Shown one piece after another: positions 1 through 64,000 of a DNA stretch of 64,000 nucleotides. The DNA is taken from positions 14,198,001 to 14,262,000 of the forward strand of contig NC_090346.1 in NCBI RefSeq assembly GCF_035084215.1. The letters are read 5' to 3'. This DNA is from Heptranchias perlo (lineage: Eukaryota). How positions within the stretch are numbered: the first letter of the stretch is position 1; every line of letters starts with the position of its first letter. Both the position numbers and the translations under genes were made by a program. Below the pieces are notes generated by a model. The model was not told where the DNA came from. It searched no databases and saw only the letters and a program-made list of their open reading frames with translations.

Positions 1-14000: not shown

Positions 14001-14150
14001 TGCGCATTGAGTGTAACTCTCCTCGTGGGTATCGGCCGGCGAGCTTCGATTCGATTTTAATCGGTGCCGGTGAAGGGAGTCGGAGCCAATGCCCTGCTCC
14101 AGGTGCTAAAGAAGGCGCAGCCTGCGGGAGCCGAGCTGTCAATCAACCAG
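13990..14150 (+). other. NUDT1: NUDT1 probable non-coding exon 1 (5' boundary uncertain)
   Basis: CAG|GTACCT donor at 14151; CpG-rich. Confidence 0.55.
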
Positions 14151-14429
14151 GTACCTGTCCCGGGCTCACAAATGTAACAAATCTTTCATTCATCAAAAGC
14201 CAGAATGGATACATTGCTTGTTCGATTGGAAACATCCTCGCGTTCTAACCATTGACACTGACTCAAGAAGCTGTATTTCCATTGTTAAGATTACGTTACA
14301 ACAGTGGCTACACTTTAAAAAATACTTCATTGTCTGTAAAGCGCGTCTTGCGGTCCTGAAAGGCGCTATATAAATGCAAGTCTTTCTTATGTATACACTA
14401 CCTGAGTTGGTGATTGATCCATGGTCTCA

Positions 14430-14770
14430 ACCCTCCCTATCTCTGTCACCTCCTCCAGCCCTACAACCCTCTGAGATCTCTGCATTCCAAGAACTCTGGA
14501 CTCTTGTGCATCCCCCACACCCTTCGCCCTACCATTGGCGGCGGTGCCTTCAGCTGCCTAGGCCCTAAACTCTGGAATTCCTTCCCTTAACCTCTCTGCC
14601 ATTCTACCCCCCTCTCCTCCTTTAAAACCCTCCTTAAAACCTACCTCTTTGATCAAGCTCCCTGTCCTAATGTCTCCTTATGTGACAATTTTTTGTCTGA
14701 TGACGCTCCTGTGAAGCGCGTTGGGACATTTTACTACGTTAAAGGCGCTATGTAAATGCAAGTTGTTGTT
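14430..14770 (+). mobile_element. L2-clade LINE 3' end
   Basis: ..IGGGAFSCLGPKLWNS..FKTLLKTYLFDQA; tail aaaggcgctatgtaaatgcaagttgttgtt. Confidence 0.8.
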
Positions 14771-14848
14771 TGGCGTATCAAAGCTGTTTTACATCCGTTT
14801 CTTTTGACCGAGAGCTGTCAGCTGTTGATCAACCACTGCTGCGGAGAA

Positions 14849-15000
14849 ATGTTCACCACCAAGCTGTTGACCCTCGTGATGGTCAGGAGGCAGCGGCAGA
14901 TCCTGCTGGGGATGAAAAAACGGGGGTTTGGAGTAGGCCGGTGGAATGGGTTTGGAGGCAAAGTGCAGCCTGGAGAAACCATAGAGGAAGGAGCAAAGAG
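14849..15000 (+). CDS. NUDT1: NUDT1/MTH1 oxidized purine nucleoside triphosphate hydrolase, coding exon 1
   Basis: [45 protein letters not shown]; donor GTAATG 15001. Confidence 0.96.
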
Positions 15001-15319
15001 GTAATGTTTGTGGAGCTTTTTACATATTGCTTTTTCTTCCCCTCCCTGTCCCCATAAAAGATGCTAATTCTCACTGGAATACAATTCCGCAGTGGGGCAG
15101 CAACCTTCCAGTCGCCATCTTCAAGCCTAGAACAGTGAGTGTCGGCAGGCTGTTCGACCAGGGAGGGCATTGCAGGCACGCCGATCCTGTCATGATCCCC
15201 ACACATGCATTCGATCCAGCATGGATCTCTGAATAGTGATCAGGAGTGGGTATCCTGGCTGATTCCCCATCTCTGGTATAGGTGTACTGAGGCCAAATGT
15301 AGTGCCTTAGCTCAGATCA

Positions 15320-15840
15320 TAGAATCTTATAGCATAGGAGGCCATTCAGCCCATCATGCCTGTGCCAGCTCTTTAAAAGAGCTATCCAATTAGTCCCACT
15401 CCACCACTCTTTCCCCATAGCCCTGCAATTCTTTTCTTTTCAAGTATTTATCCAATTCCCTTTTGAAATTTACTATTGAACCTACTTCCACTGCCCTTTC
15501 AAGCAATGCATTCCAGATCATAACAACTCACTGTATATCCCCTCTGTTTCTTTTGCCAATTATCTTAAATCTGCGTCCTCTGGTTACCTACTCTCCTGCC
15601 AGTGGAAACAGTTTCTCCCTATCTGCTCTATCAAAACCCCTCATAATTCCAAACACTTCCATTAAATCTCCCCTTAACCTTCTCTGCTCCAAGGAGAACA
15701 ATCCCAGCTTCTCTAGTTTCTCCAGATAACTGAAACTCCTCATCCCTGCTACCATTCTAGTACATCTCCTCTGCACCCTCTCCAAGGCCTTGACATCATT
15801 CCTATAATGTGATGCCCAGAATTGGACACAATACTCCAGC
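15320..15840 (-). mobile_element. CR1 3' fragment
   Basis: ORF 15588..15785 (RRLRGDLMEV) and CR1 tail. Confidence 0.8.
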
Positions 15841-16155
15841 TAGTTCATCGCAGACAGGAGTTTCAATCTGGGGCCTTCTGGTCTGGGTGGTTTAGTGCTG
15901 CGCTATCCTTAACAACGAAGCATCAGGAGAACTGATAGCCTCTCGTTAATCAGTGTGATATTGTTGTCAGTGAATGCAGCTATCAGTGCTGCTCAATGGA
16001 GTTGAGGTACAGATCAGCCATGATCTAATTGAATGGCGGAACAGGCTCAAGGGGCTGAATGGCCTCCTCCTGTTTCCCACGCTCCAGCCATCAGAAATAT
16101 TCATTTGAAACCTCTTTTTAATTTGTGTTTAAAGTAAAGGTACTTCCTTCCTCAG

Positions 16156-16301
16156 GGAATTATGGGAGGAGAGCAGTCTGACTGCGCACAGCTTGGAAAA
16201 AATCGGACAGATCAAGTTTGAATTTGTCGGTGAGACGGAACTCTTGGACGTTCACATATTCCGTACAGTTGGTTACCAAGGGGAACCAGTGGAATCGGAA
16301 G
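16156..16301 (+). CDS. NUDT1: NUDT1 coding exon 2 (absent from the ORF track)
   Basis: [48 protein letters not shown]; ctcag acceptor, gtaatg donor; phases consistent. Confidence 0.95.
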
Positions 16302-16364
16302 GTAATGACCACACTTCAAAAGTAATTCATTGACTGCAAAGCACTTTAGGGCATCCTGAGGATG

Positions 16365-17229
16365 TGTTCAAATCCCTCCATGGCCTCGTCCCTCCCTATC
16401 TCTCTAACCTGAGCAGCCCTACAACCCTCCGAGATCTCTGCATTCCTCCAATTCTGGCCTCTTGCATAGAATGTACAGCACAGAAACGGGCCATTCAGCC
16501 CAACAGGTCTATGCCAGCGTTTATACACCACACAAGCCTCCTCCCTCCCCTCTTCATCTTACCCTATCTGCATAACCTTATATTCCATTCTCCCCCATGC
16601 GTTTATTTTGCATCCCCTTAAATACATCAATGCTATTCCCCTCAACTACTCCTTGTGGTAACCATTCTCTGGGTAAAGAAGTTTCTCCTGAATTCCCTAT
16701 TGGATTTATTGGTGACTATCTTATATTTATGGTCCCTAGTTTTGGACACCTCCACAAATGGAAACATCTTCTCTGCGTCTATCCTATCACACCCCGTCAT
16801 AATTTTAAAGACTTCTATCGGGTTTCAGCCTTCTGTTTTCTAGAGAAATAGCCCCAGCCTGTTCAATCTTTACTGATAAGTACAACCTCCCAGTTCTGAT
16901 GTCATCCTTGTAAATCTTTTTTGCATCTTCTCCAGTGCCTCTTTATCCTTTTTATAACATGGAGACCAGAACTTGTGCATCCCCAATTTCCATCGCCCCA
17001 CCATTGGCGGCTGTGCCTTCAGCTGTCTAGACCCTAAGCTCTGGAATTCCCTCCCTAAACCTTTCTGTCTCTCCACCTCTCTCTCCTACGTTAAGACCAT
17101 CCTTAAAACCTACCTCTTTGACCAAGCTTTTGGTCATCTGTCTGAATATCTGCTCGTGTGACTCGGTGTCCAATATTGTCTGTTAATCGCCTTGGGATGT
17201 TTTACTGCGTTAAAGGCGCTATAGAAATG
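16365..17229 (+). mobile_element. L2 3' fragment interrupted by an antisense CR1 3' fragment (~16466-16972)
   Basis: L2 breaks at ggcctcttgcat and resumes at cttgtgcatcccc. Confidence 0.75.
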
Positions 17230-17230
17230 C

Positions 17231-17434
17231 AAATAAAAACAGAAAATGCTGGAAAAGCTCAGCAAGTCAGGCAGTATCTGTGGAGAAAGAAACAGAGTTA
17301 ACATTCTGACGAAAGGTCTTCGACCTGAAACATTAACTCTGTTCCTTTCTCCACAGATGCTGCCTCACTTGCTGAGCTTTTCCAAAATTTCTGTTTTTAT
17401 TTCAGATTTCCAGCATCCACAGTATTTTGCTTTT
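17231..17434 (+). mobile_element. Penelope-like pLTR fold-back insertion (subfamily C) with hammerhead motif
   Basis: Arms ~17231-17301 / ~17333-17402, ~32 nt unpaired tail, TSD gctatagaaatg at 17218-17229 and 17435-17446. Confidence 0.8.
17304..17337 (+). ncRNA. Minimal type I hammerhead ribozyme motif (stem III palindrome mutated)
   Basis: CTGACGA-A-AGGTC/TTC/GACCT-GAAA-CA-TT. Confidence 0.6.
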
Positions 17435-17557
17435 GCTATAGAAATGTAAGTTGTTGAGTCCAGCACAATCAATCAGCTTTTTTTTGTTTTGCATTTGTTG
17501 TTTTGAATTTGAAAAACAAAACTTGAGTCTCCACCTCCTGTTTACTGCCTCCCGCAG

Positions 17558-17748
17558 AGATGCGCCCGCAGTGGTTCGACCTGGACAAGGTCCCATTTGA
17601 CAAGATGTGGCCTGATGACATCATCTGGTTCCCCCTGATGCTTCAGGAGAAGAAGTTCAAGGGTCATTTCAAGTTCGAGGGACACGACACTATTCTGGAC
17701 TACACGCTGCAGGAAGTGGACGATCTGGCAGCTGATGAGGAGTCTTGA
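17558..17748 (+). CDS. NUDT1: NUDT1 last coding exon
   Basis: [47 protein letters not shown]..; cccgcag acceptor; TGA. Confidence 0.96.
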
Positions 17749-19515
17749 TTCTGACACATCACGCTCCGAAATACAGGCTGGAAGGGGAAAAGTTTAACAC
17801 ATTCGCCGCCTGCGGTTGTTGAAACACTGGGAATGTACGTTGTAGCAAAACTGTCATCAACGGCCGTTGCAATTTTCTTTTCTCTCAGTGGAAGAATTAA
17901 GTGCTGCTGGTATTTTTACTAATTTTTTTCGGACATTTAATAGGGGATTTAACCTAGAGTCGCCAACTCTGGTTGGACGTTGGAGGTTTCATCACATGTC
18001 CTTCTGCCTCCAACCACCCCACCCCCATACTCTTATCATCAGTCTCTCAACATATCCGTCCTCGAGGCCCACCGCAATCCCGCGCCAATTCATTACCCGA
18101 TTGGATAATTTTTGACCTGTTGTCAAATGGCCCTTTTCCCCATCTGGTACCCCAGTGTTACTGGATGTTGCCAATCTGATGAGCTCAGATTCTGTTTAAG
18201 TTGAACGATCCCATTTGCTGTAATATAAAATATCTTAGTTTAATTAAAACAAAAGTAGACTGTGATTTGTATCCATGGACACAATTAAATTTGTTTTCTC
18301 TTCTTTACATAACATTGATTTTTTTTGAAGGAGAAAGAAACTGCAAGTACATAAATTTTTATTTAAATTGAGCTACTTTCCCCCCTTGTCCCCTCCACAC
18401 AACCACTGGAAGTGCTGCTCTGGAACTGCACACTAGATGGTGCACAAGAGCAGCTGTGTGTCTGACTCCAGACCCAATGCCAGCAATCTCTCTCTTTTTA
18501 TTCTTCTGAAACTGTGCCAAGTCTTTGCTTAAAAACACAGGAGGCAGAAGTCAGCATGGAATGAGACTGTAAACCCAATCTTTATTATAATAATCTAGGA
18601 ATCTGTTGTGGTGTTCTTAAGGTGGCTCTCCTTGCATTAAACCCCAAATCTTATCATGATGATTTAGGACAGGTGGCGGGGCGGGGGGGGGTTAGTGACA
18701 GCAGAATTTCGAAGAGTAGAACAGAAACAGTATTTCAGTGACCACATGTACTGGTTCATTTCCTCTGTATCCTGTGTCTTTCTCAGGGTGACCGCACCGA
18801 GGAGACCAGAGTTTGATCTCAGCTCTCGAAAGGCATTTACATCTGAGCTTCCCGCAGGAAGTGAAATAAATCCGGCTGGGGGGAGAAGTAAATTTCCTGT
18901 ATCGGTGAAGTGCAGGCGCTGGCTGAATGACCGGAGACAGCCTCCTTGTCTCTGGACTCTCAATCCTCCAGAATGAATGAGGTAGTCTGCATACAGGGGA
19001 GGGAGGAAAGGGGAAGGAAAGCAGAAGAGATTAAAGTAGTTTGACCGCACTCTGGCACAGAGGGTCAAAACTGCAACTTGTGGTGATGAAGCAGGGCATG
19101 TGGGTTTGCAACCACAATCTCCCCACCCCCACCCCCACGTAATGTCCCCGGCCAGGGCATTAAACGCTCCCCCCACGCACGGAATAGCTGTGCCTTGGCC
19201 GTGATCTTGCAGTTCGTGTCGGTGAAGAGCCAGGTGCTCTCTTTGCCTTGGCTACTGGGGGGGGGGGGGGGGGGGAGGGGGGCGAGCCCTACCAGCAAAA
19301 AAAGAGAAAAATTGGGATTTACATTAAAAATAAATCAGTATTGCTGGAAAGAAAATGGTTCAGGCGTGTGTGTGATGCCTGCTATAGTGGAATAGTCCAC
19401 AGATGCTTGCCATCCAGGTGGCACGATTGACCATCTGGAAGAAGTGCTGGAGTTCTATTGGCCTATGGAACCATAGCACAACACCAGTCGGTGTCTTCAG
19501 GTCATATAATTTGAG

Positions 19516-19752
19516 TGTGGAGATGCCGGTGATGGACTGGGGTTGACAATTGTAAACAATTTTACAACACCAAGTTATAGTCCAGCAATTTTATTTTAAA
19601 TTCACAAGCTTTCGGAGATTTTCTCCTTCCTCAGGCAAATGTTTCAAGGAGCTCTTGAAACATTTGCCTGAGGAAGGAGAAAATCTCCGAAAGCTTGTGA
19701 ATTTAAAATAAAATTGCTGGACTATAACTTGGTGTTGTAAAATTGTTTACAA
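19516..19752 (-). mobile_element. Penelope-like pLTR fold-back insertion (subfamily A): perfect 99-bp-arm palindrome plus tail
   Basis: Arms 19550-19648 / 19654-19752; tail 19516-19549; TSD atataatttgag at 19504-19515 and 19753-19764. Confidence 0.88.
19662..19702 (+). ncRNA. Minimal type I hammerhead motif (mirror copy on - strand at ~19600-19640)
   Basis: ATTTGC-CTGAGGA-A-GGAGA/AAA/TCTCC-GAAA-GC-TT-GTGAAT; stem I ATTTGC pairs with GTGAAT. Confidence 0.72.
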
Positions 19753-20699
19753 ATATAATTTGAGGAGAGGGCAGTGGACTGGACCGCACTGCAAGGGTTT
19801 TGTTTACACACAATGTCCACGTTCCACACTTTGATGCATCGCTGATGTAAAATTACCAGTCAGCAGCCCACTTCACATCTGTTCAAAGCCAGATCCTAAA
19901 CTCACAGGACTGTTAAACTGTAGGGAGGAAAAAAAACAGAACAGAATTTCACCCCACCCCATGTGGTGCATTAGGAAAATCTGGGAGAAAGTAGACTGAC
20001 CATCAAATATATTTTCACGGTTACAGTAATAGAAGGTGTGATGATGGTGGGTACTTAAGACAGAATGTTTCACGTGGGACTCCATTTTATCCATAGTTCC
20101 TTCACAAAGGCGTTGGGGAGTTAGATTAGAATGAGCACCATCCATCATATTGTAATATGTATCAGACCTAGAGAGTAATCTCCTTAATTTCAAACATTCT
20201 CCTGAATGTACGGTCACATTAGACAGCAGAAAGACACGAAGTTCATAGAATTGATGAATTATAGAATGGTACAGCACAGGAGGCTGCCATTCGGCCCATC
20301 ATGCCTATGAAGACTCTTTGAAAGAGCTATTCAATTAGTCCCACTCCCCTGCTCTTTTCCCACAACCCTGCAAATTTTTCCTTTTCAAGTATTTATCCAA
20401 TTCCCTTTTGAAAGTTACTATTGAATCTGCTTCCACCGCCCTTTCAGGCGGTGCATTCCAGATCAACATAACTCACGCTTAAAAAAATTCTCCTCAGCTC
20501 CTCTGCTGATGGGGTTTTTTTTTTCTCCAGTCAGGGATTAATTTTGACATTTATCTTCCCCGAAATATTATAAAAAGCTGTGTTTCCGTCTGCAACTTAA
20601 ATAAGTTATTTAAAGGAGCTTCTCTGCTGCTTGCAGATCTGTTGCTCAGATACCACAAGCTGATAATTGTAGTTCTGATCGGAACTAAGTGTCAGTTCC

Positions 20700-21015
20700 T
20701 TTGCAACCTCCTCCACCCCTACAACTCTCCGAGAACTCTGTGTTCCTCCAATTCTCGTCTCTTGCACTTCCCTGATTTTCATCGCTCCACCATTGGTGGC
20801 CTTGTCTTTAGCAGCCTAGACCCTAAACTTCTCCGCCTCTCTACTTCCCTCCTCTCCTTAAGACGCTGCTTAAAACCAAGCTTTTTGGTCACCTGTCCTA
20901 ATATCTCATGAGGCTCGTGTCAAATTTTGTTTGATAATCGCTCTTGCGATATAGTGCCTTTAACGTTTTACTACGTTAAAGGCACTATATAAATGCAAGT
21001 TGTTGTTGTTGTTGA
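20700..21015 (+). mobile_element. L2 3' end
   Basis: Same family as 14430-14770; (gtt)n tail. Confidence 0.75.
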
Positions 21016-21589
21016 TGCCTGTGAACGTTTTGAAACTGTTGGGAGTACTGGTGCAGCCTCTACAATTAGCCCCCGTGTCCCCTCCTCCCCTCCCTATGGA
21101 TTTGGCGAAACAGCCAGGATTAAAGTTCCTGGGCACTGTTCGGTTAGCCCTGCTGAAACACGCTTATGTGGACATTTGAGTTAGGAGTGGGCTCAGTGGT
21201 GATGTCCAGTACAGTTAGCCAACCGACACTCTACCTGGGCTCAAACACACACAATTCCGAGGAGGTACTGAAGGGCTGTCGGTGGCTGAGGAACTGTACC
21301 CCATCACAAACCTGCACCTGGTTTTGGCGGGGGGGAAAGAAAAAGGGCAATTCCAAATATAAAAATTCCTGTATTTCCAGTACCCTAGAGGAAACATTCC
21401 CAATTTTTGTTGCGAGAAAGCCACCTGCTCAAGACGTTAGTAGACCATTCCCTCTTCCCCACGCACACAAAGATCCCTCTTCTGCCAACCTTCAAGTTCT
21501 TCAGGGATTGTGGCTCAGCATCTCGCTGATGACAACTTTTTGAAAAAACACACTGCTGGGAGTTTGGAGATTGGCAGCCAAGGATGTCT

Positions 21590-22260
21590 ATTACCATACA
21601 CACTCTCAATCCCAGACCCTTTTTCCTAGAAATAACTACCTACCTCCTTAAACCCTTCTTCATTCCCTCTACCCTTGCCTCAAACACCAAATGTGATACA
21701 CACGTGGATTTCTTACATTCCAAGGTTGAGACCATCTGTGCCTTTCTCATGCCCACTGCTCCCAACCTCATCTCCCACCCTATCTAACCCAGAGATTATT
21801 GCAGTTTCACACCCACCACCACCTTCTAAAAGTTCATCTTGATCATGAAACGCACCTGCTCTTCAGTCCCAACTCACCCCTACGCTGGCTGAAATAGGCA
21901 TCCTCTCTCTCCCTTTTCAAAACTGCCATCAGCCCCTCCTCAGAAAAACCTACCTTCAACTCATTCATCCTCCCCACGGTCCTTGAACATGTGGCTGCCT
22001 CTCAGCTCCATGCCCATCTCTCCTGAAACTCAACTGAATCCCTCCTCATCCTCCCTGCAGCATTCAATATGTTTGACCATGCCATCCTCCCCTAATGCCC
22101 CCACTTACATCACCCAGCTCCACGGGACTGCCCTTTGCATGGTTCCACACATAGCTATCCAAACACAACCAGCACATCTCCAGCAATGGTTCCATTTGCC
22201 TCCCCCACTCACCTTGGGGTCCCCCAAGGATCTGCCCGTAGCACCTATTCTTTCCAGTTT
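21590..22260 (+). mobile_element. Highly decayed L2-like RT fragment
   Basis: Remnants of SAAFDTVDH (ctgcagcattcaatatgtttgaccat) and GVPQGS (ggggtcccccaaggatct). Confidence 0.5.
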
Positions 22261-22536
22261 ATTTGGTGCCACCCAGCAATAGCAACTACAGGCACGGGGA
22301 GGTGTGAAATCTTTACCTCTTCAGCACTTCACAAGAAGCTTAAGCACCAGCTCTGTGTTGTTCGGTCTTTCTGATAGTTGCATCTGTCCCACAAACTTAG
22401 TGAAGTATTGTTTTTGTTTTATGCTTTTGTATCAGGGCTGTTCTCATTTACTCAGTTGTTAGAAGTCACTTTTTTGTTAAAAAAGATAGAATTTTTGAAC
22501 GCTCAGCTGCTTAGAACAGAGACACCATTCCAGAAG

Positions 22537-22554
22537 TTTATTATATAATTTATT
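22537..22554 (-). terminator. SNX8: Tandem AATAAA polyadenylation signals, probable SNX8 3' end
   Basis: tttatt at 22537-22542 and 22549-22554, GU-rich element downstream on the minus strand, AT/TGTA-rich upstream. Confidence 0.55.
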
Positions 22555-25500
22555 GTAGGTACAACTCTTATACTTATACACAGTAAATATATATATAGCA
22601 AACCAATAAGTTTGCTTCATATCTGTATACATTAATAATCTGCAAAGATTTTAACAAATGTTATTCAGTAAAGTGCGTCAAAATATAAAACCCCCTCCAA
22701 CTGATTGAACACAGATAGTATACGTTTATAAGGCAAGTTATTATACAATGTAGATGATAAACACTTAACTTCCCAGTTCAGTAAGAACCATTTGTACTTC
22801 AACATCCTTCCTTGTAAACATTTCCCACAAAAACACAATTTCCTTTGCCACCAACTCTATCTTCTTTCTTCCTCTCCCCCTCCTCGCAAAATAAGCTCAT
22901 TGCTTCCAAAAGAGCAGCAATAACTGACAGCAAAAAGTATGGGGCTGAGACCAGTTACAGCTCCCAAGCCACGAGGAATCAGCCCTGACTGGGAGATCAA
23001 GTGCCACTCATCTTTTTTAAGCTTAAATAATTTTTGAAAATTATAAAGAGGTGCATATTGCTCAGAAAAACTAATTGTAGAGTCTTATCCCTTCTGCAAA
23101 GACAAGTATCCCAATTAACAGATTTTTCTTTCAGACAAATCTGATTACTTCCATCGGAGGTAACCCTCTAAAGAGCACACTCTCATTTAATACAAGTTTT
23201 AAGTGTTTAGCTCTCCATGCTGCTCCTTGGTACTTAAAACATCCATCCACTGTCTTTTCAGTCATAGTGTGAAACCTAGTTAGCTGCCAGTGAAGTGTTT
23301 TGGGGGGGGGGTTAGGTTTTGCACTCGATGTGAGGGGATGTTGATGTGAGGGGATGTTAACACTCGGGGACGGGAGAAATACATTCACCTGGGAACAGCG
23401 CCAAGCACTCCCAGGTCAGGTATCCAGCCAGCTACAGGATGAGCATCTCTCTGTCCAAACAAGGTATATTAAGCTTCAACCTCAAAAGAGCACCCAACCA
23501 CCCCCCGACCTTGCTGCACCAGCGGGAGGTTTCAATTTCTCCAAACACCCAGTTCTGGGACCACTTGAGTGAGGTTGGCTAATTTATAATGCCAAACTAG
23601 ATATAGTACCTACTACAGTGAGGGTGCCCCAAAACACATTTTACATTCAAATCCAGTCCAGACTAATGGAACAGAAGGCTTTGTTGCTCACAGGCAGACT
23701 GGACTGGACGTGAACAGGCAATTGATACCACAAAGTCCCCAGGAAGAGGGGCATATTGCCCATAGACTTATTAAGGCCATTGTAAAGTCTTACTTTAGAG
23801 TCTCCTGAGTAATGGGGGCTGCATATAGTGACACCTCTATTCCCGGCCAGCATGGAGATGATTGGGTGATTCCCCCATCAATCACTCCTGGAGCCCGCAC
23901 TGCTGTAAGTGACTGGTATTGATTTTACGCACATAATTTGTATTATGTAACCATCCTCTACTCACTGCATTTTGTTAGAGAAATAATCCTGCTTTTATCG
24001 GGAGACACTGCTGCAGTTTTGTCATGAGTTCTGTTAGCTGCAGTTCGTAGAGACTCTTTTTAAATAGACTCTGTAGACTGTTTGCTGTAGTGCACTGTTT
24101 AAAGACTCTGCTGAGTAAATAGAACTTACATGCTGTAAAATAAACTGTTTGCTGTTGAGTCCTTCCGTAAGTCCCACCCGCCTCCAACTCATTGGCTGAC
24201 ACAGTGGTGTCAATAGACACTCTGATTAAACGGGCTTTGTCTCAAACAAAACTGATAATTCAATTTAGGAAGAGGCATCTCCCTGCCTCAGAGCTCTGCA
24301 AGCAGATATTTAAGAAAAAAAAAAACAGGCTGCTCCTCCGATATCCCATTCCTGTTCGCCTCCCACCAGTTTCCTCCAAAGTGGGATGTTTCCTACTTGC
24401 TGAGAGCAGCCACTGACTCGGCGACGAAAGGATCTCTCCGCACAAACTCAAACCCATCCTGCCACCGCTGGGTTAAAACACACAGACGGTGAAAGGTCGG
24501 CGATCCACCCTCTTTGTAATCAAGAAATTGGCAAAATTTTTAAAAAACAAACAAAATAAAAGTTTTACTAATTGCCAAAGGAGCTTTCTGCAGCTTAACT
24601 TTTAGTGCGAGAATAACCCTCTTGCCCTCTTCCCCGCCTCCGAGCTTTCAGCCAGCAACACTATCACAATTGGGCAACAAAAGCTGCTATAGGTCTCAGC
24701 AGGACAGCCAGTCCCCCGTCAGTATCAGAGAAACATCCACTGTTTTACTTTTGCCCTCCCATGTAAAAAGAATTGCATTTCTATAGCGCCTTTTAGGACA
24801 TCCCAAAGGGCTTTACAGCCAATAAAGTACTTTTTTTTTTTGGAAGTGTAGTCACTGTTGTAATGTAGGAAACACAGCAGCCAATTTGCGCACAGCAAGA
24901 TCCCACAAACAGCAATGCGATAAATGACTGGATAATCTGTTTTTTTTTTAAAAAAGTGATGTTGGTTGTGGGATAAATATTGGCCAGGACATCCGGGAGA
25001 GAAATCCGTTGCTCTTCTTCGAAAAAGTGTGCCAGGGGATCGTTAGCAGAAGCTAGTAACAGGACTTTGATATGGTGTCATACGGAACAGTAGCAACTTG
25101 GAGTTTCCCCGTTTGCAAAAATGAAACCCCGCAGCAACGGGTCACCCATTTCAGAGTGAGCAGCTGGACAGAGCTACACTGGCAGAGAATTGGGGGGCAG
25201 GTCACTTTCAGCTGGTGAATACTGGACGGATTATAGGATAATCCCGCTGCACAAAATGCCAACGCCAACACAACCCTTGTTAAAGTCTTTGGTGAAACAC
25301 CTGTGCTGGACATTTGCTCGGCCTATGGATTGCTGACCATAGACTGATGGTCGATAGTTAAATCATTTAACCGTTAAAATGCTTCATTTAGGATTGGGGA
25401 ATGCACAAAAGGAGCCAGTGACTTTTCTACAGCTGCCGCCTCTCTCAATTTCCTGTGATGGGGCAAGTAGCCTCGGCTATTACCAATAGTAAAGGATGAG

Positions 25501-25717
25501 GGTACGAGGGAATTTCAGGAATGAAGAGGGGGAGGGAGAGAACAGAAAGGAACCCATACACCACCATTCTGGTCAGCAGAAAAGCCCGTTACTTTGTAGT
25601 TAGAATAAGCATCACGCTGCATATTTTTTTCTGGTGTATCTCACCATGCAAGGACGCACAAGGACAAAGTGACATCTTTCCATGAACTGGAGATGTTCCA
25701 AACTAGCAACCCCAATG

Positions 25718-26396
25718 AAAGTTTCAGCCCCTCCGTGTTCACATTTTACAAGCTTCAGCCGTACATTTGAAAGCAAGACTTGCATTATGACCGCAGGGCA
25801 TCCCAAAGCACTTCACAGCCAATGAAATACTTTTGAAGTGTAGTCACTACTGTAATGTAGGAAATTTGGTTACATTCCAATGTACAGAACACTTGGATAA
25901 ACAAATAAAAAGAATCCTGGACAGAGAACTACTTGCATATGAAGAGGTAACTGGAGATTTTAACCCTTAAACCCCTCCTTCACAGACATGGTTTGAGGTA
26001 AGATTCAAACACTCTTCAGAAAATACTAAAAAGTATGATGGTAAATGATAGTGCCAGTAGCAATAATTACCAGGTTTAAAAATAAAGACAGCCCACGTGT
26101 TCCCTGCCTCCCTTGAATTCAGCGACAAGGACACTAGCCTCCTAACCCATGGCAAACTTAGGGCATTGGTCAACTTTTCCCTTCCAAATCGGGGGAGATT
26201 TGGAGGTCACAAGTTTGACCCGATTCAGAACCAGTTCAAAGAAAAAATAATTAATTAATTACAGTAGTGACTACACTTCAAAAGTATTTAATTGGCTGTG
26301 AAGTGCTTTGGGATGCCCTGCGGTCATAATGCAAGTCTTGCTTTCAAATGTACGGCTGAAGCTTGTAAAATGTGAACACGGAGGGGCTAAAACTTT
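25718..26396. repeat. 139-bp inverted repeat with ~400 bp spacer
   Basis: 25718-25856 is the reverse complement of 26258-26396 with 2 mismatches. Confidence 0.92.
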
Positions 26397-28686
26397 TCCA
26401 ATCCCAAGGGCTCCTTCACCGACACCACTCGTCCCAACCCCCAAGGTCTGCTCACTTCTCAATGATTGGCATCACCGTTTCTCCCTCCCCTCGCTGCCAA
26501 AACACACCAAAAGGCGGAGAGTTTGAACAACCAGCCACAAACCGGAGCATAAAACACGTGAAATAGAGGCGATCGCTTACAGCATGGCAGAAGGCAAATT
26601 AATTTATTTATTTTTCTGCAAAGGGTTGAAAGGAAATTGTCCCTCGTGATTCAGGTCACCTCAGCCAGTTAGTTAGTAGCTTGTACACAGTTTGAAATGC
26701 AATAACTAGCCCCCGGTCAGTTATTGCATTTCAAACCCAGAAAATGATGGAAATACACAACAATCTGTGGAGACTGGTTAACATTCCGGATGGATCCTTT
26801 CTGGATTTGGTTGAAAGGTCTATACTTGAAACATTAACCCATCTTTTCTCTTTTAAAATGCTAAGGAACCCACTGTGTGTGTTTCCAGCACTTTGTTCTT
26901 ATTATGTTTATACACCAGGATATCCCCGTTTTAAAAATCCTTCACATTATTTCAGGTTTTTTTTTAATAATCAAATGGCTTTCGACCAATTCCTACCGAA
27001 AATTCCTGAAATGTATCAAAAAAAGAACGGGTTGAAGTTCCATGTATATATTGGAATTTCCCCATCATGCTTTCAAGGGCCAGTACATCAGCCTCTGTCC
27101 AAGACCCTCGGGGGTGGGGGGGGTGCTAAAGGTATTTCAGATATGTGACTGTTCAAAAGCTGAGCATCCTGCCTTCAGCACTGTCGTGGAAATCTATATG
27201 CAGAGTTTCAAAAAAAAAAGCTGCAACTCCAATTTGGCAAGGAACGCTGTACAATTACTTAGAGTCCGCAGCCAACAATTTAACCCTAACCCGACTCAGC
27301 AGAACCTCCTTGCAGTTAGAGGGAGGGACAAGAAATTAAGCTAAATGTTGCACTACAACACCACATGCTAACTAACACTCCAAGACTCTGCTCAAAAACA
27401 TGATTAGAGACTTGCTTTTTTTTGTTGAACCTTTATAAAATTCATTAGACATGTGGTTCGATAGCTGATGTAACGGAGTGTTTCAATCAGAAGATTATTA
27501 AATGCATCCGCATGGAAACCAGTACTAGGGTACATCCAGTTCTGCTACCAGTACACCTTTAAATCCACGTTGGCTCTGGGTGCAACGAACTCCCCAGGCT
27601 GCACAGACTGCAGTTGGGAGCAAGACCTCCTATTGCAGAGAGTCAATTTTAAAACCAGGCTCCCGTCGGCTTCAAGTAAACCCAGAGTCAACACCCTTGC
27701 TTCCCATCTCTAATCAGATTCCTCAGCTTTATTTACTGGTTTGAGGAGGATTGAAAAGGGATGGAACAAACTTTTTTTAAAAAGCAAGCAATGAGACCGG
27801 CTCTGTCTTATCACAGCCCCAAAGAGACTCGAACATTTGCTGTGAACAGACCGTCCCATCAGGTCTACGGAATCAAGTGTCACCTGGTCCCCCAAGGTTA
27901 GAACCACGCCCAGAGAGGTGGCCGCAATCAACCCGCATCCACACCACAGCTGCTCGAGCAGAACAAACTAGACAGAATAATGTAATCGCTCCCATTATCC
28001 ACAACTGCAACCTCATCAAGCAGTTGGATATCATAAACCACAAATCCTTAGCACTCCACAACTATTCTCCAAAGCGGAATTTACAGTCTTGTAATCACTG
28101 CGGAGTAATTTAAAAAAAAATATCACTTTTTAATAACAAAGCTGACATCCGCACCCAAGGGAGAAACAACCGTGTTATAATCGTTGCAAGATTATTGAGT
28201 GATAACCTGCAGCCAATGACCAGGACGCAAGTTAGAATACACCAGCTCAGTGTAATTTGGATTCCATCCCCACTTTGACAGGAGGAGGTATCCCCACAGC
28301 TGTTTCTCCCCTGATTCAAGAGCACCGATCTAAACTTTCACTTAAATCAAACTAAGACAACTGGCTGATTGTTTCAATGCAGTTATGCTCCCAATTGCAT
28401 CAAACTTTGATCATAAATCCACACTGCAACAGATTAACAGAGAGGGAAATGGCCATCTGGACAGCCCAACATCCCTGCACATAAGAGGCAGGCGATTCAT
28501 CACAAACGGGCGGGCTTTCCAATCGCTAACCTTTGCATAGCCGAGTCTTTGGTAACCAATTTTAAACCAAACGGAGGATAACTCCCTTTTGTAGGGAACA
28601 ATTCTGGAATGTTTTATGGAGGAGAGAAAAAATAAAAACCACTGATCTTCATCCTTGTCCATCGGAAACACGGGGAACGTCACAAG

Positions 28687-28812
28687 TCACTGCGGGAAAA
28701 AGGAGGTCGGACTCTGCCAATTCCCCGGCTGAGGGGACAGAGGGGGTGAGGGCATTCCGTTGGGCAGGAGGCCCCCCAGCTTCGGTTTTAAGTCATTCCA
28801 CACTTCACTCAT
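28687..28812 (-). CDS. SNX8: SNX8 sorting nexin-8 exon 13 (stop)
   Basis: MSEVWNDLKPKLGGLLPNGMPSPPLSPQ..FFPQ*. Confidence 0.92.
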   Translation of the reverse strand: MSEVWNDLKPKLGGLLPNGMPSPPLSPQPGNWQSPTSFFPQ

Positions 28813-29241
28813 CTGGAGCGGGGGGAAAAAAAAAACACACACACATACAAGTCACAAGCCAGTAACAACCAATTCAACCAACAGTTCACAACAGTATCGA
28901 AGAGAATTCTAATCTACTGCAATGCCCCATGTCACTAAACATTACGGTGAAATAGGAAGATAGGAACCTCCAGGGCAACCAGCCATTTAGGTCTATTTTA
29001 TATTTTAGAGGGAACTGACAAGCATGTCATAACAGTGTAGAAAGGATCGGACTGGGCTGCGATGCCCCTGCAATTGAATAGCCAAACACTCTTGTGCTGG
29101 CGCCTAAATGGTCACGCAGGCCAGGGCAGCTGGTGCCCGCGGAACTGCATTCCTTTCAAGAGGTCACGAGCCCTCAGGAGCAGGAGGGAGGGATTAGAAC
29201 AAAATACAAAAAGTGACCCCTTGCAGCTGGACTAGCCGTAC

Positions 29242-29391
29242 CTCTCTGTGCCCCTGGATCTGGGAATCGATGAAGGCAGTCAGCACGTGGGAGGTGATAT
29301 GCAGGTAGATGTGGATGAGCTGAGTCTCCTGGTGCAGGCAAAACAGCGAGAAATAGTTGCGCAACTCCATGGTCAGGACTGTGTTCTCTTG
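29242..29391 (-). CDS. SNX8: SNX8 exon 12
   Basis: QENTVLTMELRNYFSLFCLHQETQLIHIYL..SQIQGHRE; 150 nt. Confidence 0.96.
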
Positions 29392-29839
29392 CTGAAACAC
29401 GAGATCGCAGTTAGGGACGACATCAACTGGAAAGGAACGCTGCGAGACTACAACAATAATCCGCCCTTGAAATAACTTTCCACCTCTTCCCCACACAATA
29501 AGATTTACCATCAGTTTCTGATGGGAGGGGGACACCATCTTATGGCATTTCCATCACTGGGCTGTTTTTAAAAAAGTATTTATGGCCTTAGCAACGACCA
29601 CAGCTCCACAGAAAGGAAAGGCCAGCCAGGGGAGAGAACAGGAGAAACTTCACGCATTGTGGCATATCCTTCACCGTCCCCCAGTACTCAGGGCTTAGTT
29701 CTTCCGACAATTCCGAGATAATCCAACCAGTTCCTTTAAATGTCTCAATTTAACTCATTCTTTCCCAGGACTTCAAAACTGTAACTATCACCCCGCCAAA
29801 TCTTTCCTTCAATCGACCTACAATGGCTCCGGGTCCGGC

Positions 29840-30220
29840 AATGGCTCGATTTTAAAAGTCTCATCCTTGTTTTCAAATCCCTCCACGGCCTCGCCCCTAT
29901 CTCTGTAACCTCCCCCAACCCTACAATCCTCCAAGATCTCTGTGCTCCTCCAAATCTGGCCTCTTGCGCATCCCCGATTTTCATCACCACTGGCAGCCAT
30001 GCCTTTAGCCGCCTAGGCCCGAAGCTCTGGAATTCCCCCCCTAACCTCTCTGTACTCCTTTAAGATACTCCTTAAAACCTACCTCCTTGACCAAGCTTTT
30101 GGACATAAGGATAATACCCCATGTGGCTCGGTGTCGAATTTTGTTTGATAATCGCTCCTGTGAAGCGCCTTGGGACGTTTTCCTATGTTAAAGGCGCTAT
30201 ATAAATGCAAGTTGTGGTTG
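29840..30220 (+). mobile_element. L2 3' end
   Basis: Same family as 14430-14770. Confidence 0.78.
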
Positions 30221-30708
30221 TTTTAAAACCCCAGTTCAGCATCATCAACGACCAATACAAATTTACTTCCTAGGAGGACCCCTGAACTTTGGGGCCTCAG
30301 CCGACCTTGGGTTTCTCAATTTAAAAAAAAACAAAATCAGCTAATTTTGAACGCTCTCAAGGTCAAGGGCAGGCTCGGACTCTGAAAATTCTACTCTACA
30401 TTCAAATTACTTCCTATTACACACCCTCCATGCTCACAATACCCAGCCCTCTCAGTGCAATCATTAAATCTTCAACTCATCCACGCCCTTCAAGATTACC
30501 ACAAAGATCCCTTTTCTTTTAATCAGTTTCTCTACGACTAACCAACAACTCTCACCTCTTCATTTTGTCGGGTCCACCCTTAGTCCAACAGCCGGCCAAT
30601 ACTCACCGGCTAGGTTCACAATTTTGACAAGGTATTGGAGGGCGACACCCAACTCCTCTCAACAAGACTTGCCTCAGACAGCAAATGTGAAACAGACGCG
30701 CGCAGCAC

Positions 30709-30858
30709 CTGTACAATTCGTGACTCGAGTTGCTCCACAGAAAGCTGCTCCTTGCTCTGCACGGTCACACTCATCATCTGCCGTTTCATGGAGCTGTATT
30801 TCTGCAACGCTCGCTGGTGCTCGTGGAGGACCCCTTTCTCATGACGCTCGCACAAGTC
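30709..30858 (-). CDS. SNX8: SNX8 exon 11
   Basis: DLCERHEKGVLHEHQRALQKY..EQLESRIVQ; 150 nt. Confidence 0.96.
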
Positions 30859-31297
30859 CTGAAAACAAGAGACGGACACAGGGACGTGGGTTACTGGCAA
30901 ACACAGGAGGTTCAACTCAAACTTAGAAGGGGGCGATTAAAGCGCTATCATCAGTATCGTATTCCCACAACTGACCGAAAAAAATAAACAATTCTCATTT
31001 TGTCTGCACTGTCTCATCCTGCTGATACATCAGAACCTTCCTACTGCTAGCTGGTCAGACGGTCACCAATGCTAGGCCCAGCGGGGGCAACTGCCACACG
31101 GAATAAGGTTTAGTACGATGGCGAAAAAAAAATTAAAACTACAAATCCTGGAAACATACAATTGGTCAGTCCGGGTGTAACCAGTGGTCAGAATTCGACG
31201 GCTTAGATCTGAAACATTAACAGCCTCCTGTTTACAGATGCTGGCTGACCCGTTAGGAATACAAGCCTCAAATACAACTCACATTGGTATCACTTAC

Positions 31298-31366
31298 CTT
31301 GTAGGATTGCAATAAATCAAGGAAGAGGTTGAGTTTTTCCACTACTTCCTCTTCCTCTCGCTTACC
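31298..31366 (-). CDS. SNX8: SNX8 exon 10
   Basis: GKREEEEVVEKLNLFLDLLQSYK; 69 nt; GTAAGT donor. Confidence 0.95.
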
Positions 31367-31690
31367 CTGTTCAAGGAATGGAAGCAAATTAAAGAACTGT
31401 GCAACATATTTCTGCAATCCAAGTTAATTTGTCTGTTCATCGGTGTCCCTGATCCACTCTTCACCCATGGCTGATTTGCCACCATGGTCCTGGCCATGTC
31501 ACTCTTAATATGGCCACTAGCAGGGTTACAAGAGTTGCCCTCAATTTTATATATAAAAAGTCACACCAGCAGCTGGGTCTAGTACAGGGGCACTCTATTT
31601 AGTCAAAGGACCTCCAGTCAGGCTGTAACTGACCCTTGGGTACAAGTTCCCAAATACAAAATTGCACTCTGTAATATTAATACTACCGGT

Positions 31691-32143
31691 GTCAGCTGCG
31701 ACTCAGTGGGCAGCACTCTCGCCTCTGGGTCAGAAGGTCTTGGGTTAAAGTCCCACTCCAGAGACTTGAGCACATAATCTAGGCTGACACTCCCAGTGCA
31801 GTACTGAGGGAGCGGTGCACTGTCGGAGGTGCCGTCTTTCGGATGAGACATTATACCAGAGGTCCCGTCTGCCCCCTCAGGTGGACGTAAAAGATCCCGT
31901 AGCCCTATTTCAAAGAAGAGCAGAGGAGCTCTTCCCGGTGTCCTGGCCAATATTTAACCCTCAACCAACATCACAAATAGATCAGATCACTGTTTGTGGG
32001 ATCTTGCTGTGCAACAACTGATTGCTGCATTTTCCACATTACAAAAGTGACTACACTTTAAAAGTACTTCATTGGTTGTAAAGCAATTTGGGACATCCTG
32101 AGGTTGTGAAAGGCGCTATAGAAATGCAAGTTTGTTCTTTCTT
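31691..32143 (+). mobile_element. Near full-length tRNA-headed Deu-domain SINE
   Basis: Head ctcagtgggcagcactctcgcctct..ggttaaagtccc, Deu core ggaggtgccgtctttcggatgagac..aagatccc, L2-like tail. Confidence 0.8.
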
Positions 32144-32189
32144 GTTGTCCAGTGGCGTTCAGAAGTATTTAATTATTTCCTGGACCTAC

Positions 32190-32322
32190 CTGCTGTGCAG
32201 CTTTATCGGCAAGTACTGCAAACTCCACGGATAAACCTTTAAGGGCTTGTTTAAGGGAGCCCCATGTGTTGCTCGCTGCCGACACCCATGTCGGAATCGG
32301 TGTCGTGTCGGAGCCCAGGGTA
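32190..32322 (-). CDS. SNX8: SNX8 exon 9
   Basis: STLGSDTTPIPTW..TWGSLKQALKGLSVEFAVLADKAAQQ. Confidence 0.95.
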
Positions 32323-34109
32323 CTGAGACACAGGAAAGGGTGAAACAAAACTTAAAGTTACAGGAGTTCGGAGAAACGCATTACAAAAACACCATCCCGA
32401 CTTGGAAATATATCGGCTATTTCTTCATCGTCGCTGGGACAAAATTCCTGGAACTCCCCATGTAACATCACTGTGGGAGCACCTCACCGCACGGACTGCA
32501 GCGGTTCAAGAAGGCAGCTCACAACCACCTTCTTAAGAGCAACTAGGGATGGGCAATAAATGCCGGCCTTGCCAGCGACGCCCACATCCCGAGAATGAAT
32601 ATTGTTTTTAAAACTGTAGGAGTCACGTATATGACTTTCAAAATAGACATCAACTCGTGGTAAACTGTGTATTGAACAGTGACTACACTTCGAAACTACT
32701 TCACTGGATGTAAAGCGCTTTGGGACATCCTGAAAGGCTCTATATAAATGCAAATCCTTTCTTTTTATTTTAATAGTGGCAAAAGCAGGTTAAACTTTTA
32801 AGACAATTGGACCGTGTCTGCCATTTTAAAACCAGTGCATGCAATCCCATTTTTCTCTGCTTCAAATCAGCCCCCTTCAGCCTACAGAAGATTCACGTTC
32901 CATCAGCACAAACATTTCCTTCCTGTGCTGTGCCAGACCCATTTCTCTGCTCACTTCAGCATGGCCCCCGAGCTTCTCCTGGGGAAAGGGGAGGGGGGTG
33001 GGGTGGGCTGCTATTTTGAGTCTTGTTCAGCCGCTGACCCTGCAACTTACAGCTCTCCACAAACCCACTGCCTTCACCTCCTCCAGCGAAGACAAGCAAT
33101 TGCAGCTGTTTCCAATCACACAGCTTGGCGAGAAACTTCCTTTCTATTCTCCCCCCCCCCCCCCCCCCCCCACCTCCCCTCTCTGGGCCGCTCTTTCTTG
33201 GCCCGTTGTGTTGCCACAATCAATCACTGCTCAGGCCTCTGAAATCTGATAGATGAACTACTGCTCACTCCTTCACTGAATGCAGCTCTTGTGGGTTTGA
33301 CCAGGACTTCCTGTTTTCCTCCTTAAGTAATAAGGCAATGGCAATCACAGCTTGCACTGTACCCCTCTTAAAACCTGGCTGGGCCAATAGCTGCCAAAGT
33401 AATATGATAACTAAGAACAAACTTCTATTATACAAGTCCATGCCTTCAACAAGTTTTCAACACTTCGCTTTCTGCCAAACATGCAAGACCCCCACCCCGC
33501 CCCCGATATATCCCAAGCAAGTTGACCCCATTTTCTTCTGTAGGTTTTCCTCCTTCATTGTCTGACCTGACTTTTCAACTGAGGAGGCAGGGCTGCTCCA
33601 TGTGATCCCCAGAACCAGCCACCCAGGCTCAACTCTCCTCTCACTCTGAGGGGAGATGCATCACATCTCTCTGCTCCACATGGATGGGAACGGAGTGCAG
33701 CAGGTTTCGAACTTGTGCCCACCAGCACTCAGTGGCGAGAGTTAGTGCAACGCTACCCGCCACTGATTAACCCTTCAACAGAAAAGAGAGAGAGGAGAGC
33801 AGTGACGAGAGAGGGAGAGGGGAAAATGTGTATTTGAGTCCACAATGAGCTCCCAGATGTCTGCCCAATGAATAGAAGGGAAAGGGATTTTTTAAAAAAG
33901 CATCGCTCCCCTCCCCAGAGACATTTAAAGCTGCAGGGTCTCAGCAGCGGATTGCCTGCCCACCTTCCTGCGTGACGCAGGACTGGAGAGGGCAACAAGG
34001 GCAGGTTTAAAACAAAAATCGCTGAACCACCCACAGAGCCACGTCACGGCAACAGGCAGAAAGAACGCGACGTAACCATGGGCCCGTCGCAGAAAGTCTC
34101 AACACTTGC

Positions 34110-34270
34110 CTCAACTCCTTTCCAAACAACAGGAGGTCGGTGGCATTCTCGGCAGACCTGTAGGCCATTCTCTCCGCCCGGTCCCTCAGCTTATGGAAGC
34201 TGTTATAAATGTTTCGGATCAGCTCACGGCTGGCACCAAATTGAGCCTGGATATCGGGAGGAAGAAGTTC
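34110..34270 (-). CDS. SNX8: SNX8 exon 8 (GC donor)
   Basis: ELLPPDIQAQFGASRELIRNIYNSFHKLRDRAER..LLLFGKEL; donor AG|GCAAGT. Confidence 0.94.
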
Positions 34271-36084
34271 CTGCATTTTGTTTGGGAGGAGAGAGAGGGG
34301 AAAAAGAGAGGTTTACGTAGACAATTGAACTCACGGAATTAACGTACCAATAAAACTTGTTTTTCCTTCAATTAAATAATTTAAAGCTGGGCACTCCCTT
34401 CAATGAAAGATGCAATTACAGAACATTAGACGGACTTTATAATGTAGGATAATAAACACCAGGCTTGGACAAAAGTCCTTCCAGTCTACTTCAACTCACA
34501 TTGCCACAATATCAGCACTACCTATTCACCTCCCTATCTCTGTAACCTCCTCCAGCCCTACAACCCTCCTCCAATTCTGGCCTCTTGTGCATCCCCAGTT
34601 TCCTTCACTCCACATTGGCGGCAGTGCATTCAGCTGTCTCGGCCCTAAGCTCTGGATTTCCCTCCCTAAACATCTCCGCCTCTCTACCTCTTTCTCCTCC
34701 TTTAAGTTGCTCCTTAAAACCTACTTCTTTGACCAACTTTTGGTCTCCAGTCCTAATATTTCTTTATGTGGCTCAATGTCAAATTTTGTCTGATAACACT
34801 CCTGTCAAGTGCCTTAGGACTTTTTACTACATTAAAAGGCGCTATATAAATGCTTGTTGTTGTTGTGTCAGAAGGTTGTGGGTTCAAATCTCACTTGAGA
34901 CTTGAGTACATAATCTAGGCTGACACTCCAGTGTAGTACTACGGGAGTGCTGCAGTGTCAGAGGTGCTGTCTTTTGGATGAGATGTTAAACCAAGGTCCT
35001 GTCTGCCCTATCAGGTGGATGTAAAAGATCCCACAGCACTACTTCGAAGAAGAGCAGGGGAATTCTCCCAAATGTACTGGCCAATATTTATCCCTCAACC
35101 AACACCTAAAACAGATGATCTGGAAATCACAGAATAACAGAAATCTGGAACTCTCTTCCCCCAGTGGATGCTAGGACAATTGGAGCTTTCAAGGCTGAGC
35201 TAGATAGATTTTTGTTGGGTAAGGGTAAGGAGGGATATAGAGCAAAGGCGGGTAAATGGAGTGGAGGTCCAGATCAGCCATGGTCTAATTGAATAGCGGA
35301 GCAGGCTCGAGGGACTGAATGCCCTCCTCTTGTTCCTAATGTTCCAACTGACCAGCCTTATAATTCAAAATCAGAATGTAGATCCTTTCATGTTGTGCAT
35401 TAAGCTTCTTGTATGACACCCTTGATTCAATGACCACAAATTGCTCCCCTACTAGTGAGGGACCTGTAACCTGGCTGCATATAGCGACACCACTATTCCC
35501 GACCGGAATGAAGATGATTGGGTAATTCCCCCATCAATCACGCCTGGAGTCCGCACTGCCGTAAGTGACTGGGATTGATTTTACACACGTAATTAATATT
35601 ATGTAACTATCCTCCACTCTTCATTTTGCTGGAGAAATAACTCTGCTTTTATCGGGAGACTTTGCTGCAGTTTCGGTCACGAGTTCTGCTTGCTGTTGTT
35701 CATAGAGATTCTTTTTAAATAGACTCTATTTGCTGAGTAAATCGACTGTTTGCTGTAAGTCCTGCATTAACTCCCGCCCTGCCTCCAACTCAATTAGCTG
35801 AGTGTGCAGCACATTGGCTGATACAGTGGTGTGATCAGACACTTGTAACCAACAGTACTCTGTCTTAATGTTGTAGAGCTCCAGGATGCTCTCTGCAGAC
35901 AACCCAAGTTTGGAAGGACGTGATCTATAATTATACTTTTGGATACTTTGCAAGTAGATGTAATATGAAGATATCACCATTACTCTTCACTGAAACCCTT
36001 GTGACAACATTGCTAGTACTCCACATGTCGCTGGGTTAGCCAGGGAAACATTTACACCTACAACAGCAGAGCTCCAATCGTTAC

Positions 36085-36165
36085 CTTGGCTGTTGTTGCT
36101 ATTCCACACGTCATAAATTCATCACCCACTCCTCGGAACGATTCCCGAATCTTATTCTGAACTTC
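36085..36165 (-). CDS. SNX8: SNX8 exon 7
   Basis: EVQNKIRESFRGVGDEFMTCGIATTAK; 81 nt. Confidence 0.93.
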
Positions 36166-37065
36166 CTTGTAAAAGAAAACCATAAAAATGGGAAAATCTT
36201 TAAAAGCCCATTGCAAGGAGAGGGTTAATTAGCATTTTTTTTTAAAAATTCGCTCTTGGGATGTCTCTGGCAAGGGCAGCATTTGTTGCCCATACAGAGT
36301 TGACTGAAGGTGATAGTGGGCCGCCTTCTTGAACCGCTGCAGTCCATGTGGTGTGTAGCAGTTTCGTACAACTGAGCGGTTTGCTAGGACACTGCAGAGG
36401 GCAGTTAAAGATCAATCACATTGGTGTGGGACTGGAGTCACATACAGGCCAGACTGGGTAAGGACGGCAGATTTCATTCCCTAAAGGACATTAGAAATGC
36501 CAAGATAGGAAACTGTTTATTAAAATGAAAACAACACTCGGAAATATCTAGTCATCAACTCAAATTAATGAATGAAGCGTCATGTAGTAACACACTCAGA
36601 GGTTATTCTTAATGTTGGTCACACGAACCTGGGCGAAATGACCATTTGATTAATGTTAATCTCAGCGTGCCCACTGTGGGGAAGAGCATGGCGCGGGGGG
36701 GGGGGGGGGGGGGATATTCTAATTTTAGGCAATTCTGTTTTGTAGTCATCCCGAACTTTTCACTACAATTACTGAGCGGAGGTGTCAAGATGTTACGAAA
36801 CACTTGTGCTTTTCTTCAAAGGAGCATCAATAGCAGCTCCAGCAGATTTGCCCCCCTCTCAGGTCCTCCCCGGGCCACACGCACCTCTGGCCTGGTGAGG
36901 ACTCCCGAGCTGGATTTTCCTTGCTGCGCCCCCCCACCCAACCATCCCCAGCAGGGAACCGACTAGCCTGAGCAACAAAAAGCTCAGCCGAGATCAGCGA
37001 CTCAGCAGTGAAGGGATGGGTGGCAGAAGAAATCAATCCTACACTCCATCACCACTCTGTACTGT

Positions 37066-37220
37066 GCACTGCTCCCTCGACAGTCTACCCAGGAACCGTT
37101 GCGCACTGCTCCCTCGACAGTCTACCCAGGAACCGTTGCGCACTGCTCCCTCGACAGTCTACCCAGGAACTGTTGCACACTGTTCCTTCAATGGTCTAGA
37201 CAGACACTTCCAGGAACCGT
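37066..37220. repeat. 37-bp tandem repeat, 3 copies plus a degenerate fourth
   Basis: gcactgctccctcgacagtctacccaggaaccgttgc at 37066, 37103, 37140. Confidence 0.9.
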
Positions 37221-37279
37221 TCTCGCTCGAGAAATGGTGAATAGCCAATGATGGCGCCGTTGTTCTGCTCAATACTCAC

Positions 37280-37401
37280 CGGGCCGCTGAAGCACAGGAA
37301 GACCTGCAGAAGTTCATCTTCAGAGAAGAATGGGTGACGAGCCACCAGGTTAACGAAACGCTTCAGAGCTCGTCGCCGAGACTCAATAAATTCACGGTCA
37401 G
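37280..37401 (-). CDS. SNX8: SNX8 exon 6 (PX domain)
   Basis: ADREFIESRRRALKRFVNLVARHPFFSEDELLQVFLCFSGP. Confidence 0.96.
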
Positions 37402-38839
37402 CTGGGAAGAGGAAAATTCAAAACAGTTCAACGTCCTCGCAAGGCACAGTAAACACAAAGCAACGGCAGCCACGTTATTAAAAACTCCAGCAATTAAGAT
37501 TTTTTTTATTTTAAAACCCTCTTACAAAGCAGCAGGTTCGGAGAGGAGGGCACGGTGGATACGAATGAACACAAAGACTCATTGGCCTCATACTCTGAGC
37601 TTAGCCACAGTTCTGCGTCCACGACTCCCCATCTCTATGGCCTCTACTGTAGGCCAGAAGAGAAGCAAAGCTTTCATACTTGGGGGTGGGAGATTAAAAA
37701 AAAACAAGGGAGAGGGAGCAGGACTTGAATCCAAGGACGTTGATGCAATGCTCCACGGCAAGCAGTGTTTCCAGGAACCAGTTGTTCAATGCCAGCAAGA
37801 ATTTGTACAGGGTATCCGCATAGAGATTGCTCAACAATTATGCTTTTGCCACCAGGCTTAAGATGCAAATTTAATTAAATACTACATTGCATTCAAAGCC
37901 AAAAAAAGAGACAGTGAATAAATTATTCAGCTACAACTCTCTCAAGCAGAAGGCTGTAACTAAGTGGAATTGTCCAACCAAGGAGGCAGTGGAAGCAAAG
38001 GATGTTACATACGAACATTAAACAGGCAGGAAAAGACCAGCTGCTCCATCAAGCCTGTCCCACATTCATGATGCCTTGAGTATCATGACTAGACACTTCC
38101 TCTCTCCCTTGTGGGAAAAGAGGGGAAATCTGGAATACTCCTCTCCTGACAAATGTTACAAGGGTGATTGATATATTTTTCCACACACAGGATTATTGAA
38201 GACTAAGTGGAAAATGTGTGATCTTTGGGGCCAGTAGGATGGATGGAGATGGTCATTCCCAGGTCCTGTACAATCTTGTGCTCCTAAGTGGGTCATATTG
38301 GGGTGGAGGGGAGTGAAGAGAGAGGGGACAAGATAGTGTAGGTACGTCTAGTGACACTTCATTGTAACCATGGTCTCCTAGAGTTTGCTTGAATTGCTTG
38401 GGGAACTCGGGAACAAGTTCCCAAAGTTTTTCCAGAAACGGGCTATAGGGTTTTGCCTCCCTCGGGAGACATCGTCCCCAGCAACCGGTGAGGACAATAA
38501 TAACCCAACACTTTGCCTGGAATGTGTAATGCGATCCAGTCAGGCTGAAGTCCCACAGCACATCACTGAAGTTTTCTACGTAGCTACATTGCTTCCCGCA
38601 CGCCTGCATTGTGCTCTCAGGCTGCGCTTCGCTCTTTTGGACGGCCCGCCTCGTGCACCTCCTCGAAAACAGGAAGTTCTCATTCCCTGTCGCTATTCAC
38701 TCTGTTTTTTTGTTTGTGTGGTGTTGCTCCGATCTACAGGCTGAACATTAACGAGTCTCCTTCAAAAACTAGGAAGGCTCCTAGTTTCCAAAGACGCACG
38801 GCCCAATTACATTACCACTTCGCCATGTCGAACTTTTAC

Positions 38840-38957
38840 CTCTTAGCATTCTCTTTGGCGGCAAAGCCGGCACCATCCGATACGGGAACCGCTGGAGCAA
38901 TACCTCGTGAAATACCACAAAATCGTTGTACCTTCGGTAAACCGAGGACTTGAAACG
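38840..38957 (-). CDS. SNX8: SNX8 exon 5 (PX domain)
   Basis: RFKSSVYRRYNDFVVFHEVLLQRFPYRMVPALPPKRML. Confidence 0.96.
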
Positions 38958-39511
38958 CTGAAAGGAAAATGCAGTGAGATTGGAATTTTCTTAATTATGT
39001 TCCTTCGTTCCCTTCTCCTCTTACCTCGTTCATACCCCCCCCACCACAACCTTTCTAAAAAGGTGACAAATCACACTGGGGTCCAATTACACCTTCACCC
39101 GGCAGTCCAGCCACACGTCAGGCGGCTATTTGACCGTGGGATGCAGTGCGTTGTCATGGCTAAGCCAGGTTCTCTTCTCATCTGACCTCCACTTGTCACC
39201 AGGAACAGGAGTAGGCCATTCGGCCCCTCAAGCCTATTCCCCATTCTATTGGATCACTGCCGCTCTGCACCTCAAACTCCATTTACCCGCCTTTGACACA
39301 TATCCCTTGATCGATGGATAGGATCAGCTCATTAGCATGGGGGGGGGGGGTGGGGGGCGGCGGTGGTTGGAGCTGGCCATTTGAGGTGTCAGCATACACG
39401 GCAGGCAATTGATTCCCTCCCTCCCTGTAGCACTCCAGCTCAGACACCTGCAGGGCCATACCGATCCGCTGGTGCGGTGTGCACATACAGCAGCGCTGCA
39501 TGTCCATGATA

Positions 39512-39575
39512 TCCACCTCCACCTCCACCTCCACCTCCACCTCCACCTCCACCTCCACCTCCACCTCCACCTCCA
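39512..39575. repeat. (CTCCAC)n microsatellite at an L2 tail
   Basis: ~10 perfect hexamers adjoining a minus-strand L2 3' end (~39575-40030). Confidence 0.92.
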
Positions 39576-40121
39576 CAACAGTAACTTGCATTTATATGGC
39601 GCCTTTAACGTAGCAAAACGTCCCAAGGCGCTTCACAGGAGCGTAATCAAACAAAATTTGATACCAAGTTACATAAGGAGATATTAGGACAGGTGACCAA
39701 AAGCTTGGTCAAAGACATAGTTTTAAGGAGCGTCTTAAGTAAGGAGGAGAGACAGATGGGTAGGCGGAGAGGTTTAGGGAGGGAATTTCAGAGATTAGGG
39801 CCGAGGCAGCTGAAGGCACGGCCGCCAATGGTACAGCAATTAAAATAGTCGATGCCCAAGGAGCCAGAAATGGAGGAGCGCAGAGATCTCGGACCGTTGT
39901 AGAGCTAGAGAAGGTTAGAGAGATAGGGAGGGGACGAGGCCATGGAGGGATTTGAACAGGACGACAAGAATTTTAAAATCAAAATTGGTGGACCGGAAGC
40001 CAATGTAGGTCAGTGAGCACAGGGGTGAAGCTTAAAGACCGAAGGAAGGAATGAAAGACCAAGGACACTCCAGAACACCAACAGAAGACCAATGACAGAT
40101 CGAACCCTTGGCCAAACTTAC

Positions 40122-40309
40122 CTGGCTGGAAACTTCATATTCCACGTGTTTTAGGAACAGACCCTTCTTCTCAGGAATTAGTTCCACCTGCACCGTGTCG
40201 ATATGCATCAGCTCTCGCAGAGTCTTTGACAGGAGGATAGGATTCCCCTGAGCCTGCATTCGGATCGACTCCAGCTGGCCCGGATCACCCAGCTGAGGCT
40301 TCGGATACT
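40122..40309 (-). CDS. SNX8: SNX8 exon 4
   Basis: EYPKPQLGDPGQLESIRMQAQGNPILLSKTL..DTVQVELIPEKKGLFLKHVEYEVSSQ. Confidence 0.94.
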
Positions 40310-42812
40310 CTTGGGAAGAAGCAGCTCGTTATAAAATAGCACAGGGAAAACCAACCGCCCCCACAGACCAGCACCCACACTAGCTTCCCCGCTTCAGCCA
40401 CAAAAGGCCACTTTTGCACAGGTCCCTATAAGCTACTAGAGTCACTCAGCACACAATGGATAAAAGACCACTCATTCCCATCTAATATTGTATTTCTCTG
40501 CAATTATCGCGTACGATAAACTTATTCTCTTCCCCCCTCCCCCACTCTAAGTTTCTCCTAATGAAAAGCTTGGCTCCACCATTGGTGGCCGCGCCTTCAG
40601 CGATCTAGGCCCTAAGCTCTGGAATTACCTCCCTAAATCTCTGCGACTCTCTACTTTTCCTTTAAGACACTCCTTAAAACCTACCTCTATGACTAAGTTT
40701 TTGGTTGCCTGTCCTAATATCTCCTTATGTGGCTCGGTGTCAAATTTTGTTTGATAATCGCTCCTATAAAGCCCCTTGGGATGTTTTACTATATGTGTTA
40801 GCCGTGGCTCAGTGGGCAGCACTCGCGCCTCAGAGTCAGAAGGTTGTGGGTTCAAGTCCCACTCCAGAGACTTAAGCATATGGTCCAGGCTGACACTTCC
40901 AGTGCTGTACACTGTACAGAGCGGACTTAAAAGATCCCATGGCACAATTTCAAAGAATAGCAGGGGAGTCCTGGCCGATATTTATCTCTTGACCAACACC
41001 TAAAACAGATTATCTGGTCATGATCACATTGCTGTTTGTGGGACATTGCTGTGCACAAATTGGCGGCCACATTACAACAATGACTACACTTCAAAAGTAC
41101 TTCATTGTCTGTAAAGCAATTTGGGACATCCTGAGGTTGTAAATGGCTCTATATGAATGCAAGTTCTTTTTCTTTAGCCTCTCTGCAGTCATTGTTGGCT
41201 TTGAACAGGTTCCGATAAGCTCCTGGAGTCAAACAGCACACAATGGATAAAAGACCATTCACTCCCATCTGATACTGTATTTCTCCACAGTTATCATGTA
41301 CAACAAACTTATTCTCCACCCCCCCCACCCCCATACCACCAAGTTTTCTCCTACTGTAGGTGCCTCAAGTACTAGCAGCCCTCTGGCACCTCACCCTAGG
41401 TCTACAGGGCTATGCGGCTACATAGGGCATCACAGCAGAGCTCGATCCTGCCCACCAGCACCCACGGTCTGTCGGAGCAGCAAATATCTTCAACCACTGA
41501 CCTGACGCGGGCCAGAGGAGTGGATATTAATTTACCATCACCACATGGAACAGCAGCCATATAAACAATGTGCTCATCTTATACAAAGAGCATCGTACTC
41601 TCCTACTATGCACGTACCACGGGCGGATCAGCGATTTGATGTATGCGGAGTGTACGCAGCTCGTATGATCAGTTGCTGGAAAGTAGAGAATAGAATCATA
41701 CAGCACAGAAGGCTGCCATTTAGCCCATCGTGCCTGTGCCAGCTCTTTGTAACAGCTATCCAATTAGTCCCACTCCCCCTGTTCTTTCCCCATACCCCTG
41801 CAAATATTTCCTTTTCAAGTATTCATCCAATTCCCTTTTGAAAGTTACTATTGAATCTGCTTCCAACACCTTTTCAGGCAGTGCATTCCAGATCACGTAG
41901 AAAAAATTCTCCTCATCTCCCCCTCTGATTATAGGGCTTTTTTCAGTCAGGGATTAATTTTAACATTCATCTTCCCCAAAATACTATAAAAAGCTGTGTT
42001 TCCGCCTTCTATTTAAATGAGTTATTTAAAAGGAGGTTCTCTGCTGCTTGCAGATCAGTAGCTCAGATACCTCAAGCTGATGAGCTAAAGTTCTGATCGG
42101 AACCGAGACATTGCCAGTTCCCTTGCTGATAATCGTGAATATTTTGAACCTGTTGAGAGTGGCGGTGAAGCCTCTACAATTAGCCCCAGCACCCCCTCCC
42201 CTCCCTATGGATTTGGGGCAAGAAACAGCCAGCCCTGCAAATTTCTCCTTTTGACACTATAAAACGTCTCAAACATGCACAAGCGGGCACCAATGCCAAA
42301 AAGGGGCGAGACGCAAATTTGCTTTGCCTTGGAATTCCTGATTCCCAGCTTCATTACTGCAATGGGACTTGGAAGTCTTCACCAGGATACACTCTCTCTC
42401 GCCTCCTAGTGGCAGTTACTTGGGGAGCAGATCACTGGCCCTGCGCTATGCAGGAAGTACAAGATCTGGAGAGGAAGGTTGGAGAGCACCAAAAAGGTAA
42501 GACTAGTAAAATTAGAGGATGTGTGCAAAAAAAGACAGCGCAGGGATTTACATTTACACCAAAAGAAAATCTGGAATTGCAACCTGCATCCTCTCTGCAG
42601 TCACTCTAGAATTCTACCTAACAGCACTGTGGGAGTACCTTCACCATACGGACTGCAGCAGGTTCAAGAGGTTAGCCCACCACCACCTTCTCAAGGGGGC
42701 AACCAGGGAAGGGCAATAAATGCCAGCCTTGCCAGCGACCCCCACATCCCGAGAATTTAATTTTTTTTTTAAATTAGGAAATGTTGAATGCACAACTTTG
42801 CACTCACCGTAC

Positions 42813-42942
42813 CTTGCGTGACGTTCTCCAGCAGTTTGGCTGAAGGCTGCTTCCCCTGCTGAGCCAGAGCGATCAGCACCAGAGCCCTGTACAGGGCCGA
42901 CTTTGTGATGGGCTCCTCCTTGGATTCTACAATCTCAGCAAT
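42813..42942 (-). CDS. SNX8: SNX8 exon 3 (N-terminal extension)
   Basis: IAEIVESKEEPITKSALYRALVLIALAQQGKQPSAKLLENVTQ; in frame with exons 2 and 4. Confidence 0.88.
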
Positions 42943-43994
42943 CTGGAACCATAGCATACAGAAGTAGTCACTCACTGTAGAACACAGCAGTCAATACGGG
43001 GTCTAATCCTTTCCCCTCATCCACCCACCAACAAAAAAAAACTTTCCCTTTAATTTAAACAGCAGAATTTATGTGCATTAGATTTTTTTCCGGGATGAGG
43101 GGGGTGTGGAGGACAAGTAAATCTCTTGTGCTCATTAAGCTGAGGCGTCAATGTTGGGGAGTGCCAACAAACACACCCATGGTCATGTAAAGCCACAGGT
43201 GTTTGTGGGAGCTTGCTGTGCACAAATTGGCTGCCGCGTTTCCTATATTACAACAGTGACTACATTTGAGAAAGTACCTCATTAGCTGAAAAGCACTTTG
43301 GGACGTCGTGAGGTCGTAAAAGGCAGTTTATAAATGCAAGTTCTTTCTTCACTGGTGCTCTACCAGCATTTTACAGATTCCCTTTAAATGCACAACGCAG
43401 ACTTCCCGATGGATCAGCCAGTCATAGGATCATAGAATGATACAGCACAGGAGGCTATTCAGCCCATTGTGCCCTTGCCAGCTCTTTGAAAGAGCTATCC
43501 AATTAGTCCCATTCCCCTGCACTTTCCCCATAGCCCTACAATTTTTTCCCCTGCAAGTATTTATCCAATTCCCTTTTGAAAGTTACTACTGAATCTACTT
43601 CCAGCACCCTTTCAGGCAGTGCATTCCAGATAATAACTCGCGACGTAATAATACACCATTCACGTAAATAAAGGGGCAGCTTTCACCCACTTTTGTTTCA
43701 GAATTATTGCACAGTATTTTGTGTATAGACTAGTTGCATAAACTAGGCAGTGGTCATATTTATGCACAGTTCTCACTAGCTGTATCATTTTCCTGGAATC
43801 GACAATCACTCAACACTTGGTATCAGCTGTGGCTCAGTGGATAGCACTCTCACCCGAGTCAGAAGATTGTGGGTTCAAGCCCCACTCCAGGACGTGAGCA
43901 CATAATCTAGTCTTACATTTCAGTAAAGTACTGAGGAAGTGCTGCACTGTTGGAGGTGCCGTCTTTCAGAAGAGAGGCTAAACCGCCCCTATTA

Positions 43995-44460
43995 CCTGTC
44001 TACCGGGGCTAAAAGGGTTAAATTATGAGGACAGGTTGCACAGACTAGGCTTGTATTCCCTCGAGTACAAAAGATTAAGGGTTGATCTGATTGAGTTTTT
44101 AAGATAGCAAAGGATTTGATAATGTAGACAGACAGAAACTATTTCTTCTGTTGGGAGGAGTCCAGAACAAGGGGGCATAACCTTAAAATTAGAGCTAGGC
44201 CATTCAGGGATGATGTCAGAAAGCACTTCACACAAAGGGGAGTGGAAATCTGGAAATCTCCCCCCACAAAAAAGCTGTGGATGCTGGGGGTAAAATGAAA
44301 ATTTAAAAAAACTGAGCTTGATAGATTTTTTATTAGGCAAGGGTATTAAGGGTCACGGAACCAAGGCGAGTAGATGGAGTTAAGATACAGTTCAGCCGTG
44401 ATCTAACTGAATGGCGGAACGGGCTCGAGGGGCTGAATGGCCTCCTCCTCTTCCTACTTG
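43995..44460 (+). mobile_element. CR1 3' fragment
   Basis: Same family as 2510-3110. Confidence 0.8.
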
Positions 44461-45326
44461 TACAGCCTATTCACCCTCCCACACCCACAGGCGACTATCA
44501 ACGTGGTGGGATCTCAGAGTTTTCCCCCTGGCCACAGACATGAGTCTCCGTTTTGCTCGGCTCCTGGTCTAAACCCCACCGGCTTTGGGAGAACTGCAGC
44601 GTCGCCATAGAACAGCAGCTATCCTTCCTTAGGCGGCAACTCAAGCTTCTTAGTGGCCAAAGAGGACAACCCACTTTCAGCAATGGGGTCCTCGTGCCAG
44701 ACAGAGGCACAGGCTAAACGGCGAAAGAAAAACACCACTCATGTAATGCCCAGTCCCTGATTAAATTCAGGAGAGAATATTTATTGCCCACTATCTGTCC
44801 CCAACACTCCCAGGAAGCATTATTTTATAAACCGTCTAAAGTCCCGGCAAGCAGCGAACGCCATTGAGAGGAGGGGAGAAAAGTTGCCAAAGAGAGAAAG
44901 TCAATGCAATAGTTTACTCACAATCACCTCTCCAGCTCTAAACAATGGCCTGTGTTATCTTTAAATGGTTTCCACAGGGAAAATCCTTCATGAAATATTT
45001 CTTGTGCTTCCTCCATCTCTCCAGTAAAAGTATTGCCAGGTGAGATATTCAAAAATACTGAATCAGTCCATAGGTTGCTGGTCAATATTTGAGTCCCCAG
45101 TCCTGTGGGTTAACCAGTCTGATCTAGATGCTAGACTGCAACTCATTCCACCACATAAAATGTTTTTAAAACACCCCCCAAAACAATCAATTGGTTTCCA
45201 ACCTCCAACACTCCTAGGTATCCATTAACCATTTAAAACCCCTCAGTGCATTTCTGCTCTGAATCCAATATCCTTCATCAAACATCCCACCGTGTGTCAG
45301 CGCTTACTGGGGAGTTGCTGCATTAC

Positions 45327-45454
45327 CTGGTTTTGTACAGCGGGGGTCAGCTCAGTCCTGTTCAACAGTTTGTGAAAGACACTTCTCCACACTCGGCCCT
45401 CCTGTTTACAGCAAATAGCTTCGTACACTTCTCTGTAATAGGGAGGCACATCAC
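45327..45454 (-). CDS. SNX8: SNX8 exon 2 (N-terminal extension; absent from the ORF track)
   Basis: GDVPPYYREVYEAICCKQEGRVWRSVFHKLLNRTELTPAVQNQ; canonical AG/GT; phases fit. Confidence 0.87.
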
Positions 45455-46829
45455 CTGCCACAAGGAAAAGGTTCAGAGGTCAGACGGATGAACTCAAGTC
45501 TTACACAGTAAACATCTCTAATCCGAGAGACAGAAGGAAGTTTCTACGTAAGGCCACTCCATGTGCACATAATCTAGGCTGACACGTGAAGTACTAAGGG
45601 AGTGCTGCACTGTCGGAGGTGCCATCTTTCGGATGAGATATCAAACCGAGGCCCCGTCTACCCTCTCGGGTGGATGTAAAAGATCGAAGAGGAGCAGGGG
45701 AGTTCTCCCCGGTGTTCTGGCCAATATTTATCCCTCAACTGACAAAAACAATTGATCTGGTCATTCATCTCATCGCTGTTTGTGGGATCTTGCTCTGCGC
45801 AAATTATCTGCTGCATTTCCCTACATTACAGCAGTGACTACACTTCAAGTGAAACACTTTTGGACGTTCTTCTTGTACCAATCCACCATGCTGAGCAATC
45901 ATATCACAAGACTTACTGTATGGTCATTACTTGCTGTGTAAAACACTTCAGGACTGCAACACATTAAACCTACACTAAGTGCAGGCTTGAGATAGACTAA
46001 AATCTGACCCTTTGCACTTCAAAAACGTCAGATGTGCAAAAAAAATTGCCACAGAAGCAACTTCAATACTTCCAGCCATCACCAGTAAGAAATACTGGCA
46101 GACTGGTTGGACATTTTGCAATAAGGTTTAAGTACAGAGCAAAGGAGATACTTTTATGGCCACACTGTCTGGAGAGATTACAGAATTGCACATTTTTCAA
46201 GGCAAACAACCAATCTCCCCATAGAATTCTCATCCTTGTTTTCAAATCCCTCTGTGGCCTCACCTCTCCCTATCTCTGTAATCTCCTCCAGCCCTACAAC
46301 CCTCCGAGATCTCCACGTTCCTCCAATTCTGGCCTCTTGTGCAACCCCTTCGCCTGACCATTGGCGGCCGTGCCTTCGGCTGCCTAGCCCCTAAGCTCTG
46401 GAATTCCCTCCCTAAACCTCTCTCTCCTCCTTTAAGACACTGCTTAAAACCTCTCTCTTTGACCAAGCTTTTGGTCACTTGTCCTAATATCTCCTTATGT
46501 GGCTCGGTGTCAATATTTGTTTGATAACACTCCTGTGAAGCGCCTTGGGTCATTTTACTACATTAAAGGTGCTATATAAATGCAAGCTGTTGTTATAGTT
46601 GATACTCTCAAGTACTTAAAATAAAACAGGGAGCTCTCCCTCCCCCAGTTCAGCTGAGCTACGCAAGCTAGGAAGGACTCGGGTTCAATCCTCGCTCTGC
46701 GTTGAGTTAGCTGGTCGCGGCAGGGGCAGCAACTGGGGGACACTGCACACCTGGGGAAGAATGAGCAACCGCACAAGGTACTGGAGGCTAGACAGTACTG
46801 GTGGGGGTGGGGGGGGGAAAAGAGAAGTG

Positions 46830-47390
46830 ATTACATAAATTGGGCACATTCTCATTGGAAAAGAGGTTGAGATGTGATATGATTGCTGTTTTTAGGATTC
46901 TAAAGGGACTGGATAATGTAGACCACGACAAGCTGTTTTACCTTGTCCAGAACAGTAGGACCAGAGGACATGGGCTGGGCTTGAAGGGAGGATAAACTAA
47001 TCTGCAGAAATATTATTTGTGAGCGAGTGGTCAATCTATGGAACAGACTCCCCAGAGTGACGGTGGACGCAGTTAGTATTGATTCATGCACATTAGATAG
47101 ATTTTTTTTTAATGAAAATAAAAATTTGGGACATAGTAAATGAGTAATTTAAGACGTGACATGTGGTAAAGTAACATGCTTGGGAGGAACTGGTGACTTT
47201 AGACCTATGGTTCCCAAAGCTCTCCACCACTGGGGTTTTCCAAGTGTCATGTCTGGGTCTGTTGTAGACTAATTGATAGAGATTGATCGCTATAATTAGT
47301 CAATAACTCTATTATCATTGTATCATGCGACTGGCAGGATGGTAGAAGGTGAACTAGATGAACTTTGGTCTTAAAAACCATGTTCCTATA
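46830..47390 (+). mobile_element. CR1-like 3' fragment with a distinct 3' UTR
   Basis: RLRCDMI..RTRGH..WNRLP motifs; related UTR piece at ~50390-50510. Confidence 0.6.
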
Positions 47391-47722
47391 CCCGGCCAGA
47401 GTCAACACCTTCACGACAGGAGGGAGGAAAAGCGGGAGAAAAAAGTGCAGCTGTGACATTAGCAGCCCTCATTGTTAATCTGAGGCACACCACACAATAG
47501 TGAAACCAGCTTTACAAAACAATTCCCATTACTTATACAGACATAAGGAACACTTAAATCCCACCAGCCATTTCCTTTTCATACATGTGCTAAACAAATG
47601 TTTCCTTACCAACCACACTGCAAGAATGAATATTGTCTAAACAATCCATCAATTTCTTTTTAAAAGCCACGAGTCACAACCATAAATATACAAAAAAGGT
47701 TTTTTTTGGCTGCAACAAAACG

Positions 47723-48144
47723 TTCGGGCAGTGCCCACAGCACCACTTCGGGCAGTGCCCACAGCACCACTTCGGGCAGTGCCCACAGCACCACTTCGGG
47801 CAGTGCCCACAGCACCACTTCGGGCAGTGCCCACAGCACCACTTCGGGCAGTGCCCACAGCACCACTTCGGGCAGTGCCCACAGCACCACTTCGGGCAGT
47901 GCCCACAGCACCACTTCGGGCAGTGCCCACAGCACCACTTCGGGCAGTGCCCACAGCACCACTTCGGGCAGTGCCCACAGCACCACTTCGGGCAGTGCCC
48001 ACAGCACCACTTCGGGCAGTGCCCACAGCACCACTTCGGGCAGTGCCCACAGCACCACTTCGGGCAGTGCCCACAGCACCACTTCGGGCAGTGCCCACAG
48101 CACCACTTCGGGCAGTGCCCACAGCACCACTTCGGGCAGTGCCC
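47723..48144. repeat. Perfect 24-bp minisatellite, 17.6 copies
   Basis: ttcgggcagtgcccacagcaccac repeated without visible variants. Confidence 0.97.
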
Positions 48145-48715
48145 TAATCTGCAGGAGACTGCCATGAAACAAAACTGCATTCCCGAAGTGTGATGGAAGT
48201 CAATGGCTTTACAGATAATAAATTGAATATATAGACAGATCATATAACAGCACTTAGACAACACATTTAGCATAGCAAAACATCCCATAGCATGTGGGGG
48301 GGGGGGGAAATGGAAGAAGAAAAAAAGAGGTAAGACATCAAGCACAATGCTTGTACCCAACTTCTAAGTATCTCTGTCATGCCTACAATTATCTGACCTC
48401 ACCTTCTTTTAAAAAGGGAAAAAAATAACATCTTTTCAGGTAAGGAAAGAATATAACAATAAGACACGAGATGTAATGACAATTTTAAGAGTGACAGCAA
48501 ATGTCAGCTTGGCTCAGTGGGTAGCACCCTCACCTCTGAGTCAGGCGGCCGTGGGTTCAAACCCCACTCCAGGACTTGAGCACAGAAATCTAGGCAGACA
48601 CTCCCGAGGGAGTGCTGCACTGTCAGAGATGCTGTCTTTTGGATGAGAAGTTAAACCAAGGCCCTGTCTGCCCTCTCAGGTGGATGTAAAAGATCCCACT
48701 GCATGATTTGAAGAG

Positions 48716-49631
48716 TAAGGAATCTTACAACACCAGGTTATAGTCCAACAAATTTATTTTAAAATCACAAGCTTTCGGAGGTTATCCCCTTCGTCAGATG
48801 AATGAGTGAAAAGGTTCTCAAATCGCACATCTTATACTATGCTGGGACAGCATCACACCAATCAAAAGGTGTCGTTGTTATTCAAACAGGCCAGTCACGG
48901 AGAACAGCACGTCCCAGTACACTGGATATACATTGTGTCAATTACACAGGCAGGCAGAAAGAAACCCAAAATGGCAGAGAGAGAGAATATTAAAAAACAT
49001 AATTTTTTTCCCCCTTTTTGCTGGTGGGGTTACGTGTAGCGTGACATGAACCCAAGATCCCGGTTGAGGCCGTCCTCATGGGTGCGGAACTTGGCTATCA
49101 ACTTCTGCTCGACGATTTTGCGTTGTCGTGTCTCTCTTCGGGTAAGCGTTCTCCAAGGCGGCCTTCGAGACACACGACAACGCAAAATCGTCGAGCAGAA
49201 GTTGATAGCCAAGTTCCGCACCCATGAGGACGGCCTCAACCGGGATCTTGGGTTCATGTCACGCTACACGTAACCCCACCAGCAAAAAGGGGGAAAAAAA
49301 TTATGTTTTTTAATATTCTCTCTCTCTCTCTCTGCCATTTTGGGTTTCTTTCTGCCTGCCTGTGTAATTGACACAATGTATATCCAGTGTACTGGGACGT
49401 GCTGTTCTCCGTGACTGGCCTGTTTGAATAACAACGACACCTTTTGATTGGTGTGATGCTGTCCCAGCATAGTATAAGATATGCGATTTGAGAACCTTTT
49501 CACTCATTCATCTGACGAAGGGGATAACCTCCGAAAGCTTGTGATTTTAAAATAAATTTGTTGGACTATAACCTGGTGTTGTAAGATTCCTTACATTTGT
49601 CCACCCCAGTCCATCACCGGCATCTCCACAT
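48716..49631 (+). mobile_element. Penelope-like element 3' fragment (GIY-YIG C-terminus plus pLTR) with inverted self-copy (subfamily B), inserted in a Deu-SINE
   Basis: Arms ~48715-49131 / ~49172-49594; LRVSVLQGGLRDTRQRKIVEQKLIAKFRTHEDGLNRDLGFM; tail 49595-49631; TSD catgatttgaagag at 48702-48715 and 49632-49645. Confidence 0.9.
49508..49544 (+). ncRNA. Minimal type I hammerhead motif (mirror copy on - strand at 48765-48801)
   Basis: TCAT-CTGACGA-A-GGGG/ATAAC/CTCC-GAAA-GC-TT-GTGA. Confidence 0.75.
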
Positions 49632-50176
49632 CATGATTTGAAGAGGAGCAGGGAATTCTTCCAGTGTCTTTATCCCTCAAACAACATCTCTAAATCAGAT
49701 TATCTGGTCACTTCATATCTCATCACTGGATGTAGGACCTTGCAGTGTGCAAATTGGCTGCTGCGTTTGACAGTTCAAAAAAGTTAATTAATTTGTCATG
49801 AGGAGGTTTGGGACATGAAAGACACGAAGCTTTCTTTCATTGCAACATGCAATGAACAGGAAATTTCAGCACTCAAGAGCGCCTCTTTAAAGCAATTTAA
49901 GGGAGTAAAATGCCATTAACTTTTTCTCCCTGTTCCAATAATATGATGAAATTAAAAGGAGACGTGTCCAGGCCAGCTTGAGAAAAAAGTCCTTTTAAGA
50001 AATTGCACATTGTTTAACACTTGTGAATGGGTCTATAAAAATAAGCTTGCACTACTGTATAAAAGCAGAACTGTGTGCACAAAATTGTGCAATAAGTCGT
50101 GCACAACTTAGTGTAAAAATGGCATAAATCCAAACACTCCACACAACTGCAAGTGGAGAAAATATATATAGAGATT

Positions 50177-50386
50177 CAAAAGCAAAATACTGCGGATGCT
50201 GGAAATCAGAAATAAAAACAGAAAATGCAGGAGAAGCTCAGCAAGTCAGGCAGCATCTGTGGAGAAGGAATTGACATCTTTTAACATCTTCCAGTTCTGA
50301 CGAAAGTTCTTCGACCTGAAACGTTAACTCTGTTTCTTTCTCCACAGATGCTGCCTGACTTGCTGAGCTTCTCCAGCATTTTCTGC
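50177..50386. mobile_element. Penelope-like pLTR fold-back insertion (subfamily C)
   Basis: Tail on the left (reverse complement of the 17403-17434 tail), inverted arms, TSD atatat(a/g)gagatt at 50164-50176 and 50387-50399. Confidence 0.8.
50293..50329 (+). ncRNA. Minimal type I hammerhead motif
   Basis: AGTT-CTGACGA-A-AGTTC/TTC/GACCT-GAAA-CG-TT-AACT; stem I AGTT/AACT; one stem II mismatch. Confidence 0.68.
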
Positions 50387-51106
50387 ATATATGGAGATTG
50401 ATTACTATGTTTAGTCAACCAGTCCATTATCGTTGTATTACGCGACTACCAGGATAGTAGAAAGCGAACTACATGAACCTTGGGTTTTTTTGGTCCAGTA
50501 ATTCCTATGTTCCAATAATAGGTCTATAAACCGTGTTAAATGGTGTATAGGACACGTTATATAAGATGTAAATATAAAATGCACAAAGCGGACAGCGCAA
50601 AGCCCTCGGGAACAAGTTTCCTTTGGACAATTTTCTCACCTCGGGGTTTCGTGTAACTTTGTTGCCTTTTCAACACCGCTACTTTCTGGAGCCGCACCGA
50701 CTGCCACGTTAATGGGAACTCCGGTCAATGGGGGAGTGATGGCGGGGATTACCCCCGGTTAGTAGGGGACTCCCAGCTCACTGGGGGGGGGGGGGAGGGA
50801 GAGTGCAGAGACCGTGGGTGGGGAGAGGAGGTGGGGGGACCCTTGGGTAGAAGTTGGGTCTCCAGCTCGAAGCCCGGCTCCTCACAGCCCCCTCCCTCCC
50901 TCCCTTCCCCTCCTCTCCTCTCCTCTCTCTCGGGTATTTTCATTCATCCCACAGCTCGGTGTAAAAGTGACTCCCCCCCCCCACCCCCGGCGGGAATGAG
51001 AGATTTTTTTCAGCACAAAACCCTCAACTTTAGTTCTTAAAAGTTAGGGAGGAAAATAAAAACTTTTTTTCTCCATGAAGAACAAACTTTTAATTTTCCC
51101 TCTTAC

Positions 51107-51128
51107 CTTCATTAATCTCCCTCTCCAT
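51107..51128 (-). CDS. SNX8: SNX8 exon 1 coding part (MEREINE-G)
   Basis: ATG 51128; AAG|GTAAGA donor; phase 1 joins exon 2 in frame. Confidence 0.78.
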
Positions 51129-51129
51129 G

Positions 51130-52309
51130 TCCGAATCATGTGAGCTCCGGAGCTGCCATGTGATTTCCTCAATAATAAACAGAAGGAAAATAAATAAATA
51201 TCTTTTTGAAATTCTTCCCCCTGTCCCCGGTTGAAACAACAAACTTATTTTTGAGATTTTGTAAAGTTTTTCTTCGATGAGCTTTTCATTATTTTAAAGA
51301 CCCTGTGAAATATTTTCTTTTCTCTCTCTGCCGACGTTTTCACCTCCTCGATTTTTTTTGCCCGCAAAGTATCGGCCCCACGGCGCATGCGCCCCCTGCA
51401 GGTATCGCCTCCGATACCGATCAGCGAGATGGCGAGGAATCGATTGGCCCGCGCGGACCGACTGAAACCCGCGCGGAGTTGACACCGAACATGATCTTCG
51501 TGGGCGCGCCATGCATTTAACGTGACTTTATTGGGATTCTTTTGTTTTATAATTGTCCGGTTTGCAGTAATCGTTTCTTACTTTTATTAAATATCAACAG
51601 TTGATTTATAGTTCGCAGTTACTATTACATTTCTTATTAAATATTAAACAATTTATTTTACAATTGTAAACAATTTTACAACACCAAGTTATAGTCCAGC
51701 AATTTATTTTACAGTTAGTGACAGTTACTACTGCGTTTCAACTTTCTGCACCGAGTATTGAAGTAATCGTTTCAAAGTTTCCAAACTCAACAGGGTGTTT
51801 AATTTGTTGAATGCTACTTTTTTTTTTGAAAAAAAATAACTAAGATCCAAAACAGTCAGGAACAGTCCCAGAGGCCGCATCCTGTTAAAAAGGCGCACTG
51901 TCTGTCACTGAGGGGCAAGAACAAAGCTGTGTTCCCGGCTGCACCATCTGCCAGATGTGAGACTGTTGTTAGGGATTGTCACGTTTGCCTTTCTATTAAT
52001 TTTCACTCTGTCTCGTTCCCTCACTTTTACACATTTCTTAGTCAATTCTGCACTTGTTGCTCAACCACACTTCTCTATTTTATTCTCTTTAATGCACTAA
52101 TTCTCACTCATTAGCTCACACTCACTTAATAGCTCACACTCACTCACGCATTGCCTCACTTGCTCAGTCACACACACTCACTCCGGGTACGCTGTCTGTC
52201 GGCCAGCGGTGTTGTGACTCCCTCCCGTTGCTATAGCCCCGCCGTCAAACACCGGGAGCCGCAGCCAGGCCGCTGGACCCCGGGCCCGGGTAACCCTCGA
52301 GGTGCAGAG
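51130..52309. promoter_or_regulatory. Divergent promoter region SNX8(-)/IQCE(+)
   Basis: Two CpG clusters; NRF1 palindrome GCGCATGCGC 51383-51392 overlapping CTCF-like CCTGCAGGGGGCGC (-); reverse CCAAT ~51443; X-box-like GTTGCTATAGCCCC 52227-52240. Confidence 0.7.
51663..51699 (-). mobile_element. 37-bp tail-less Penelope pLTR fragment (subfamily A)
   Basis: Identical to the arm ends at ~19550 and ~56852; flanked by direct repeat caatttattttaca (51649-51662, 51700-51713). Confidence 0.8.
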
Positions 52310-52351
52310 ATGTTGCTGGCGCTGAGTGACGGGACCGAGGAGGATCTGGGG
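52310..52351 (+). CDS. IQCE: IQCE IQ domain-containing protein E, exon 1
   Basis: MLLALSDGTEEDLG then GTGAGA donor; phase 0 to exon 2. Confidence 0.75.
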
Positions 52352-52454
52352 GTGAGAGGCCGGCACCGGGCTGAGCTACCGGGGACTTCAGTGCGGCACA
52401 GCCCGAGCACCAACCTAAGCCCAGGGCTAAGCTCGCCCTATTCCTCTCCCCTCT

Positions 52455-52830
52455 CTCCCCATCCCTCATTCCCTATGTCCCATCCCCATCCCTCATTCCC
52501 TATGTCCCATCCCCATCCCTCATTCCCTATGTCCCATCCCCATCCCTCATTCCCTAGTCCCTTCCCTCATTCCCTATCCTCCATTCCTCATCCTCATCCC
52601 CATCCCCTACCCCTCATTCCTCATCCCCATCCCCTACCCCTCATTCCTCATCCCCATCCCCTACCCCTCATTCCTCATCCCCATCCCCTACCCCTCATTC
52701 CTCATCCCTATCCCCTACCCCTCATTCCTCATCCATTCCTCCCCCTCATTCCTCATCCATTCCTCCCCCTCATTCCTCATCCCCTATCCCTCATTCCCCT
52801 CCTTCATCCCATCCTCCTCTCCTTATAAAC
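52455..52830. repeat. C/T-rich low-complexity tandem repeats (cctcattcc/catccc)
   Basis: Degenerate 27-30 bp units. Confidence 0.9.
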
Positions 52831-53781
52831 CCCTCTCCTATCTCCTCCATCCCACTTCTCTATGGCTATCCCCCTCCCTCATTCTCTCCCTCCACGTCCC
52901 AGCTCCCCACTCCTTTGGCTCAGATCAGGATCAGATTCATCTCTGCTGCTTTACTTCAGCTACTGTAGTTTGTTGCTGAATTAAACGTGGTGTCTGTTGT
53001 TAGTTGTGAATGTAGATGCCGTCACACAGCAATCAATGGCCAAAAAAAAATGATATTTATATGGCATGGTGTATCTCCAGATCACACTACTGAATAAAAT
53101 GTAGTGAAGGTGGGATTTGGTGGCACAGTAGGGTTGCAAACTGTCCTTTCACCTCCAGGACCTGGTTAGGTTGGGGAGTGAGTGCGTGTTACTGGAGGCA
53201 GTGCAGAGGGTGCTATACTCTGCAGATGGCTGAGATATAAGGGAGTGCTTGATGCTGACATGGGTGGCTGATGTGGAAAGTGCTAAATTCTCCAGCAACA
53301 ACAAACGTAGGGTAATGATTATCAAGGCAGCAGTCCGGAGATTGTTGTGGTGAAAAAATTATATAAAGAAAGAATTTGCATTTATGTAGCACCTTAGGAC
53401 ATCCCAAAGTGCTTTACAGCCAATGAGGTACTTTTGAAGTGTAGTCACTGTTGTAATGTAGGAAACACGGCAGCCAATTTGCGCACAGCAAGATCCCACA
53501 AACAGCAATGAGATATTGATCAGATAATCTGTTTTTTTAGTGATGTTGGTTGAGGGACAAATATTGGCCAGGACACCGGGGAGAACTCCCCTGCCCTTCT
53601 ACGAAATAGAGATATGGGATCTTTTACGTCCACGTGAGGGGGCAGACGAGGCCTCGGTTTAATGTCTCATCCGAAAGATGGCACCTTCGACAGTGCAGCA
53701 CTCCCTCAGCACTGCACTGGGAGTGTCAGCCTAGAGTATGTGCTCAAGTCTCTGGAGTGGGACTTGAACCCACAGCCTTCT

Positions 53782-55887
53782 GGAAGGCACTAAAAAGTGA
53801 AATTCTACGGGTACAATGCAGACACGTCCCCTTAAAGAAAAAGGGTGGCACTGCCAAATTTAGAGCCCCCTGGTTGTCTAGAAGTATAGGGGCAAGATAA
53901 AGAGAAAAAGAAAGCTTATGACTCACATAAAACTAAATACTGCAGAAAGCCTAGAGGAGTATAGAAAGTACAGGGCTGACATAAAAAAGGAAATAAGGAA
54001 AGCAAAGAGAGAGGCATGAACAAATATTAGCTAGTAAGATTAAAGAAAACCCAAAGATGTTTTATCAGTACATTAAGAACAAGAGGATAGCGAAGGAAAA
54101 GGTGGAACCTATCAGGGATGATAAGGGTAACTTGTGTGTAGAAGCAGAGGATGTGGGTAGGGTTTTAAATGAATATTTTGTCTCCATATTCACAAAGGAA
54201 AGGGATGATCCGGACGTAGTAGTTAAAGAGGAGAGGTGTGAAATATTGGATAAGGTAAACATAACGAGAGAGGAAGTACAAGAGGGACTGGAATCCTTGA
54301 AAGTTGATAAGTCACCAGGGCCGGATGGATTGTTTCCTAGGCTATTGAAGGAAGCCAGGGAGGAAATAGCGGATGCTCTGAGGATTGTTTTCCAATCCTC
54401 ACTAGATACAGGGAAGGTACCAGAGGACTGGAAGACTGCAAATGTAGTACCATTGTTTAAAAAGGGTACGAGGGAAAGGCCGAACAATTATAGGCCGGTC
54501 AGTCTTACCTCGGTGGTGGTCAAACTGTTAGAATCAATACTGAGAGATAGGATAAACTGTCACTTGGAAAGGCATGGTTCAATCAGGGCTAGTCAGCATG
54601 GATTTGTTCAGGGAAGGTCATGCCTTACAAATCTGATTGAATTCTTTGAGGAAGTGACAAGGAGGATTGATGAGGGTAGTGCAGTGGATGTTGTCTACAT
54701 TGATTTTAGTAAGGCATTTGACAAGGTCCCACATGGCAGACTGGCCAGAAAGGTAAAAGCCCATGGGATACAGGGAAATGTGGCGAATTGGATCCAAAAT
54801 TGGCTCAGTAACAGGAAACAAAGGATAAAAGTCGATGATGTCTTTGCAAATAGAAATCCGTTTCCAGTGGTGTGCCACAGGGCTCAGTGTTGGGTCCCTT
54901 GCTGTTTGTGGTATATATTAATGATTTGGACTTGAATGTAGGGGGCATGATTGGCAAATTTGCAGACGATACAAAAATTGGCCGTGTAGTTGATAGTGAA
55001 GAGGATAGCTGTAGACTCCAAGAAGATTTCAATGGTTTGGTAGAGTGGGCGGAAAAGTGGCAAATGGAGTTCAACCCGGAGAAGTGTGAGGTAATGCACT
55101 TAGGGAGGGCAAACGGTAAAAGGAAATACACAGTAAACAGGAATATATTGAGAGGGGTAGAGGAAGTGAGAGACCTTGGAGTGCATGTGCACAGGTCCCT
55201 GAAGGTGGCAGTACAGGTAGATAAGGTTGTGAAGAAGGCATATGGAATGCTCTCCGTTATTAGCCGAGGTATAGAATACAAAAGCAGGGATGTAGTGATG
55301 GAACTTTATAAAACGCTGGTAAGGCCACAGCTGGAGTATTGTGCGCAGTTCTGGTCACCACATTACAGAAAGGATGTAATTGCTCTGGAGAGAGTGCAGA
55401 GAAGATTTACAAGAATGTTGCCAGGGCTTGAAAATTGCAGCTACGAGAAGACATTGGATAGGCTGGGGTTGTTTTCCTTGGAGCAGAGGAGGCTGAGGGG
55501 AGACGTGATTGAGGTGTACAAAATTAAGGCCTAGATAGAGTAGACAGGAAGTACCTGTTTCCCCTAGCAGAGAGTTCAAGAACTAGAGGACATAGATTTA
55601 AGCTGATTGGCGGAAGGATTAGAGGGGACATGAAGAAAGACTTTTTTACCCAGAGGGTGATGGGTGTATGGAATTCTCTGCCCAAATTGGTGGTAGAGGC
55701 AGGGACCCTCAACTCTTTTAAAAAGTACCTCGACCTGCGCCTAAAGTGCTGTAAGCTGCAAGGATACGGACCGGGTGCCGGAAGGTGGGATTAGAATGGG
55801 CACCTGGTTGTTCTTTGAGCCGGCGCGGACACGATGGGCTGAATGGCCCCCTTCTGTGCTGTATCTTTTCTATGGTTCTATGGTTCT
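53782..55887 (+). mobile_element. 5'-truncated CR1 LINE (ORF2 RT, few frameshifts) inserted in a Deu-SINE in IQCE intron 1
   Basis: ORFs 54057..54935 and 54872..55534 (YRPVSLTS, DFSKAFDKVPH, PQGSVLGP, FADDTKIG); (ttctatgg)n tail; SINE resumes at actcag. Confidence 0.92.
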
Positions 55888-56005
55888 GACTCAGTGGGAT
55901 TAGTAAATCCCATGTTGGAATGGGACTAGGAAGGGGAGGGAAAGCTGTCTTTCAATGGGATGAAGTTCAGTCCAAACCCAATGTTGTGCTGTTTCTCTGT
56001 TTCAG

Positions 56006-56053
56006 GGAGAGGATGGACTGTCCATCGTTACATATGAATCCGATGTGGAAAAG
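56006..56053 (+). CDS. IQCE: IQCE exon 2
   Basis: GEDGLSIVTYESDVEK, similar to human GDDSLSAVTFDSDVET. Confidence 0.88.
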
Positions 56054-56109
56054 GTAATGTGACCACCTTATGATTTGTACAACTGTGAGAGCTGCCCTTT
56101 GCTCACCTA

Positions 56110-56330
56110 GATTGACACACTCCCAGGGATCATCCACAAATATTAACACACTCTTGGGGATTATCCACAAATACTGACACTCTCCCAGGGATTATCTGCA
56201 AATATTGACATGCTCCCAGGGATCATCTGCAAATATTAACACACTTGGGGATCACCCACAAATATTGACAGACTCTTGGGAATTATCCACAAATATTGAC
56301 ACTCTCCTGGGGATCACCCGCAAATTGAGA
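56110..56330. repeat. ~31-bp degenerate tandem repeat, ~7 copies
   Basis: attgacacactc..gggat(c/t)atccacaaat units. Confidence 0.85.
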
Positions 56331-56851
56331 GCACCTTCTGAAAGATATTGTCAGTTGCCCAAAGGGAAACAATTGTTATCATTGCAGAAAACATTTTTCA
56401 CTGGTATAGGACATAAATATCGTGTTAGTCAAAAAATGCAGAAAAAAGTATGAAATACAGGATTCTCAAGATGGTGTGCTTGCGGCATGTGGTAAGATAG
56501 GGCCCAGGTGGCCAGGGTGCAATCTAATGACATTGCGTGGGATCTCCTCACTCTCCCCGCCCCAGGCCCCAGCATCAACACCTGTGCCTTAACATGACCC
56601 ACAGCAGCAGGTCAGTACTGAAAGTAAGTGGGGTGGCTTGGCTGGTTTGAGCAGTGCTAATTGCGAACATAACCGGGGTAACTACCAGAGAGTCACCCTA
56701 AAGTTTCAGAAGCTTCGAAGGGTACAAATCAGAATTTTAAAAAAGAAAGTCTTGCATTTATATAGCACCTTTCACAACCTCAGGACATTCCAAAGCGCTT
56801 TACAGCCAATGAAGTACTTTTTGAAGTGTAGTCACTGTTGTGATGTAGAAA

Positions 56852-57012
56852 ATTGTAAACAATTTTACAACACCAAGTTATAGTCCAGCAATTTTATTTT
56901 ATTTTACAAAATAAAATTTTATTTTACAAAAATAAAATTGCTGGACTATAACTTGGTGTTGTAAAATTGTTTACAATTGTCAACCCCAGTCCATCACCGG
57001 CATCTCCACATC
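56852..57012 (+). mobile_element. Short Penelope pLTR fold-back insertion (subfamily A, no ribozyme) inside a Deu-SINE
   Basis: ~50-bp arms, AT-rich reiterated centre, tail gtcaaccccagtccatcaccggcatctccacatc; TSD gtgatgtagaaa at 56840-56851 and 57013-57024. Confidence 0.87.
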
Positions 57013-57406
57013 GTGATGTAGAAACGCAGCAGCCAATTTACACACAGCAAGGTTGCACAAACCTCAATCTGATAATGACCAGATAATCTGTTTTAGTGAT
57101 GGTGGTTGAGGGATAAATATTGGCCAGGGCACCGGGGAAACTCCCCTGCTCTCCTTCGAATAGTGGCTGTGTGATCTTTTAGGCCCACCTGAGAGGGCAG
57201 ACAGGGCCTCGGTTTAATTTCTCACCCGAAAGACGTACAGGCACTGAAATGTCCGCCTGGATTATGGGCTCAAGTCTCTGGAGTGGGACCTGAACCAATG
57301 ACTTTCCGATTCAGAGGGGAGAGTGCTACCCGCTGAGCCACAGCAAAATAATAAAGGGAAGTATTTAAAAGTTAATTTACTGACGTACTTTGTTTTCCAT
57401 ATTCAG

Positions 57407-57449
57407 AAACCCAAGAAGAAGAAGCTAAATAAACCACCCATGTCCCCAA
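57407..57449 (+). CDS. IQCE: IQCE exon 3
   Basis: KPKKKKLNKPPMSP; AG/GTGAGT. Confidence 0.87.
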
Positions 57450-58415
57450 GTGAGTAACAAGATTCCCACTTTATCAATGCAGCTGTTTTTATGTTCTGTC
57501 TTTGACATATTTTTCCATCCAATTTTCTCCCCTTCCGAAACCATTACTTTATATGCGGATTAGGGGTGGGGTGGGGGAGAGAAACTATGGGGGTAATTTT
57601 AACTTAACTGGCTGGGTGGGAAGCCCACGGGATCGGGTGGAATGGCCCTTTTACACCCTGCCCGATACTGCTCTCCATTGACTTCAGTGGAGAGTAAAAT
57701 TGGACGAGGGGTAAAATGCACAAGTTCATGGGTGAGATTGGGCAGTGAAGTGGGCAAAGGAACCCGGTTATGAATCTTGTGTCCCACAGCCCAAGTGCCC
57801 CTGCACTGACTTTCCTGTTTGTGGTTTTGCTCGGACTCCATTGGGTGTTCTGCCTCCTATTTAAGTGACCTGTAAAGACTTGCATTTATATAGCGCCTTT
57901 CATGACCTCAGGACGTCCCAAAGTGATTTACAGCTAATGAAATACTTTTGAAGAGTAGTCACTCTGTAATGTAGGAAACGCAGCACAGCAAGGTCCCACA
58001 AACAGCATTGTGATAATAACCAGATAATCTGTTTTTAGTGATGTTGGTCAAAGGATAAATATTGGCCAGTGGATACCTCCCCTTCTCCTCTTTGAATAGT
58101 GTCATGGAATCTTTTACTTACATTTGAGAGGGCAAACGGGGTCTTGGTTTAACATCTCATCCGAAAGACAGCACCTCCGACAGTGCAACACTCCCTCAGT
58201 ACTGCACTGGGAGTGTTAGCTTAGGTTATTTGCTTAAGGCTCTGGAGCGGGACTTGAACTCACGACTTTCTGACTCAGCGGCAAGAGTGCTACCCACTGA
58301 ACCGCAGCTAACAGCTGTAGATGGAGAAGCCACGCAATATTGTTATAAGGTACTGCTGTCCAGGGCATCTTCCATCCCTGCTTGCTAACAGAATCTCACC
58401 TCGTTCTTCTTTTAG

Positions 58416-58562
58416 AATCCCCGTATCTCTCAAACACGTACCTGCATCCGAGGAAGGCGGCGGTATGGAGGTCGTTGAAGGGCACAGGGACCATGCATGT
58501 GGAAAACCCGTCAGCCAGGGTACCTAGAGAGCTGTGGGTGGCATCGCTCAGACAGGGTGTCG
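58416..58562 (+). CDS. IQCE: IQCE exon 4
   Basis: KSPYLSNTYLHPRKAAVWRSLKGTG..RELWVASLRQG. Confidence 0.9.
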
Positions 58563-59026
58563 GTAAGTGACTGCAGTATGGATTCATCCAGATTCCTCTC
58601 CTCCCTTGCCCTCTCCTTCACTCCCCTCCCCTCCCCTCCTCCCCTGCCCTTCCCTCTTCCTTCCTCTCCTGCCCTTCCCTCTTCCTTCCTCTCCTCTCCT
58701 CTCCTCCCCTCTCCTTCCCTCCCTATGGCTTAATTTGACTCAATACGGGAGACCTCACCCAGCCCACTGTGTGTTTATGTACTTGTGTGTGTGCATGTAC
58801 ATGTGTGTGTGCATGTATGTGTGTTTACGTGTGTGTACCAGTGCTTGTATGTGTGTGTGTACACATATGTGTGTGTATGTTCCAGTGTATGTATCTGTGT
58901 GTGTATGTACATGTATGTGTGCGTGTGTTAGCGTGTCTGGGTGTAAGGCTTTAGGGGACAGTGTCATGAGCACGTGAATTAGAAAACCCTTACTGTTTTC
59001 ACTTTTTAAAAAAATTGTTCCCACAG

Positions 59027-59158
59027 CTCTGTCCCAGTCACTCAAGTCTGAGTACGACTCTGGATGCAGTCGGAGCTCGAGCTACACGAGTACACCAGAA
59101 TATCTGAAAGAGGCCCTCGGTATGAAAAAACCGAAGCATTCCCGGTCAGCCAGCAACG
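59027..59158 (+). CDS. IQCE: IQCE exon 5
   Basis: LSQSLKSE..TPEYLKEALGMKKPKHSRSASN. Confidence 0.9.
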
Positions 59159-59879
59159 GTGAGTAGCCTGAATTAACCTCTCTCCCTTTAAGAATGGGCC
59201 CAAATAGAGAAAACCATCTTCCTCAATCCTCTGGAGTTTCCCTTCAAGTGGAAGTTTTGCAAGGGTTTTTCAGCCTGTTATTCCCCAGTCTCCCATGAAT
59301 AAGTGAGTAATAACAGACAAGGTCACACGATGGCTATGGATGACAGGCCATGAAGTTCATCTTAGCTCATCGATCCAAAAAGAACCAAGAGTCCCCTCAT
59401 CACAGCATCCAACTGTTTCTTAAATGATGACATGGTTTTGGCTTCCTCTACCCTATCCCGAAGTCCATTCCTTGGCCTAAGCCTCCCCCATGTGATGTTT
59501 GAGAAGTCCTGTAACTTAGTTGAATGGTAACCATCCATTACTGTTTGTGTTAACTCTCTGTCTCTCATTTTTTCTCTCTCTCATTCTCTTTCATTTTCTC
59601 CCATTCCCTCTCTCATTTTCTCTCTCCTCTCTCTCTCGTTTCCTCACTCTCTCATTCTCTTTCATTTTCTCTCTCTTCTTTCATTTTCTCTCCCCTCTCC
59701 CATCCCCTCTCCCATCCCCTCTCTGATTCCTTCTCCTATTCCCTCTCTTCTCTCTCTCATTTCCTCATTCCTCTCTCATTTTCTTTCTCCTCTCTCTCAT
59801 TCCCTCTCTCATTTCCTCTCTTCCCTCTCTCATTCCCTCTCTCCTCTCTCTCTTGTTCCCTTTCTCCGTCGCTCTCTAG

Positions 59880-59950
59880 GTTATGTCCCTGGCACCCCCG
59901 ACTATAAGGAGAAAGAGGACATGTACGATGAGATCATTGAACTGAAGAAG
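59880..59950 (+). CDS. IQCE: IQCE exon 6
   Basis: GYVPGTPDYKEKEDMYDEIIELKK, near identical to human. Confidence 0.95.
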
Positions 59951-61274
59951 GTGAGTACTGCCCCCTGCTGGGGGCCAGTGGCTCCTCACCAGTTTACAGT
60001 TCCTATAACGAACAGGATTAAAGATGGGCATCGAGCGTTTTTATGTTACAGCAATGCTGCTGGAGACTATAGCAGGACTATGAACCAGGGGTAGTCAGTG
60101 CCCCCTGCAGCACGGCGACTGCACAAGGCTCAGTGCTGCCACTACGAGCAAACCTAAAAGTTGTCTCCAGCATCGCTGGATGCCGCGTGCCTCCATTTTT
60201 TGTTTGGCCGTGAGCTTAACTCCCCGCCCAACTGTACAGGCAAAAATTTCTATTTTTGTTTACATCAGGGGTGGTCAGACTATTAAAAGAAAAGAAAGAC
60301 TTGCATTTATATAGCACCTTTCATAGCTCCAGCACGTCCCAAAGCGCTTTACAGCCAATTAAGTACTTTTGAAGTGTAGTCACTGTTGTAAGGTAGGAAA
60401 CGCGGCAGCCAATTTGCACACAGCAAGCTCCCACAAACAGCAATGAGAATAATGACCAGATAATCTGTTGTGGTGATGTTGGTCGAGGGATAAATATTGG
60501 CCGATGACACCGGGGAGAACTGCCCTGCTCTTTTTCAAAATAATGCCCCTGGGACCTTTTACATCCACCCGAGAGGGCAGACGAGGCCTCGGTTTAATGC
60601 GACTTGTGTGATGGGAGTACCCTCACCACACAGACTGCAGCGGTTCAAGAAGGCTCACCACCACCTTCTCATGGCAGCTAGGGATGGGCAATAAATGCCA
60701 GCCTTGCCAGTGACATCCACATCCCGAGAATGAATAATTTTTAAAAATTGCAGATGTGAGGAACGAATCGGGCTTGGCTGTACTGCCCCCACCCCTCCCA
60801 CTCTCCATCCCTCCCTCCCCCCACCCCTTGGATGGTCACACCTGAATAATGAGCACATGGGCAAAGTATGGGAGGGCACTTGAGGAACAGCGCCACTTCT
60901 GGCAGCAGGGTGTGATTACAGCGTGACAAGTTTACATAGGCAGATTATGTGTGCCCAAGTCTCTGGAACCCACAACCTTCTGCGAGGCGAGAGTGCCACC
61001 CACTGAACCTAGGCGGGCACCTGTTAAAAGTTCCTAAGGCGCTATTCAAAGAACAGCAGCATTCCTCCCTGAGGCAGTATCACCTGAGGAACAATACGCC
61101 AGCATAGAGTCAAATCCTTCAAGAGAGCAGAGAGGGGGAAAAAGAATTATCAAAATTCACAAGTGTGTGGAGTGTCTGAGGGAATACACATCTTTCTGAC
61201 CATCCATTGCAAGCAGACAGTGACTAATTTTGCGCTCTGTGCTTATATCCCTCCAAATCCCCTGCCCACCACAG

Positions 61275-61388
61275 ATGATTCAAGCCCACAAGGCTGAAAA
61301 CGATATCCTGAAAACAAAGCTGAGACGATCAGAGGAGGAAAACAGCAGAAAGGAGAAACAGATTGAACAGTTGTTGGACCCTTCCAAG
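61275..61388 (+). CDS. IQCE: IQCE exon 7
   Basis: MIQAHKAENDILKTKLRRSEEENSRKEKQIEQLLDPSK. Confidence 0.94.
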
Positions 61389-62147
61389 GTAAATCACAGC
61401 AAAGACGTGCTCAACAACCAGTGATCTAATCAGGTTTTTCCTTATCACTCCGTGAGCCCAACCAGGGATTTGTGGACCTAACGTTATAATATATTTGTTT
61501 TTTTTTCATCTGTAATTTAAAAAAAATTACTAGTCGATCTCTTATGTCGAAACCAAGTTTAGTCTTCAGGTGAAGTGGGATTAGAGGGCTGGGGGATAAT
61601 TGGACCCAGGTAAGCAGGCGCAATTCAGTCCCGCTTGAAAGTCATACATTCCCTCCTTATTTTGTATAATGCTTTGGTTTTATATGTTCTAGCAAAACTT
61701 GCCACTATTTGGGAACCAGAGAAGTAGAGTTGATTGTAGCAGAGGAGTTTCTCAGTAGAAGATGAGGAGCCTGGAGGCGGAAAACTGATGTGCTACAGCG
61801 CCACTTCTGGCAGCAGAGTATAATTACAGTGTGACAAGTTTACATAGGCAGATTATGTGCTTAAGTCTCTGGAGTGGGGCTTGAACCCCCAACCTTCTGA
61901 CTCAGAGGCGATGGATCAAAGTACAGTGGAGTGCAGTCACTGTTGTTATGTAGGTAAACACAGCAGCCAATTTGTGCACAGCAGGATCCCATAAGCAAGA
62001 AATGGACAAATAGCCAGATAATGTTATCCAGGATGAGGATCTTACAAGTTCATGATAAATATTCCCAAGGAAAGATTTTTATTTAGCAACTGACGGTGCT
62101 GTTTGTATTTGTGCTGTAAGCTTCCTGTGCATTTTCTTGTCTTACAG

Positions 62148-62198
62148 AGTTCGGAATATGCCAGGAGTTTGATCGATAAAAAGAACGACACTAGCGGG
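62148..62198 (+). CDS. IQCE: IQCE exon 8
   Basis: SSEYARSLIDKKNDTSG; 51 nt. Confidence 0.88.
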
Positions 62199-62374
62199 GT
62201 AAGACCTTCCCTGAAGTCCCCGCCGCTCGTTCCTTTTATAGCCCGAATGCTCGATCACAATCAAGAATTATATTTATGTGTCTCTCGAACGACTAAATCT
62301 CTTATCAGAACACAGATGAGATTATCCTCTCACCGAGTCTGTTACTTTAGATTTAAAAAAACATTTAAAAAAAA

Positions 62375-62660
62375 AACCATTCTCGGGATGTGGGCGCCTG
62401 TGGCGAGGCCGGCATTTATTGCCCATCCCTAGTTGCCCTTGAGAAGGTGGTGGTGAGCCACCTTCTTCTTGAACCGCAACAGTCCGTGTGGTGAAGGTGC
62501 TCCCTCAGTGCTGTTAGGTAGGGAGTTCCAGGGTTTTGACCCAGCGACGATGAAGGAACGGCGATACATGTCCCAAGTCGGGATGGTGTGTGACTTGAAG
62601 GGGAACTTGGAGGTAGTGTTGTACCCATGCACCTGCTGCCCTTGTCCTTCTAGGTGGTGG
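62375..62660 (-). mobile_element. LINE 3' tail (family also at ~32390-32600, ~36245-36490, ~42610-42760, ~60610-60735)
   Basis: WNSLPNST..GLLRFKKKVAHHHLLKG and cccacatcccgagaat end. Confidence 0.75.
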
Positions 62661-63718
62661 AGATCAAGCCAGCTTGAAGATTTCATTATTTCTATTTGCT
62701 GTATTTGCACTCACGGACTTTCTCGTGCAGGTTCTGCTTCTCTCCTGTTGTTTGAAAGGACCCCTAAGCCCGCAGTGCCATAGCTGTGTGGGGCCACCAG
62801 GAGCCACAGGAGAGTGGCCTGTGGTGGTTCACCTGGTGGTTTCTTTCCTCCTGCTCAGGCTCCCAATCACATCAACGCGACTGGGAACAGGCGCTTAGCA
62901 GAATGGGCGTCCACCCTGTGTCCCTCATTTAGGCCTTAAAGAGCCGCACCCCTCCACAGTCCTGTAAATGTACTTGTAGAGCATTCACGCTCAGCATTTT
63001 GCTGTTAGCCGGAACGGATCCAGATGTGTGCCTTTCACGTGTGTATAAAATTCCTACCAAGCTTGAAACATGTTATGGGAGTGTTAGTAAATCACAAAAC
63101 AACAGTTCAAATTAAACAGAACAACGCATAAGCGGGAGAGATTGCAGCCAGTAATCTTATCACAGGATTTAGATCAAGTTGTAAGTGCTGACATGAGATT
63201 ACTTCCCATGTATTTGCTGTTTTTTTTTAATTGTCTTCCTAGTTGTCTCCTCACTTCGTCTGAATGCACTCACTTTTGCCGGGGTTACAATACCGTGGGC
63301 ACCTTCAGTTGACTGGTACCTCACCCATTTATTATGTGTGAACCTAGACATTGAATGTCAGTGGGCTGTTCCACTATGTAGGGCATCACATCCAATCCTG
63401 TATCGGCAAATTTGGCACAAGACTGACCAGATCACATGGCAGAGGCCAGAGAATAAATGTGGAATGAGAAGCCCCTTTTGCCTGCCTCAGAATATCCCAT
63501 CTGAGATCTGTTTGGATGAAGATGACACCTCAGTACCTTTAATCTCAGCCTTGCAGAATCCCAATCCCATTGGAGCTTTAATATCCGTCTCCACAGCAGA
63601 CAGGTTTAATGTCTCATCTGAAGGACATGTGAGATAGAATTTGCAGAGGCCGTACCCCCAGAACCCCACTAAGTGAGCTGTTCATTATCAACATCTTTGC
63701 CTTTTCTTTTTTCCCCAG

Positions 63719-63789
63719 ATTGTTAATGGGCTAAAGCAGAGAATCTTTAAGTTGGAGCAGCAGTGTAAAGAGAAAGACAGCATCTTAAA
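63719..63789 (+). CDS. IQCE: IQCE exon 9 (gene continues beyond the window)
   Basis: IVNGLKQRIFKLEQQCKEKDSIL. Confidence 0.94.
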
Positions 63790-64000
63790 GTAAGATACAT
63801 TGCAACCCTCTTACTTCACACAGTGAACATCAGTAGTTTTTATCATCTCGTCTCTTCATCCCTCTTTGTACTCCATTTTGCTATCCGACATTTCCCACCC
63901 CTACTTCCTGCCATTTTAACTCTGAGATCCTCAATTGACTCCTATTGTAGTAAAGTTCTACTTGCATCAAAGCTTCTGATAGAGAGAAGGGAAAATTTAA

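Follow-up and report, generated by a model that had tools for sequence, protein, structure and literature searches.

Short head-to-head Penelope-like insertions with one-sided tails in a region of the Heptranchias perlo genome

Introduction

How can a retrotransposon leave behind inserts that are little more than two inverted copies of its own 3' end, only one of which carries a tail? The question is raised by 64,000 nucleotides of the Heptranchias perlo genome (NC_090346.1, forward-strand positions 14,198,001 to 14,262,000; this whole stretch is the window referred to below), in which an earlier note had placed six Penelope-derived inserts at 17231, 19516, 48716, 50177, 51663 and 56852. All six are present, each starting at most 2 nt from the position given there. 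The combination of inverted pLTR, one-sided tail and target-site duplication (TSD) has long been published (PMC8557442, PMC3846280), and the steps of Penelope-like element (PLE) retrotransposition that follow priming are described as open in PMC11167929 and PMC8557442. Here we present the structure, target sites and coding content of the inserts together with an account of their origin; with a probability of roughly 0.6 we regard them as independent, heavily 5'-truncated PLE insertions made by the joining of two separately primed cDNAs.

Insert structure

Five of the six inserts are head-to-head inverted pairs with a tail on one arm, as had been proposed, and the tails measure 34-42 nt (30-40 nt had been estimated); the sixth is a single arm. 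The inserts are 37-916 nt long, are made almost wholly of inverted pLTR ends and fall into the three sequence subfamilies recognized previously, here A (three copies with no differences over the parts compared), B (89% identical to A at the DNA level, 106 of 119 nt) and C (two copies, without similarity to A except for a 9-nt match). Element positions below are counted from the predicted ribozyme cut.

In A1, TSDs of 12 nt (19504..19515 and 19753..19764) enclose a 34-nt tail (19516..19549) and a 99-nt tailed arm (19550..19648, hammerhead core 19634-19606) on the minus strand, a near-perfectly palindromic centre (19649..19653), and a 99-nt tail-less arm on the plus strand (19654..19752, hammerhead core 19668-19696) with its outer end at +56. 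A2 consists of a single tail-less arm of 37 nt on the minus strand (51663..51699, +21 to +57) between TSDs of 14 nt (51649..51662 and 51700..51713), the right-hand one of which also resembles the element's own upstream sequence (12 of 13 nt). A3 lies between TSDs of 12 nt (56840..56851, within a host repeat, and 57013..57024) and comprises a 49-nt tail-less arm on the minus strand (56852..56900, +9 to +57), a centre (56901..56928) and, on the plus strand, the tailed arm (56929..56977) with a 35-nt tail (56978..57012). This centre, also a near-perfect palindrome, consists of a hairpin tip of 20-21 nt in approximate duplicate, plus a C that the element lacks.

B1 is bounded by TSDs of 14 nt (48702..48715, within a host repeat, and 49632..49645). 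Its tail-less arm of about 421 nt occupies the minus strand (48716..49136, hammerhead core 48797-48769, outer end +53), and a 30-nt centre (49137-49166) is followed on the plus strand by the tailed arm (49167..49593), which holds the end of an ORF, the 3' UTR/pLTR and a hammerhead core (49512-49540), and by a 38-nt tail (49594..49631). Apart from one microsatellite slip, the two arms show differences at 2 of 421 sites, and the microhomology at the central junction is at most 2 nt. Arm lengths of 49 nt in A3, 99 nt in A1 and about 421 nt in B1 bear out the earlier estimates of about 50, 99 and about 420 bp.

C1 has TSDs of 13-15 nt (17218..17232, in the 3' end of a host repeat, and 17435..17449; 12 nt exact, 15 nt allowing one mismatch), a minus-strand tail-less arm (17233..17305) that runs from +67 to about -6, a plus-strand centre (17306..17334), and a plus-strand tailed arm (17335..17400) with a 34-nt tail (17401..17434). 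C2 is flanked by TSDs of 13 nt with one mismatch (50164..50176 and 50387..50399) and has its 42-nt tail (50177..50218) and tailed arm (50219..50270, inner end about +9) on the minus strand, followed on the plus strand by a centre (50271..50333) that runs on into the tail-less arm (50334..50385, outer end +60).

The tail-less ends thus lie at +56, +57, +57 and +53 in A and B, and 7 nt apart in C. The earlier observation that in A and B this end falls just after a small hairpin holds for A, whereas B ends 2 nt inside the hairpin. Comparison of A with B reveals a single compensatory pair in this hairpin, not enough to establish a structure. When the sequence 3' of the ribozyme was folded, significance was reached for A3 (z -3.3) and not for the other five of the six sequences (z -0.15 to -1.5).

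Target sites

The direct repeats at all six inserts are AT-rich, as had been noted, and 12-15 bp long, a slightly wider range than the 12-14 bp first given. When the identical search was run on 1500 random position pairs, only six pairs scored at least as high as the lowest-scoring insert. The pooled TSDs have an AT content of 75% (60 of 80 nt), compared with 54% for the window. A consensus target motif was rejected as post hoc, no alignable nick consensus being visible by eye across the six TSDs. C1, B1 and A3 sit in host repeats whose paralogous copies hold the flanking repeat once (for C1, in five of five paired copies); these paralogous empty sites cover three of the six inserts, the other three having no spanning paralogue, and for these three they speak against repeats that were already double at empty sites, the possibility raised earlier. 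At each of the nine outer junctions that were scorable, no more than 0-3 nt are common to insert and target.

A blastn search with the elements found no copy in the window beyond the six, and neither a full-length pLTR-ORF-pLTR copy nor direct (head-to-tail) tandem copies of the arms occur there. The arm motif had no matches in the GTDB genomes, as expected of a prokaryotic collection. Other repeat families in the window, for example those at 32389, 42614, 60612 and 62364, lack both the hammerhead motif and similarity to the arms.

Coding content and ribozymes

The ORF in B1 (49136..49273, plus strand) runs from the centre into the right arm and encodes the last 45 residues, plus stop, of an RT + GIY-YIG protein. 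This peptide is 98% identical to shark RefSeq proteins, including a 643-aa RT + GIY-YIG-type protein; the closest named proteins are the XP_067848012.1 cluster of Heptranchias perlo, with others in Mustelus asterias and Scyliorhinus torazame. The partner proteins contain a DKG motif, RT, a CX4CxxC linker and two cysteines inside GIY-YIG. Among the proteins matched by the peptide, Pfam called RVT_1 in P0003 (E 5e-9; GIY-YIG not called) and GIY-YIG in P0005 (E 2e-5, above the cut-off), and GIY-YIG stayed below the cut-off in P0007; the 45-mer itself gave a single, irrelevant match (E 0.11). Protein searches for the N-terminus of the ORF, and hence for a tail reading into the start codon, gave no usable match reaching the ORF start.

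B is an endonuclease-bearing PLE, and A is assigned to the PLEs because of its 89% identity to B. Both are probably Neptune-type, judging from a CX2-5CxxC linker between RT and EN and CCHH in EN seen by eye in P0003, P0030 and P0052; this zinc-finger-like linker (defined in PMC8557442) is also present in Nematis. No coding sequence was found in the C inserts (17233 and 50177), which resemble PLEs in ribozyme, tail, inversion and TSD only.

A minimal type I hammerhead with a palindromic stem III, described from PLE pLTRs (PMC4209133), is predicted in the arms, a feature absent from the earlier note. A strict descriptor gave four matches, all in A1 and B1; in 200 shuffles it gave none in 199 and one in the remaining one. 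The A-versus-B substitutions keep stem I pairing at three of four changed positions. Decayed cores were found by a relaxed pattern in the centres of C1 (stem II intact, stem III palindrome mutated; missed by the strict descriptor) and C2 (50297-50325). An Rfam scan returned no hammerhead family among 27 matches with E up to 10, and its hairpin matches were microRNA models, all below gathering scores. With the GIY-YIG peptide of B1, the predicted hammerheads, the TSDs and the inverted tailed ends, the Penelope-like origin proposed earlier is supported.

The inserts agree with Neptune-clade EN+ PLEs in the 98% identical C-terminal peptide of B1, a pLTR with a minimal hammerhead, head-to-head inversion, a tail of 30-40 nt at one end (five of six inserts) and a long TSD of variable length, as expected of EN+ PLEs. 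They differ in being extremely short, and their TSDs are longer than the 8-10 nt of the rotifer paper. Non-LTR retrozymes, reported also in one cartilaginous fish (bioRxiv 10.64898/2026.07.22.740005), are likewise non-coding, derived from PLE pLTRs and equipped with a type I hammerhead. They form head-to-tail tandem arrays, however, whereas the inserts described here pair head to head around a unique centre and are flanked by TSDs, and an identity with retrozymes was rejected.

Origin of the inverted pairs

In the preferred reading, a GIY-YIG endonuclease would nick AT-rich DNA on each strand, at a spacing of 12-15 nt, and each nicked 3' end would prime reverse transcription on the element RNA, one from a distal start site (about +90 to +101, counted from the hammerhead cut), giving the tailed arm, the other from a proximal site at +53 to +67, giving the tail-less arm. 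Both cDNAs would halt early, their 3' ends would be joined at 0-3 nt of microhomology, through a short palindrome or through filler, and fill-in would leave a head-to-head repeat between TSDs. What we infer from six events is that a single event uses both primers, each at its own site, and that a joining step follows; no demonstration of such paired action was found in the literature searched.

According to PMC11167929 (2024), the Poseidon element PAc of Anolis carolinensis, in vitro, starts reverse transcription at two sites within the RNA, one on either side of the tail, and nicks and extends both target strands; it is also predicted to dimerise. PAc has AT-rich targets, no primer-template homology, an upstream hammerhead and tail-bounding start sites, as here, in an element of another clade; by a count based on the paper's numbering, the site named in its text is some 82-92 nt beyond the ribozyme cut, close to where the tails of A and B end (+90 to +92). 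For this relative, and in vitro, the twin priming of the earlier note is supported as to two sites about 35 nt apart and the use of both nicked strands. Its placement of one site at the tail end is not, since PMC11167929 puts both sites inside the RNA and none at its end. Nor does that paper state that inverted pairs arise from both primers working in a single event. The one-sided tails fit this published mechanism, and two primers per event would be a modest, testable extension of it.

L1 twin priming (Ostertag and Kazazian 2001, as summarized in PMC9148063) also has both nicked strands priming on the RNA and yields an inversion between TSDs. It uses a poly(A)-tail primer and an upstream primer in mid-RNA, and its pieces do not duplicate, whereas here the two starts are no more than about 35 nt apart and, in five of five pairs, the arms are copies of the same element segment; the L1 type was accordingly rejected.

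Exactly one tail is present in five of five pairs (p = 0.03 on the assumption that each arm picks its site independently with 50:50 odds). This fits the earlier proposal that both cDNAs join in one event, an inferred step. The best surviving rival, which we hold to be rather unlikely, is a fold-back of a single cDNA. One nick would then prime one cDNA from the distal site, and its 3' end would fold on a short inverted repeat and copy itself; where arm and tail meet, the copy would be halted or cut, and it would be joined to the other target strand. Self-priming has been proposed from junction palindromes (PMC3846280), and a tail arising by endonuclease resolution of an intermediate has been proposed as well (PMC8557442). 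The inner ends of paired arms differ by 0, 6, 24, 32 and 59 nt, an agreement matched in 27 of 945 random pairings (26% once B1 is left out); such matched ends and the palindromic centres of A1 and A3 favour fold-back and are unexpected of two independent cDNAs. The longer arm is, moreover, the tailed one in B1 and C1, two of the three informative pairs, as fold-back predicts.

In C2 the asymmetry is the opposite, the arm reaching furthest inward being the tail-less one, and this counts for two primers because simple fold-back of a tailed cDNA cannot give a longer tail-less arm. A2 stops at the proximal point (+57) without an inverted partner, which likewise favours two primers; the C2 centre and the A2 single arm could, on the other hand, be later deletions. 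The scant microhomology at the B1 junction also speaks against fold-back, and the 0-3 nt shared at the outer junctions, comparable to the homology-free start of PAc, support two primers. In PAc (PMC11167929), start-site use shows no strand bias in vitro, a point against one primer per site; there the proximal site is already a real RT start in vitro, so that two primers need no separate stop mechanism, which again weakens fold-back.

A quite improbable alternative is that longer insertions (inverted pLTR, element, pLTR) lost their centres by cruciform or microhomology deletion. A full form with an inverted pLTR, a one-sided 31-bp tail and a 9-10 bp TSD has been described (PMC3846280). The A3 centre does show a secondary rearrangement, but the origin of the inverted ends would be left unexplained, and there has been little time for deletion because the A copies are identical where compared and the B arms nearly so. 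Perfect palindromes are the substrates of such deletions, not their products.

Amplification as MITEs or fold-back DNA transposons, suggested by short non-coding units with long terminal inverted repeats and TSDs, is rejected for these six, as the earlier note had argued: the termini are asymmetric by 34-42 nt, the TSDs are long and not of fixed length, the paralogous empty sites are single-copy, the centres are independent (A1 is unlike A3, and C1 unlike C2), the tail side relative to the ribozyme-bearing arm flips from C1 to C2, at one position the two arms of C2 have one base in common and the two arms of C1 a different one, hammerheads are predicted, and B holds the end of an RT + GIY-YIG ORF.

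Two-primer joining could be taken further. Tentatively, PLE integration may be obligately two-primer and coupled, with a dimeric RT-endonuclease using one RNA twice with strand displacement. It is possible, at a similarly modest level, that one strand then starts at the proximal and the other at the distal site. Every inverted insert would then have exactly one tail, and a single break or obstacle in the RNA would end both of its arms. A speculative candidate for such an obstacle is the hammerhead fold, inner ends lying at +8/+9 in three of the six events, from two unrelated families.

Implications

The six inserts belong, as truncated copies, to a retrotransposon class already known from sharks, and they serve more as an example of established biology than as a source of new biology; the coding link of the B1 centre and the hammerheads in the arms are new here, but neither the architecture nor the pair of start sites is. 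Copies of this kind are open to mis-annotation as MITEs or microRNA hairpins. Because very short young inserts preserve the central junction together with the two start points in less than 250 nt, a genome-wide count could, even without an experiment, separate two-primer joining from fold-back. Should the coupled scheme prove true, the origin of head-to-head PLE ends would be settled, and the short young copies in sharks would be a ready dataset.

Insertions and flanking repeats

All six Penelope-like (PLE) insertions proposed in the earlier note were located, in three sequence groups (A, B and C), and the direct repeats claimed for them were found at every one, with lengths of 12-15 nt: C1 at 17233-17434 (target-site duplication (TSD) of 12 nt exact, or 15 nt with one mismatch), A1 at 19516-19752 (12 nt), B1 at 48716-49631 (14 nt), C2 at 50177-50386 (13 nt with one mismatch), A2 at 51663-51699 (14 nt) and A3 at 56852-57012 (12 nt). 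A2 is a single arm of 37 nt. The other five are head-to-head pairs in which one arm carries an extra 34-42 nt, as had been described. Applied to 1500 randomly chosen pairs of positions at matching spacings, the same search reached the lowest observed repeat score in six cases. The AT content of the direct repeats is 75% (60 of 80 nt), as compared with 54% for the window. No seventh copy was found in the window using blastn with five element queries.

Three inserts (C1, A3 and B1) interrupt host repeats, and copies of these repeats within the window were used as paralogous empty sites; the left and right flanks were searched separately and their overlap on the paralogous copies was measured. 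The overlap was 15 nt in all five paired rows for C1, 12 nt (six rows) or 11 nt (two rows) among 13 for A3, and 14 nt (two rows) or 13 nt (two rows) among ten for B1; other values in the remaining A3 and B1 rows occur because the projection crosses gaps. The motif was doubled at none of the paralogous sites printed, which removes pre-existing duplication as a source of the flanking repeats for these three of the six inserts. No spanning paralogue of A1, A2 or C2 was found in the window. The right flank of C2 (50387-50483) matches 47276-47368 at 80%, starting inside the TSD, and the left flank is without a match; C2 may be located at one end of a small host repeat.

Surrounding sequence

The window covers vertebrate DNA rich in repeats and contains an FtsJ-type methyltransferase exon (4870-5319, minus strand), the last exon of NUDT1/MTH1 (17557-17745, plus strand) and decayed LINE fragments with RT domains (7354-10212, 53997-55659 and others). 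C1 is located 120 nt upstream of the NUDT1 exon, and no insert disrupts any of the exons identified in the window. Several families of short dispersed repeats, each with many copies, are also present, together with a perfect 24-nt minisatellite array of about 17-18 units (47627-48240) and a short imperfect palindrome (26690-26736, 47 nt, 85%) unrelated to the PLE arms. A 139-nt inverted duplication of host sequence (25718-25856 and 26258-26396, 137 nt identical, 401 nt apart) takes in a portion of a host repeat; it lacks PLE sequence and shows no clear TSD. Inverted templated copies thus arise here without a PLE, too.

Element identity

In B1, a reading frame of 45 residues plus a stop (49136-49273) runs through the centre and the inner part of the right arm; its peptide is matched by 21 of 25 candidate proteins at E 0.01 or better. 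The named matches are shark proteins; the best element protein, P0003 (643 aa, 54-member cluster), shows 98% identity. Pfam detects an RT domain in P0003 and gives GIY-YIG matches for its close relatives P0005 and P0007, one above and the other below the cut-off. By eye, P0003 contains a DKG motif, a linker of the form CX4CxxC and, in its GIY-YIG motif, two cysteines; such a linker together with GIY-YIG cysteines is the Neptune/Nematis pattern as defined in PMC8557442. The element is putatively assigned to Neptune by motif. Groups A and B are identical at 106 of 119 nt, and the similarity of C to A is limited to 9 nt; no coding sequence was found in the C inserts. In shark RefSeq isoforms (P0002, P0019, P0020 and P0030) the element's endonuclease C-terminus appears to be joined to host gene models (Ku80, FAM210B, FAM204A and a kinase-domain gene), by exonisation or annotation read-through.

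Predicted hammerhead ribozyme

The arms contain a predicted hammerhead ribozyme that was overlooked in the first reading of the sequence. A strict descriptor of the minimal type I hammerhead (core, stem II of at least 4 pairs, palindromic stem III, and stem I) yielded four matches in the window, one per arm of A1 and B1; of 200 dinucleotide shuffles, 199 gave none and one gave a single match. A relaxed pattern (nine matches in total, three unrelated) also detected decayed hammerheads at the C1 and C2 centres, and Rfam yielded no matching hammerhead model in the window. A minimal hammerhead whose stem III is palindromic is a typical feature of pLTRs in PLEs (PMC4209133).

The predicted ribozyme fixes the sense strand and supplies a ruler, counted in nt from the predicted cut. 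Tail-less outer ends lie at +56, +57 and +57 (A), +53 (B), and +67 and +60 (C); tailed outer ends lie at +90 and +92 (A), +91 (B), and +100 and about +101 (C). Comparison of A with B shows one compensatory pair in a small hairpin near the tail-less end. The inner ends are at -42/-48 (A1), +9/+9 (A3), -373/-405 (B1), about -6/-30 (C1), about +9/-50 (C2) and +21, or about +8 counting its TSD match (A2). Three of the six events, which belong to two unrelated families, thus have an inner end at +8/+9 (56900/56929, 51700 and 50270); this is a post hoc observation, and A2 is tied to target homology. At the C1 junction (17300-17310), one arm contributes its stem III/cut-site region and the other the 5' strand of its stem I, positions adjacent in the folded ribozyme, with 2-3 nt of microhomology.

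Relation to published work

Most of the mechanism proposed in the earlier note is already in print, in PMC11167929 and earlier PLE papers. In rotifer Penelope elements the pLTRs are inverted, one pLTR bears a 31-bp tail, and TSDs measure 8-10 bp; self-priming was proposed from their junction palindromes (PMC3846280). In Drosophila, a repeat of 34-37 bp and inverted ends that vary have been noted (PMC2377424). An inverted 5'-truncated copy and a one-sided 30-40 bp tail have been called typical of PLEs and the tail ascribed to endonuclease resolution (PMC8557442), and the general description is repeated in PMC8969392. Purified anole Poseidon protein, for which dimerisation is predicted, nicks and extends both target strands at AT-rich sites; reverse transcription begins at two positions inside the RNA that share no homology with the primer, and the stretch they bound constitutes the tail; use of the two does not differ between strands, and ribozyme cleavage is dispensable (PMC11167929). 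That account leaves the steps after priming open. The two priming sites ~35 nt apart in the earlier note agree with these in vitro results, except that in the latter both are internal to the RNA, not one at its end. A retrozyme preprint (10.64898/2026.07.22.740005) deals with tandem arrays, and the comparison with L1 twin priming rests on the account in a review (PMC9148063). Use of both primers in one event with head-to-head joining was not found stated for PLEs in the literature searched, nor was a description of these shark families. The observation is sound and the inference good, though largely anticipated.

Origin of the head-to-head pairs

We estimate a probability of roughly 0.6 that both nicked target strands prime and the two cDNAs are joined. 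In favour of two primers, exactly one tail is present in all five pairs (p = 0.03 for an independent 50:50 choice). A2, which ends at the proximal (tail-less) point without a partner arm, also counts for two primers, as does the proximal site being a true RT start site in vitro for anole Poseidon (PMC11167929). In C2 the arm reaching furthest inward is the tail-less one, which fold-back, i.e., self-priming of one tailed cDNA that then copies itself, cannot make.

Fold-back is the less probable account, and we consider it doubtful. It would explain the near-perfect palindromes at the centres of A1 and A3, the arm asymmetry of B1 and C1, and the closeness of the inner ends within each pair (27 of 945 random pairings reach the summed difference), although without B1 26% of 105 pairings do so; the C2 centre and the single arm of A2 could be later deletions. 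The element and the A2 TSD agree at 12 of 13 nt, so A2 either was truncated in the usual way, through annealing with the overhang of the target, or is what a deletion left behind. At the A3 centre (56901-56928) a hairpin tip of 20-21 nt is roughly duplicated with an extra C, a signature of slippage or templated end-joining.

The earlier view that the inserts resemble MITEs yet are retrotransposition products is borne out as far as 'not MITEs' is concerned, by asymmetric ends, varying TSD lengths, centres that differ among members of one family, a tail that C1 has on its ribozyme-bearing arm and C2 on the opposite arm, and a base common to both C2 arms where both C1 arms have a different one. 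Each of the six inserts arose independently.

Joining of two cDNAs could also accommodate the evidence for fold-back if one RNA were used twice and both cDNAs halted at the same break or obstacle, which we infer would fit both sets of facts. What these inserts can still offer is a clean test, across the genome, of the way in which head-to-head PLE ends arise.

Follow-up and report, generated by a model that had tools for sequence, protein, structure and literature searches.

The 64,000-nucleotide stretch of the Heptranchias perlo genome analysed here (contig NC_090346.1, positions 14,198,001 to 14,262,000; hereafter the window) contains a perfect palindrome with a hammerhead ribozyme motif on each strand, and the question that it raises is whether this is a ribozyme at work between two genes or the scar of a mobile element. 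We conclude with high confidence that it is a 237-bp head-to-head insertion of two 5'-truncated pLTRs of a high-copy Penelope-like element (PLE), a retrotransposon, with a 12-bp target-site duplication (TSD), likely produced in one recent event, and that its hammerheads are passengers predicted to be locked in the hairpin. Identity of the pLTR to intact RT-encoding elements, the TSD, a one-sided tail and the copy number are direct observations, while the mechanism of insertion is read from genomic scars.

True extent of the palindromic insertion

The palindrome is exact, as an earlier note on this DNA had described: its two arms (19550-19648 and 19654-19752) count 99 nt each, are 100% complementary, and are separated by a 5-nt loop (19649-19653). 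The boundaries proposed in that note, 19600-19702, enclose the two hammerhead motifs only, whereas the palindrome covers 19550-19752 and the whole insertion 19516-19752, i.e. 237 bp in which an unpaired tail of 34 nt precedes the left arm, loop, and right arm. The tail had been missed, as had the TSD, an identical 12-mer at 19504-19515 and 19753-19764.

The left arm (19550-19648) is a 5'-truncated pLTR with its sense on the minus strand, and runs on into the tail (19516-19549, also minus), which corresponds to the parent's stretch between the pLTR end and the start codon of the ORF, and matches the sequence just 5' of the ATG in a full-length copy of the element (L032). The right arm (19654-19752) is a 5'-truncated pLTR with its sense on the plus strand which, by comparison with other pLTR copies, ends at the pLTR end without any tail. 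The junction between them (19643-19659, plus strand) is a natural stem-loop of the pLTR, with a 6-bp stem and a 5-nt loop, and is equally present in the intact copy L032. The two arms overlap by this 6-nt stem, and the sense of the loop is that of the untailed arm. Positions along the pLTR are given below as q numbers, q1 being the first base of an arm beside the loop, q43/44 the predicted cut, q99 the arm end, and q133 the tail end. DNA contigs of run X1 span both junctions of the insertion (19290-19539 and 19732-20200), so that it is not an assembly artefact.

Two other kinds of element were considered and rejected. A MITE or foldback DNA transposon has symmetric TIRs and fixed ends, whereas here one end carries an unpaired tail and the ends vary among copies with the same centre. 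A non-LTR retrozyme consists of head-to-tail tandem units with sense hammerheads, whereas here we find a single head-to-head unit.

A high-copy Penelope-like parent

The left arm and tail are together 100% identical over 132 nt to the pLTR of two loci, L031 and L032, which means zero divergence from intact elements. Both loci hold tandem units of about 3.08 kb (pLTR repeats about 3,081 bp apart) with open frames of 918 codons between them; L032 has three pLTR copies at this spacing with ORFs in between, which is the tandem pLTR layout of a PLE. An RVT_1 domain is present in all three parent frames scanned (E 3e-10), the ORF itself being no part of the stub at our locus, and comparison with PDB gave an RT match at E 0.86 only. 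A Pfam scan of the parent ORF gave no GIY-YIG domain at E up to 1. Near its C-terminus, residues 806-823 contain a VVY...YIG motif, and an atlas look-alike of the ORF (score 0.96) belongs to a cluster with 31% GIY-YIG members, which we regard as a lead only. Among Penelope/Poseidon, Neptune, and Naiad, the order of RT before EN and the presence of a hammerhead in the pLTR argue against Naiad only. At L031 (G000:C1:4434500-4443500) the tandem full-length units meet head-to-head with an opposite-strand full-length unit, at a junction inside the tail (q97) that results in open frames of 918 and 950 codons.

The family is very abundant. A 32-mer running from the hammerhead core to stem I' has 9,199 exact copies in the 3.25-Gb genome, and a generic hammerhead motif has 84,489 (about 26 per Mb), the reversed control giving 0 in both cases. 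The first 100 listed matches of the 32-mer include 30 head-to-head neighbour pairs within 6 kb (60 of the 100 copies), 17 of them within 200 bp, as opposed to a single tail-to-tail pair. A rough extrapolation from these 17 per 100 listed matches to the 9,199 copies suggests that the genome contains about 1,500 short palindromes from this subfamily. Three of the 17 short pairs look like one segmental repeat; the palindromes at G000:C1:15341335, 15356703, and 15372121 have the same 65-nt spacing, lie about 15.4 kb apart, and probably represent one insertion in a tandem segmental repeat (the first one was examined). The exact centre of our palindrome is found at ten loci, nine of which are clean, with different flanks and TSDs of 12-13 bp, and one complex.

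The window itself contains at least three more such insertions, at 48715-49629, at 56845-57012 and, from a related family, at 17224-17410. The one at 56845-57012 belongs to the same subfamily as our palindrome and is again head-to-head; truncation at q51/52 leaves it without hammerhead, and it has a 12-bp TSD, its tail on the right arm, and another repeat as host site. The one at 48715-49629 is a larger head-to-head insertion of a sister subfamily, with near-perfect arms of about 430 bp that run into the 3' end of the ORF, and with hammerheads at 48773-48797 (minus) and 49512-49536 (plus). The elements at 17224-17410, which sits in the last NUDT1 intron, and at 50190-50392 are older, diverged hairpins of another family, each with a single central hammerhead-like core (17306-17330 and 50297-50321, respectively). 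At 51657-51711, a short stretch of the same pLTR (about q51-106) occurs alone and has no hammerhead.

The hammerhead motifs and the hairpin that contains them

The plus-strand motif (19662-19702) consists of stem I (19662-19667), CUGAGGA (19668-19674), an extra A (19675), stem II (19676-19688), GAAA (19689-19692), GC, UU, and stem I' (19697-19702), with the predicted cut after 19696. Its mirror on the minus strand occupies 19640-19600, with the predicted cut between 19606 and 19605. All the parts listed in the earlier note are present on both strands, and its predicted cut after C19694-U19695-U19696 is in the right place. The traits that the available text of PMC4209133 lists for the minimal type I hammerhead of PLEs can be read directly at 19668-19696: the CUGANGA and GAAA core, the extra base before stem II, G10.1-C11.1, and a stem III reduced to the palindrome AGCU, as had been proposed.

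In RNAfold, a motif taken alone forms stems I and II with an energy of -8.7 kcal/mol, a stability no better than that of shuffled sequences (z -0.59). Covariation was read from 24 distinct variants (20 loci chosen for variety, plus the window), which were selected on the core and are mutually related, so that it is supportive only. Pairs 1-4 of stem II are standard in 95/96 cells, pair 3 appearing as A-U, G-U, or G-C, while the innermost pair 5 is standard in 17 variants; pairs 1-4 of stem I are standard in 93/96 cells, with a few two-sided changes. This suggests that the structure is kept at the level of the family, and says nothing on the copy at 19516-19752.

The covariance-model search that had been put forward as a check gave no hammerhead. 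In the 64-kb window no Rfam family reached its gathering score, and none of the 39 matches obtained at E up to 10 over 16500-21500 was to a hammerhead model; these matches were to generic hairpin (miRNA) models, all below gathering scores. Such a result is unsurprising because the motif has no intramolecular stem III. The generic hammerhead motif is also not above chance in the 64-kb window, with 11 occurrences against a shuffle mean of 7.1, a count reached by 9 of 100 shuffles.

Folding predictions strongly favour the hairpin over the ribozyme. The full hairpin has a computed energy of -179.5 kcal/mol against -108.0 for a fold forced to contain the hammerhead (about 71 kcal/mol in favour of the hairpin), and the predicted probability of stem II pairs is about 4e-15, in agreement with the earlier suggestion of a ribozyme silenced by its own antisense arm. 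The arms are oriented outwards, so that transcription from either side would produce the antisense arm ahead of the sense ribozyme and close the 99-bp duplex. The two motifs being on opposite strands, read-through from either gene would contain one sense ribozyme inside a long hairpin, as had been stated, with no dimer partner in cis. Dimer cleavage of minimal hammerheads was reportedly described by Lunse et al. On these predictions no cleavage is expected at the locus, which would be at most a passive dsRNA substrate; a self-cleaving terminator is unlikely, and a source of dsRNA is possible if read-through crosses the whole hairpin.

Gene context, transcription, and a likely empty allele

The insertion had been placed between the 3' ends of NUDT1 and SNX8, which holds well for the first gene and less so for the second. 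The last coding exon of NUDT1/MTH1 (17556-17748, plus strand; PDB MTH1 at E 1e-25) has its stop at 17746-17748, about 1.8 kb upstream of the insertion. An RNA-type contig, apparently spliced, continues from NUDT1 to at least 19248, and a candidate poly(A) signal (AATAAA) is present at 19329, so that the insertion probably lies just past the NUDT1 3' end. The last coding exon of a convergent gene is at 28687-28812 on the minus strand, with its stop (28689-28687) about 8.9 kb from the insertion. We call this gene SNX8-like, an identity that the sequence supports weakly: scanning of six frames gave one Snx8_BAR match, in one exon, at E 0.045, the BAR-like atlas leads for the exons all score under 0.9, and the exon scan against PDB gave no useful match. 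An inverted repeat of 139 nt (25718-25856 and 26258-26396; 99% complementary, 401 nt apart) lies between the insertion and the SNX8-like stop.

Four sequencing runs (X5-X8; one sample, one study) are presumed to be RNA, no run being recorded as such. Contigs of two of them, X5 and X7, span the right junction of the insertion, which, provided that these runs are RNA, indicates transcription of part of the filled allele. Positions 19318-19454 have no cover in any of the four; such gaps are uninformative, and speak neither way as to read-through across the hairpin.

Run X6 likely contains the empty site. A contig of 579 letters with a depth of 5.13 aligns to 19753-20200 from its letter 31 onwards, and the depths of X6 in bins 19445-19475 (0.17) and 19476-19506 (4.63) correspond to 1/31 and 28/31 of this depth, or 29 letters placed at 19475-19503. 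The contig would thus skip 249 bp, a reading obtained from depth arithmetic, as the joint is not among the alignment rows shown. Against an empty allele, a 1-nt deletion linked to the X6 contig is seen in neither DNA run. Run X10, from another organism (organism C), contributed a single match of 33 letters to the region, and showed no orthologous empty site. Over 17948-21328, several positions of the assembly read differently in the RNA-type contigs of sample S1 (e.g. 17948, 18063, and 18430, as well as 9 nt deleted at 19123), which points to a second haplotype, possibly in phase with an empty allele. Zero divergence from intact elements and the likely empty allele together indicate a young insertion, probably heterozygous (polymorphic), which is the best reading of the locus.

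Anatomy of the family and a model of two-ended priming

We assembled 84 complete clusters of the family from picked loci, a non-random set made of the first matches on one contig and of ten junction-selected loci, in which 40-nt grouping split some pairs into singles. Half of them (42/84) are head-to-head, and among these 42 an apparent TSD of 11-14 bp is seen in 41, its length being 12 bp in 23. In 39 of the 42, a short end (q93-108) is paired with a tailed end (q132-146), and none has two short ends; of the remaining three, one is a complex tandem, one pairs q140 with q125, and one partially matches another subfamily. With two clusters left out, 39 of 40 pairs are mixed, which has a chance of 4e-11 if ends were independent. 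The loop reads with the tailed arm in five of the nine clean loci that share our palindrome centre and with the short arm in four, among which the insertion at 19516-19752.

Arms vary continuously in length, the longest reaching 2.5 kb and running into the ORF. Both arms stop within 20 nt of each other in 5/12 long events (shuffle mean 0.48, p 1e-5), suggesting a shared template end, while in the other seven they differ by 90-1,760 nt. A TATAAA box lies 25 nt upstream of the arm start (q-25), and numerous arms start shortly after it, most short ones upstream of q1 or no more than about 16 nt past it. Of the 52 arms in an 800-kb sample, 49 have their start at q16 or earlier, one at q17, and the other two at q46. 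Over all loci, 11 of 195 distinct arms begin within q18-72, three inside the hammerhead, six at q44-55 just past the predicted cut, and two later. The clustering of six of these 11 internal starts has a p of 0.018, to be read with caution as the bin was chosen after looking, two of the arms come from one event, and the region is AT-rich. These starts may be the footprint of hammerhead-cleaved templates, or else of the AT-rich stretch, and represent a weak lead.

The pairing of short and tailed ends, the occurrence of both loop orientations, and the matched truncations best fit two cDNAs primed from both target strands, as read from insertion scars. In such a scenario, the endonuclease of the element would cut the two target strands 12 bp apart, and each target 3' end would prime one cDNA, one at the pLTR end and the other about 35 nt further down, which would leave the tail. 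Synthesis of both cDNAs would continue until close to the RNA 5' end, which is probably a transcription start set by the promoter, a short way upstream of the hammerhead, and may determine the usual length of about 100 bp per arm; the cDNAs would then anneal via the 6-nt stem of the natural pLTR hairpin before fill-in. In L1 twin priming, both target strands likewise prime cDNA, and the products are joined by microhomology to give an inversion; L1 inversions join mostly non-overlapping parts of one RNA, whereas both arms here copy the same stretch.

Extended to PLEs in general, the model would have an RT dimer reverse-transcribe one and the same part of the RNA from both cut strands, with start sites about 35 nt apart, and stop at the RNA 5' end, usually the transcription start of the pLTR and sometimes the hammerhead cut. 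We put this forward tentatively, at somewhat less than even confidence. If true, two-ended priming alone would explain the one-sided tail, the head-to-head palindromes, and the matched truncations, and the arm starts at q44-55 would be a genomic footprint of hammerhead cleavage in vivo.

Alternative explanations

The same element could also have produced the palindrome by self-priming, one strand folding back at the natural stem-loop and copying itself, as argued in the available text of PMC3846280 for PLE palindromes (with an antisense template). This would account well for a junction lying exactly on the natural 6-bp hairpin, for other hot junctions that also overlap by 2-3 nt at micro-palindromes, and for the matched arm ends of five long events. 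It is less easily reconciled with the orientation of the loop, since a single first strand begun at q99 and folded back cannot supply the tail of the other arm, which would be left without template at our locus as in the other clean loci where the loop reads with the short arm; this favours two cDNAs, unless the loop was later flipped via recombination between the arms, which could rescue self-priming. The seven long events with unmatched arms speak against it, and also count against the two-cDNA model, as one shared template end does not explain them. On balance we consider self-priming unlikely. Far less probable is that the hairpin is mobile in its own right, as a MITE-like or retrozyme-like unit copying itself as a palindrome. 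Ten loci with the exact same centre might suggest it, as might the recurrence of several other centre types, such as that with 44-nt spacing in five of the 17 short pairs; but the outer ends vary among same-centre loci (short at q93-108, tailed at q133-146), the loop switches orientation with respect to the tail, arm lengths are continuous up into the ORF, and no head-to-tail array is present here.

Finally, the palindrome could have acquired, by co-option, a regulatory role between the convergent genes NUDT1 and SNX8-like, as a self-cleaving terminator or a source of small RNAs, in line with what the earlier note had envisaged. The element lies about 270 nt past the end of the RNA-type NUDT1 contig and about 170 nt past the candidate poly(A) signal, where read-through is to be expected, two of the four RNA-type runs have contigs across its right junction, and edited Penelope dsRNA is reported for a lizard in the available text of PMC5625713. 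This role finds little room in our data: the insertion is one of thousands of young copies, identical to intact elements and probably missing from one of the alleles, each strand offers a single sense ribozyme, in a hairpin that is greatly favoured, and at such a genome-wide density of hammerhead motifs one near a gene end is expected. Moreover, single minimal hammerheads are described in the available text of PMC4209133 as without detectable cleavage and their dimers as of low activity, and the anole ribozyme needed its protein according to that of PMC11167929. We therefore give hardly any credence to co-option, and keep to a young PLE insertion, most plausibly made of two cDNAs.

Comparison with known Penelope-like elements

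Insertions of EN+ PLEs are described, in the available parts of PMC8557442 and PMC3846280, as having an inverted 5'-truncated copy, a one-sided tail of 30-40 bp, and a short TSD. Ours closely resembles Pen2a_Av (PMC3846280) and the elements in the legend of Fig. 2 of PMC8557442, as far as the available text of both goes, in its head-to-head inverted 5'-truncated copy, its one-sided tail (34 nt here), its short TSD, the palindrome at the inversion junction, and a TATA-like box in the pLTR. It differs from them in that both halves are reduced to about 100-130 nt with no ORF left, in the thousands of copies of the family, and in a TSD of 12 bp as compared with 8-10 bp in the rotifer examples.

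The motif shares with the minimal PLE hammerhead of PMC4209133 (available text) the CUGANGA/GAAA core, the extra nucleotide before stem II, G10.1-C11.1, and palindromic residues in place of stem III. According to the same text, Schistosoma has dual hammerhead motifs on opposite strands, 100-700 bp apart, whereas the motifs here are about 20 nt apart inside a perfect hairpin, with CUU as predicted cleavage triplet. The protein of PAc, the Poseidon element of Anolis carolinensis, cuts and extends both target strands, and two RT start sites bracket the tail (PMC11167929, available text). Judging from its sequence, the family studied here would resemble PAc in having two RT start sites around the tail, AT-rich targets, and a hammerhead in the pLTR; the PAc ORF starts inside the hammerhead, whereas here the ATG is about 90 nt downstream of the cut site.

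Both the layout of inverted pLTR plus tail and the ribozyme type are thus already published, as far as these sources go, and the locus is an ordinary insertion of a known sort. A literature search, with most subscription papers outside its coverage, returned no work by title on Penelope twin priming with inverted copies and a TSD, which is no proof that the idea is unpublished.

Implications for the origin of inverted Penelope-like insertions

The locus itself matters little, as one young copy of a very common element. The family sample bears on how the inverted structures and tails of PLEs arise, an origin called undefined in the available text of PMC8557442, and the asymmetry of short and tailed ends, combined with the two loop orientations, offers a cheap genome-wide test of self-priming versus two-ended priming. 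If the insertion is heterozygous, it would also provide a natural allele-specific test of the effect of the hairpin on termination or RNA editing downstream of NUDT1.

Follow-up and report, generated by a model that had tools for sequence, protein, structure and literature searches.

The insertion unit of endonuclease-bearing (EN+) Penelope-like elements (PLEs) consists of an inverted, 5'-truncated copy, a tail on one side only and a target-site duplication (TSD), as set out in the available sections of two earlier accounts (PMC8557442, PMC3846280), which describe no RNA fold for the tail; the former attributes the tail to endonuclease resolution. The tail is a signature of PLEs and has been known since 2024 to lie between two starts of reverse transcription. 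In the Poseidon element of Anolis carolinensis (PAc), the reverse transcriptase (RT) starts at two sites that bound the tail and lie in an 'AC-rich stem loop', and the published account has both starts internal, predicts a dimer and describes nicks in each of the two strands (PMC11167929); the portion of its text accessible to us names neither a pseudoknot nor a conserved helix, and Fig. S1B and S2C of that paper may already show the PAc helix described below. The 3' UTR of vertebrate A-clade R2 elements forms an RT-bound pseudoknot-hinge-stem loop, which has been validated with compensatory mutants and whose structure has been solved (PMC11601368, available in part). Human telomerase RNA, according to the sections available, has pseudoknot loops of 8/0/8 and a triple helix (PMC4993307, PMC2873773). 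In the literature covered, mostly that open without subscription, we found no description of a conserved helix or pseudoknot in the PLE tail: the accessible portions of bioRxiv 10.64898/2026.07.22.740005, PMC4209133, PMC2377424 and PMC12602865 describe no tail structure, the available part of the killifish Neptune supplement (PMC12602865) contains no identifiable pLTR, that of the hammerhead supplement (PMC4209133) shows no tail sequences, and a structure search returned no solved PLE structure.

Here, we analysed a 64,000-nt stretch of Heptranchias perlo DNA (the window) that carries an insertion at 48716-49631, the architecture of which is identical to the canonical EN+ unit as described in the sections cited above. 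An inverted arm is joined head to head with a direct arm between two 14-bp TSDs (48702-48715 and 49632-49645, plus strand), and the TSD-resolved ends of this locus (L001) lie at 49631 for the long arm and 49593 for the short arm. The inverted, tail-less arm (48716-49136, minus strand) is 98% identical to 49167-49594, and its outer end is equivalent to 49593-49594, the 3' foot of a hairpin. The direct arm carries the C-terminal end of a Neptune-type GIY-YIG ORF in a 5'-truncated copy (49130-49273, plus strand; 96% to the family B protein by tblastn), a minimal hammerhead core and the tail motifs; a pLTR with a hammerhead, an inverted 5'-truncated copy, a one-sided tail of 30-40 nt and a TSD were all found. 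The hammerhead core (CTGACGA, stem II, GAAA; 49512-49536, plus strand) is predicted from a motif scan and has no Rfam match. This minimal type has been described for PLEs (PMC4209133, in the parts available) and here stands directly upstream of the structured stretch. As in PAc, so far as the printed account of that element extends, the hammerhead is followed by a structured stretch and then by a 30-40 nt tail between two starts; unlike PAc, the element belongs to the Neptune rather than the Poseidon clade, and the region, which is coding in PAc, is untranslated. The host site falls inside an abundant repeat about 400 bp long, probably a SINE (48502-48714 and 49669-49768).

Longer copies elsewhere (L002, L006) encode a single ORF with an RT (RYIDD) and a C-terminal endonuclease (YIGET..GLN), joined by the linker PCHGNLCKTC (PCxxxxCKTC), an extra Zn-finger-like CxxC motif. 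According to the sections of PMC8557442 available to us, a CxxC linker motif is common to Neptune and Nematis. A protein search with the family ORF returned at least 120 homologues, the nearest named ones from sharks; in Pfam, RVT_1 was matched below threshold (26.7 bits against a cut-off of 29.6), and no GIY-YIG match was obtained. The element is an EN+ PLE, probably of the Neptune clade, Neptune being separated from Nematis by the motif and the clade distribution. In the 3.2-Gb genome (G000) there are about 99,000 arms (98,909 counted with one degenerate hairpin pattern), and the window itself contains further copies: two-armed stubs of subfamily A at 56845-57012 (motif at 56942-57000) and 19516-19752 (tail on the minus strand), a tail-less single stub of the same subfamily at 51657-51711 (minus strand), and two stubs of a group labelled C. 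The motif letters reported by the sequence-only reading, made from the DNA without database searches, are all present as given in B, A and C.

That reading had taken the hairpin TGTAAG-attc-CTTACA (49580-49595, plus strand) and an H-type pseudoknot to mark the inversion point of the element. The adjoining tail (49596-49633, plus strand, about 36-38 nt) lies between two inferred RT starts. Targeted searches, supplemented by 10-kb stretches sampled at 74 evenly spaced positions, gave 296 unique arms, a sample biased towards the queried variants; the tail was present in 162 and absent in 134, and among the tail-less arms, 111 of which could be typed, 83 end at 49594-49599 by match alone. TSDs measured 11-14 bp in 56 of 70 two-armed pairings. 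Of the 68 pairings with a TSD of at least 8 bp, a few of which may be mispaired and in which maximising the TSD trims the ends inward, 48 have their short-arm end at 49593-49597 (mode 49595-49596) and 53 have their long-arm end at 49630-49633. The inverted arms therefore do end at the hairpin foot, as had been proposed, but the head-to-head junction lies elsewhere, near 49136, and the foot is better named a second priming site. This position agrees with the second RT start published for anole Poseidon. In many long arms the match to the template continues for 1-3 nt within the TSD (49632-49635): T at 49634, the T of the ORF ATG, is found in 125 of the 162 tail-bearing arms, the TSD-resolved end being mostly 49633 or earlier, which hints at short primer-template pairing or at a matching target preference.

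The best-supported structural part of this region is a predicted long-range helix between the pLTR and the tail, hereafter P1, whose 5' strand (a, TGGACT, 49562-49567, plus strand) lies downstream of the hammerhead and whose 3' strand (a', AGTCCA, 49608-49613, plus strand) lies within the tail. Relative to the first base of a', the apparent arm ends of A and B fall at -11 to -9 and +25 to +28. Outside the sharks' own families, a metagenome scan gave three loci from 83 pattern matches, of which two were usable, L165 (61% protein identity) and L166, both single contigs with presumptive 3' ends; a third locus (L167) is not a PLE. Counted from the hammerhead GAAA, the 5' strand starts at 25 nt in B, 25 in C, 22 in L165 and 25 in L166; in PAc a possible 7-bp CAUGGCC/GGCCAUG helix, read by eye from the printed template, starts at 24 nt, which places P1 22-25 nt past the hammerhead in five elements. 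The ends of turtle Neptune elements probably carry a comparable long-range stem. P1 is present in the predicted folds of B, C, L165 and L166 and in the consensus of an alignment of nine sequences, comprising seven close kin from genome G000 and the two metagenome contigs. In this alignment, five of the six P1 pairs are invariant and there is no two-sided change; a three-pair extension of P1, which occupies the first two bases of the candidate knot strand b', shows one two-sided and two one-sided changes, and the consensus fold consists of P1, its extension and four hairpin pairs.

The group that the sequence-only reading had treated as subfamily C is instead a separate family, with 35% identity in the endonuclease region as judged from two decayed frames. 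Its stubs in the window lie at 17231-17435, with the P1 strands GATGCTG (17356) and CAGCATC (17411), and at 50177-50385 (two-armed, tail on the minus strand, minus-arm motif at 50195-50257). The tail motif CAGCATC is indeed complementary to the upstream GATGCTG, but in the predicted fold this pairing is nested. Among 63 family C arms, whose ends are read from alignments, 32 end before a', 24 at +19 to +27 and 7 between; 16 of the 32 short-type ends lie at -9/-8 from the first base of a', and 21 of the 24 long-type ends at +23 to +27. The two arm ends lie on either side of P1 at similar distances in A/B and in C, and because the C hairpin stops 16 nt before the short-arm end, P1, not the hairpin, is the common reference. 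The tail is about 35 nt long in PLEs generally, and we estimate the chance of a like a' placement in two families at about 1 in 5. When windows chosen with both families known were applied to 20,000 shuffles of a family C copy, a 6-bp helix in the P1 windows occurred in 0.47% and such a helix with a 4-bp second stem in 0.08%. A hand register of B against C gives four two-sided changes in six P1 pairs and a shared AC-YTG-S-TG at strand b; MAFFT did not recover this register. In Rfam, family C fold-back stubs (50213-50392) appear as sub-threshold microRNA precursors and are likely to be a source of false microRNA annotation.

Taken together, the fixed arm ends, their agreement with the RT starts of PAc and the recurrence of P1 in distant families make it likely that the tail region contains a structured RT-recognition element, as the sequence-only reading had suggested. 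We consider it probable, at roughly 60%, that the predicted P1 positions the element protein and thereby fixes two places, one on either side of the P1 3' strand, at which reverse transcription begins. From the observed identity of the element, its fixed ends, TSDs and complementarity, and from the two RT starts taken from print, we infer the following course. The protein, possibly as a dimer, would bind P1 and the adjoining invariant AC-YUG-S-UG segment; priming by one nicked target strand, about 25 nt downstream of the first base of a', would yield the long arm with its tail, and priming by the other, about 10 nt upstream of that base, the short inverted arm. Within the P1 loop, the hairpin would act as an accessory element, over which the b/b' knot stem may close, and the RT would unwind the fold while copying it. 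If this is true, P1 would define a minimal template signal for the PLE class of RT, as the R2 3' pseudoknot did for R2, and its retention at the same distances in distant families offers a testable hypothesis for the placement of RT starts.

One alternative, which we regard as unlikely, is that the protein reads the primary sequence, as RNA or, through its endonuclease, as DNA, and gauges the starts from a sequence motif, the pairings arising incidentally from a repeated YTGG/CCR motif. Across the A/B clade and its two metagenome relatives, the P1 core does not vary, nor, in sharks, do the unpaired loop and the terminal 12 nt, so invariance does not show pairing. Contigs from other organisms contain no variant reaching 3% in a, L1, b, a' or b'. 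Each helix alone is within chance expectation: among 4,000 dinucleotide shuffles, the frequencies for B and A are 38% and 46% for a 6-bp pLTR-tail helix, 8% and 11% for the hairpin, and 11% and 22% for the a-b-a'-b' pattern; all three features coincide in 0.15% and 0.4%, under thresholds chosen post hoc. Bearing on P1 itself, folding z-scores are -0.89 for B (-0.44 for its antisense strand), -2.49 for A, -0.24 for D, -2.47 for L165 and -1.36 for L166, and those of B and D are weak. In subfamilies A and D, a shifted nested fold without P1, in which CCGGCA pairs with 49559-49564, is equal or better. The eight Rfam matches in 48500-50500 are all sub-threshold, with none over 49560-49632. In line with sequence readout, the available text of PMC11167929 cites the finding that cleavage of plasmid DNA by the Drosophila Penelope endonuclease depends on the tail. 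Against it, P1 keeps its distances in family C and PAc although its letters differ. The behaviour of the hairpin also argues against it: the change from G-C in B to A-U in A passed through propagated G.U subfamilies, with 3,709 G.U against 191 A-C intermediates among the 98,909 arms, the latter being at the level of private mutations, so that wobble-type variants favour the sense RNA strand. A coding constraint was rejected, with a reading frame that differs between the sharks and L165 and an in-frame stop in A and B; the a-to-a' distance also differs by 2 nt between the sharks and L165, and coding is therefore not the cause of the conservation.

Placement of the starts by P1 also has to be weighed against the view, which we find quite improbable, that the hairpin sets the second start and that a two-stem, telomerase-like pseudoknot is the recognized fold. 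For the hairpin, this view has in its favour that the short arms of A and B end at its foot and that L165 has a different stem sequence with the same loop; the hairpin shows three two-sided changes in the nine-sequence alignment, and its outer four pairs are kept in sharks, persisting via wobble changes. The covariation claimed earlier amounts to one two-sided pair between A and B, a single event. The inner pairs vary among active subfamilies: at 49584-49591, subfamily D carries C-T (most of 2,262 matches), whereas the dominant type in runs X12 and X15, from other organisms, and four reads of run X21 carry T-T; 49585-49590 is also broken in one minor subfamily. As a general marker of the arm end the hairpin does not hold, since arms with mismatched hairpins end alike (10 of 13 at 49594-49597) and in family C the arm ends lie about 16 nt beyond the hairpin; L166 has no hairpin at all.

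For the knot, the strand order a-b-a'-b' is present as pairing potential, with both stems 6 bp in A, B and D; strand b (CTGGTG, 49573-49578, plus strand) begins with C or T according to subfamily, and b' (CACCGG, 49615-49620, plus strand) is separated from a' by the single T at 49614. By automatic alignment, the candidate stem shows four one-sided and no two-sided changes in the nine sequences, and the C-G versus U-G variation previously taken as covariation is one-sided only; because L165 keeps ACCGG one base further on, after a 1-nt insertion, the count understates that sequence. The hand register gives knot cores of YUGG/CCGG in A/B and YUGC/GCAG in C, with a 1-nt link, and the 4-bp core in C carries one two-sided change by this register, each pair being kept in 15-20 of 23 copies; yet given P1, a 4-bp second stem arises in 16-23% of family C shuffles in the same chosen windows, and in the predicted fold of C the b strand favours a local hairpin. 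L166 has three contiguous knot pairs only, and PAc, read by eye, forms a second helix that is nested, with no knot in the A/B/C geometry. Under two rough penalty schemes of our own, the knot in B (-15.2 and -18.9 kcal/mol) is about as stable as the nested fold (-15.4 kcal/mol), whereas in A the knot (-10.9 and -14.9 kcal/mol) is less stable than the nested fold (-19.3 kcal/mol). In a classical H-type pseudoknot, the stems stack and loop 3 is long enough to cross stem 1. The loops here are 5/29/1, with AUAAC as loop 1, 29 nt including the hairpin as loop 2 and a single U as loop 3, which does not agree with the H-type assignment of the sequence-only reading, the usual loop 2 being 0-1 nt in the sections of PMC2873773 available.

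The repeated YUGG/CCR motif of the region leads to three competing folds, namely nested P1, the shifted nested form and the knot. The outer pair of the P1 extension is broken by A or C at 49559 in 16 of the 162 tail-bearing arms, in all of which 49577 and 49616 are unchanged, which leans slightly towards the knot in sharks. Participation of the b/b' stem in the working fold is possible, with the odds somewhat against it, as one among several near-equal folds. An HDV-like ribozyme, which has the same strand order, was rejected, as the P1.1, P4 and catalytic core of such ribozymes are absent. A third view, that the fold governs translation of the downstream ORF in tandem transcripts and not reverse transcription, agrees with family B tandem copies, in which the tail leads directly into the ORF ATG (201 genome matches, e.g., L019:1634) and the long-arm start coincides with the start codon, and with a hammerhead just upstream that could leave uncapped RNA, but is very unlikely, as it leaves the fixed arm ends unexplained and, in the published parts consulted, the PAc ORF starts inside the hammerhead and the pLTR and tail of rotifer Pen2a are coding, so that the tail is not generally a leader.

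Returning to P1 as the positioning element, we tentatively extend it to the doubtful but specific proposal that EN+ PLEs share a position-conserved RNA module after the hammerhead, which in Neptune would be an unusual pseudoknot serving as a ruler for two RT active sites. As part of this proposal, a continuous tail strand of 11-14 nt might pair with two pLTR segments over about one helical turn, and active sites situated about 10 nt before and 25 nt after the start of the module might explain both the tail and the inverted arm.

A triple helix requires a U-rich strand and an A-rich loop, which form U-A.U triples. Loops 1 and 3 here provide no such combination, and P1 would not show kinship with the telomerase pseudoknot. 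Telomerase RNA is alike in that an a-b-a'-b' order is possible and the RTs are relatives; it differs in having a separate, short and reiterated template with a boundary element, whereas the PLE fold is itself template and is copied once per insertion. The tie to telomerase drawn by the sequence-only reading is not upheld: a triple helix would lack its U-rich loop, and the review holds that a pseudoknot was absent from ancestral telomerase RNA (PMC4993307, sections available). As a working analogue, the vertebrate R2 3' UTR is the best, closer than telomerase. In both, a compact 3' RNA fold of divergent sequence would be involved, which in R2 is bound at the start of target-primed reverse transcription, as far as the available part of that work extends; R2 belongs to an unrelated non-LTR clade and uses one start at the RNA 3' end, compared with two internal starts in PLEs.

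Further searches extended the comparison to other sequence collections. Contigs of prokaryote genomes gave four loci from 19 matches, none with a pLTR; viral contigs gave no relatives in two protein scans and no hammerhead matches, and 20 motif matches among them were set aside as chance, lacking both hammerhead and tail. G001 and G002 yielded chance-level matches only, whereas L388 is a possible PLE contig without a definable 3' end. Within the shark's own genome, a distant protein query and the L165 DNA returned only A/B copies, a second hammerhead pattern led to old family C copies, and a third to single mutants of A/B. A bacterial symbiont assembly (L228, NZ_MPRK01000347.1) contains animal-type PLE fragments with 62% identity to family B, which are likely to be host contamination.

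A third endonuclease-bearing PLE family, with open frames of 744 aa and about 30% identical to B across the endonuclease region, was encountered at loci L198-L227. Near chromosome ends of this genome (e.g., C1:0.92-1.02 Mb and 198.07-198.27 Mb; C4:141.42-141.84 Mb; C5:0.14-0.22 Mb), its copies are arranged head to tail in arrays of about 7.7-8.7 kb. The 3' UTR consists of degenerate CCCTAA repeats, and hammerheads repeated in tandem at a 292-bp period lie nearby. A terminal location has been described for endonuclease-lacking PLEs. Within the window, a tandem array with a 24-bp period, open in all six frames, lies at 47660-48170, and an inverted repeat of 139 bp with 98.6% identity, its halves about 400 bp apart, lies at 25718-26396. 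At C3:86.08-86.61 Mb, identical tail variants are clustered at a spacing of about 24-30 kb, which suggests a segmental tandem array.
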